NCBI GenBank assembly: GCA_965285935.1
Contig: OZ260663.1
Span: 45,880,001 to 45,944,000, forward strand
Length of the DNA: 64,000 nt
Source: Ophelia neglecta
Taxonomy: Eukaryota
Direction of reading: 5' to 3'
Made by a program: the position numbers and the translations under genes. Shown in pieces: positions 1-64,000 of this stretch. How positions within the stretch are numbered: position 1 is the stretch's first letter; each line of letters begins with the position of its first letter. The notes beneath the pieces are model-generated. The model was not told where the DNA came from and did not search any database. It saw only the letters and a program-made list of their open reading frames with translations.

Positions 1-960
1 GTGAAATATGCATGTCAGCTGAGAACGTTCGTTCTCCGCATGACACAGCTGCTATTGGAGAAGAAACTCTCCTGAAAATGGTTAATATGGTGCCAGAACA
101 CTACTCATCAAAATAGGACCCTGAAGCATGTAGGGAAAAAAGAATTTTTACCTGATGTTATATGATATATTACGGCAATAAAAGTAGCGATTTACTTCTA
201 CTAGACAATCCCCGATAAAGTATTTGTCCTGTTGTTACAATTCATTATTTAAGTATGCTGTACGTTTAATGATATCCGGGTGAATGTAGAGGTTTCGGCA
301 TTGGCGGAATTTTTAAAATTTGCATTAATCCAAAATGACTAATGTTGGATAAGCACAAGGTTGTAAACACTCTGATGAAATACGAATAGAATGGGAAAAA
401 AATAAATTCGAATTTTGTTGATTTGTAGAGTTTGAATAGCTTATCGCATAAAACAACATGGGATTTGGTGTGGTTAGTTGGAGCTGATTGGAAGTCAAGG
501 CGGGTATAAATGAATGGCTGATGGAGGGTAGGGTTGAGAAAGGACATTTTTTTCACATGGGTAGACGTAAGAAGCAGATCATGAGGCAGTTGGGGAGAGA
601 AGGTGACACTTGGGACGTGACACGACTAGGATAGGAATGGCAGTTTATGTGACTTGATTGAAGGTGAGGAATTAACGGGCATGGCGAAGGATCGGAATCC
701 GATTAAGGTAAAATAATTAATTGGACTCTTCATCGAATGGCAAGGAAGTAATACCAGACAGAGGGCTAAGGTGTAAAGTGAATTGGAAGTGTGGATGAAA
801 ATAAAGATAGGCCAAAGGCGGGAGAGGAGGAATAGGGCACCATTGGGGAGAGGTCATCAATATGAAAGGGGAAGGCTGCGGCTTTGAAGAGAATTATGCA
901 CAGACATTCAAAAAGGGGAGGGGGTGTGTGTGAAAGGCACAATAAGAAAAAGAATGGCAT
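1..960 (-). mobile_element. Probable decayed retroelement ORF (Penelope-like N-terminal region)
   Basis: Strong strand asymmetry (purine-rich plus strand) and higher CpG content than the flanks. The broken minus-strand frame contains FTTLCLSNISHFGLMQILKIPP, resembling a frameshifted F..C....I.P.GL.IK Penelope-like motif. No intact domain is visible. Confidence 0.3.
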
Positions 961-3900
961 GAAGTTTTGAAGAATCTCTTATTCGCCTGCCAGCAAAAAT
1001 TCATTTTGATTTAGATTCACGATAATCGTGAAGAGGACATAAAAACGGCCAAAAATTTCATTTTTCGTGATAGGTGCAATGATTTAAATGGCTTGTTTGA
1101 ACGTTCGTTACAGACCACCCTTCTTTTAAGAACTCTATATGGTGGCCTTTCATCAGGGGTTCCACTGTATGCATTAAAAACAACCTTGCAAAGAAATATT
1201 AACTGCAGAAAATAAGGCAGAAATCGTTATTTTAGTGAATATACTTTGAGAATGCACACCACTGTCAAATTTAAGAATTAGAAGTGCAAAAAATTTTTCC
1301 TTACTATGAGCTTACCATGATGTTCTAGCTTTTATTTCTCAAAATAAAGGCTGATATAGTATTTGATTTGACCTTAAACACGTATGTCAAGGTCAGATTT
1401 TAGTTAAACTAAAAGCGTGGCATTCACGGTTTCGACTAATGTCTCACGGCATTATTTTTCTTTCCCGAATAGCCACTGCCGGTAAAGTTCAAAACATCAC
1501 AGTGATCAATATCAGAGATGGCAAGCCTCACGATTTCATCAAGTTTTGCACCTTCGCAAGGTTCCTTCTGCGAGATACATATTCGAGCGTTTGATTTGAA
1601 CCAGCTTTAGTTACGTTACTCAAAATAAATAGCCCATTATGCAAATTTTTCTCCACGTAAAGGTCACGGGATAACTGGCGGTTTAGCACACAGTGAGAAC
1701 TGACAATGGCACAAACAAATTATTACCGTTAAAAATATTTTGAATTTGGCATCCCAGAATTTGGGAATCATTAACTTATATATGTATATATCATTCCGTC
1801 TGAAATAAATGAAAACACAACTGCATTTAACATTTAGTCAAGTAAAACAGAATATAAATTTTTTTCAAGGCATTGAGATAACCACCTGATAAATCAAAGT
1901 GTGTTATGACACACATATACACAATTTGAAGGTTTGAATCTGGTCATTTTTAAAAATATCAAAGCAGGAATTTGGAGAAAAAAGAGCGCTGTGGAAGTAC
2001 TGCTTATGATATGGGCCTACTAAAAATGATAGACATAAATCCATAGGAGTAAAGAACATGTGGTGCTAAGTTTGCAACACATTATTGGTTATCCTTTCAA
2101 GACAAGTGCCGAATTTAAAACCAAACTTTGGTGCGTACCATTTTAAAGGGCCTTGCCAAGCCCCTGACTATTTTCAAAGTTGACGGTCCAAGAATCTCTG
2201 ATTGCAATTGGTCTTTTCCAATGGACAATATATTCGTTTGATGTTGGTGCTACAGTCATAGACTAACATTGTCAGAAATATTTGGTATATATAGGAAATA
2301 GCAATAGAGCGCGTTGGAGAAACCACTATGCCGTGTTTGCTTACTTCTCCAGCAGTTCATGGTGGATCGTGGCTCTCATTACAGGATTGTATTCGGTCAA
2401 ATATATTGGCCTAATTCTTAAATATGTGAAAGGACCACAGAAATAATAACACAAAACAGTCTGATGTGACATTTTTGCACATCAGGTTTATTTTCATACT
2501 CATGACATTTTGAGCATTACTTCTGTAATGACTTCACACTCTTTAAAGGCCATAATATTCATTACACTACTACGGCTATTGACTTTTAGTTTCAGTACAC
2601 TAGCCAGTACTGATAGGAATAGATTGCAGGTAAGTCTCAACACCATACGAAAATAATGTTCACCGCATACGGTAGAACAAGTCATTCCTTTTCCTATTTT
2701 CGGCAGTTATAATGATTAATGTAATGCAAAAATTGTTGGAAATTAGAATGACATAAAGAGAGTAGGCCTAACTAGTGGGGAAGAATATAATTGTCCAGTT
2801 TTATCCTATACAAGTAGTGCGACATTACTAGTATAATAGGCATTACTGAATTCTTAAACACCTCGCCGAAGTTTCAATTATATTTAGTTAAAAAATAGTA
2901 TTCAATTTAGACTTACTAACATGGTTACTCACTCCTGGATTAAATCTAAATCCTTGAAAATCGTATATATAATTCATTTTGAACAAAACTTACTTTATCT
3001 TAATAGAACCCTTATAACTAACCTTATAGTTCCATAATCATTTAAATGTGCAGTTAGTTCCAAGATTAACTGGATATTAAATCATTAAGAAGCAGCAAAA
3101 AATCAAGAGTGTACTGGTTTTAATAATTATGTATAAATAATAATTAAACAGTCTTTCAACATGCTTGTTCAAATTGAAGCAAAGGTAAAATGTTCCCATT
3201 TTTTGGTAGAAAATTAATTACCGGTATGTATTTTTGTTGTCAGTTGTTGGGTAGCTGTAGGGTAGAAGTAAGTCAATTTCAATATTTTTTTAAATTATGA
3301 AAATATAATAGTTTGAAAACATTTATTAAATTTATTAAGTTGCCCAGTACTACAAGAAAACTGCTAGTTTTAATAGAATTAATACTACTACGCTTCAGTG
3401 TGCTATGACAGCAGTTACTCATCCGAACAAGCCACTCGTAGCTAATTTATTTTTCGGAGGAAATTTGTAAATTGTAAATATCTCAAATTCCTTGGGAACA
3501 TTTATGCATGCTTTAACAGATTTAAAATAAGAGCAAAGGCAACTGATAAATAACAGATAAATGAAAGGGCAAACAACTGGGTTTCAAAACATTGATGCCA
3601 TTCCCAAATTAACTATAATGAGTCGATCCCCTTCATAGAAGTCAGTTTGTTTTCTGAAGAAAATATCTTTAAACCTCCAGTTTTCCTCTATTAGAAGCAT
3701 ATTTTTCCTTTAAGCGGTGTTCTGTTGCACAAAATGGCTACACTAATTAACTTCTTGATAAGGTCTTTAGTATCGGCTTGGATATGAAACTTCATGACAC
3801 TTGAAAATAATTTGCATATTATGTGTATGTCCTAGAAGTCATAATAAGGATAAAGAAGGCTTTAAATTAGAAGTTGACCTAATAAATTCCTAAAAAAGAA

Positions 3901-5897
3901 TGTCATTAAAGGTGAAACATTGGCTTTTCTTGATCCAATATTTGTTTCAGGTCATTCAAATAAGTCTAATGGGACTAATGCTGACATACATACTTCAGAT
4001 TTCATAATGATTAAACAAATATTAAAGACATGCTACCCCTCCAGTGGCATAGTAAAAGGGATGGTAGGTATATACTTCAAAAAGGACATGGCTGTCAAAA
4101 AAGGTCCAATTATATACCGTTTTGATTACCGAGTTAATGGGTTCCAAGACTGAAAATAGACATATACACACTGAAATCATGATTTTTAGTAAGTCATATC
4201 TGAAAATACCACTGAATTTGCAGCCCATCTTTTTCTCTAGCCTGTCAATAGATGGGTTGCCCAATTTAGATTGTGGCATTGTGAGGGATTTGCCATTTTC
4301 AGTGGTCTCACATTGTCAGAATAAAAGGTTTGCTGTGAAGCACCTAGCCAAAATGTGGGGTCACTAATAAATGTGGGCGACTTGGTATGCCTGCAGTTGA
4401 GTGGTAGTAGTTTCAAAGGTTGCACCGAAGTGGGCTACTTTTCCAAAATTGAACCATCGACTGAATCCAGGAAAATTCCGTGGTTTGCTGCCGGTGCCAG
4501 TATAGTCGGAACAAGGGCCTAACAGCTAAATGACATGCTTGCCGACATTGTGCCAATGCCTAGTCTTGCCAGTAAGAATTTTTTGTTTGAATAAAAATGT
4601 TTCCTATTATGGTTAATAGTGTTCTGACAAACTACAATATGCTGCAATATTATCTGGATGCCACATGGCAGCATATCTTCATATATCTACTGTGCATATT
4701 GGTAGCGGTTATGGCAGCTTGATGTTGAACTCCACAAAAGTTCTAATCTGTATTTCAACACCACAACTGCTACCATGCTGGTGGCATAATAATATACTCC
4801 TCCATGGATTTCACTAGCTTCTAGGCTAAATAGCAAAAAAGAAGGAGCTGAAGATGGTATATTTTCCTACTTCTTCCTACTTCAGTAAATTACTCTCATA
4901 ATGACAAACAATTTCCTGTTTGTCTAATATCCCAATAAAGTTTTTCATGACCAGAAATGTTGTAAATGCCACAAATGGTAAAAAACTGACATGCTGTACC
5001 CCTTAACTACTATACTCCTGCAAAACTAGTATTCATAGCAGTAATAACCTTGAAATATTATGGGCACTTCACTGCACAGAAGTTTTTATGGAATATTTCT
5101 AATTAAAATTGTACAGGATTTTATTTTCCAAAATTGTCAACTGGAACCTATTTATAGTCCAAAAAACGTTTACAGCATTTCTTAACTAAAAATTACCCAA
5201 TTGCATTTTGAATGATCTCAATAATGAAAAAATGTCCCTGATTGCATATGTACAATTATAGGTTTAGCTAAAAATGGAATTTTTAGTCTAATCTAGCTAA
5301 AAAAAATTAATGTACATAAAATATTTTTCCCACTGATACTGCCCTCCCTGGTCCATGGCATTAGCTTCTCTTTTCTTTAACCACTTCTCTCAGTGGTCCT
5401 CACTCCATAACTCCCGTCCCCTCCCCCCCCCCCCCTCAACCCTTCCGCACCTCTTCCCTGCATCCCAGAACATTTTTTAACAAGCAAGTTGATTTTCTTA
5501 TTTGTATCTTTGAACATAGATACATAGTCAATTTTTACATGGAGCTCCCGTAGGAAAGACAAGTTGGAATACCCCGGTAGTATATTTGGTAAAACTTATT
5601 ATATTCTTTATTGATCAGTTATTTCAATAGGATCTCAATCATATGAGAAGCAAATAAATAGCACCTAAATAGAAATAATTAAAACTGTCCTGGACATTTC
5701 CAATAAAACTGGTAAACCATGGCAAATGTTTAGTCTACAAACCAAAGATCTTAGTGGTTAAAACATTAGTTATAGACAGAAAGTTACACAATTATTGTAT
5801 GTGTTGACAATTTCTAAACTCTAAAACTCGGCTTGAATGAAAGAATGAAATGCTTTGGGTAACATCACAAGACACTTGTTGCTCAACGTGAGGGTAA

Positions 5898-6034
5898 AGA
5901 ACCCTTAACACTCGAGCTATAACAATTGGAATTCTTGGGCTTTAGATAAAAGGGTGTGGTAAAATGAAAGCAGGACTCTTTTGAGCTTCAAGTAAACGAA
6001 GTCCAAATGTTGAAGCTCTGGTGTTAAGGGTTCT
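5898..6034. repeat. Long imperfect inverted repeat (foldback, ~137 bp)
   Basis: AGAACCCTTAACACTCGAGCTATAACAATTGGA (5898-5930) pairs with TCCAAATGTTGAAGCTCTGGTGTTAAGGGTTCT (6002-6034) at 28/33 Watson-Crick positions. Weaker pairing continues to the centre at ~5965. Confidence 0.8.
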
Positions 6035-7841
6035 ACAAGCATACTTGTATTAAATCCAAGACTGTGAGCCACACTGATAGTTCACTAGCTTTCACCAAGA
6101 ACTGATTGTCTAATTTATCAATAAGATTTATAAAGTATATTCAGTTCCTCTTTTAACATATTTTGGTAACTACATTTTATATTTAAAGAACCTATTTCTG
6201 ACCACTTTAAATATAAATTTAAACTTATTGATTACATTTCACATTCAAGTGTATAAATAACACCAATTAATAAAATCCAAATCACATGCACAGATGTTAT
6301 GCCAGTTTAAATGCCAAATATCAGAAATACTCTTACATTTCTAAACCATTTCAGGAAAAACTGTGATAATAATTTCCTAACAGCTTAGACATTAGAAAAC
6401 CCAGCAGGTTTGATAATGGTTGTGAACAATTTGTGGGCTACTAGCATGCATATATAAACAACACACCACAGCTAGTTACACGAGCATAGGATCACTTGAT
6501 ATTTAAACAGACACTAATGTCACAACCGAGGAATGATTTACCTTTATAATGAAATTGGATTTGAATACAGAAATATTTTTCCTATTTGTCTCTTAAATCA
6601 TGTTTGATATGTGATTGAAATCAATATAATAATGATTGTACATAAGCAATGAAACTTGGTATAGATATATTTTGCATGACAATATATAAGAGATGTTTAA
6701 GCTGTTGTCTTTAAATACCTTATGAAATGCATGACTTAAGACTCAAGCGAAGAGCAAATTTTGAGGCCACAACTAAATTAGAATTATAAACACTACAGTA
6801 AACTCACATGATTCATATGAACACTACAGTAAACTGCACAATTCGATATCACACATAATATGATAATGAACTCTACAATTGGGGACAGATCAGCCAGTTA
6901 GCAATCTCCCTCAATGTTCCAGTACTCAACAGCGATTAGTTTGGTCAATTAATTGCCAATGGTCACTAACATCAATTATTACATTTGATTGCTCAATTTA
7001 TAATTTTAAAACTGGCACATTGTCCTGTTGTTGTTCAGAATGGTGCCAAGCACCCCATTGAATATAGACTTCAAATAAACTGGACTTGGTAGATGATTTT
7101 ACAGGCACTAGCTATTATACATTGATCAGGACAATATTTCTTGTGTGCATTGTACCACAATTAGGTAACATTGAGTGCCCAGTGATCATTCTGAGGAACA
7201 GATGTTCCTTTGTCTTCTTATACTTTAATATGAGTGAATATGTGAGATAAATGGATATGAGCACCTACTAAAATGTCTGGCTTGTCATCAGTGAAATGTA
7301 TTATATACTGTGCAATTATCTGTGGACAAAGTGAACATGGTCCGCAGATGTGGTCAGGAAAGATGTCTTCCACTGTCTAGCCAGTTTGACAGTCTATTTA
7401 GTGCTTGCACAATTTCCCATTTAAATACTCAACAGGCCTTTAAATATATACAAAAATACAAAGCTCATTGATATATATAACATACAAACATTATTCCTAA
7501 GTGAACAATCACACATTAAATGCCAAGCATCTTATCGTGAACACTGTAGTTAACATACGTTAACATCATCGATTATCAGAATACTTCAAACTATAAAGCT
7601 ACCGGAGTCCTATGTCTACACCTGCTGACATATACAGAGTTTGCAGAGATTAAATTAATTTATCTATACAATATTTACAGAGATATAATACAACACACAA
7701 AATAACAGCATACACACATAATTCATCTAAATTAAGCTTGATCTGCAGTAAAACTACTACAACGTCTGCAGTAGTGGTCAAAATTTTATCTTTAAACCAA
7801 TTGGTCTAACAGACTCAATTCAATGTTCTCATACTACTGAT

Positions 7842-10800
7842 TCATACTTCTGTCACTCCTCCTGTGTTCCTCTCAGCAGCATGTGAGTTACAGTAGTATT
7901 TCTTGTGAGCGATGAAGGTGGAGAGATATGTAAACGAGATGTCACACTGCTTGCAGTACTTGAGACCATTTTTTTCCTCCTTGGCAGGGAGTGTTCTGTT
8001 GATGATATTGGCAGGACTGGGACTGAGAGGGGTAGAGGGTCGACTAGCTGATGACCGAGGGAGACTCGGGGCCTTGTCTCCGGCTGGGACAACGTTCTCA
8101 TTGACACTGACACTGTGAGGAGACAGAGACTTGTCCCTGCTCTCAGATTTCACCTTTCCAGACATACAGGTAATGGCATTCTCTGCTTTTCCCCTGTCTG
8201 ACTGTGGAGATAGAGCCTCTTCCTTCACCACTGTCTCCCTGGCCATGTATTCCTCAGATGTCTTAGCCCCCTCAGACTCAGATGCACTCCCATCTGAATG
8301 ATGATTCTGAACTCTTCTGTCCTTGTTGTCTTCTGAATTTAGGGGCTTCACCTCAATCTTGACCACAACAGGTTGTTCATCAATGTCACCACCAGTTATT
8401 TTTTTGTTCGATTCAGAGTTCTCAATATTGTTCACTTCATGCAGGAGTTTCACATGTCGCACCAGGTTGGCCTTGGTGTTGGTGATGTAGTCACATGTTT
8501 TACACACGTAAGTGTTCTCCTCCAGATGGGAACGCATGTGTAGTTTCAGCTTTGCTGCGTCCATGAATGAAGCATGACATTCTGTACAGACAAAGGGGCT
8601 TTCCTTCGGATGGATCATATGTTCTACCTTCTCAAAGCATTTTCTTGATCGTCGTCGCTTGTAAGGTTCATTCTTTAGTCGGATCAGTTCTGCTTCAAGA
8701 TCTACCACCAGTTTTTCATTAGATGGCTTTATTCGTTTGGGTATCAGTGGAGGTTCTTCATACTCTATCATGTTTTCATCTGTGAAAGTTTCTCCTGCAT
8801 CAATATGCATCTTACCATGCATTCTCATGCCTCGTACTGTATTGCCTCTATACCCACATGTTGTGCATTTATATGCTTTTGATGGAGCATGGGCTTTTAT
8901 GTGCTCCACAAGTCGATTGTCGCTTTGTGCAATGTAGTCACAATATGGACAGTGGTAGAGAGGGACATGCACAGATGTGCCTGTACAGTAGTGCAGTTTC
9001 ATCAGTCTGGAGGAAGTAAAGGAGTTATGACACTGACGGCAGGTCAGGCCAGACTCCATTGATGCACTCTCGTCTTCTGATGTCTCTGATTTACTCTTAG
9101 CTGATGTGGATGGACTACTTTCTTCACTGCGAGCTGGGCAGTAGAACTGCTTGTGGGCTTGCAGAGTGTCCATACTACTAAATTTGATTTTGCAGGGCAT
9201 GCAGTAATACTGAAGGAAACCATGTTCTGTGACGGGGTGCATCTCTGGGGTAGTTTTTCCCGAGTTAATCGGGCTGGGAACCACCCCCGGAGACAGAGAG
9301 TGAGCACTTGCCGGAGACCGAGAACCAGTTTCCACAGCACGACGAGGACTGATTGGAGATGTGGGCATGTAGCTCATCATTTGTGCAGGAGGAGTGGTTG
9401 GATGGACCTTGGCTTCCATCCCCCGAGGTGCACGTCTGCTAGCACAGTAGTGCTCTTTGTGTGCCACAAAGTTTTCATGCTTATAAAAGACTATGTTACA
9501 TTCCAGACATTTGCTGATGGCAGGAGCAGCACCACCTGAGGCAGCCAGAGACAGGGCCTGGGGTGATAGCATGACTGGGTGAGGTGAAATCATTGGAGCT
9601 GGTGGGGTGACTCTGGGCTCCTGATTACTGGGGGTCCTCCTCTGAGGTGACCTGATGGGGGACATACTGCCTACAGGAACTGGAGTCCTAGGGGTGGACG
9701 CTCTCGGACTGTCAATCCTAGGTCTCTCTGTCAGAGATTCATTCTTAATCTTGGGTCTCATTTTGTCTTCACTTGTCCTCTCAATAGATTTGATATCTTC
9801 GGTATTTTCTTTCTTTCCCTCCTTCTTACAGCTTAAATCAAGAGGTTTTTCCACCAGCTTACCAGAAGAACTAACGGCAGTCTTATTGATGTTGCTGTGG
9901 GCTTGGACCATGTTGGGTACTGAGTTTGGTAAAGGTTGTACCACAACTGCTGGGACATTGATAGACACATTTGCCAGACCATTACAAGTCATCATGGGTG
10001 CCGTCAGCACTACTGTGGCCTGTGGCTGCGAGGTGAGGAGACCAGAGGGTAAGATACTGGGTATTGAGTTTAATCCTGCAGAGAAAAATGGCATTGGCAT
10101 GCTCGGGTGTGGGGTGTTCAAAGCTACTGAGTATGGTGGCGAAATACTCTTGGCTGAGCCAGTGTCTGTTGGGTATGGTTTGATGCCTCCTGAATTTCTC
10201 CTTCTCTGGGTACAGTAGAACTCCTTGTGGCCAAGGAAGGTGGAAAAGGAAGAAAATTGGATGTCACAATCATGACAGTACATCTCGGATGGAGAGCCGA
10301 CATCCTCGTCAGAAGTCACCTCAGCAGGGACTGATTTTCTGTCCTCTGGTGGACTACCTCCTTGAGGAGATTTAGGCTCCCCACAGATGGAGGGTTCCTT
10401 GATTTCTTTCTCTGACTGCTGTGTGGTGATCTGCACTTTAACTGGGGGCTGTTCACTATCACTGCCACTTCGACTTCTTTCCCGATCCAAAATGGATCTT
10501 TTTCTGCTTATGGGTTCTGTAAAAAGAAATAAATAAAAGAAAAGTTATTATTTACTAACAAATATTCCAAGATATTAACCTACATCAGCTATCAAAGTGA
10601 AGTATATAAATATCAGCCTCACATGAAGAAGTCATTCTAATGACTCCTGACTACTACTTGTCACAAAAGAAGTGAGCACCTTTTGACTGGGCAGGGGGAG
10701 ACACTGATTTTCTGTCACTGAGTTCCATACAGACCATCACTGGCTTCTTAGCACAGTAATAAGTCAGGTGTGCCTGCAGCGTGTTGGGGCTGCTGAACTT

Positions 10801-13800
10801 AACTCCGCAGTACAGACACACATGGATTAGAGCTGCAAAGTAGGGAAACAAACAACATTATGACAAATGCTGATTGTCAGCTCAATCTATGAACTCTGGT
10901 CAGATGAAATGTATGATTACCAGCCTGACCTTCACTAACTAAGGGGATACACTATACTTCATGCAAGGAAAGCAAACAAGTAAAACATTGAGCATTTCTG
11001 TTCACTGCATCCTTTCATGCTGTTTAAACAATAGAAAAAGCTATAGTGATGTACACATGTTTCAATTTGATGGCATTTGTATATATTTTTCGTACAAATC
11101 AATACAATGAAACATTGATTAATCACAGCAAAACTAGCAATGTTTCATAGAAAAGCAGGTATGTTTGGAATGCACATAATCTTATCATTCACTATCTAAA
11201 TGAACCACACAACAATTAGTTATATGTTAATTTGACAGGTCCTTTCTATTGTAATCATGCCGACAACTAAGACAAAACAGGTCCATTCTAATGTACATCA
11301 AGTATCTAATTTAACATTTACAGCTTTCAGCAGGGAATTCATTTTCTTTCGTCTCAAATAAAAGAGGCAATGTGTCTGTTAATCCAATTGAAGACCCAGA
11401 TCATTGTATATACCAGTTCTCCAGTTTTTGGTATGGTGGAGTGCATATTTGAAATATTACTCAATTAACATTGAGGCCTGAAAGGGAGATTAAGGGGTCA
11501 GGAGACCTTGTTGAAGTCTGACACATTTCCCATCTTGGTGTGAACTCTTTCACAGCTTCATTGCTTCTATCTTGCCAATAATCCATCAGAAAAAGTTGAG
11601 AAGTATGTGAGCCAACCAGGATAGGATCTGACCTGATTATGAATTTGACCATCTGACCATGAAGATATCTGCATATGGTCCCTGCACTTGTGATAAGGAG
11701 CATTGGAAAAACAGAATGCTCATTATTCCTTAAATGGAATGTCAGAGGACAAGATAATGAATGATCGTCGGGCATGATCTTTAACCATTTTTAACGCGAT
11801 CATTGATAGCTTTTGCACGGAGTGTATTGGTAATTTATTTGGTAAGTTGCAGAGAAGTGAGCAGAATGGAACTCTCCATTTAACAAGTTCATCAGGCGTA
11901 AGGAGCTATAACAAGTGCCCGTCTTCCTGCCAACAACCTATGACAAAATATGGCCTCCAGGCCTACACCCTGACATCACCTTTTCTACAACTGTCGAAGA
12001 AAACCCTATAAATCATGCCCAACTAAAGAAATAATAACTGCTACAAGTATTAAACCAAGGTTTTCACCAGTCATATTATGATAGAGTGGTCATCAATTTA
12101 CAAGCCAATGATTTTCCACCATCATGAGTTCGAAGGCTGCGGAGAGCGAAGTCAGTTACAGATTGAGTGTCTCTCGTGGGGCCTGCTCTCGACAGTCTGC
12201 CACTAGATGAGGGCATTATATCTCAGCCGGACATTGTCAAACGGGCCAATTATAACAGTGACCAACATGGCTGGCCGTCACCTAGACATGACACTGTCTT
12301 AACCTGGTTGTTCACAGTCAATCTGAATCTGTCATCACCTTACAATGTGACATCAAATCTTTTAAAAGGACAATTATCACAACAGTACAGAAACAAATTA
12401 CACCGCGTGGCTACAAGACAAATTCTAAAGCCACAGTTAAACACATAACAATATGAAGTATAATATAGAACTGAATGTATAAACACCAATAACATCTGAA
12501 CACTCACGATAGGTGGGTGTTGGGGGAGAGACATCTCTTGGTTCTGGAGAGGGTGTGGTTTTCTTTGGAGCCAGCTCTTGTGAGTCCTTTGAGTGTGGTG
12601 TTTTAGGTGAAGATTCTGGTGATTTTGTGGTGCGGATAGCAGGCAAGACTGCAGGAACGTCTATGAAGTCCCTGAGGGAGCCTTTGTCAACACAGCTCTG
12701 AGGGCTCGAGAGCCTCATATCATCTACCTCCTTGCTTAGCATAGCCACCAACTCTACTTCTTCTTGTATGTCTTTTGAGATTTCACACCAAAGTGACCCA
12801 CTCTCTGTAATAATAACCAAAATAAACATGTATAAAATCACAAAATTGTATAGTAAAAGACTGACCTTAGATCTAGTGATGTTTGTCACTAGGCTATCAT
12901 AGGTGGTAAATCAATACATTTGTCTAACCAAAAAAGTATTGGGAGCTTTTTATTACATGCATTCTGTCACCGAACAATAGTCACGTGGCCTAGGATACAA
13001 GTTTTAGAAATTGCCAGTCAATGTGAGGTTGTAAAGAACAGATATCAACAAAAGTCCCTGAGCTATCACCAACAAAAACTCCTTCAATTTTGGGAGGCCA
13101 GGTCATAAATTCTAGGTTTTTTCTCAGCTATTTTATCGCACGCTGTGTGCTCCAGCAATAAAATAAGGCACCCAGGAAAATGAACACTTCATTTTTCTGA
13201 TCCGATTACTGGGGGATTTTGCTTGCAGAGTATCTCAGAGGGACCATTTAGCAAATAAAGGTGACAGCCGATGGGAAGTCGACAAAGACGATTGGAAACA
13301 CTTTGGGCGCGATAGTTCACGGCGAGTAAATGAAGAACCATCGTGGGGATTTGTCCGTTGAATCCCACACAATCTGTCTTGATTGGTTTGGGTTATCACA
13401 GCAGATGTCGTGCGCTGATCTCCTACACAACCATCACCGCGTGAAAAGAATGCCTCTGATTTATTAGTTCATCTCGCTATCACTGTTTGTGCGGGAGAGC
13501 TTTGGCAAAGTGGTGATCTTTTACACTCCCAAATGTGGCACATTCTTTGCAAATCAGCATGAAAGCCCAAATAGGCTGTGGACCAGGCAAAGCCCCAGGC
13601 GAGGTCCTATCTGGCGTTCAAATTAACATGTATTATGACGAACCACAGGCTTGGGTGAGCAGTGATAATGACAAATCGTTTCTTGCAATTAATCAAGGCT
13701 GATGTGGTTCATTACCTCAAACATTGATCAGTGCCCCTTTAGCACAGTATTCCCAAAGAAGCCAAAGCAACCATTTTTCTTTGGTAAGCAAACTTGCTTT

Positions 13801-16800
13801 GCATTCTATCTGCTTCACCTCACAAATTTTAATTCAAATGAAATTTTACACAGCAAGTCCTTACCACCAGTTGCTTCATATTATTGATTTATTATATATA
13901 TCTACCAAAAACAACATGTTATACAATGAACTCCTATGTTAATCCCGGCTGGGTTATAACTACTGAGAACTGACATCATTATTGCAGTTGGCTAGGTGGA
14001 TATTTATATTTATACATAATGGATATATTATATTTATGGCACATTTAATCTCTGGTTTAGATAAAGAAAAGTTTGGTTCTGTCTGTAAGATATGATATGC
14101 CAGCAATATCATTGAGTAAGGACATTTACTAACTATTCAGTCTTAGTGAACATGAACAGTTCCCAGTTCTTGTGGTACTAAAATTTAAACTTAACATAAA
14201 ACTGTGTTAAATTCAACACAACTGATAAACACCACAAACTCACCTTTTTGTATACATATATTGATGTTGCTGTTACTAGCATTGGTCGTGTTTCTAACCA
14301 ATTTCAGCCAGTGGCCTGCATTGCTCTCTACACTCAATGATAGCCTTTGTCCATCCAATACAAACTAAAAACATAACAAAAAACATTTACAATTATGTGT
14401 ATAGACAGACACTACTAAAATTAACTTCTTGGGTTGGAGAATACAATTCTATACATATGCTAGGGTCAAAATGAGTGAAAATGAGAATTATGATGTCATA
14501 GTGATGTCATCCCATTTACTGTGTATAGTGAATGGCAATGGAAGCCATAATGACATTTTTACTTAGACACAGGAAGTTAGTGACACACTTTTATTACTTT
14601 GGGCCCAGAGCGATAAGACAGGCGAAAGGCAATGATACACAATCTTGATGTTATAAACTCCACTATCATGCAAGACAAAAACTATTCGATGTCCATACCC
14701 CCAAATGTCTCAAAGTTTATACATGTCAAATATATTTCAGTCTTAAACAACTAATTGTAATCAATATAAGTGCAAAGTAAAGTATTGCACATTTTTAATT
14801 TTAATAGTCCTCTGTTGTTGTCCTACATTGTGTATTCTTTCTTGAAATTCAGACAGAAATAAGTTTCAAATAACAAATACTCTGGTGAAACGAAACTTGG
14901 TCAAAGCCATGAGTACACTCTATGTATATGTTTATAGTATTATTTTCACCCCAGTTATCGGACACTGATATGATACCCAATCAGCAAACATTTAATTTTC
15001 ACAGCATCAACACATTTCTGATCCCTGAATCAAGGAAATTTGAATACACTCATATATATCTTAACTTGAGTTAATCAGTTTTTATTTTGACATATAGATA
15101 ATCTATTCCACACAATATCGAGGTGAATACAGTATTACGTGTCAAAAAAGAATTTGATTAATCGATGCCACTAAGATTTTGTGCTGATGAAGATTAGCAA
15201 GAATGCCAGGTTGAGATGAGCTAGTAGTGTGGCTGGAGAGGTACAGGTGAGAGCTTTGGCAGCCCTGGTAGGTGGTCAGTGCCAGGTGTGATATACAAGA
15301 TCCAAGTATTAGATAAGCCACTGATAAGGTCATAATTCTCAAGCTGGCTTAAGGCTTGTGGAGGCAAGAGAGAGGAGAACAGGGCAGCACGGCAGAGAGA
15401 GCATCCATCTAGCCTATCACAATTGGGATAAAGGAGATATACAGAATGATGAATGTCTCTGTGCCAGATAGGTTAATGCTACGATTCCGCACTCAGGAAA
15501 ATACTGCTGATAACTTGAGAGCTCAGTGTGGATATGTCTGTCTGCCAAATCAATGTGCAGCCAGAATCACCGCCTCCCTGAGGTGATATCTAGCTTATTA
15601 CCTGCCTCCCTACCATATCTCAAGCTGAGAAAGCTATATTTGTGCTTGGTATCAGGTAGGATGCATTTTCATTATCTGCTTTCAAGTTTCTTCAACCTTG
15701 TGTTTGACTTGAGATAAGCTGGTTATAGGAATGGTCAAAAAGAACCCTCCAGAAACTTGGCAGCAGCTCCCAGCTCACTAAACATCTAACTCACTCAGAG
15801 AGAGGAAAGTGGCTTCCATTAATTTTAATGATTATAGTCTTTTCTTCAATATCTGATACGATAACTAAAGTCACCAGGAACACAAACAAACAACATCATA
15901 CCAAGATAGCAAAACCGAAATCAGAGACTGATATACCAAATCTGGGTCATTATTCTATCTGACAATATCAATGCTATTCCCCACGCATCTGTAAATCAAG
16001 CACACTTGCTGGCATTTTAGTTGAAGTAATAGTGTCTGATTATATGTCAAGCTATGAGACTAATTGCACTGAAGAGAAAGATTATAATGAACACCATTTG
16101 TGATAATCAAACTAACTAAACATACACAAGGGACAAAAAGAAAAATATTACAAATAGAGTATAAAGGCCTTCAACTGGAATGAAGTAAATTAAAGTAAAA
16201 CAAACAATGCTATCAGGTGAAGCATTTCTCAGATAAGAAGAAAAAAGAAAACAATCCCAAATGAACAAGTCTATGAAAAATAAATCTTGAGTAATACAAT
16301 GGTGGTACTGGTCCATGACCTATTGCTATTAAGTTATCAGAGAATAGATAATGCCTATCTTGATGACCTAGCTTTAATCAGCTTTTAGTGCAGATAAATG
16401 TCAGCTATCATAAAATTGTGCTATTATGGAAAGTTTTTCATTGAAGATTGTGTATATAAGACTATGCCTGTGGAGGATATGTCCCTTTGTATTAGTTAAG
16501 CTTTTAGATATAACAGGAGTAATGCTGATCTAATGATAATGTTGATAAAAGACACAAACTTAAAAAACAAGTACAACTAACAAAAAGAATTCAGGCATTT
16601 CTTATTAGTTGGGAATGTTGTTGAATAAAAATTATCATGATATATTATGAATGCATTTCTTATTGTACATTTTTACTAGACAGATCAAGTAGTCATAAGT
16701 AGACACATGTACATTGTATTCCAATTGTTTTGTCCATAGACAACCTTAAAGTCACAGATAATATAAAATTGCCAAAATAAAGTATATGCAACAATAAATG

Positions 16801-19800
16801 TTTACCTCTATAATGCAGGAAGGTTCTCCCTCTTGTCCTTTGTTGAACAGACCACCTTTATATGGTCCAAAACTGCACCCTCGAGGCAGAGGGATTGTAC
16901 TGTAGACTCCGTATTCAAATACTGGATCATCTACTTCTCTTAGCTGAAGTACATCACAAGGTAGGCAGTGGTTCCTTGAGATCTCTTCTATCTCATCCTC
17001 AGACTTTTCTGAAAACAAAATTCAACAATAAGTTGACAATTAAAACATATCACTACACTCCTAGATCATACTTTGAATGAAGAACTATCCTTGAAGTATT
17101 TACTAGCAAAACTCCTGGTAAAACATACTGGTGGTTTGCACTACCTGTTTAATATATTGCAAGCCAGATCTTTGTCTCTAGTGTGTGGGCAAGGCAAGTC
17201 ACCTGTTGTCTGGACTTGAAGGTCCTAGGGGGATCTAATATTACTGCCACAGATCACTGATAACATATACATATACTTATCATAGCTTATCAGATCCTCA
17301 ACAATCTAACCAATGTCAAAAGTCAACCTTGTGTCAGAAACAGAGTCATAAACATGTGACTGATAATAACAAAGGGCTCTGGACTCTTTAAGAAACAGGC
17401 TGGTTTAAAAAGAGATTTAATATGATTGCATAATACTGGCCCAAGTCCCTTAGTTTGAAAGGTTAGTGTAATTAACTAATTACAAATCTTCTTTAGAATT
17501 GTTGACACAAACTGTCCAGAACTCACTTTTGCACAAAACGGTATGAATGTAGATATTTTTTCAAAGGTTTTACTTCCCATGAAACGCTTTAAAATATTTT
17601 TATCTTAGAAATTATTCAGTGTAAAAAATGTGTATGCAGCTTACATCTAGCAATGTAGCCATTAAACAAATTTGAATTGTATTCATAAAATAACACATGG
17701 TTAAAAACATGAATAAGTTCTGAGCCCCAATGACAAAATTATATGATGCATATCACTTGTTATTTGATAGTGTAATCTACTGCTAGAGGTCTGATAAGTT
17801 CAGGAAGATATCTAGGATAAAATTCATGCATTATCAAGATCAGCACAATCTCATCAATAGCAGTCTGTCACCAACCATTTGAAGATAGGCCAATGCACAA
17901 TTTAAATTATCAAAGGACAATGGAAGGAATGTCCTGGAAGTAAACGGCCATGAAATCATCCAAATTCAAGAACCTGACTTATTGACACATTGCTGTTTTT
18001 ATTTGAGTTTAACCTTTGCAGACAAATGTCCTAAGCACTTTAAAATTATATCAGCAAACATTACATTATGACAGAAGGCACAATAAAACATAGTTCAGAA
18101 AAAGGCAAAAAGTCGCTAACTATATCAACTGTTAGCCACTTTAAACTCATATATTAACTGGAAAAAGTTACTCTTAAATGTCATAGGCCAACATGCACTA
18201 CAGACTGTTGTAGTATATTGCTTTGTCATAAAATAAATGACCTTTAATCACTTAGTTTATTCTCTTTGTATTTTGTCTAAAATTTATCACCTATATCCTT
18301 ATTTTACTCAAGTTCCTTTAAACAGAGACAATAAATGTATGTACCACATACAAATGCCACCTTTAAATATAGGCAAACTCTTCATGGCTACTCATTGGCC
18401 AACATGGTGATAAAAAAATAATGCAAACATTTTTTCCCCAGCTTTCATGACAAAGTTCCCTTAGCTTAGGCTAGATGATAGTGATAAATGCAATCAAGCG
18501 GCTATCAATTTTGGTATTGTATGACTAGAAAACTGGACAATGGTGTTATATGATCTTATACAACCAGTATCTTTATGGCAAGGTAACAGGACTGTAAAAA
18601 GTCTGTCAATAAGAACTGTATGAGCTTTTAGTATACAAGGACTGAGAGCCAAACAAAAAGTCTATCTAAAAAATCAGCATCGAACACCTCAGAAATATTG
18701 AACCTTTCCTTATTTTTTGTATGAATTTCTCATTTGTGCAATTAGAATTGTAAAATATTTCTTGATAATTTATTTTTGAAATTAAACTCTACAAAACAAT
18801 ATATATTGCCTACATGAATGTTTAGTCAATATCACACAACACTGCCTCTGCAATGCCAGGAAATATCTGTATAATGTTCCTATAGTTGCTCAAAATCTGT
18901 TTATCTTAGTGGGTAAGGGAAAGAAGAGATCATAGTTTATATCCTCCTAAATATACTAAATCATTTTGACAGAACTCTAAACCCAGAAAGTAGACAGACA
19001 CAGCTTGCTCCAGGAAGCTGTCAAATCAGCTTAAGAGGTAGATGTATACAGGTATATATGAATAATTACACTTGAAATCTGATGCACAACAAATCTTCCC
19101 CATATAACATTATATATATAGTAGGTTCCCTTAAGTCTAGCCAATCTAAAGTACAAATCAATATGACAGCACTGAGCAGTTAAAGGTCATAATTCTTACA
19201 TGCATTGTAGTAGTGAACTTATTCAGTTAAATGTAAAAACAAAGTGTATGGTTAAAAATACAGTGACTACTAAGGTGCTATACCAGCATGATGCATGGTG
19301 CTCTCGTAGGTTACTTTTTATAAATGTATGGTGAAATAAGCTGACACATTTTCGATATTTGTATATTTAATTGCCAAGTTGGGTTTTTCTGACATACTTT
19401 TAATTCTAACTCAAATAAGAAATTCCATGCCTAAGGCTGCAAATACCCTGTTCAAAGCAGGAGTTATGGTTTAAAAAAAAAACATATAAAAGGTTTTTTT
19501 ACAAACAAGCCATCAAGTGAGCTGTAAATTCTGATATCTTCCCAGCTATTCTGGAAATCCAGAACATATTGGGGCTATCAGTTGGTTATCTGCAGTAGAT
19601 AATCAAATGGTTTGGGTCCTGTCTCTCCCAATGCATTTATGGTTACAGGTAAGTTTTACATCTTTTATCTAGATAAACAGAAAACTACTCTCAGATGAAA
19701 AGAGAAAGTTGCCAGGCATGTCAGTCCCTGTTTGCATTACAGGAGATGAACAATTGTGCCACACACAATCTAGTGCATAATGAAATCACTAGACAACTAA

Positions 19801-22800
19801 CTTAACTCTTTGAAGCTGGCAAAGTCGAGATTTTACAAAAAAATAGTTCAAAAACTGACAATGTCCCATGTATGTGAAGGGCTGGGCAAATGCCAAACAA
19901 TTAAAATGTGTCCTCCTGCAGTGACAAGATCGGCAGGGGACATAATTATCCAAAGTTCACACATTTAAATGCCTTAAATGCCGAATAAACATATACATGT
20001 GTAATGACATTTGCCATGAATACAATAACCTTACCTTATATTACAAAAACATAACATCATTATGATATTATATTCATAGCTACATAAAAATGTCAAAAAT
20101 ATGTTAAAAATTATCTTCAAGAGTGGTCTGGTAAAAATTTTTCCTGGTTTTGCAAAACCCAAAGGTATGCCTGAATATACAAACAACTAGCGGTTTACAG
20201 ACAAGGACACTTACAAATTTTGATTTAAAATAAACTTTGTGACATATCAGAAGATGCCTTGTTAAAAGAATTTAAGTAGTCAAAATAAGTTATGAACTTA
20301 TCTCTATGCATATCTCAAACTTACTGTTAAAAAGAGTATAAACTCAAGTTCTAGGATATCGGCAGATTTCTGTCATACAAGTTTCTACTAGTGGCCAATG
20401 CATTTCACTCAATGTGCCTATCCTAGGCTATCACATAATGGAAGGGTTACCAAATAAACAGGCTTAGTTGTTACAGTGTTTTTACAATGTGACTAGAAAG
20501 AGGTCAATTGCAACTCAACCCACCATTTAATAAACTGCACATGACTTATTTTTAGTAGTCAAACATTGGAATATCCATCTGACATTCTCGATCCATCAAA
20601 TTCACTGAAAAATCATTTCCTCAATTTAACCTGAGAAAAAAGTTCAGGTTAAATTTAATAGCACTACATGGTAATTAGGTAACAGATTCTTTGCATTTGT
20701 AAGTAGTGCCAATGCAAGGGCCATGTTTTTTATTAATTATTTATTAAGCCAATAGAAAGAATTAAAATTGTTCTGCTTCAACCTTGAAAATGAAGTCAAG
20801 TTTATCAGGAGATTACTTTCATATAACTTCCTTATTAGTGGCAAATGAGTTGGGCATACCTTATTTTGCACCATGATGCCACCAGAAGGATCTGGGTATT
20901 TAGTTTTCTCAATATAAGCCAGAAATTGGGCTCAAGCTAAGTTGTCATGATGATTGAATATATTCGAAAGTCGGTCACATACTTGTCCTAACTAAGTGCT
21001 TGAATGAAAAAAGTCAACAATCAATTTAATTGAAATCTGAGTTTGTTGATATTAAGTCTCCAGTATTAGACTGCTTCTCACCCAAGTTGAAATGATGATT
21101 TTCTTATTGCAAAACAAAAGTTTCTTCGTGTCAAATAAAACTTCATTGTTACTTTAATAACTTTATACATAACAAAAAATGAAATCTTCATTAATCTTAC
21201 ATTTAGTTCGGTAGATATTTATACTTACATGTACAAGTTTACTACAATATGAAATTTTGTGCAATAATTTACCTTTTTAAAATCTTGCCTGTTACATGCG
21301 CTAACCAATTATACGTGATGATCAGTTATGTACAACCGATGATCAATTATGAAGTTAGCGCCGATTGACAACACTAAACTTAAGTCAAGTTGTCGATTTG
21401 TCTATCTTGCCCCCACAAGGTATCAGTACATGTATTGGAGTTTAAGGGAAAAGCAAAGCATATTTATTTTAGATATTAAGCTTTTTTTGGCCAAATATGG
21501 CCATATAATTGATTGTTAGTTTACCAAAACTTGAATACAGTAGTATAGGTATAGGAATAAGTCTAGTTCAGTTATGCAATAAAAAAAAATAACCCATGGT
21601 AATTTCATATCAGCCTTCATACAGCAACCAAATGGCCATTTCAGCTCTTGTCCTTCAGACTCGTGCTGATATGACAATTTGGGTGCTGCCATAATATACT
21701 TTTTGAACATAGTTTTGGACAGAAGACAGATATTTAGGTACATTTACGTCAGAGTGAAAGACAGACTTTCATTCATAATTTTCCTTTTTAAAGTTGAACT
21801 ATCTAAAACTTCCAATTTGAAAAAAAAAATCAAAAATAAAATAATAATACCGTGAAACCTGCCTTAAAGACCACCTCTGTATTCAGACCACCTGTCAATT
21901 CAAACCACTAAATTGAGACCATATTATCCTCTTTTAATGATAAGCAACCTGTCTAATCGGAAACTTGGGTGTTCTCAATTCACAGGTTTCACTGTTCCTT
22001 ATTCACCCAGCCTCTGTAGTTATTGCACTCAAATATATATATATGAATTGCCTTAGGAGAAAGATTGTGCCACGGGGATTTCAATTAAAATGGAGGTTAT
22101 GTTTAGATGCGAGTGAAGACAGGGAAAAAGCATGCAGGAGAATGTAGCGATAGTTGAGTATGACGTCACGGTATATCGTCACAGGGGAAGGGTCACTAAG
22201 GCATTGTGTATAGTCAATATAAACCTTTCATTTTAAATAAAGTCCAGAAGAAGGCAGGCTTGCCTGCCGAAAATTCGACATTAATACCTTGGTGTTTTGT
22301 TTTATTTTAATATTATATTGTTACGATTGATTCTAAATCTATATATATATATATATAAATCTTAAATTACTTCTGCTTTCACCTATATGTTCTGAAAACT
22401 AACCTGTTGACTGACCTGTTTTTTTAGGTTTTATCTTAGAATTGAATGTTGGTATATTCCTATTGTTCATATAATGATAAAGATTGAACAATCTAAAGGA
22501 AACTACTGATAATTTAAGTTCCAAGACATATATGTTGTACATCTAAATGTATTCAGGTCTTCTTTATGCGGGTCACAAAGAGCTGTGAGACAATGTGTCT
22601 TGGCCGAGGACAAGGGACCAATGAGTTCCACTCTGGTGGCAACAAGTGGTATTGTTTTCTGACCTCACCTGCCAGCAACCATACTATTTATGTGTATTGC
22701 AGGCAACTGTTGCCCTTAAGAAATGACATTGTGTAGTGGCGCTCAGGCGACTGAGCCAGTCTCTAACTTCTGGGCTCAATGCTGGTTTAGGATTTGTTTC

Positions 22801-25800
22801 CATTACATTGAACATGGGCTGCTTATCAATGCCTGGCTGGAACCTATCTTGTCTCTTTACCCAACAACTTGCACAGAGTATTTTGTTATCTCAACTACAC
22901 ATGCCACCTAAACTCGCTGGAAATTGCCTATGTGAGACTTAGGTGAAAAGGCACAATATTTCATCTAGCATCTGATGCTGGTAATCTCACATGTCAGACT
23001 TTCAGCGATAGTTGGCAAAATAGTTGCTGAATTCGCCAGCATCATGGATCAGAGGATTGTATCCCCGCCTATCAGGCTTCCATCTTAGTTGTGTCTCCGC
23101 TCTCCCTGACACCAGAGACCTTCAATCCTCCATGATACATTTGTAGTATTTTGTCTCCTGTAGCACTGCATTTCCTGATATAGATCTCTATATTTGAGGG
23201 TGGCAAAATTGACAAAGCTGCCTTCGATGTGTATTTATTCCACTCTGACAGTTGCATTACCAAACAAACAGCACCTCAAGAAGGACTTGAATAAGGAAAC
23301 TTCTCTTTGCTTCTTTCAGTTGCTGTAGTTTCCTTTTTCACTATTATGCAGCATAAAGTCCCATAATCAGTGAAGCTGTTGACTAAAAGCAAAAGGACAT
23401 TGGAGCATTTGACCAATTAACAATGATCATTCTTTTATTGTTAATATCAATTAAATTGATTGCCTTGACATAATTTCACATATTAGTGCAGCATGAAAAC
23501 CAGCCCTTTCCATCTTCACAAGAATAAAGACTGCACCTTTTTAATAAAAGACACTTACTAAACAGGCTTATGTATTTAATGTTAAGGGATATCATTAAAT
23601 TGGCTAGCAAATCATAAAGAGCACTGTCAAACAGTAAATGTATTTAAGGAATACTAATAAACAATTTAAATGAACATAAGCAATCTAATAAATGCCCCAG
23701 GACCAGATAAACAAATAATAAGAACAGTTAAAATGTACATGTGCATCCACTTGTTTGTTTGTATGTGGCTGTAGAGAGCAAACAAGGTCTGCAAGGAAAC
23801 TTATTGGGGATTTTTTAAATCTACAAATGAATATTTCAAACTTGTGATTGATGAGGGCCACCAGTCCTTGGATCTCAACAAGCCACTTACATTTATCTTC
23901 CTGGATTATTTATTTTTTCATCATTTGTATTGAGATTTAACACAGACTTTGATTAGCTATTCACTAAAAATTCAGAAAATTCTTTTGATTGTGAACATTT
24001 CAGATATATATGGTTTGTTTATGTATATGATATTGGAATGTTTGACTCCACAAGGTAATGACCAGGGCAATCCCAGCTACAAGCCTAGGTTATCCTGAGA
24101 TCTAAGCTCCCATCTCTAAGCTGGCATCTCTAAACCCAACCATGGCATGGATCTTGATGCCAGCTCTAGCTCTACAGATCCCATATTAAATCTTTGAAAT
24201 ACTAGGCTATCAAACAAAAATATAGATGCCCAGCTTGATATATTGGTTCACTATCAAAGATCTGTCTGTGATATTGTGTTATTTCCTAGTTGCAGAGTGT
24301 AATTATTCATCCCAATCATATCCCATGTCTGACATTATCTTATCAAGAGAGTGCCCACCCTTGTGAAATTGACGTAGTTGCCAGATATCTACTTCTGCTT
24401 GATATAACCATCACAAATGTTAGTACATCACAGCCAGTATCAGCAGCAAATATCAAATGGGCAAACAGCACATTCTAAAAGCTATCTCTTGATGCCATGC
24501 TGGGGGAGGCAACTCAAAGGGAGATTCTAGGAGTTCAATAGGGCACAGGGACCCCTAGACAGCCAGTATAAATGTTTTCACAGAAAACACAATGGGTTGG
24601 TGACTTCAGTGCTGCCCTCTTGTGCTAGTGGGCCAGTACTAGAAATCAGCACGTGGATAGTGTGATAGACTATCTCTCTCCCTGGGGTACTCAGATCAGG
24701 CCTCTTAGACACCCCTCTGAGTTGTTGATTTAATCCACAAGTCAAGCATGCCTTATGGTTATTGCTAGCCTTGTCCATGGCCTGATGCTTCAGACTCTCC
24801 TGTTAGAGATAGTGGGCTGGCAAGCAAGTCAACTTTTTCAAGGATCACATCCATTTACCATGTCCAGGATGAGGTTTCTTAGGATTAACTCCTAACATTT
24901 TTCTCATATTGTAATGTTATGCTGGAGAAGAAATATAAGAACCAATAATACCTTGAGAAAGGGTTTATCCAGTCTCAGGCATGACAAATTATTTCTCAGG
25001 TTCAATGGGGGCAGGGGGAGGGGGGTAATCGTGTATTTAAAAGGTAACCAAGTTTAAAGGTAAACAAGTGTACAAGTCTTTTTATTTGCCAGATTTAAAT
25101 TTTGTAACTGTTCCTATTTTGCGACAATGCCATTGAAATATTTCTGAATCATTGGTCATGAAAATAACTTTTCAACATATGCAGGCCTAATTGCTGAGCA
25201 TGTTGCATTTCCAAACTTATCATGGATTAGAGCGACGGACATTGACACATCATGTCTCATTAGAGCGACGGACATTGAGACATGTCTCAAAAGTTTCAAT
25301 GCCCTCAGGTTTTCAAGGAGAAACCAGGAAGTCAACAAATCATTGTAAGAATTGTAATTGATAGGACCACGGTTTGATCAGTTAGGCTTTCACTATATTT
25401 TATATTAGGCCACCTTTGATCTCCACTGACTTCATTTAAGGGAACAATTTAGTCCTATTTAGGATTTGAGCTAGAAAAGTCAGTGTACACCAATCTATTA
25501 TATTTGGCCCTATATTTATAATCTGCTGTCAAGTTGACATTGCTGCATATTCATGTATATGCTACATTTATTTGCCGGTTTCACTCATCAGCTTTTATAG
25601 GTTATTTGATTATTTCAACACTACTCGTGAGTAGCATGTGAAAAAATAGCATTGAAAAAGCAACTAATCATGCACTGATGGTAACACATGTTAGTTTGTC
25701 AAACACTTATTCGGGTCTTCTTGAATGAACTTCTTTAAAACAAAAGATACTTTTGGTGGATAACAACTATTTATACTGAGTTAACCATAGGCTGAGTGCC

Positions 25801-28800
25801 CCTTTTTATACTGTCTTCCTAAGTCACAATAAATTTCCTCAAAATTGCAAGATTTAGCTATAAAAACACCTCTCAAAACTCTGAGAATGCAAACTCGAGG
25901 AACATTTAGTGTGCTGTGACATCCCCTTTGTTTTGTATATGGCTGTTGCAAAATCTATGGCATTGTAGTTGAAACATAACTGAAGAAAGGTGATGCAATA
26001 ATAGCCTATATATTTTCAAGGTCTACCAGCATTAAAGCAACAAAACTAAGTGCTATAAAAATATATTGCTTTGCATTAAAAGCCTCAACTATTCATTACT
26101 ACGTTTGAGTAGGCTGGATTTTTTTTAGCAATGTTCCCTAAAGATGTATTTCTATTTAATATTTGATTAATAACTGTTATTTTTTTTCTTTTTGCTTCAT
26201 ATTGATATTCAGCCTTATACAGCTTCTAGCAGGATTGGGAAAATGTAAGAAGTTGATTCACTGTTCCAAATGTTGCCATCAAAATAAAACATTGTGTTAC
26301 ATTTGCTCAAAAAATGTGTTTCAGGTTGTGAGATAAATGCCTTTCACTGTCCTACAGATATTTTAAAAATTAAACTTCTTATTACATCCCTTTCCACAAC
26401 AATATCGAAATTATCTCCCTATCCAATATTAGTCTAGTGTGTTTGACACAATTTATAAACATAATATTGCATTACATGTTGGGCATTTGGCTCATGTACA
26501 TGTACATGTGGATTGTGATATTACATTATTACTGTAAGCATTTTGTATTTTTCAAGACTTTAGCGTGAGAAAAACCAGAGACTTGTAATTGGAAGTGTTT
26601 ATCTCAACTCAATGAAGACCAGATATGGTTAAAAAATGTTAACAGGCTAGATTAGATAAGAAATCTTTTAATTTTATTGGACCCACAATGTTTTCAAGAG
26701 TACACTTGGCAAAACAATACATAATCAGATTAAGAATAATGTTAAAAATTCAACACATCAACATGAGAACAAAACAGCCCAGTTTGCAATATTGTTGATC
26801 ATAAGTTTAACTTGCAACTATTCTTTGAGACATATTGTCCACTAAATTTAAAAAAAAAAGAGCAGCTTCCAACAGCAACAGCCTACGTAATGAGATAATG
26901 ATGTCCTAAGTGAAAACCTCAGCCTGTTTTATTCAGGTAATTATGCCATCTAACATTTCCAGGAAGCCACCTCATATTACAAAACATAGCCTTTGGATTA
27001 CCACCCTCAGGAAGACATGGACATATTAAACTGTGTGGTGTGAGTCTAAAGTCAATCCAAGAAGTGAAACCATTTAACAAACTATTAAAGAGTAATAATT
27101 CCTTAGATAACTGACAATGGTGGAGATACTGATGATAAAAGTCGGAGGTGTAACTTTCAGGAAGGCCTTCTACAACAAATACTCCTCTTCCAGACAGTGT
27201 AGTGATTAAAAGCACACCCGCTCTAAGCTCATGATGACACACTTAAACACTAGGAACAGGGAAAATATCTTCTTGGAAATATCAGACCAAACACCCCTAT
27301 CGGTTAAGTGTTTTGATGCTATCTGTTGCACTAAATTACAGATAAAAGTTTCCAGCAAAATGAATGTTAGACTTACTTTCTCATGGATTCCACCAGATTT
27401 TATCTCGTGGCTAGGGTCCTGGAATGTCTATCTCTTTTTAGCATACTTCAAATTAGACATTATCTGCATGTAGGTTTTATCTTGAAGCCAACTAAACAGC
27501 AGACCTGGCAAGACCTTTTTGCTTTATCTGAGCTAGTTCTCTTATTATTGCGCTGATATGATAACCAAAGTGGTCGTAATTCACATCTTTTTTCTTTACC
27601 AAACAAAGGCAGTTTTAGAATATCTTGATGATTCCGTCCCATCACACAGTCGTTATTGTACTCACAGCAACAATGAATGGCCTGTTGTCACTGCGCAAGT
27701 CATCCAACTTCATTGAGGAAAGATTAATAAAAGCATGGAATATGATAGTTACAACTTCCAATGTAAAATCTGTACAATTAAATAAGTTTTCAACATACTG
27801 CCATAAAATCTAGCATTGCATATAAAGGGACCAAAAGCCTGTTACACCCAAGCCACTCTGACATGGTATGGTACAAGTTACAGATTAGGGATCATATGTT
27901 CCTAATGCCATAAACCTTCTCTATCCATTTAATTTTCTTAATAAAATCTTGTCAGCTAGATATCGCGATTGGAGACTATAAAAAGGAGAATTGATAATTG
28001 ACGCAATCAACCATGATAGGTGTTTAAGAAACATGAACGTTCCATCGAACACCATCAAATGCAGTGTTTGCATTTGAAAAGGACAAGTCATCCGTATCAA
28101 ATAATTCAGCACTCATTAGAAATGGTAAGCACAAAAACAAGAGACTAGGTAACTACTAAACCATTTACAACTAGCAATTCAATGCCATGAACCATAATGG
28201 GGGCCTTCTCTGTTGCTTATCATGTTTACATGCAAGATTTCACTTGAAAGCTGTTTCCATCCTAATCTGGCTGTAAACTCCCTATACAGCACTGAACAAA
28301 TACATTCTGATGTAGATCGGGCCAATACAAAGTTACATAAAATGTGTCCATGTTATCTCCTGATGGCAGAGCATGATTGGGGGGAGAATATCTCCAAAAT
28401 AAATGGACAGGAGGTAATAAATTAGGTGAGATGTTACAGCATTTTGATACCATCTTTTACCAAGCAGCACACTGGGGAGATGATAAGGGCCTGGAATAAA
28501 AAGCTAATGTTGATATGTAACAAGGTAGAGCTTTGATTGATGATGATGAGGGTCGGATGACCATTTGGTCTTCCCTGATAATAAGCTGCTGATGCCAAAT
28601 GAGGGCCCTTTGCAAGGATGATCAGGGACTGATCATTCACTGTGATGCTGTGCATCTGACAGCCCAGCATTTAAACAAAACCCCAACTCATACATGTACA
28701 TGTACAACAATATTGCTTGGAAATACCAAAAAATATGTTGGTAAGAAACATACTTGTATCCTAGCCATACACCTAAAATGATGTGCATTGTATGAAAGGT

Positions 28801-30558
28801 AGATTTGAAAATATTGAATACCAGTTACCTTATCAGATAATCTTTTGATAAAACTCAACTAAGATCCCATATGGTGTTCACAGTGATACCATTTGTTATA
28901 ATTTATTAGGCACAATGTAATTCTGATACATGAAATTCGGTATATTTCGCAGTGTATCAAATTATAAATGAATGTGTTAAATATTAAAAGCTTAGCTGCA
29001 GACAATTTCCATAAATCAATGAACATTTTCCTTGTTAAAGGACAGTGGTTTTTATTTGCTATACTCCCTCTCCCAATTCTAGTGTTTCACCATGTACACA
29101 GGTTAGTCCAGGATGACAATTTGTCCAAACAGTATCAAAAATTGCTAACTTGGTGGTTACCTAGTTCTTTTTTAAAGGCTGCTCCTATTTAGAAATGTAT
29201 TAGAAAACTGGTGCTTTTGTGTGGTATGATATTCAATACACAGCATACCAATATGCCAATTGAAATTATTTTCACATCCTTCTAGCATTTGGTTTAAGTC
29301 TCCAACAGAGAGGATCATTTATCTTCTATTATCAGCACAATACACAAAGTCCCCAGTAGATTCACTGGGAGCTGGCAGCGTCATTGATCACATAACATTT
29401 CCCAATCATCCATGATTATCACTGGTGGCGCGCAGAGCACACTCTCTCAACTTCTAATTACATAGCCTGTCTGCTATATGATAAAGGCTTCCAACTTTTA
29501 TCTGGACCTTTATCGCCCCTATCTGGGCTTCGATCTGCAGTTAATGGATTAATTCAAGCATTATCTGCCAGGACCAGGGAGACTGTAATCTTTATATCTG
29601 GACAGCCATATATAAAGAAATGAAAAACGCCTAGCGATAATATCTAGTCAGCCAGGCGAGGCTGAGTGTGTTCGCAAGAGATAAGAACCGAAGCCTTCAA
29701 TTCACTGATACAATGCGCAATGTAATGATATCCACGGACCACCCCTGCTATTAGTCTGATACCATGACAATAGATGGCCGAGAAAAAAGTAGAATATTAA
29801 AAATCCCTAGTCGCCAACTTTGGCAGCCTCGGATCACGCAAAAAGTTAAACTAGGATGCTAAATTCAATACACTTTGAAAGCAGATGGTGAGCGGCCAAT
29901 CTTATCTACACACTTATCTGCAGGATCTGCAGTCTTATCGGTACAATCTCTGCCCGTAGATTCAGCCGACTGCCCCAGTATAAATTGGCTGTGAACAAAC
30001 TACACAAGGTCAACATCAACTAGAATAATATTCAAGCCAGGCAAGACCAATATTATATGCTCGTTGAAATGTTTTAAATGCTTTAATGTAATAATTTCGC
30101 ATTGTACATTTTACTCTGTAGGCTCTGTTACAGTTGCTTTCTGGGTATCAGTATGAGTGAAGTTCTGCGGGAGCGCAAAACCGGCAATCGCATATTGTGG
30201 ATTCGATCTTTTCAAAACAAGATCACTTTAACGCATACTAGAATACGTGATAAACTCGTGTAGAAGACCATCGAACTTGAGCCTAAAACCTTTCCTTAAA
30301 GAAATTTCGATATCACATCCCAGGCCGCGTAACACAAGAGGTATAGGACAAGTATTAGGCCTACTATACAGTCTATCTAATCAGCTTCAAGCCTAAGACG
30401 CTGAAGTAGTGACATATTTATAATTTCGTCAACAGATAATGTTAAATAATCACCAATGATGATAACTTTGATATCAACAGCAAACATATGATAAGTAAAC
30501 AAACATAGGCCTACTTACTTTTGATGGACTTGGGATGGGATTGTTTCCGCCGAGACAT
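7842..30558 (-). CDS. ZFPM1: Friend of GATA / U-shaped zinc finger protein (ZFPM1/ZFPM2 family), ~1162 aa, 6 coding exons
   Basis: Exons (minus): 30558-30519 (MSRRKQSHPKSIK, donor GTAAGT), 17008-16806, 14364-14244, 12804-12508, 10832-10680, 10516-7842. All introns are GT-AG with consistent phases, total 3489 nt. The protein has the FOG NuRD-binding N-terminus MSRRKQxxP, a PR/SET-like region in exons 2-4 (GVYSTIPLPRGCSFGPYKG...HWLKLVR...LWCEISKDIQEEVELVAM) and a CtBP motif PLDLS. It has five FOG-type CCHC fingers (e.g. CKQCDISFTYLSTFIAHKKYYC), four C2H2 fingers and one short atypical C2HC finger. It is probably the single invertebrate co-ortholog of ZFPM1/ZFPM2 (ush), so the symbol is at family level. 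The exon 5 donor (GTGCTC) is weak but required by phase. Confidence 0.93.
15300..16640. promoter_or_regulatory. GATA-site cluster (candidate enhancer) in FOG intron 2
   Basis: About 20 WGATAR matches counted by eye on both strands in ~1.34 kb, against roughly 5 expected at ~64% AT. Confidence 0.55.
21850..21994. mobile_element. Short Tc1/mariner-type MITE in FOG intron 1
   Basis: TA|CCGTGAAACCTG ... CAGGTTTCACTG|T termini with internal AGACCACCT subrepeats. A related right-end fragment occurs at ~1112-1169 (AGACCACC...GGTGGCC...GGGGTTCCACTG|TA). Confidence 0.6.
22030..22330 (+). mobile_element. Penelope-like retroelement remnant with a minimal hammerhead motif
   Basis: 22148-22312 is a near-exact reverse complement of ~53575-53740. 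It contains AAAGTC-CAGAAGA-A-GGCAGGC-TT-GCCTGCC-GAAAATTC-GACATT. The preceding frame reads CLRRKIVPRGFQLKW, resembling the C..xIVPxGxxLK motif in the N-terminal part of Penelope-like ORFs. Confidence 0.6.
25226..25288. repeat. Tandem duplication, ~33/30 bp units
   Basis: ATTAGAGCGACGGACATTGA..CATGTCTC occurs twice in tandem. Confidence 0.85.
29310..29945. promoter_or_regulatory. GATA-site cluster (candidate enhancer) in the promoter-proximal part of FOG intron 1
   Basis: About 10 WGATAR matches plus several CGATAA/GATAT/GATAC variants in ~0.63 kb. The sequence retains CpG. Confidence 0.55.
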
Positions 30559-30780
30559 GTTGAGCCGTCTGCTCGCGTGCCACTGACCGACTACAGCTTA
30601 TACAGATGTGCGCAGTGACCCGAGTTCTTGGCTGAAATCATTTGCGCCGTGACCTGCGCCTCGCTCCCGTCGGGTGGTGGTATGCAAGATGGTGGCCTGT
30701 TAAGGAGGGAAAACACCGTATATTTTGACAATAAAACGCATATTAACAATTAGTTGTTGGTGAATATTTCCCGCTGGTAA
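30559..30780. promoter_or_regulatory. CpG-rich bidirectional promoter between FOG (minus) and the zinc-finger gene (plus), including the probable non-coding exon 1 of the ZNF gene
   Basis: Local CpG enrichment over ~29600-31140. FOG ATG at 30558. YY1-like CAAGATGGTGGC at 30685, NRF1-like TGTGCGCAGT at ~30607, and a plus-strand donor CTG|GTAAGC at 30776/30777. Confidence 0.6.
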
Positions 30781-32122
30781 GCAGTTTTTCTTAATAGTGT
30801 TTTTTTCTTATTAATTCTACTGAAACTTGGGGGGAAATCAATATGATTAGATAGTTATCCCACTTTGTTTGTTGCAAGTGTCAATTGCGATCGAACCCTT
30901 CCCCCAGTTCCCCTGTAAAATTCTGACCACTTGTCCTGGCTGGCCTTAGGGTGGGCCTTCCGCCGGGTCTTCCCGCCAAACTACATGCATCGGGCAGTTT
31001 ACGCAACACCTTATTCATTAAGCGCAAGCTAGCCAATTTTTTAATCGTCAGCCGTATTGACTTGAGCAGCATCCTTAATTGCTTGTAAAGTTTTAATTGT
31101 TTTCATCCAAATCTAGAATAGTTTTAAGTTCGCGTTCATTGGCCTGTAGATATAATTAGATATAAACAAAATACAAGTCTTAGACAAGCTACAAAAGTTT
31201 TCCCTTTTTTGCCACATATTGTCACAAAAGGAATTACAATGTGACATATCTGCCATGTGTAACATATTAGTGTACATTAGTGTACATATTAATGTTTTCA
31301 TCTTAATGTATTATACGCATTGTATGTGTAGCCTTGTAATCATAATTCGCTTAAAAGGGTACATGGTGCCCATCTATATCTCAATCTTTTATCTACCTAT
31401 CTATCTATCTATATATATAGGTGAGTTGTGGGGGGGGGGGGGGGTTACTTTGAGTCGCTTGGATCCAATGGGGTATCCAAGCTTGAAAATTGAAATAGAA
31501 AGGGTGTTTTACATATTGAAGAAAACATTCCCTTTTACTCAAACTTGTATTGTTTTTTGACACAATTTTCAATTATTGTAGGCATGTCGAGTTTCCATGT
31601 TTAGATATATGGGTAGGAATGAAGGAATCTCACTTTCAATATATTATTAACCAACTCCAGTAGGAAAAACTAAGAGATCATTCATAATTTATGCCGGGGC
31701 TGGGGGTGGTTTAGTGGTGGGGGGGGGGGGGGGGCAGTAAAAATTATCTTTTGTTGTGGGGTCATGTAAAAATGTCTTATCCATATGAAGGGTCCCATAC
31801 TGAAGTAAAATAAACAAATTCTCATCTGATAGGCGGATGTGAAAAATCCCCTTCCCTGCATAAGTAATGAATGATTTCTAAACCCATTAAGCAAATTGGC
31901 AAAACATGGAAATTTAACACATTTTACTTCCACACTATTAGATATTGAACACTTGTATACAAATATGCTTTGAGCTACATGTTACTAATTTTACCTATGG
32001 ATCACCTTTTTGTTATTCTTTGTTTTTTACAAAGGTAAAGCAATTCTTCCCTTGTTTATTTCATTCATTACAGATTAACTTAAATAGACAAGCAGCAGAT
32101 CCAACAAGTATAAACCAAGAAA

Positions 32123-35100
32123 ATGAGTTCATCAGGTATGGACAATGTTCTTCATCTTAACTCATCTGACCAATACTGTACTCCCCTCACTTCATATCCT
32201 TCTTTCTCCACCAGTTGATGGTCATATTGGCTATAAATGCTTGCTTTCTCCATTACAGCTGAATAGGTTCTATCCACATGTTCCTTATTTGGATCTTTGC
32301 AAGGCTATCATCAGTCTTGATCTAGTCTGAGGGTTAGATTGGATGCCTTTTGTTGCACTTTCCCTCCTCCAACTATGAATAAAACGTTATAATTTGTGAT
32401 CACAGTGTTGATGGAAGGTCGTAAAAGGCTAAGTAGCAAAGCCTTACAAAATTGTCCCAAGCCGAAAATCAGTAACCCCCCAAAGACAGATTATATTTAT
32501 GGGTGTAAGTTAATTGATGTGTAGAAAACTTGATGATGTCTTCGCTGTCTTATTGTTTTTCAATAAGATTGCCCGATATGATTCCTGAAGAGCAGCAAAT
32601 GTGTGTCATTATTTAAATTGGTGAAATAACTGTATTTGTTGTTTGGGATAAAGCATTTGGTGCAAGTTTTTCAATATGAAGTGTTTCAGCACATTTCAAG
32701 ATATTTGTGACTGTTCACTTGACATATAATTATTATCACCCTTCTACAAATAGTCTTATCTCTGAATTGGCATATTGGAAAAACTTTATTATTGTTCCCA
32801 TTTGTAGGTGATAAACAGCTAGCGTAGTGTCCTGCATAACATCAAATTGAACCTACCCTTATTGCCCTACTTTGTGTTTTCCTCCAAGTTTGATAGTCTT
32901 CTGTTGTTAAAACTTTGCATTTTAAATCATATTGTGGTTGTCACACTCCCTTTGGGTCTTGCAAATACAATGGATACTACTTGACCAGCCAGTATTACTT
33001 GTTAATGAAAAATGGCCATTGTCCACTCATTAGGTTTTTTTCTACAGTGGCGCACTATTGTAAAGTCTAATTCAAATTCAAACAGCCAAGACGTACATGG
33101 CTTTTAATTATAACATCTGACTAAATAAGTGTTGTCTTTTAAACCTTACCTTAACAGGGTCAATTTACTTATTCAGTGTTATCAACAAAATATCTGGTCC
33201 TAAACAGGAGGACATGTCAACTAATTCAGCAATAAATTGGATAAATGAAAAGCAAATATTAAATATTTTACTTTTCCTTCTTCTTTTTGCAGAGTCTGAC
33301 GAAGATATTCATCAGTGCGGTCGATGTAAGGAAATATTTAGATCCATTGATGACTATTTTGTCCATAAGAAGAGTAAATTATGTCACAAAGTCAAGACTT
33401 CGAGGTCCACAGAAAAGATTCATGAAGAAAATGTGAAAGTAAAAGCCACACAAAATGCCTTTAAAAAAGAGAAGGAAAAAGTAAAAACTGTTAGAAAACC
33501 TGAGAACAAGACAGATACAGAGCAACCTATGTTGACCAATGTTCCTCCTGCAGAAAACACAGAAATAGTAGATACGTCCATTAGCACGAGATTAAAAACA
33601 AGACGGAGAAAAGCTGCCCCGAAGAAAGTATGGATTGAAGACTACGACAATCAGCTGGCAGAAAGTGAGCAGTTGGAGCCGTTTCAACCATACAGGTCTA
33701 CAAGCCGAGGAAGAGCTCAAGGACGTGGTGGAGGCAAGGGACGAGGAAGAGGCAGGGGGAGTAGTAATGCAGTGACTAAGGCAACGATTGCCTTGAAACT
33801 CAATGAAATAGCAGGAGAAGGAGGAAAAGATATTGACTTTGGCATTCTACCCAAGTATGCCTCTGCTTTAACAGCTAAGCAGCTGGCACAAAGAAAGGAG
33901 GCTGTGATTTTACGTTCCAATAAGTTCTATCAGTGCCCTGAATGTGAGTACAGAGCAAAACATCAAGATGAGTATGATCGACATCTTAGGACAGTCCACA
34001 ATCTTAGCACCTACATTTGTCCAAAATGTCTTCTTCCATTCCGAGATAAGTACAAGCTAAAGAGACACTTGGATACTAAACGTTGCAAAGGGAAAGACAA
34101 GCTTTGTGATACACCCAAATACATGCCATTTACCAGTTCCAGTCGCATTTACAAGAAACAACTTGTATCCGGAGGACTCAGCAAGGCGAAAAAATTTGAT
34201 AATAATGATGACACTGATGATGACACTGATGTCAAAAAGGAGAAGAAGTTACCTAGAGTAAACATGCTCTTTAACTTTGGCATCTCCCAGCCTTTTACTT
34301 GTAACGAATGCGATAAGACTTTTGACAATTATGACGGAATTATACATCATTTAGACAAGCATCCAGACATTTTCCCAGGAATCTGCCGTTTTTGTGGAAG
34401 ATGGTTTCCGTCTCGTTACAAACTCTGGCGACACATGACGTCCTCTATACATGATGACATTGAAGAGACAACAATGCAGGCTGCTAAATCTGAAATCCAA
34501 AAACTTAAAATCAACTGGCCCGTTGAAGCAATGAAGAAAAATGTTGTTTTCACTAAAAATGAGTGTAAAAAGTGTAATCTGTTATTTTCAACCAAAGTTA
34601 AGTTATTAAATCACATGAAACAAGTCCATGTGCCTGTTACTATCATCAAGAGATTCCGATGTGAAAGCTGCACACAGCACTTTGCCAAGCGGGCAGATCT
34701 TCTTCATCACCTGAAACAAGATCATGCCATTGATGACCCAAACGCTTTAGCTCAGTTTAAGTGTGCAGTGTGTGACAGAATTTTCAAACAGAAGAGTCAT
34801 GTGTTCAGACATAGAGAGTCTTTACACACACCAGTTCAGCAGACACCGTATACTCCCCCTGAGGACAGTGATCTGGAGCTGTCCGAATCGCCAGATCAAA
34901 GCTCCGATTCCTCCTCCTCTGTTACTGGTAATGCTAAAGATTCGGAAACAGAAAAGAGTGATGACAATGCAGAAACCAATAGCCAATCAAAGAGTCTTGT
35001 AATCAAGGAGAAGAAACATGAAGTGTTTAGCTGCTTTGTGTGTTTCAGCATCCATGAAAATAAAGACAAATTAAATAGGCATTTGGAGATGCATAGAGTT

Positions 35101-37620
35101 TGGGTTCCAATCCCAAACGAAGGTCCAGAGCCTCCCGACTTGTTTCAAAACCCGCCCAGGATACCAACTGACAGAGACAAGCCTATCCCTAGGTTCATAC
35201 CACCATGGGAAAACAAGAAAGCCAAGAACAGTAAGCAACCCTCAGAGGATCTCAGCGGAGAAGCTGAGGATGCTGACACTAGCGCAGACACCTCAGCTAC
35301 TGCCGAGTCCACTGCAGTATTCACCCCACTCACTACCATTGACCAAGCGGCTTTCAGTGACCTGATGCAAGAACAAGCTAAAGCTATGATGCAAGATCAG
35401 CTAGAATCTAATGTTACTGTGATCAATATATTACCTGAAGGGTGCCCACTGGAAATGGACAAAGAGGCACCAGAGACTTGTGAGACCGGTGCTGGTATAC
35501 CTGCCACTAAAAAGACTGATGTGGATGCTGTTAAAAAACAAGGTGTCATGTTGGATACTGAGAGCCAAAGTAGCAGCGCTAATATTGAAGTCATTGAGCA
35601 AACAAAATCCAGTGAAACCAACAAGGATCAGCATTTAGAAAGTAAAGAAACTCCTAAAAAGACAAATTACAAAGAAATGAAGTATTTGTGTCCATATTGT
35701 ATAAGACTGACATCGACACTTGACGATATGTACAAACATAAGGTCTCAGAACATAAACTTCAAGCAGTATTCAAATGTGTCCAACCAAACTGTCAACAAA
35801 TGTTCTTTGATATTAAAAAGTTTAAACTGCACAATACTGTTCATTCCCAGAGAGCCTTTATCTGTAATATCTGCAACGATCACTTCCTGGATACCGCTGC
35901 ACTGATAGGGCATAAAAGTTCATGGCATCGCAATGTCCATAGTGCAGGTGGCAATCACTGTTCTGTTTGTAACAAGTCGTTTGCTTCCAAAGAGGCCCTT
36001 CGAGCGCACACTGCCAAGGATCTCCATCATCATCAGTGCCACCAGTGTGGGGCCGTCATGAAAAGCCCATGTGACTTGCGGGAACATGAGGCACGCCACC
36101 AGGGAGTCAAGTCATTCCTCTGCGAACAGTGTGGAGCAACATTTGTGAGTAAACTTGCTTTAAAGCGACACACTGCAACGCACAGTCCCACAAAATCTCA
36201 CAAGTGCACCGAATGCTCAGCTGCATTCAATAAAAAAGAACATTTAAGGAGACATAAAATTGCCAAGCATAGCTCTAGCAAGCCATTTGTCTGTACACAT
36301 GGAGATTGTGGAAAAGCATTTGCAAGAAAAGACAAGCTTCAAGAACATTTGAAAGCACATTCTACTGAGAAGCCATATGTTTGTACACAGTGTGGAAGAA
36401 GATATAGATACCGAGAAGGTCTGAAATACCATGAAAAGACACATGAACGTACCACCAAATATACATGTTCTGTATGCGATGTGGCCTTCCCCAGACCAGG
36501 GCAGCTGAGATCACATTTAAAGTTCATTCATGGAATTAACACCAAAGAGCAGCATCTTTACCCATGCATGCAATGTTCCTCCTTGTTCTCTAGACCTGAG
36601 AGAGTAAAAAGGCACATGGAGAGAGAACATGGGGTGTCTGCTCTGTGGAAGCTATATTGTACTGTCTGTAGTCGTGGTTTTCCTGGAGAAAAAAGCTTGA
36701 ACAGTCACATGAAATGCCATCATGCTCCCAGCTCTCAAGGTCAAGTGCAGAAGCCAAAGCGAGGACCCAGGAAGGCTCGAAAAGCTGCCTTCTCAAAACC
36801 CCCTGCCCCAGGGCCACAACAGGATCTTCTGGCATGTGTGATGGACCAGAGCCTGCTGCCCAGTGTTACTGTTGTTCCCCCAGGATCTTCCACACAGTAC
36901 ACCACCAGTGAAGGCAATCTGACTGATGCCCAAACTGATGCCCAATACACCAGTGGGACAATGGTTGTTAATATTGTGCATGATGCTCAGCCAGTTAGAA
37001 GCCATGCCAGTACAGGCATACCCCCGACACCTCAAATTACTGTGATCACCCATCACCATCAACCTTTGTCTCAACAGATGGCTACCTCCACTGCCATGGA
37101 GTCTCGATACAGCGAGGAATCACGATCAGATCAACTCCAACAGCCAGTTTTGGCTCCCATAGGCAATGTGGTCCCAGTAGTCCCCGAAAGGATGAGTCCA
37201 TATGTTATAACTGAAAATGGGAGCCAACCTCTGTCTTCTCCGAGCTACATCTCCACCCAGGGAACCAGCATGGCACAGTACGTCACCCATGACAGACATG
37301 TGCTACAGCCTCTCCTGCCGGTGTCCTATGGGACGTCAGATGGAAAGGTGGGACCAGAGTCAGTCAAAGCTGATGAGCATTGCTCCCCCTTGACCCCCAT
37401 ACCACTGACAGTGTCTACGGACAGGCACCTTCCCATCTCCCCTGGTCTTGGGGCTGGGGACAGGCCTAATTCCAGTTTAGCTGTCACCAGCTCTGTTCAA
37501 GAGATACCCCCAGGCATGATAGTTCTGTCCCATCAGAGCAATGTTCCTCTATCACAAAACAACCAGCTACAGTATCTACCAACATATGGTACGATTGTCA
37601 ACTATGATGGGAGATTTTAG
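32123..37620 (+). CDS. Large multi-C2H2 zinc finger transcription factor (~1446 aa, ~21 fingers)
   Basis: ORF 33214-37620. Its first 26 codons are intronic (polypyrimidine tract and TTTTTGCAG acceptor ending at 33292). A phase-compatible start lies in the upstream exon 32074-32135 (ATG AGT TCA TCA G at 32123-32135, donor GTATGG), giving MSSSESDEDIHQCGRCK. There is an isolated N-terminal finger, an RGRGRGRG AT-hook-like segment, about 21 C2H2-type fingers (some with EKPY/SKPF linkers) and a Q/S/P-rich C-terminus. The start exon is less certain than the main exon. Confidence 0.88.
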
Positions 37621-39154
37621 ACTTGTGTCTTCTCTGTTATGTCATTAATATGTACATAATTTGCCTTTATAAGATTAGTCAAATTGAATGAATATTATAA
37701 ATCCATAATACTTAGAGCTCTTTATACACTATATATGTATGTATTGAAATGTTACAGCAAGGAATTGCTTCAGAAGCATTCCTAACTACATGTGTTGGTC
37801 AGAAAATGAGTAAGACCAGGATTATAAAATTGGAATAAAAAAGGTTCCATTTCCTCTCAGAACATTCCTTAACAAAGCCACTAATTTTGCCATTTTAGTT
37901 GCACCAAGAGCTGGACAATGCCTTATCCGAACAAACAGATGTAATTTTATTCTAAATTGTTATCTGTATTTTGTTGATTGGGGTGTGGGCGGGGGGGGAT
38001 ACAAGTTGTAAGGCAGCAGGAACTCAATAAGTATGTAACAATGTTCCAACATCTTGAGTTTAAATAGTTGGAAATTGGTTTAGCAGGATAAGTCTAATAA
38101 AAAAGGACAATATCATTTGAAATGGCAGAATCTGCGCATTCTTTCTTCTACCAAGGTTAGAGGGGGGGGGGGGGATGTTATGGTTAATATGGTTAAACTT
38201 ATTGTTGCTTAATGAAATTTGAATGCTACTACTTTTTAAAACTTTGGTTAATTGTTAAGTATTTTAATCTGCCATACTTAATGCACATGGTTCCATTTTC
38301 CTGTATGTATGAATATGTGTGTACATATATCCTACAGATATTTAAAGACACTAGTATATAGTGTAGATTTAATATATACCTATTGTATAGTTTGTGTACA
38401 CTCGCTAAATGCTTATGTTGTTACTCTATTTTAGTACTTTGAATGGTTATAATTGACATGATATAAATGTACATCCCAGTTTGTTATATTTTCCAATATG
38501 GAACTGCCTTGGGCCTTTAACTATTAACACATTACAATGCTGTTCAAATTATGGTGAGATATTGAAATTAATATGTAATATTGATATTTATCAAGATTGG
38601 CACTACATGCGCATTTTCTGTGAAAATTTGTCTTTCACTCCATTAATTATGGCTGGAGGTGACTATAAAGACCTTCAAGTACATGTGCTGTTAAAGGTTT
38701 GAAGTTGTAGTCATGTCACATCCTAACCAATTCAGTTTCCAAATTTGCTGTGACCCTATCAAATTCTTAAAACGTAGCCAGGAGATATGATTTTACCAAT
38801 TTATTTACCAGTCCAAAGGCTTTCTGTTAAGTATAAATGAAAGTGTCAGTCTTTTGACTACAATAAAAAATGTTTAGCTCAGAAGAAATTGTCTCATTGT
38901 TTCATGTAACTTTTCTCCTATTAACAACAAACTGTTAAGAAATAAGTATACATGAAAATAAATCATTTGAAAGTGAATGAGAATTCTCTTGTAGTTTTAA
39001 TTTGGTTACATATTCATCCCTTTAATGAGACCCGGGATCTTCAGGTGGAGGTTGAGTTTAGCTCCCGAGCTGTCTGTTTGGGGGCACATTACCAAGTTTG
39101 GCAGTGGTGGAACCTATTGATTGCAGAGCTATGCGGTGTGCTTTAAGCTTGTCA

Positions 39155-39655
39155 GGCAGCCTTATCTGGTGTTTGGGTAGGAGATGGGCCTGGTCTCTAT
39201 CTGCCAGCCCGGCCCCGCAACTAGATGAGTGGTTACTCCCTGATAACGTGATTGATCACCCAAATTCGGTAATTTTTCATAAATATTAATGGATGCTTTC
39301 CACAAGCGATGTGTATCGTCAGCCATAGCACCTTTATCTTTAGACACAGGTATATATGAAGATCTGTCTTTATCTAAAAATGGACATTCTATCACATACC
39401 TCCGCTTTATGTTCAATCTTGAATCATAAAAGTTTATTTAACCTTTGACATTGGTCTTTATTTTTACCATTTTTGTGATGGTGCAGATAAAGGGCATTAT
39501 CAGAGGGAGGCATCCAGGGAGAGTCATTATTTGTGATGATGGCACACACTTGTGGGTGTGATTAGCCATCCCATTCTAAGTGGCCACAAATAGACTGGCT
39601 CTTTGGACAAATTTGATAGGGATTTGCTCCTTTCATCAGGAAATGTATCACCACT
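39155..39655. promoter_or_regulatory. GATA-site cluster (candidate distal FOG enhancer) between the ZNF and UNC93 3' ends
   Basis: Nine WGATAR matches at ~39162, 39197, 39241, 39334, 39369, 39389, 39485, 39497 and 39614, within ~460 bp. Confidence 0.45.
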
Positions 39656-39755
39656 GCAGCCAGGGACTGGCTGCAGGTCAATGCCAACTTTCAGAGAGTG
39701 AAATCTAATAGTACAGGAGGGGCTTAGTGTACTTGTTATTAGTTTTCATTACCAG

Positions 39756-39995
39756 GGGCCAGTTGTTCAAAGATTCTTGACTTAAAGTCCAAGGCTGTTT
39801 TAGTGGATTCGGACCGAAGATACATGTTTTGATTTCATATATATTTCTTCCACTTAAGCCAGTTGTTGATAAATGCTTAGCTACAAGTCTAAGTCCAATT
39901 TTAGACTTTAAAAGTCGGATAATCTTGGCAAGTTGAAAATCCAAGTTTAAGTCTGGACTTGGCTTGAGGTCGAACAATCTTTTAACATCTGGCCC
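39756..39995. mobile_element. MITE, PIF/Harbinger-like (240 bp)
   Basis: TIRs GGGCCAGTTGTTCAAAGATT and AATCTTTTAACATCTGGCCC (18/20 match). 3-bp TSD CAG on both sides (39753-39755 and 39996-39998). Internal AAGTC/GACTT palindromic subrepeats. Confidence 0.75.
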
Positions 39996-40429
39996 CAGGC
40001 CTGTGATTCACTTACTACTAGTGTACGGTCATCAAACAACACACACATCACATTCAAATTACAACATTATATATTTCAAAAAATTACAGATGATATGCTA
40101 CATCTACTGAAGTAGAATGATAAATTTCAAAATTAAATGAAGCTTTATCCAAATTGGTTAGCATTAAAGAAACAAGTTGAAAATGACTTGAATTTACTAG
40201 TAATAGAGCCCTACACAAATGACAGTGTAGAGAAGTGCTGTTATTATATGAGGTAAATTTTAACCCTCATATAATTTTGTTAGCGTTGTCCACTGCTGAA
40301 TTTGTGTATATGTCCCTCCATTCATGATGGAATATTCCCTTGTTTGCACTAAATGAGTTAATATTGTGATTTTTTTTTACATCATATGCTTTTATACTGT
40401 GTCTTTGGCACATTTTGTTTTTAATATCA

Positions 40430-43400
40430 CTATTGTTTCCTTAGGGTTCTTTTTTCTGCACAGAAATAACCAATAAGTCCAATTATGAGCATTGCCATCA
40501 CCGCATAAATTTTAATGAAAACGCACAGGTTAAAATGTAAACTGCCAAACGCCAAGAAGAGACCAAGTGATTCCCACAATTTGTAGTTTGTAAAGGCAGC
40601 ATCCTTGTCTTCCATGAAAACACATGCGTACATAGCTGCAACCAGAAAAAGTGATAGTTAAAGAGATTATTTTTTCATCAAAGCTATTATTGAATGGTGG
40701 TTTGAAGACCTGTAAATATGCCCATTGGTAAGATGCTAGTGCTATCTTTTTGAGGCTTAAGTCGTATCACAAAATCTTGCTGAAAGCCAATACACAGGGA
40801 AACATACGTCCAGGGACTTATATACATGTACCAATAAGTGTTGAGCACTATGATGCATTTTTCCATATAACTTGCTTTCTATCATTCAAGACAGTCACAT
40901 TTAGCATGCTGCAACATATAAATGTAGAACTTCACATTTTTCTTGTTTTGAAGCAAGTGTTTTATGAAATAATGAGTGCTGTGACTTTTTAGATCACCCA
41001 CTACACCACACTTTCTATTGAGTCTTCAAACTGAAATTGTGTGGTTCACAAGAAGTTTCACATGAAAAAGTGCATTTAATTATATTAGTCAGTTGGGTAA
41101 ATGAAAATAACCTGGTGTAATAGAAATGGTTGGATTAAAATAATATAATTGCTGAATGGGCAATGAATACCTTCTCTTCTTTTATAGAAAGTTACTAAGC
41201 AAGAAATATGTCGACATTGTGAGTTATGCATGCTGTCCACCTGTAAATAAAACCATAGTGAGTATGACTGTCCCAGAGGCATGTTGGGATGAATTAAATT
41301 CACAGTATGCGAGTTCACCCTGGACAATAACTCTTGCCAAGCCAAAATACAATATCCCGTCACCATAACCTGTACACATTAGTATATACATTGCATTACC
41401 AGTTACTTTAATATTGTCAGTACAGTATACGTTGAACTGCATGGATTCCATAAAAATAGGCACCTACCACAAGAGATAAACTTGTAGCATGAATACAGAC
41501 TGGGAGGCAAGAATAAAACGAAACTAGGAACTTCTATTTTAGTATTAGACTGGGCCTTTTCTCAGAATATTAGTGAATTTTTGAACCAAGATATTAAAAC
41601 ATGGATGCACTGGAGAACAATATCATTACTTAAATTAAGTCAAAGGTTTTGTTTAATGCAAACTGTTATGAGGCTTGTATCGAAATGTAAAGCACATACT
41701 TTATTGTATCAGTTGTACTTACCATTAATCATAGTTTTCCAAATAGCATCTGCCAGACCCCACAAGGCAGATATGGTAAAGAAAACCCACACCCAATCAC
41801 TATCAGGCTGCCAGAGGAAGATGGTGAGTAGTAGAGCACACTGAACAAAACCACCTTAAAGTAAACTACTGACCTTCAATGTGTGTGATATTAATCGGTC
41901 TGTTTCAAGAAAATCCTTATCAATAAGGAAAGGAAACACCTAGTACAACTATTTGTCTTACCAGTTGCTTTTACATAGAATACCTTCAACAGTGTGGGTG
42001 CGATTGTATGGCATAAACCTGTAGCAGTTTGTTTTACACTAGGTTGTTCACTTCTGTAGTCACCGTTTAGAATGAGAAATATGTCTCTGTATAGGCCTAT
42101 CTTTTTCACAGTTATGCCCATCTGACCTGGTAGAAATTGCAGCATTACCTAGAAATCACTTTTTTTCTCAGAATGCCAAATTGGGCTAGAGTAACTATAT
42201 TCAAAGTGTTTATGAAAAAGCTATTTAATCTTACAGTATTGGCTCTAAAGAGACAAACTTGATAGGACTAGGAGACTTTGTTTTTTTGTCACATTTCCAA
42301 GGTGCTGTCTTGGAATTGGGTTGAGACCTACAATATGCCTTATCAAGTTGTTGAGACTTGATGATTCTAGTTCCTGGGCCTTTTTTTCTAGAATAATCTT
42401 AACTTTTGTCTCAAGAAACAATGTATGCTCAATCATACATGATGAAAGCAATCAAGCTTCCATTGTCATCCAAGCAAATATTTAAATTCTTTCAAGCACA
42501 CAGGGCCAGATTTAATGCCAGATCAGACTGTAATGTTGCCCATGAACATTTTCTTTCTTCATTTCTGGTGCATTGATGTGTAATAAAATTATTGTAGTTT
42601 GCAATCCAGGATTTTGAATTTGTAGCATATTTACTCTGAGATGCATCTTTGGAATCGGGACTAAGTCGTTTTCACATGATTTTCTGATATGCACAAAAGG
42701 AGACACACTAGTATCTTAAATATGTTTCAATTAACAAACTTGAGCTACTTTGGTAGTTACAAACTGTTTTATCCACTCACTCACCTGTCATTGGCCACAA
42801 TGTAATATATTGTTTAAATGTGTTTCTTCACTACGAAAGAAATGTATTTCAATACTGTGTGTCCATTTGATGAAAAGAAATGTGGTTCAATGAAATAATT
42901 ATGAATCAACCAGGTTTTAAGAGAATAAAAAAAAACATTTCTGCTTGAAAGGCACTACTCATTCAACACACTTAAATATAATCCATATTAAATGTATCAG
43001 TGAAGGCTTATGATGTCACAGCAACACTCCCCCCCCCCCAACCCCCAGCCCCCACTCCAAACACTTTTGTTTTTATCCAGCGCTCATGCACCTTTGGCCA
43101 CAATTAAGTCATGACATCCATGTGCCAACCCAGCCCAAGACATTAGCATGGTTAATAGCCCAACACTATGGTCAAACTATAGCAGCAGCCCACCCCTACC
43201 CAAACTGAGGATAAATTCTGGAAAAGCCCTGACCAAAGTTTCAGCAACTCAAGTAGTAAACATTGCTACTGCTAGTTAATTCAAAACAATGTGTGTGGCC
43301 GTAAAGTTAAACTTACAGTGTGTAAAATGATTTCTGTGTAGATATGATCATGAAAGTTGCAGTCATTTGGAAACCTATACTTTACCTAATGCTATGAGGG

Positions 43401-45569
43401 AAACTCGTCCAATACAATTGGCTAAATATCCAACCAAGAATGAAGAGATAGCAGCAACTCCTCCATGGCATATGAAAATCAGCATAACCATCCAAAATAT
43501 ACCAAGACTGCAGTGCACATAACTCTTTAAAAAAATAGTCATATTATGTCTTTGATTTTTTAACATACATGTATGTGAAATATGGTAACAGGTGAAAGAG
43601 AGCATGAAATTTAATTTGAAAACTAATAAACCTTTGTGAAATCGCTCCAAAAGAATCCTTGCTGCAATCCACTATATATAGAGATAGGTATTAGCAGTAG
43701 TTGATTGCATTTCTTCAAGTGAGTCAGGGTGGACACAAGTAGTTCACAGCTGGCTTTACATTTGCTTGATTCATTCACACTGGTCCGTCTGGTAGTGGTC
43801 ACTCGAAGATTAGCATCTTCCCGGTCCAAGGAGTCATACTTCTCCAGGCTAGATCCCTTGTGGCGTAAGTTGTCCGACAAAAACATGATTGCAATCAGCA
43901 TGGAGAGAAAACACAGTCCAGCATAGATACCACACACTGTGTAAAGCTGAAAAACCAGTCAAAAGATGTATGATAAATTCCAACCAGCAAATTTGGCTTT
44001 ATTTTACCCTTTGCATACATTTTTTCTGTGAAAAATTACATTCATCTTTTGAACAAGTCTGATGATATTTCCCTTCAAAGTATTGTGGATATGTTTTTTT
44101 AATTTGTGTGTTTGTTACCTTTTTCTCCTCCCACCTAGTATTTAGAAAGTCTCAAAACATAAACCCCACTTGCTACTTGCAATGTGGCCTAATGAAAAGC
44201 CAATACCATTTATTACCTGCTGGTCATTTGGTGGTGGAAATCTGGGGCCATCATCCTGCTGGTCACCTGGGCAGTATAATGCTCCACAAGTCGATAACCC
44301 AGTAGCATTGATTGGAACATATAAGTCCAGCAAAACATAGCTTGAAATCAGGTTGCCCCATATCTGAGCTGAAGTTGAAAAAGTTCTGCATAAAACTAGA
44401 TGTTTTTAAAAAAGAAGAGGCTTCTTAATTACTTAAAAAACATTTGCACTATCTATCAACATGTCAAACTGTAATAGTTAGAAGTTAGCACTTTTATTGA
44501 ATTTTTAGATAAATTATAGTTCAGTTAGATTACAGTTAACCAATAAAATATTGGCAAAGACAATAGGACGTTCGACTAAAGGAACCTGGTAGCACATAAA
44601 CCTCAGTCTTCTGGGCCCAAGTTAAAAGTACATTAAAATCTCCTAAAGAGAACTTTATAAATACCTGTTTGGTAAACAAAGAAGAAAATTCCAAAGAATC
44701 GGTTGATAATTACATCAGCATCTTCTCCAGACCAATCAGCAAACTGTTTGCTAGCCTCAGTCAAGTATGAACATTTAGCTGGCCAAAGGAGGGCGGCTCC
44801 CAACCCAACAAAGATGGATGTTGGAATGATAGTGACTTCAGATGGGTAAAGGCTAGCAACCATGTACAGGCCGTAGGGTATTATTGATACTACTATACAC
44901 CATTTGTACCCCAAATGTGTACACATTAGGGGGCTAAGGAACATGCATGCCAAGAACAGAGATGCATATATGCTAATCAATCCAACCATTGATGTTTTTT
45001 CTTCCATGAACACTCCGGAAACTTGGAGAATCTGAATGCTCCGAAAGGAGGTAAAATTTAGTAGGAATACCAAGGAAAGAATGAGGACATTTCTGAGGAT
45101 CCTTCTCTTTTCCTGACGAACAATTTTGTTGTTTTTCATGTAGTTTTTCTGTAGTTTATTTGAGGCATAGCCCGGCTTAGAGAGTTGAGACACCAGGGCC
45201 ATTCTTGGTAGATCCATACTTTCCTCAAAATCATCTCGGTCCTGTAGCTCCGCCATCACTACCCCAAAACTCTGAAAGGTCACCTGAAAAGGATATGCAT
45301 GGATTCTTTTAGAAAAAGATTACTTTCATTTACATGTATATTAAGTTCTGAAGAAGGCAGGCTTGTCTGCTGAATATTTTATTATTATCAGGTATCTAAA
45401 CTTTTTTTCATTTATAATACCATTGTTACAATTCTTTTAACTGATCCATGATAATAATGCACTCACAGTAGTTGATAAATAAAAACAACTTTTACTCTTA
45501 ACTTGTGTAGTACACCTATTGCCATTAAATTAGGGTCAGTTAAATCTATAGATGATGATTACTTACCAT
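40430..45569 (-). CDS. UNC93A: UNC-93-like (UNC93A family) major facilitator superfamily membrane protein, ~521 aa
   Basis: Exons (minus): 45569-45567 (ATG only, then GTAAGT), 45283-44665, 44368-44217, 43946-43632, 43524-43386, 41854-41723, 40635-40430. Phases are consistent, total 1566 nt. UNC-93 family motifs: RNVLILSLVFLLNFTSF, GLGAALLWPAKCSYLT, INRFFGIFF..YQTAQIWGNLISS, LLLIPISIYSGLQQGF, LWGLADAIW, AAFTNYKLWESLG. The true start could instead be the downstream ATG of MAELQ. The symbol is at family level. Confidence 0.88.
45340..45430 (+). mobile_element. Short diverged fragment of the same Penelope-like/hammerhead repeat, in UNC93 intron 1
   Basis: AAGTT-CTGAAGA-A-GGCAGGC-TT-GTCTGCT-GAATATTT shares the stem II sequence of the other two copies. 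Confidence 0.5.
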
Positions 45570-48538
45570 GCTGACATTACTTTGTCTTTGTTCTGCCATA
45601 TTTAAGCACAGGTTGTAGAATATTTACTATTATATACAAATCCTTCCTGAATCTTTTCCTGGCTTAACAATCAGGAAAACATAAAGATGTCAGCACAATG
45701 AAACATCATGTCCTATGTATAGGTCATAAGTATAGGCTATACAGAATAGCATATGACATCCTGCTAGTATTTATAGCAAATCTATAATGCTCAGAGAGAG
45801 TGATGTAAAATAATATGACATCATATGTCTTCGGATTTCATTGAAGTACACTCGTCCCTACTTTAACCTTATACATACTATCTCTTCCAATCCTGTCATT
45901 TAATGCCTGCCTGCAGACGCAATATTGCTGATAAATCATAGAACTGGTTGACTTGGGGGTGTCAAATTACAGTTTGTATTCATAATGACTCTATGTAAGA
46001 GAGTATCTATTACAGCACAAAAACCTTAATTTAATGCTCAAATTTCTGACCAGGGTATCAATCACCAGAGCTGTATGTCTGTTAATTAATTTAAATATCC
46101 TTTTATCTGAAGAATTTCAAAAGGGTGAAACTATTGAAGGCCTATAAAATATAAAACACCAAATTACAAAGATTTTGCTCCATGACCACAACATAAAGGA
46201 TTCTGAACGGAACTCTAAAGGTAAATACAATTAATTATACAGTACAATTATGATTTGAAGCCCAGTGGTGGGGCTCCTTGCCTTAGAATGTGACAGAGTT
46301 GGGGTTGGGGGCTGAGAGAAGGAGGGGGATGGAGAACCCCTGAGCCATAATGCTGTACATTTTATTAGGTGACATTATTATACAATAAGTGTCTCAATGT
46401 TAGGCCACAAAATTTCAAGCACTCTAGCCACAAAGACAAATTGTCAAAATACTTTGAGGAATGTGACCATGATTTATATATAATAGGCCAAAACTCTCAA
46501 AACAGGACCCTTAATCAAGAAGAAGAACAGTCCCTCCCTGACTTGACCAATAGTTTAATGCAAATAGTAAAAGCACCTTCCACTTTCAACCACTTGATTT
46601 GATTTGAGGCTAAAGCAAAAAGTGTCCTAGCGGCCATTAAAAGTTGAAACAAACAACTTTACATGTTTTGTGATATCAATCCAGTTTAGGTTTTAACTTC
46701 AGCCATTATCCTGGTAATAAATGTATTGGGAGTTTGCTGAGATCTCACAGAACACATTTATTACATAAAAATTAGATATTTTGGATATGGTAGGCCTATA
46801 CCAGCATGGATCATGCATGCATAGCCCAGGGGTTTTACAGTCTGAGAGCATCTTTACTTGCACAAATACATCTAGATTTTACCATAAATTTCAAACCCTG
46901 GGAAGTCTTGCTAAACATCTAAAGAAAACTTAAATCATAAAATTCTCACCAAGAATAGATGTATTTCAAATATCTTCAAGTCCAAATTTTTAAGGCAGAT
47001 TTGTGAGAATGAAAGAATCTAGATGTTGGGAAGAAAACTGCTAGCACTTGACAATGACTAACATTCAAATCCAGTGTGTATTAAACAGCTGTCCCAGATT
47101 TAGCCGGTGGAATGAGGTCACATGGTAAATCTCTGCCAGGTTCAGCATGTGGATATACAAAGCCTGTGCTACCATAGCAACCAGAAGCTACAGTCTCAAA
47201 TAACACAGAATGTTGGATAACATAGATAAGCTTCATTTCAAGGCATGGATATAAGCACTTGGCAAACAACATTCCAACATAAACTGTACACATTTCCTAA
47301 TCGAATTAATTCCTATATAGGGGTCTTGATGATAGAAAGTATATCAAACAAGAAAAGAGCATGGGGATATTTGGGGATGTTTTTTAATGACTTTATCTTA
47401 GTCCTAAGCATTAAAAGTGAGATACAGGGGATGTTATAAAGCAATTAATACATGACTCAAGTTATTTCCATTGATGTTAATAAAAAGTGCATAATGCTTT
47501 CTGAGTAAAACGGGTCAACATTCAGGAAACAGGTATAGCTAGCAAAAGGATAAAAACAGCCTCCTCTGGGAAGACATGTTTAAAGGATAACAAATTGATT
47601 ATAATGGATTTGAATGTCACCCGGCCGGTGGACCTGCACTGAAACAAATGTAACAAGGCAGGCCTGCCAAGTTCCCCAGTTTAGCAAGGGGTCCCTAGCA
47701 ATTAAATTATTTAACCCGTTCTCCGGCAACAACCTAAAACCCCCCTTACTTTCAACCACTTTGGATAATATTTTATTGCCTAGGGAGCATTTTTACTCAA
47801 AGTAACAGTCTTTTTGTCGTTTTTTTTTTATATAGGCATCACACTGGGGTAATATCAGCTTTTTGGCACTGTGCTCCAAAGGCAAACCTTCCATTTTGTC
47901 CATATGACACCTTACAAATGCAACCCTAGAACGTGGCAATTCTGACAAAGGATTGTGAAAAAATACTATCTGCTACTTTCAATATTAGGCTACAGTTATA
48001 AATTAGCTCCAATATTGCCTAGCAACCAGTTTCCTATAATATCTCAATACCTTAATAATAAAAGCTATCTGGTGAAAAAATGCATCACAGGCAACATATG
48101 AGGGAGGATGCTGATCAAGTGCTTAGCATGGTCAACTTTCCAATGCAAGGGGAAGCAAGCACTTCTGAACTCAGGCAGTTTTGTGTGTACCTGGCAGAAA
48201 AATGAATAAGGTTCTTTGATGCTATGGCAATTGTTTCTTGTACATAGAATGAAATTCAATGATATTGACGGTTATTTTGCCATGACTTTCACTTTTGCCA
48301 TGACTTTCGCCAATCACAAACAGTCAATTGGCGATATTTCATCGGGACATGGTAATTGAGGGAACTAGAATATTGGCGTGGAGATTTAGATATGAAGCTG
48401 TGTGCATCTCCCTAGATGTTAAACTGTAAAGACCAATTTAATTGACTACAGTATATTATATAGTGCTACCCACTAACAGGAAAGTGCAGTGCAAAAAGGC
48501 TTTCCTTTTTTTCAAATATTTTTACATGCGCTTAGTTA

Positions 48539-50697
48539 TCTATAATTATATTATAGTAGTGCAACATGGATTTCCCGGTTCCTCAACAAACAGATGTGCC
48601 TGAAATCTTTACCGATTGTTGCTGAAACTTTTGTGGTTGTGCTAATGTATGTGAGATTGCGGTGCGCTGTTTTCGTTTTGCAGACAAAAAGCTTTTGCAT
48701 TTTGGGAAAATCTGTCGTCTGTATCATTTGCAGCCATACTTGATGCCATATTTGATGTTGCCAAGCAACAGCAGTGCATCATGGGAAATACTATAACAGA
48801 GCAGAGCTGAGCCTGCCTCCTTTCAACATGCCATGCTGATAACTGATAAGATTCAGAGTGGGCCTGTTTTGTTTACACAATAGATTAACATCTAAATGGA
48901 GAGGAGGACAGAGGCTATGATGGAGGTGTTGGGGGAGGGGGGGCCGGGGGGGGGGGGGGGGGGGGGGTAGGCAGCCAAGGGGAGGAGGCTTATCTAAGGG
49001 GGGAAGGAGGGGTGGGGGTTACCTAGCACTCTTATGCTTTGCTGATGTACTGATAAAATGCAGAGAAACCTGTTTTGATGTCACAAGAGATTAACATATA
49101 GATGGCAGTATAAAAATAGACTGAGGCTACAGAGGGGGGGGGGAGGGGGCAGCCAGGGGGAGGGTTAGCCAAACAGCACAAAAAGGGGCAGGCAAGGGGA
49201 GGAGGGTTATCTCAGGGGGAAGGAGGGGGTAGGGGGTTTAAATAGCACTCTCATGCAATACTGATGTACTGATAAAATGCAGAACAACCTGTTTTGTTGT
49301 CACAAGAGATTAACATATAAATTACAGTATAAGACTAGACTGAGGTTGCAGTGGGGGGAGGGGGGTGGGGGGTTAGGCATACAGCACAATAAAGGACAGC
49401 CAAGGGGAGGAGGGTTATCTAAGGGGGAAGGAGAGGTGGGGGGTATCCAGCACTCTCATGCAAGGCTGATGTACCTGTTTTGTTTACATGTTAAGATTAA
49501 CATGTAAATGACATTATAAGAGGAGACTGTGGCTATGGGGGGGGGGGCAGGGGCAGGGTTAGGTTTACAGCACAAAATGTGGCTGCCAAGGAGAGGAGGG
49601 TTATATAAAAGGGAGGGGGGGGGTATAAAAAGTCCAGTTTGCTCGGTTCATGAACATGATTTGAGTGGGAACCAACAGAGCAGACGCAGACCTATCAAGT
49701 TTGTTTTGTTCTAGGCCCCTGTCACGCTATCCATAAGTATGAAATTGGACTTAGGGTAGGGCACCAGGGGTCCGGGTTGTTTTGTTATTTGATCCAATCA
49801 TTCAGGGTGGAGGAAGGAGACTTTATAAAACAGACCTGTCTGGAATGTTCTGTTTAAGGAACCAATATTTTCTCTTTCAATTCTTTTTTCGTGACGTAAT
49901 TCGCCTATGTATAGAATTGAAAAGGCCAGCTTATTGGCTGTATGATCCGAAATCAATCTATTGTCATGTGTATTGGGCATTTCATTCCCAGCGTTCAATC
50001 AAGGATCAGGCACAGTGTCACAAACTGAACTTCTTGAAAAAGATGGTCTGTATGATTATTGAGTGATATTGAAGTGGTCGCACCGTAACTTATAGAAATA
50101 AAAATTATCATCATATTTTATAGGTCTTTGACAAGAATTTTCTCTCCCATTTTAGAAAAAAAAAACTGAAACAGTTTTCTTTTGCGAATCTAGAGTCTTA
50201 TCCGAAAAAACATATTTTGTCAACTTAGAGAATTTATAGCTACTAAACATGAATTATTTTTAGAGGCTATATAGCTGTTATTTATGTCGTGATAATATTG
50301 TGTTGCAAAACCTCTTTACACTTTTAAGGCTTTAAAGAATCTGGATCACCCTGGAAATGGACTCTTCTTTTTATGAAATTTCAAAGCATCATGTGTTTCA
50401 CTTCAGATTCCAGAGTGGGCTCTGGGGAATGGAGTGTGTAAATTTATATGCAGATACAAAATTGAGAATATTACATGAACATAGCTGGCCGGTGAAGCAG
50501 TTATAATTAGGGCGGTAGTACGTTGTCACAAAGCAGTCAAATTTCAAATGTTGAAACCAAAGAAAACTGCCTTTATGAGACAGGTGGTGCTGCTAAATAG
50601 TTACAATGTAGGCCTAAACCATTTTGTCTGTGTATTTGGTTGTTTCATTATTCGGATACTTTCCTCCACTGCGGACTTTTCCACGGGTCACTGCTAG
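48539..50697 (+). mobile_element. Non-autonomous Helitron, copy 1 (~2.16 kb)
   Basis: Starts A|TCTATAATTATATT and ends with an imperfect hairpin CTGCGGACTTTTCCACGG followed by GTCACTGCTAG|T. It has no TIRs or TSD and sits between A and T, which are the canonical Helitron hallmarks. It is closely similar to the adjacent copy over its full length. No Rep/Hel ORF. Confidence 0.8.
48840..49625 (+). repeat. ~205-220 bp G-rich internal tandem repeat of Helitron copy 1 (about 3.5 units)
   Basis: The anchor CTGATGTAC recurs at 49042, 49261 and ~49466. Each unit contains CCTGTTTTG...AGATTAACAT...AGACTGAGG and long G tracts. Confidence 0.75.
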
Positions 50698-50700
50698 TTA

Positions 50701-52698
50701 TCTATAATTATATTGCAGTAGTGCAACATGGATTTCCCGGTTCCTCAACGAACCGATGTCCCTGAAATCTTCACCGATTGTTGCTGAAACTTCTGTGGTT
50801 GTACAAAAGTATGTAAGATTGCGGTGCGCTGTGCGCGTTTTGCAGTCAAAAATCTTTTGCATTTTGGGAAAATCTGTCGTCTGTATCATTTGCAGCCATT
50901 CTTGATGCCATATTTGATGTTGTCAAGCAACAGCAGTGCATCATGGGAAATACTGCCTCCATTCAACATGACACGCTGATTACTGATAAGATTCAGAGTG
51001 AGCCTGTTTTGTTGACACAATAGATTAACATCTAAAAAGGAGGCTGATCTAAGGGGGAAAGGGGGGGGGGTGTAACCTAGCAGTCTCATGCAATGCTGAT
51101 GTACTGATAAAATGCAGAGAAACCTGTTTTGATGTCACGAGAGATTAACATGTAGATGACAGTATAAAACTAGACTTAGGCTACAGAGGGAGGAGGGGGG
51201 CAGCTGGGGGGGGGGGGTTAGGCATACAGCACAAAAAGGGGCAGGCAAGGGGAGGAGGGTTATCTAAGGGGGGAGGAGGGGGGAGGGGGTTTACATAGCA
51301 CCCTCATGCAATGCTGATGTACTGATAAAATGCAGAGAAACCTGTTTTGTTGTCACAAGAGACTAACATGTAAATGACAGTATAAGACTAGACTGAGGCT
51401 CCAGAGGGGGAGGGTGGGGGGTGGGGGTGGGGTAGGCATACAGCACAAAAAGAAGCAGCCAATGGGAGGAGGGTTATCTAAGGGGGAATGAGGGGGGGGG
51501 GGGTAGCCACGGGAGGGTTAGGCTTACAGCACAAAATGTGGCAGCCAAGGAGAGGAGGACTATATGAAAGGGAGGAGGGAGGGGGGGGGGGATAAAAAGT
51601 CCAGTTTGCGCGGTTCATGAACATGATTTGTATGTTGGAGTGGGAACCAACAGAGCACACCTAACCCGTTTGTTTTGTTTTTAGGCCCCTGTCACCCTAT
51701 TCAAAATTATGAAAGGGGACTTATGGTAGTGCACCAGCGGTTCGGGTTGTTTAGTTATTTGATCCAATCATTCGGGGTGGAGGAAGCAGACTTAATAAAA
51801 CAGACCTGTCCGGATTGTTCTGTTATTGGCCCATATTTAGGAACCAATATTTAGTATATTTTTCTCTTTCAATACTTTTTTTTAGTGAATTAATTGGTCT
51901 ATAAGTTGGCGTACGTATAGAATTGACAATGACAGCTTATTGGCCGTATGATCCGAAATCAATCTATTGTCAGGCATATTGGGCGTTTGATTCCCAGCGT
52001 TCAATCAAGGATCAGGCACAGTGTCACTAACTGAACTGAAAGATGGTCTGTGTGATTATTGAGTGATATTGAAGTGGTCGCACCGTAACTTATAGAAATA
52101 AAAATTATCGTCATATTTTATAGGTCTTTGACAAGAATTTTCTCTCCCATTTGAGAAAAATAAAAAACACTGAACAGTTTTCTTTTGCGATTCTTGAGTC
52201 TTATCCGACATATTTTGTCAACTTAGAGAATTTATAGCAACTAAACATGAATTATTTTTAGCGGCTATATAGCTGTAATTTATGTTGTGATAGTAATGTG
52301 CTGCAAAACCACTTTACACTCTTAAGGCTTTAAAGAATCTGGATCACCTTGGAAATGAACCCTTCTTTTTATGAAATTTCAAAGCATCATGTGTTTCACC
52401 TCAGATACCAGAGTGGGCTCTGGGGAATGGAGTGTATATATATATACATATGCAGATACAAAATTGAGAATGTTGCATGAACATAGCTGGCCGGTGAAGC
52501 AGTTATAATCAGGGCAGTAGTACGTTGTCACAAAGCAGTCACATTTCAAATGTTGAAACCAAAGAAAACTGCCTTTATGAGACAGGTGGTGCTGCTAAAT
52601 AGTTACTATGTAGGCCTACACCATTTTGTCTGTGTATTTGGTTGTTTCTTATACGGATACTTTCCTCCACTGAGGACTTTTCCACGGGTCACTGCTAG
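50701..52698 (+). mobile_element. Non-autonomous Helitron, copy 2 (~2.0 kb), head-to-tail with copy 1
   Basis: Same termini as copy 1: A|TCTATAATTATATT...CTGAGGACTTTTCCACGGGTCACTGCTAG|T. Separated from copy 1 by TTA only. Confidence 0.8.
50980..51595 (+). repeat. ~218 bp G-rich internal tandem repeat of Helitron copy 2 (about 2.5 units)
   Basis: CTGATGTACTGATAAAATGCAGAGAAACCTGTTTTG occurs at 51096 and 51314, with G tracts between the units. Confidence 0.75.
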
Positions 52699-53049
52699 TA
52701 ATGTTATAATAGTATAACTTAAAAACATCCCTTTTCAGTTTTTTATGTGAATGGATGTACGTGACCAGCCGACAGTGGTCCAATGCCCCCAGGAGCTACT
52801 CTATGTCTAAAGAAATCTTCTTCAATGGAGAAGAATTTAAGGATTGGGAAATTCCTTTTAGCCTATTTGCATATAGACTAGTACTTTAGTTGAGTATACT
52901 AAGAATGTTATTTTGCATACAAGTGTAGATGTGGTTTTAGCCCAATGTAGAAGACTGAAAATTTCAGTGCTGAAGTATCTATGCCTTGCAGAACACAGCA
53001 CTTAATTGGGAATCTATAGAAAACAACATATTTTACAACCTAAATTTCA

Positions 53050-53380
53050 CCACCAAAGCGTGGCCGAGTGGTTAGGGCGTCTACCTCGCAAGTGGTAGAT
53101 CGGGGTTTGAATCCTGATTGTGTGAAACCCATAACTTAAAAATAGGTACTGATAGCTCCACTGACAGGCACCCGGTATTATTTCGGGGGTAGTATCAGGA
53201 CTGGTCAACCCGGTGTCAGTATAATGTGACTGGGTGGGGTTCTCGATCTGGTGTCTAATACAGGTTATCCAGTGAGGCAGCACTCTAAAGAGGGCATTGG
53301 GCCCACTGTCACAAGTAGGCACTGTGGCTATATGACCATATAAGTGTTGGAAGCCTCGTAAAACCCCAAACAACCAACAA
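53050..53380 (+). mobile_element. tRNA-derived SINE (~330 bp), Meta/MESC-core-like
   Basis: Pol III A box TGGCCGAGTGG (53061-53071) and B box GGTTTGAATCC (53104-53114). The central GGACTGGTCAACCCGGTGTCAGTATAATGTGACTGGGTGGGG resembles the conserved core of molluscan SINEs (from recall, not searched). There is a (CAAA/CAAC)n tail and an imperfect TSD, AACCTAAATTTCA (53037-53049) versus AACCCTAAATTTTCA (53380-53394). Confidence 0.85.
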
Positions 53381-53539
53381 ACCCTAAATTTTCATACTGC
53401 TTTGTGACCCTATGAAGGTCCGTTTATTTAAAACGGGACTTCTGGTTTTATTCCTTAGAAAACCTCATGCTATGTAGCTTATTGAATCTCAGGTTGTGCT
53501 ACCTTGTTATAACTTCCATGGTTTTTTTAGGCATTTTTA

Positions 53540-54010
53540 TATTGTTAACAATACGAAAACAATAATAAACAATCAATATTAAAATAAAACAAAACACCAG
53601 GGTATAAGTGTCGAATTTTCGACAGGCAAGCCTGCCTTCTTCTGGACTTTATTTAAAATGAAAGGTTTATATTGACTATACACAATGCCTTAGTGACCCT
53701 TCCCCTGTGACGCTATACTGTGACGTCATACTCAGCTATTGTTACCTTAATCCACCGAGCAAACATATCCCTTCCTCATGCTACCCATCACACGGTGGAT
53801 TTATTATACAGGTTGCTGAAAAGATACCCATTGGACCGGGCAGTCGCTGAAAAGATACCCACTGGACTGGGCAGTCCTCAATATTAAGTTAGAAAATAAT
53901 CAAAAAGACGATCCAGTCCAACAAAACCCGGAAAAAGTGCCTGGGCAAAATTCTGGCCTCCTTCCAGTATGAGTGCTTCACAAGAATTATAGTTAGATCT
54001 CTAAATAATA
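53540..54010 (-). mobile_element. Penelope-like retroelement 3' remnant with a minimal hammerhead motif
   Basis: Second copy of the 22.2 kb repeat, on the minus strand, with the hammerhead-like core at 53650-53607. The upstream frame DLTIILVKHSYWKEARILPRHFF...LNIE weakly resembles a decayed GIY-YIG C-terminus. Includes a 31-bp tandem duplication at 53815-53876. Confidence 0.55.
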
Positions 54011-54563
54011 GCAAGAGTAAACAAGAAAAGACTGAATTCTTAAAAGTTGCATATATCCATTTATTTCGGTGGTGCAAATACAACACAATTGAATATCATA
54101 AAAGCCAATTCAATTATTATTACTGAAAAAAACACTGACACAAGTGAAAATTGTCACAATAGTTTTCCAAAATCAAGACCAACCCTATGCATACCATTAA
54201 GCACTTATTATTATTATAACTTCAACAAATATATTCAAATATTCTTACATGAAAGTATATTGCAAGCTTAATATACATCAATCAAAACCTTTAACAATAA
54301 AAGGGGATAGCTTTTCAAATTCCAATGAAAAGCTAATTCTTGTCAAATGATCATTTGAACTTACATAAGAGTTAATAAATGATAATATTTACATGCTATT
54401 GGCATTTGGCAAGGCCAGAAACTAGGTTGTTGAGACATTCAACAAGAATATGTACAAGAGCATAGTATGTACAGGAATGTGGTGTAGGGGTGGTTAACAG
54501 ATGAACATGTCAGTAAGCAATGTATGGATGCCAAGCGGAGTACATCAGACTGAGAGGAGATTA

Positions 54564-57500
54564 TCACTGGTCCGTGTCGTTGATGTCGTCCGAGTTCGGA
54601 TGGACTTCTTCCTCAGGCATGCCCTGAGAGATGTGAATGGTCTCGCCGTTTTCGTTCACCACCTGGATGGTATCAGACAGCCGCTGGGACATGGAGACAG
54701 CCACCTGAAGGCCATCATTTCCATCTCCACCAGGGTGGAACTGCTGAAAATATACAACATCAACCGCAGAATTAGATCAACATATCAGGATATGGCCTGT
54801 CTAGCCAGACTGTTTTTGGAATGGTTGCCTAAATCTGTATGTGTTTCAGTGATTTTTATACTAAATATGTACAGTAGAATTGTAGGAACCCCATATAGTT
54901 AATATCTTTGTGTAATTTGACTCACCATGACTTGGTCTCCCTGTAGTATCTGTATCTGGTGTGTCTGCTGTAGCTGGGCCACCTGTTCAGGTGTGGCGTG
55001 CAGCACCTGGATCTGTCCTCCAGCTCCGTGGAGAAGTTCAGCTGCCGTCGCCCCCGACATAACACCGGCTTGGCTCATGTCCACCTCCGCCTACCAAGAG
55101 AAATTGTATTATAACCAAATATGATGGTGTTTGATCTGATTCAAGGAGTGTAGTGACAGAAGGCAAAGGTGGTAACAAACAAGGACACCTCGGGCATAGA
55201 ATAGGTGATAATGCCTCTATACCTATCGGTATTCCAATAGATTTGGTTTTACACTTCTCCATAAGTGTTTAAACATGAACACAGCACTTACAAACTGATT
55301 TAACACAACACTGAAATTGATTATCAAAATGCATATTTTGACTTACACAATCAATATTTATTAACTCAATCATTTGTACTACAATAAACAGACTTTGCTA
55401 ACCTCTTGTATATGGAGCTCTGATTCGTCTTGCTGGAGGGAATCGTCTGACTGACCACCAATCTCGTGGACTTGGTGCACAGTGCCGCCGGGGCTCTGCT
55501 GGACATGGAGGTAGGTTGGTGGGGCCTTACCTCGGAACGCCTTCACAGTTAAAGGGAGACCTCGCATTTTTCGACGGAATGCTGTCCTACACTTGGAATC
55601 TATATTTTGCTTAATTCGATGCCAGTCCGTTTCGGATACACCAAACTTATGTATTAAATGACCTACAGAGAAAAACAAAATAAGGCTGATTAAAGCAAAA
55701 TATAGATACCAAATACAACATGAAACAAATTATATAGAAAGCCAAGGCTTCCAAATTGTTATTAGTATCGAGATATTGAAAATAAAGACTTACATCTGAT
55801 GCCATAGATCATGAGTGGGTCAAGTTGTTTCTTGCCATGCTTGCCCAATCCTGACAGGTTGGAGGATGCTTGAGTCTCCCGGTCAAACAAATAGTCAAGC
55901 AAGGCAAGAGCCATCTTCTCGGGAGTTCTACAGTTTGAATGTATGTGCAACAAATCGCTGAAATGTTAAGTGAAAAATAGATTGTTAATAAGTCAAACAT
56001 TTCAGGATTGTAGTGTAACATATTTAGAGTATACTGCCTTGTAAATCATAATTCCTTATTAATTATGGATATAACTGACCTTGGAGTGATTGGAATCCTG
56101 ACACGCATTTCAGGGTTGTTTTCATCGCCCAGCCAACAACCATCAGGGTAATCCTCTAAAAATAGAATGTACTTGAATTGTATTATTTATAATATTCCAT
56201 AGCATTATTTATTAACAATGATTTGGTTGGGATTATATTTCACATGAAATTGATGCATTTTTCAATATGTATGGAGGGCTGAGGAAGGGAGAGCAGAACC
56301 ATCGAGAAAGCAAACTCTGATTAAATGGGGGGGGGGGGGGGGGGGATCCTATATCAACACACTATCTATATTTATACTATCATATATTAAACCTTTGACA
56401 CATTTATCCTGAAGAATCCCTGCTGTAATGCACTATTTATGGTTACAATGATGAAATAACATTATATACATGTCCCGGGGTAAAACTGTAAACAATTCAG
56501 CACTAAAAGGGTAATGGTCAAATCTCAAATAAGGGTTACATTTTTAAGAGAAACAATTTTGAAGCTCTAAACCAGGTTTCAATATCAAACATAAACAGTT
56601 AAAAAAATCAAACTTCCTCTCATTAAATTATTAAGAACATTAAGGAATAAATAAAAAGCAACCAATAAATTTCCATTGAATTGACCCTTTGACTTGATAT
56701 TTCAATGGCAGTACTAGGAGTGAACTCTGCCTGCACCACACACTACATCAACATGTGAGTAGACTGATCTGTTGGGGGACCTAATCCACATGTCATACAC
56801 TGCACTGATTTATATGTACCAAGTAGATGGAGCGCAAAGGTTTAGCTGGTCTTAATGAGTGCAGCCATTGTCAAAGTCTCACCTTCTGTGTTCAAAGTAA
56901 TGAGCGTGACATTTGATCCCAAATTCTGTATGTTAGAATCAATGCTGTCTGGACTCAAATTACCAGGCCCTGCAAAAATGTTTAGAGAACTTGATAATGA
57001 TAACCATATACATCTAGTACTACATATAAGATGGAATGTATCTAGACATAAGCAGTTACTACCAAGGAATGATTAACAAAATACAAAAGCATATTGCAAC
57101 CAGTACATTTAACAGAAACAGTTGTTTTCTATAAACACAAGGTATGCTACATGCCCAAACAAAACACTTAATATCATTAGATACTTTCAATTCTTTGATC
57201 AATCTTTCTATTAGCAAGCTCCAAAAATTATACCGACAACACAGATAGACGAAACACTTTACAAAATAATATATTCTTTTAATATCAGGCAGGGGTTTTT
57301 TCTTTTAAAATTTAAATAAAAAACTACTAAATGCAAAGTGCTCAGAACCTCTTTGCCAGTGATTTGCTGGGTTGTATGTCCCAAATGGTTAAACTAGATA
57401 GTAGTCTATGTGGATCGAAGTCGACTTGAACAGTCGAGCGACGCCTAGCGTAGGTCGGACGGATGACCCGACTACATAATGCTTCCAGACCCTTCAGGGC

Positions 57501-60500
57501 GGAGGCATAAAAAGGTTCAGGACATTTTAAATGTTAGGGAGTTTCATTGTTTTGGGCCTTTTAACAATCTTTGCTCGATTGGTGCACTTATTTTGGTTTT
57601 GCTTCACTAGATATCTTCATTTCTTACTTTTTCTTGCACAATAGCTACATAGGTGACTTCCATTAAGCAATCTATATAACTCCCTATGATTCATGGTGGT
57701 ACAGTTGTCATGAAAAATGAGCTGTTTTTGGTGTACATAGCCCAGGCACAACCAATGTCTACATGTGCTGGTCAAGCAAAGGGAAAATTATCATAACATT
57801 TGTATCAAACCATGCTGTCACAACATGCCCTTAGTCACAAGGCATTTTGCATATAGCTCGGTGACAAAAATGATCAGACAATTGTTCACTGGTCTTTATT
57901 AATCAGAAACTGTACATTTCAGTTAGAAAATATCCAATTTTCAGCAAAAACAATATTTTCAACATTTTCAATTTGATGTCATTACTTGACTCCTTGCACT
58001 TACATGTATATGACATGCTATTTCAGTGATCAAACATTTGGTAGTCTATCTTGCCCTATCAGACCACTAGACGGGCTTGAGTTTTTGCAGTTACAGGGTA
58101 AAAATTGATCTAGGTTACTATAATATGTATATCACAGTATATGTCAAATGGCCACCCCTCACCAAAATAAATGATAATCGCCATGTGACATTGCCGAAAT
58201 GCATATGTTCTAAGATATGAGAGGAATCAAATTACTGTTGTCATGCCCACATGTCCATAGTAAAGGGGCCAAAGTAATAGCACAGTGCACAATTACCTAC
58301 TGAGGTACTTGTACCATGATATTATGCTATGGCTCTTATTCATAGTAGGTGAGCAATAGATAGGCTGAGGGTCCATACGAATTTAACAAATTATAATTTG
58401 TCTTCACAAATTTTAAGTTTACCTTGTCTATAATCAAGAACTTGGATCGCCCCTGATCTTTCACCAGAAGCATCTTTCAATAAACTTCTTTGTGACCCTA
58501 TTCAAAAAATGAAAACCCTATAATTAAAATTTTTGAATTGCACCAAATAAAATCCTGCTTTTTTTTGGAAATTAATGGCTTCAAAGAGGTCAGATGCACC
58601 TTTTGTTACAGATATTCATGGTTGAACGTGTGGAAGTGAGTTTCAGTAGCCCAAGTTGCTAGTTCTGGTGCTAAACAAATAAGGATGTTGCAAGTCTAAA
58701 TTCAACTATTGTAATACTAGACACTAACATAATGATCTTTAAAATAATACTAGTGATCCAGAAACCTTTAAAGAAGGCTGAGTATTGATGTTTTTATACT
58801 AATTGTTGCTATTATGTGGATTGTAGGTATATAATAAATTATAGCAGACAAATGTAAACCATCACATTTAACACCAAAAAGCAAAGCATTCATTTAAACT
58901 TAAACAACATATAATTTACAAATACAGCAACTAAAACTAAGGCAAATAAAAATAAAAGGAAAATATAAATAAAATATACAACTTTAATAATCTATTATTT
59001 AATCTATTTTAGTGACTAAATGAGCATAGTCGGGTAACTAGTTCTATCCAAGACATTGCGCTGTCAATTATAGTGAATCATTTCAATAACAAAAAAATGG
59101 CCTCACATGCTAATACTTACCCCCAAGAATGCCAGCCAAAGCCTCTTTTGAATCCTCATCTAAGGATGAAACGTGGTGAAATTAAGAAATTTTGTTAACA
59201 ACAATCAACTTTCCTAACTTGCATTTTGTTCCATTTAAAACAAATTAAATGAAAGCCATACTACAAATCAAGAATGCAACTTTGCAAAAATTGTCTTAAT
59301 GCGGATTTCGAAAGTAATCAGATTGATACACAATAAACACTAAATGTGATGGCTAAGTGATGTACAAGTCTTTTCCTGCCCCTACGATGCCGCTAACATT
59401 AGGTTTAGATTTGGAAATTAAAAGAAAGCCAAACAAGTTACCTGTTGTCAGTTTATTTGACGGGATACCCACAATGACAGCATTACTCCTTCTCCCAGTG
59501 CTTCTAAAATAAAACAATAGAAATATACATAAGCTTAATGTATCAAGTCTATGACAAGCTTATATAACAACATAAGCTCACAATTCCTCTCATTCTCACA
59601 GTAAATTTCAAGGCTTGCTAACTATTAAAGTCATAATGGTTGACTAGCCCTGTTCACAAAAAATGCAGACAAGTTAATTTCCACATTAAGGGAATCCATG
59701 TAGATGTTTACAGTAATGTCTAGTCTCAACTATACTCATCTATATTGGGAAATGAAATTAGACTTACACAGTCTTTGTACCAGGCACTGTTTGCTGGCCA
59801 ATCATGCTTGAGTTCTGTCGAATGTGGCCTACCATCTGTTCCACCTTTTCTTCGAGGAACTTTGTCCGCAAACTCACCGTTTCCAACTTGTTTTCTATGG
59901 CATCTAGTCTCAAGCATATTGCTTTGTTTATATTGAACAATATTTGCTGGAATTTGAAAGTGAAGCATCCAATTTTTAATGTTTTACTGGAATAATGTAA
60001 ACAAGACTTTTACATCAGAAACATCTCTTAATCAACATGATTTGAGTAGGTTTTTAATCCACATGCTATTAAATTATTGAGTATCATGTCATACCAATAT
60101 CAAAATAAAAGTGAAATTTAAAGTCCTGAACTAATTTTAGATTTGTGGTTTTCTCAAGAACCCTTGTGCTCTTCCCAATGCTTTCATGTGTAACAGGAAA
60201 CATGCCTAATAATACACCACAGTCCAAACTGACGCAATACACTTTTTTTCTTAAACCATTATCACAACCGAAGACATGCCAAAACAGATTTTCACCAGAA
60301 CAAATGTTTGCTGCAAAGTGACTTGAGTTAAGGAAATTGGTAAGTTACCTTAATTGATAGCGTTTGATTCTGATCCAGGCTCTCCTCCTCTGCTGTTTTC
60401 TGCCGTTTTGCAGGAGGTTCTCCTATCCCAGATGGCGAAGTTGATATGTTCAGGGTTCCATCGGCTAGTAGGAGATCTTTAAAAGAAATTTGATTTTGAA

Positions 60501-62206
60501 ATAATACTTCACATAAATTTTGCATTGAATTACCAGTATACAGAGTTCCCACATTCCATGACTTTTAATCAATTTTCCAGATCTTTTTAGCTCTGGAGCA
60601 ATGAATGAGAAGTTTTGCTGATTTTTTAATTTAATAGACAACAGCTACTTTTTACTGGTAAGATATTAGCTATCAGATGAGACATATATGAAAAATACAA
60701 TTTATTGTTTAAAAAAACATTCAGTGGTCTTTATTGTAAAAGTTTGTGTATGATGACTTTACCGCAAACACTGAAACAAGATACACTTTTAGTATTAATC
60801 ATGGCATTTATGCCTTCCTAGTATTTCTTTTACACATCTAAATTGATTGGATACCAAATAATTGGTCCAAGTATGCACTGGGACCCCAAATTTACATTAT
60901 AATAAAGACTTTTTAACCCCATGTTTCCAACCGGAAGTGCCAACCCTTATTAATCACCATGATAACTTAAAAAGCTTCATCCCACACTGGCATATCAGTC
61001 TGCAGGGATAATTCTGCTACGCAGGATTGCAGCATTGATTTTAAAAAATCCCCCATTCCCCATCCCATAGGCACGGGAAAAGTCAGGGATGGAAATTAGC
61101 ATTCGCCCGTTCACCATTGGCTAATAAGTTTAAGACAGGGCTAATAAAGTGTCCAAACTATTAGCCCTGATGGCTAACAACATTTGACAGATCATTACCA
61201 ATAAAATGTCCTCAATATTAGTGGTCAAAATTAGTGGCTGCCTTTCTCCACAAATAAAGCAACTATTCAGGCCCTTTATAGTTATAGAATGCTCAATTTA
61301 AAGGGCCAATTAAAACAAATGTATGTATGTGAACATGCCAAACACAGTCTTCAATTATTGGCTAATACAATGTTTTCAGGGCTTATACTTTCCAGGTGTT
61401 ATTAGCCTAGATGACTAATGCTTAATTTTTGTTAATTTCTGTCCCTGAAAGTGCGCTTCGTTTCCCAGGGTAAGACCATGTGTAAAGACTGTGCGAAGTA
61501 GCACCCCGGGCTTCTAGTGTGTCACATAGTCCTGAAATTTGTCGATACCAATACCCTATCATAATCAGAGGACACCCGCCACTGTATACATGAACACGAT
61601 GCGCACGAAAGTGGATTCCGGGTTTTTACAAGGCCAGGTTTTGCTCGCGATCTCTAATGGGACACTACTACCTTAGTACTACTGCTGCCACTGCTGATCT
61701 CACTTCACATATCACATTTTCTTTGCGGGGCAAAGTATGCCACCAAAAATGTGTCTTAGGCCTGACAAAGGCCAGAAAGTGCTGTCTACACTTGGAATTT
61801 TAAACAGAATAATTTATATGTGTGATTTTTCAACATTTTATTTATTCGAACATCAAACGGCATATTATAGACCATTAGAATATGACTGACAATGCATCCC
61901 CCATTGCCTCGAAAAATGCCCCATTGACAAGGTCAGAGATGTGGGCAAATACCCCACTCTGGCCACAACCTAGAATTATCCCTGAGTCTGGTACAAGAAA
62001 AATTCCAGGACTTCCGAGGATTTTCGGGAAACCTGTGCATACAAATACTTACAATCATTTAATGTTTTTTAATACTTGCCGTTCATTTGATATATAGTCT
62101 CACCTTGCCCCTGGATGGGGGTGATATGTACAGCATCGACCAGAACCTGGGATGTCATTCCATTGCTATCAGTTACATTTGACACTGCTCCTGACACTGA
62201 GCTCAT
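54564..62206 (-). CDS. BANP: Protein BANP / SMAR1 (BEN-domain DNA-binding protein), ~480 aa, 11 coding exons
   Basis: Exons (minus): 62206-62104, 60476-60349, 59946-59768, 59503-59442, 59159-59121, 56969-56883, 56155-56080, 55957-55794, 55662-55403, 55090-54926, 54743-54564. All introns are GT-AG with consistent phases, total 1443 nt. Diagnostic BANP segments are the coiled coil SIKQILFNINKAICLRLDAIENKLE, NVTLITLNTEEDYPDGCWLGDENNPEMRVR, and the BEN domain NCRTPEKMALALLDYLFDRETQASSNLSGLGKHGKKQLDPLMIYGIRCHLIHKFGVSETDWHRIKQNIDSKCRTAFRRK. A probable non-coding exon 1 ends at 62997 (donor GTAAGT). Confidence 0.95.
57391..57513 (+). mobile_element. Short Helentron-associated (HINE/DINE-like) element fragment in a BANP intron
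   Basis: Begins AAACTAG, has a GTAGTC/GACTAC subterminal inverted pair and a CGGACGGA microsatellite seed, and ends in the hairpin ATGCTTCCAGACCC-TTCA-GGGCGGAGGCAT followed by an A run. It is CpG-rich relative to the intron. Confidence 0.45.
61084..61447. mobile_element. MITE with CAGGG...CCCTG ends (364 bp), hAT-like, within a BANP intron
   Basis: TIRs CAGGGATGGAAATTAGCA and TGTTAATTTCTGTCCCTG (15/18 match). Subterminal GGCTAATA/TATTAGCC repeats. Flanked by a direct AAAGT repeat (61079-61083 and 61448-61452). Confidence 0.75.
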
Positions 62207-62996
62207 TTCATCTGAAAGAAATGAAGGACAAATACATACAGGGAAATGTCTGGTTTGAGGCTTGAATGGGGAACTTTATCCCTCTTGGAGCTGATGTAAA
62301 TGGGGATTATGAAAAAAATTGAATTGGGTTATAGAATAGTCCTAGAATTAAGCAAAGCAACTAAGTTTAATGAATACCAGTTGAAATAAATTTTCACAGA
62401 ATAACTTGCATTCATCATTATATATATACATACGCTTTTTAGTTGCACAACTAAATTGGGTGCTAACATTGTTTAGTTTTTAAGGGGGAGGGGGGGAGGA
62501 GTTTCAAACTCTAACTCAAGAAAACTTCATTGTTGGTTCATGTCCAAGCCCTTGTATACATTCAGACAAAGTGTCACAAACATATTCCTGTGTACTAGGT
62601 GTGGGTCATGCGCTTCTAATCGCCTTGTGCTATTTTCGTTGGTCCTGATATATGTGATACAAATTCCCTTTCCGTGTTCACTTAAGCACTCGTTTATACC
62701 CTAGATAGCAACATTTTTATTCGTTTATTCGTCCTATAATCAGATAATGCTGTCGTGATATTATATCCATACCCGTGCAGATACTCGTACAGATAACATA
62801 TTACATTATGTTGTGAACTCAATAACACCCCTACATGACTTTAATAAAGCAGACGACGGAAATGTCCGATCGAAATCCAGTCACAAATGGCAGGTAAATT
62901 CCAGAGGACAGAACCAATTTCACAGTAATACTGCATCATAGAGACGCAGGGCAAATATTCATTTCATGTCTTGGCTTCTTGGACAGTTAAACTTAC

Positions 62997-63707
62997 CTAT
63001 TCTGATAGGAATGGAAAGTTTGGCGCTGAAAAACTTGAAATATTGGGTGAAATCACGTCTATTTCTCGACTCGCGATAATGGCGTCCTGTGTGCGGTAAA
63101 ATGCGAGAAAGAGCGATAGTGCGCATGATCGGTGCGTTGATAAGTTAAACTTCCTCCCTGAATAAGTTGTTTGACACCGTTTCCAATGTCGAAACAATTA
63201 ACCGCATATTTTCATTCTATCGAGACAATTAACCGCATATTTTCATTCTAGATATATACAACTGTAGTTGTGCCTAGTTGAAAGGGACAAACACCTTCGT
63301 CTATATGCATATGCTTGATCCTCCAATCCTAAATAGCCCTTCAGATAAATATTTACAGGGGGTGCAAACGGTTGTTAGCAAAGTGAGACTCCGTGACTTC
63401 TCACGTTATTTAGGTCATTGTTGCCCTCAGCCAGTTAGCCATGTGCACGCGGTACGCATGCTCATGGAAGGCTGCAGATGATGCGACTGTGGTCACGGTT
63501 CAACGAGTGTCACTAGCTCTGATGACTGGAACATGTAATGGGGAAAGGGCCAAGACTTAGGGATTAAGCCTTGATGAAGACCATTTAAAACTTTGCCTAG
63601 AAATTGTACAGTGTCAACGAAAATATAGCCCGAGGTTAGGGTTTCATACTTGCTTTGGACCTGGATTTTATGTCTGAGTATTAAAGATCGGTACATTTAA
63701 TAGAAGT
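62997..63707. promoter_or_regulatory. CpG-rich bidirectional promoter between BANP (minus) and POGLUT2/KDELC (plus)
   Basis: Head-to-head genes with CpG-rich intervening DNA. ACTCGCGATA (BANP-motif-like) at 63069-63078 abuts a YY1-like AATGGCG. NRF1-like TGCGCATG at 63120. Minus-strand donor at 62996. Confidence 0.6.
63189..63250. repeat. 31-bp tandem duplication in the BANP/POGLUT2 promoter
   Basis: TCGA(A/G)ACAATTAACCGCATATTTTCATTCTA occurs twice with one mismatch. Confidence 0.9.
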
Positions 63708-63958
63708 ATGATGGCACTGCGAATGAAAACCCTTCCCTTCCTAGCATGTTTTGTCTGTCTGCTCCATCCTTTGAAAGCTGACATCTCTGAAGGTTCTGAG
63801 CGATCCCCCGGAACAGACCCATCGGAATCGGGTGAAGCAGATCAGTCTCGTGAAGTTAGTGGCCCTCATTCTCTTATTTGGGGTCCAGGACTTAAACCTA
63901 ATTTTGTTGTTCCAGCCAGATACTTCTTCATTCAAGCTGTTGATGAGACTGGCGTGAA
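63708..63958 (+). CDS. POGLUT2: Protein O-glucosyltransferase 2/3 (KDELC family), first coding exon; gene continues beyond the window
   Basis: Signal-peptide-like N-terminus ([24 protein letters not shown]) is followed by [25 protein letters not shown], the start of the filamin-like domain characteristic of KDELC1/2. Donor GTAAGT at 63959. Confidence 0.85.
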
Positions 63959-64000
63959 GTAAGTTGAACTTTCATTTAGCATCTTACTAAGAAGTCTCCC

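What the first reader, a model, noticed from the sequence alone, without database searches (positions are those of the whole stretch)
7842..62206. BANP - large zinc-finger gene - FOG linkage mirrors human 16q24.2: candidate ancient genomic regulatory block
Seen: BANP and FOG are co-oriented with BANP upstream, ~24 kb apart, and a zinc-finger gene encoded almost entirely by one large exon lies directly next to the FOG 5' end. Established: human 16q24.2 has the order BANP, ZNF469, ZFPM1, with BANP upstream of and co-oriented with ZFPM1, and ZNF469 essentially a single large coding exon. Inference: this BANP-FOG microsynteny may date to the bilaterian ancestor and be held together by FOG enhancers spread through the neighbouring genes (see the GATA clusters). 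Differences from human are the opposite orientation of the ZNF gene and the intervening UNC93-like gene.
Basis: partly seen in the sequence, partly recalled or inferred. Interest (0 to 1): 0.8.

Follow-up and report, generated by a model that had tools for sequence, protein, structure and literature searches.

The report
Old BANP–FOG gene neighbourhood, partly conserved
The window really holds BANP, an UNC93-like gene, a big one-exon zinc-finger gene and FOG in a row. BANP and FOG also lie close together in a tubeworm, an oyster and humans, but the link is broken in several other animals, and nothing here shows that FOG enhancers hold it together.

Summary
Observation confirmed. On the minus strand lie BANP (CDS 54564-62206), an UNC93-like gene (about 40430-45256) and FOG/ush (CDS 7842-30558). 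A 1468-aa, 21-finger C2H2 gene in one ORF (33214-37620, plus strand) sits head-to-head with FOG. From the BANP stop to the FOG ATG is 24.0 kb.

Interpretation partly supported. BANP and FOG share a chromosome in all nine chromosome-scale spiralian assemblies compared. They are close in the annelid Ridgeia (89 kb, same order and orientation) and in the oyster Saccostrea (146 kb, at most 2 protein records between, but divergent). In human the order is BANP, ZNF469, ZFPM1. They are 16.3 Mb apart in the nemertean Lineus and on separate scaffolds in Lingula, Lottia and Paralvinella. Locus tags put them hundreds of genes apart in three other molluscs.

Two head-to-head pairs are better conserved:
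- FOG with the 21-finger ZNF, in annelids and Lingula.
- BANP with a KDELC/POGLUT gene, in annelids and the oyster.

ZNF469 orthology is not supported by architecture and could not be tested by sequence. GATA-site enrichment is confined to FOG's own introns, here and in four other spiralians from four phyla, so the regulatory-block mechanism has no support. Best reading: a slowly decaying ancestral neighbourhood.

The parts
7842..30558 (-). FOG/ush (ZFPM) coding region. Approximate exons: 30520-30558 (ATG, MSRRKQSHPKSIK), 16803-17015, 14218-14364 and 12515-12865 (PR-like domain and linker), 10693-10848 (first CCHC finger), 7845-10516 (large exon; stop codon 7842-7844).
   Evidence: Pfam CCHC_ZFPM2 1e-29. 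Orthologs at 31-42% identity. Collinear tblastn of eight FOG proteins. N-terminal motif. PLDLS CtBP-type motif at 9831-9845 and 4 CCHC + 4 C2H2 fingers in the large exon.
10858..30489 (.). FOG introns with strong WGATAR enrichment. The densest 1-kb stretches are 15901-16900, 27101-28100 and 29301-30300.
   Evidence: 130 sites against 70 expected, z 7.1. No enrichment in ZNF, UNC93, the spacer or BANP. The same intronic enrichment occurs in the FOG genes of Lingula, Lineus, Saccostrea and Ridgeia.
30201..30700 (.). CpG-rich island over FOG exon 1; probable promoter.
   Evidence: CpG o/e 1.04 against a window background of 0.2-0.5.
33214..37620 (+). 1468-aa C2H2 zinc-finger gene in one ORF, head-to-head with FOG. 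It has 21 fingers laid out 1+2+2+3+1+12.
   Evidence: Collinear orthologs in Lamellibrachia, Ridgeia and unnamed assemblies. A collinear ortholog also sits divergently upstream of Lingula FOG.
40430..45256 (-). UNC93-like MFS gene (approximate CDS span), convergent with the ZNF. Open frames holding its exons: 44636-45319, 44145-44405, 43626-43958, 43378-43671 and 40433-40657; a further match at 41718-41786.
   Evidence: Pfam UNC-93 36.8 bits and 18.9 bits. tblastn/tblastx matches to the annotated UNC-93 gene that follows the ZNF in Lamellibrachia.
48533..52648 (.). Repeat-rich spacer between UNC93 and BANP: a unit of about 2.0-2.16 kb present twice, with internal repeats of about 217 nt.
   Evidence: the repeat finder families D1-D10.
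54564..62206 (-). BANP coding region. Approximate exons: 62206 (ATG) to about 62075, within 60331-60564, 59806-59979, 56884-56958, 56064-56156, 55792-55959, 55403-55693, 54926-55090, and 54567-54776 (stop codon 54564-54566).
   Evidence: PDB BANP BEN domain 1e-26 and 1e-16. Pfam BEN. tblastn of nine full-length BANPs. 185 family representatives in the exhaustive search.
63018..63130 (-). BANP promoter / non-coding first exon. A block of about 110 nt is conserved in Ridgeia, Saccostrea and Lineus and ends at a GT donor. It lies inside the strongest CpG island of the window.
   Evidence: blastn. Alignment A1 with invariant CATGCGCA, CTTTCTCGC and GACGCCATTATCG blocks. CpG o/e 1.24 at 62701-63200.
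63678..63959 (+). First coding exon of a KDELC/POGLUT2-like gene (Filamin + Glyco_transf_90), head-to-head with BANP.
   Evidence: tblastn hits to the gene annotated with those Pfam families directly upstream of BANP in Capitella, Ridgeia and Saccostrea.

Best explanation
The window comes from a spiralian, most probably an annelid. It carries a remnant of an old gene neighbourhood that decays slowly and unevenly. Read along the minus strand, the order is KDELC (opposite strand), BANP, UNC93-like, ZNF (opposite strand), FOG.

Shown:
- BANP and FOG belong to one conserved linkage group.
- They are still within 24-146 kb, with at most 2-3 genes between them, in this genome, in a siboglinid annelid and in an oyster. 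In human they are consecutive but for ZNF469.
- The arrangement is not fixed. The oyster has the KDELC-BANP unit flipped relative to FOG, and several other spiralians have separated the two genes.

Inferred:
- The stable units are two head-to-head pairs, FOG with the 21-finger ZNF and BANP with KDELC, probably because each pair shares a short promoter region.
- FOG's GATA-responsive control lies in its own long introns, not in the neighbouring genes.
- The wider BANP-FOG proximity is therefore inherited and only weakly constrained, if at all. It is not a single regulatory block centred on FOG.
For: - Gene identities.
- Same chromosome for FOG and BANP in Saccostrea, Tegillarca, Sinanodonta, Patella, Mercenaria, Mya, Dreissena, Pinctada and Lineus, judged by identical longest-contig sizes.
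- Ridgeia: FOG 138252-150995(-) and BANP 239790-247817(-) on one scaffold. The ZNF carries the accession next after FOG's.
- Lamellibrachia: FOG exon 1, ZNF and UNC-93 in the window's order and orientation.
- Saccostrea: FOG 45286032-45301499(-) and BANP 45447512-45458547(+), with KDELC directly upstream of BANP. The XP numbers leave two records between them. The chance of two genes lying within 146 kb on a 69.7-Mb chromosome is about 0.4%.
- Lingula: a collinear 21-finger ZNF lies divergently upstream of FOG.
- The KDELC-BANP divergent pair is present in Capitella, Ridgeia and Saccostrea.
- GATA-site enrichment occurs only in FOG introns: z 7.1 here and z 4.5-8.8 in Lingula, Lineus, Saccostrea and Ridgeia intron 1. 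It is below z 1.5 in ZNF, UNC93, the spacer and the BANP genes.
- Human order.
Against: - Only about 10 kb of flank could be read per locus. Distances in Capitella, Owenia and amphioxus are unknown beyond that.
- The mollusc locus-tag distances (159-696) assume tags follow gene order; this was not verified.
- Scaffold separation in Lingula, Lottia and Paralvinella gives only a lower bound on distance.
- WGATAR counts are a crude proxy for enhancers. Other factor sites or distal elements inside BANP or UNC93 were not tested.
- The compared species are too distant for non-coding alignment to say much.
- Retention in three phyla could still reflect real constraint that was relaxed in some lineages.
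Confidence: 0.6

Rival explanations
1. Genomic regulatory block. FOG enhancers lie inside or beyond BANP, UNC93 and the ZNF, so breaks between them are selected against. The block dates to the bilaterian ancestor.
For: - Proximity is kept in an annelid, an oyster and human.
- The interval upstream of FOG is gene-poor: at most two protein records in 146 kb in the oyster and 89 kb in Ridgeia.
- FOG is a developmental cofactor with long introns.
- The ZNF-FOG pair is conserved across two phyla.
Against: - The linkage is broken in Lineus (16.3 Mb) and in Lingula, Lottia and Paralvinella (separate scaffolds), and probably in three other molluscs.
- Order and orientation differ in the oyster.
- GATA enrichment is absent from all neighbour genes and is kept in FOG introns even where BANP is far away.
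- blastn found no conserved non-coding element outside exons and the BANP promoter.
Confidence: 0.2
2. Coincidence on a conserved chromosome. BANP and FOG merely belong to the same ancestral linkage group. Their closeness here and in human is chance, found by looking for matches after the fact.
For: - Chromosome-level linkage is universal in the sample, which raises the chance of near neighbours.
- The genes sit at opposite ends of the Lineus chromosome.
- Matching orientation in annelid and human has roughly a 1 in 4 prior, and the oyster does not share it.
Against: - Closeness in the oyster was tested only after the hypothesis was fixed, and has about 0.4% probability on its chromosome.
- The same accompanying gene, KDELC, flanks BANP in annelids and the oyster.
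- Other 16q24 orthologs sit next to FOG or BANP in other spiralians: APRT in Lineus, an RNF166-type RING gene in the oyster and a DEF8-like gene in Capitella.
Confidence: 0.2

Closest known systems
Human 16q24.2 segment BANP - ZNF469 - ZFPM1
   Same: BANP and a FOG-family gene are close neighbours, with a large single-exon C2H2 gene directly beside the FOG 5' end (order from PMC7349372; ZNF469 single exon). BANP lies upstream of FOG and is co-oriented with it (the human orientation is from my own knowledge).
   Different: - The ZNF here is inverted. It has 1468 aa and 21 fingers, against 3953 aa and 8 mostly C-terminal fingers in ZNF469.
- An UNC93-like gene intervenes.
- The scale is 24 kb here against several hundred kb in human.
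- KDELC flanks BANP here but, from my own knowledge, not in human.
- Sequence orthology between this ZNF and ZNF469 was not tested.
Conserved ancestral microsyntenic pairs and genomic regulatory blocks (Irimia et al. 2012, PMC3514665)
   Same: Unrelated genes are kept near each other across phyla, one of them a developmental regulator. Head-to-head pairs are the best conserved class in that survey, as are the FOG-ZNF and BANP-KDELC pairs here.
   Different: - BANP and ZFPM are not named in that paper's main text, and its supplement is not held.
- Close BANP-FOG linkage was seen here in three major lineages only. That survey's 595 pairs were each conserved in at least four of 11 lineages.
- No regulatory elements were found in the would-be bystander genes.
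GATA-factor control of FOG/ush expression
   Same: Dense WGATAR clusters in FOG introns fit GATA factors regulating their own cofactor. This is described for Drosophila ush and vertebrate FOG genes (my own knowledge, not checked in the library).
   Different: Here it is only a motif count. It is conserved in five spiralian FOG genes, counting the window's. No binding or expression data exist.

Membership tests
FOG / ZFPM / U-shaped | CCHC GATA-binding zinc fingers (Pfam CCHC_ZFPM2) | tested here: met
   1e-29 with four stretches in the large exon. A fifth CCHC finger lies in exon 10693-10848.
FOG / ZFPM / U-shaped | N-terminal MSRRKQSNP-type (NuRD-binding) motif, PR-like domain and PxDLS CtBP motif | tested here: met
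   MSRRKQSHPKSIK at 30558. PR-like exons are collinear with orthologs that carry FOG1-like_PR/PRDM2_PR. PLDLS at 9831-9845.
BANP | BANP-type BEN domain, with the rest of the protein collinear with known BANPs | tested here: met
   PDB 'Protein BANP' chains at 1e-26 and 1e-16. Exons are collinear with nine full-length BANPs.
UNC-93 / MFS | Pfam UNC-93 above the curated cut-off | tested here: met
   36.8 bits against 22.9 on exon 44636-45283. The subfamily (UNC93A, UNC93B or MFSD11-like) was not resolved.
ZNF469 orthologs | Coding region in essentially one exon, lying next to the FOG-family gene | tested here: met
   ORF 33214-37620 lies 2.6 kb from the FOG ATG. The orientation is opposite to human.
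ZNF469 orthologs | Protein architecture: about 3950 aa with eight C2H2 fingers, mostly C-terminal | tested here: not met
   1468 aa and 21 fingers in a 1+2+2+3+1+12 layout shared with Lingula and annelid orthologs, compared with the description in PMC12226416.
ZNF469 orthologs | Sequence orthology (reciprocal best hits, or a tree) | not tested
   The word search only sees proteins of 807-2569 aa, and it even missed the Lingula ortholog.
Genomic regulatory block | Target and bystander genes kept together across distant lineages | tested here: inconclusive
   Kept in the window, Ridgeia, Saccostrea and human. Broken in Lineus, Lingula, Lottia and Paralvinella, and probably in three other molluscs.
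Genomic regulatory block | Regulatory or conserved non-coding elements of the target lying inside or beyond the bystander genes | tested here: not met
   WGATAR enrichment occurs only in FOG introns. blastn found only exons and the BANP promoter. The tests are weak: one motif, and very distant species.
Genomic regulatory block | One chromatin contact domain centred on the target promoter | not testable with these tools
   Needs Hi-C, 4C or ATAC data.

The most novel reading that the evidence does not exclude
The KDELC-BANP and ZNF-FOG pairs are what remains of a bilaterian-ancestral block equivalent to human 16q24.2-q24.3 (BANP, ZNF469, ZFPM1, RNF166, APRT, DEF8). In this reading ZNF469 is the inverted, much-diverged positional ortholog of the spiralian 21-finger ZNF, and the core of the block is held by FOG's long-range regulation.
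Probability: 0.15. Interest if true: 0.6.

Novelty: new member of a known kind. Interest (0 to 1): 0.38.

Why it matters
- If the linkage holds in more phyla, it adds a documented example to the catalogue of ancient microsyntenic pairs.
- It would give a positional handle on the origin of ZNF469, a human disease gene with no known invertebrate relative.
- The conserved GATA-rich FOG introns are concrete candidates for an ancient GATA-FOG feedback circuit that can be tested in annelids or oysters.
- As it stands this is an ordinary case of partial synteny conservation, not a surprise.

Tried and rejected
- Literature: no paper in the library links BANP with microsynteny. The supplements of Irimia 2012 and Touceda-Suárez 2020 are not held.
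- Rfam: nothing in the window.
- One look-up was lost on a Lineus FOG isoform that is not on record.
- A strong tblastx match between the Owenia and Saccostrea flanks turned out to be a reverse transcriptase.
- No conserved non-coding elements were found in FOG introns or between the genes by blastn.
- The vertebrate hits of the ZNF search overlap only the finger cluster, in many registers, so they are generic and were rejected as orthologs.
- Spliced gene models were searched exon by exon by reference.
- No human contig was fetched, saved or compared.
Full report
**What is in the window**

The 64-kb window has no N, is AT-rich (GC about 0.37) and is CpG-depleted apart from a few islands. I mapped five genes.

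- FOG/ush lies on the minus strand.
  - Its large exon 7845-10516 scores 1e-29 for the ZFPM2-type CCHC finger. It carries 4 CCHC and 4 C2H2 fingers and a PLDLS motif.
  - Smaller exons lie at 10693-10848, 12515-12865, 14218-14364 and 16803-17015. They align collinearly with eight FOG proteins from annelids, a brachiopod, a nemertean, an oyster and arthropods.
  - The first coding exon starts at 30558 with MSRRKQSHPKSIK.
- A 1468-aa C2H2 protein is encoded by one ORF, 33214-37620, on the plus strand. It lies 2.6 kb from the FOG ATG and points away from it.
- An UNC93-like gene lies at about 40430-45256 on the minus strand.
- A repeat-rich spacer follows.
- BANP lies on the minus strand with its CDS at 54564-62206.
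  - Two exons match the solved BANP BEN domain at 1e-26 and 1e-16.
  - The remaining exons were placed with nine full-length BANPs.
- The first exon of a KDELC/POGLUT2-like gene lies at 63678-63959 on the plus strand, head-to-head with BANP.

BANP stop to FOG ATG is 24.0 kb.

**Source organism**

The closest named relatives of the FOG and ZNF proteins are siboglinid and alvinellid annelids: Ridgeia, Lamellibrachia and Paralvinella. Identity is only 34-40%. The organism is a spiralian and probably an annelid, but this is not proven.

**How the searches were done**

- Spliced genes were searched exon by exon, by reference. The step of joining exons into a model protein and searching with it was left out.
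- Exon-sized queries cannot find full-length BANPs in the word search, and the claim stands or falls on where BANP lies in other genomes. I therefore used the single exhaustive search on the 67-aa BEN exon.
- I then used a full-length mollusc BANP from that result for the last word search.
- No human contig was fetched.

**Linkage in other species**

| Species (group) | BANP-FOG relation | Calls |
|---|---|---|
| Saccostrea, Tegillarca, Sinanodonta, Patella, Mercenaria, Mya, Dreissena, Pinctada, Lineus | Same chromosome in all nine, judged by identical longest-contig size | 8, 25 |
| Ridgeia piscesae (annelid) | One scaffold: FOG 138252-150995(-), BANP 239790-247817(-). BANP upstream and co-oriented, 88.8 kb apart. 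The ZNF ortholog has the accession next after FOG's. KDELC lies divergently upstream of BANP. | 30-34 |
| Lamellibrachia (annelid) | FOG exon 1, ZNF and UNC-93 in the window's order and orientation | 14, 21 |
| Saccostrea echinata (oyster) | FOG 45286032-45301499(-), BANP 45447512-45458547(+): 146 kb apart, transcribed away from each other. KDELC lies directly upstream of BANP, so between the two. The XP numbers leave only two protein records between FOG and BANP. | 37-39 |
| Lineus longissimus (nemertean) | 16.3 Mb apart on a 19.2-Mb chromosome. BANP's neighbours are unrelated genes. | 36, 40 |
| Lingula, Lottia, Paralvinella | Different scaffolds | 8, 25, 30, 42 |
| Tegillarca, Patella, Sinanodonta | Locus tags differ by 159, 433 and 696. 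This suggests wide separation, but tag order was not verified. | 8, 25 |
| Capitella, Owenia, Branchiostoma floridae | Nothing FOG-, ZNF- or UNC93-like within 10 kb of BANP; distances beyond that unknown | 27-29, 41, 44 |
| Human (literature) | Listed gene order is CA5A, BANP, ZNF469, ZFPM1, ZC3H18 | PMC7349372, |
| Chicken (literature) | The same three genes fall in one chromosome-11 GWAS interval | |

Relative to the window, the oyster's KDELC-BANP unit is flipped. Two genes falling within 146 kb by chance on a 69.7-Mb chromosome has a probability of about 0.4%. This test was made after the hypothesis was fixed.

**What is better conserved**

Two head-to-head pairs are more stable than the BANP-FOG link.

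- FOG with the ZNF. In Lingula a 1387-aa C2H2 gene sits divergently upstream of FOG, with 1344 aa in one exon. It is collinear with the window's ZNF: 57% identity at the N-terminal finger, 27% in the middle, and 43% with E 4e-95 over the C-terminal cluster. It has the same 21-finger layout, 1+2+2+3+1+12.
- BANP with KDELC. The pair is shared by the window, Capitella, Ridgeia and the oyster. It is absent in Lineus and amphioxus.

A block of about 110 nt just upstream of BANP (63018-63130) is conserved in Ridgeia, Saccostrea and Lineus and ends at a splice donor. It lies in the window's strongest CpG island. I read it as the BANP promoter and non-coding first exon.

**ZNF469**

The published description is a single-exon gene encoding 3953 aa with eight fingers, mainly C-terminal. 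The ZNF here shares the single exon and the position beside FOG. It does not share size, finger layout or orientation.

The word search could not see proteins of ZNF469's length, and it even missed the Lingula ortholog. Its silence about vertebrates therefore means little. Orthology is neither shown nor excluded.

**Regulatory-block idea**

- WGATAR sites are enriched in the window as a whole: 268 against 204 ± 15.
- The excess is confined to FOG's introns: 130 against 70, z 7.1. There is a marginal excess in the 2.6 kb upstream of FOG (z 2.0).
- ZNF, UNC93, the spacer and BANP are at expectation.
- The same pattern holds in other phyla. FOG introns give z 4.5 in Lingula, 8.4 in Lineus, 8.8 in Saccostrea and 4.5 for the Ridgeia intron-1 region. 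BANP genes, ZNF genes and the FOG-ZNF intergenic stretches all stay below z 1.
- Lineus keeps the GATA-rich introns although BANP is 16 Mb away.
- blastn between the window and all fetched loci found only exons and the BANP promoter.

So nothing found here places FOG's control elements in its neighbours. These are weak tests: one motif and very distant species.

**Verdict**

The BANP-FOG proximity is inherited rather than accidental, at least since the common ancestor of annelids and bivalves, and it is compatible with a bilaterian origin given the human arrangement.

It is not a rigid block. Order and orientation vary, and the link has been lost repeatedly in slow-evolving lineages. The most economical reading is a slowly decaying ancestral neighbourhood containing two tighter promoter-sharing pairs. 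The regulatory-block mechanism and the ZNF469 equivalence remain unsupported hypotheses.

This is a new example of a well-known kind of phenomenon and is of moderate interest.

Noticed in passing
window 63018-63130 (-); L005:8210-8288, L008:9820-9931, L006:9243-9346: A non-coding block of about 110 nt just upstream of BANP is conserved between the window, Ridgeia, Saccostrea and Lineus. It has invariant CATGCGCA, CTTTCTCGC and GACGCCATTATCG stretches and ends at a GT donor. It is probably the BANP core promoter plus 5'UTR exon. From memory, the motifs resemble NRF1- and YY1-type sites.
   Followed up: partly
window 63678-63959 (+): First exon of a KDELC/POGLUT2-like gene, head-to-head with BANP. 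The same divergent pair exists in Capitella, Ridgeia and Saccostrea, but not in Lineus or amphioxus.
   Followed up: yes
window 10858-30489; L011:10100-40650, L009:10100-23650, L007:10100-22400, L004:1-10000: WGATAR sites are strongly enriched in FOG introns in five spiralian genomes (z 4.5-8.8) and not in neighbouring genes. This suggests an old intragenic GATA-to-FOG regulatory input.
   Followed up: partly
L009:28213-29596; L008:24835-31036; L003:1-1718: Orthologs of other human 16q24.3 genes sit next to FOG or BANP in other spiralians. APRT is directly downstream of FOG in Lineus (PDB match 6e-19). A RING + Di19 gene of the RNF166 type lies downstream of BANP in the oyster. A C1 + RH-domain gene (DEF8-like) lies two genes from BANP in Capitella. 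The last two are judged by Pfam content only.
   Followed up: partly
window 48533-52648: A unit of about 2.0-2.16 kb occurs twice in tandem (87-97% identity), with internal 217-nt and 101-nt repeats and G-rich runs. It lies in the spacer between UNC93 and BANP.
   Followed up: no
window 22056-22227 (-) and 53662-53847 (+): The same ORF-like sequence (KVYIDYTQCLSDPSPVT...) occurs in a FOG intron and in the UNC93-BANP spacer, in opposite orientation. It is probably a dispersed repeat.
   Followed up: no
window 201-700 and 1401-1900: Two CpG-rich patches (o/e 0.92 and 1.07) lie downstream of FOG with no recognisable coding exon. They may be the promoter of a gene that lies mostly outside the window.
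   Followed up: no
(L011:1111-6713): The word-indexed protein search did not list the Lingula ZNF ortholog, although local tblastn gives E 4e-95. Blanks from that search for this ZNF family are therefore not evidence of absence.
   Followed up: yes
L002:4185-4637 and L007:33553-34005: The flanks of Owenia BANP and Saccostrea FOG share a reverse-transcriptase fragment (RVT_1, 9e-22). It is a retroelement, not a shared neighbour gene.
   Followed up: yes
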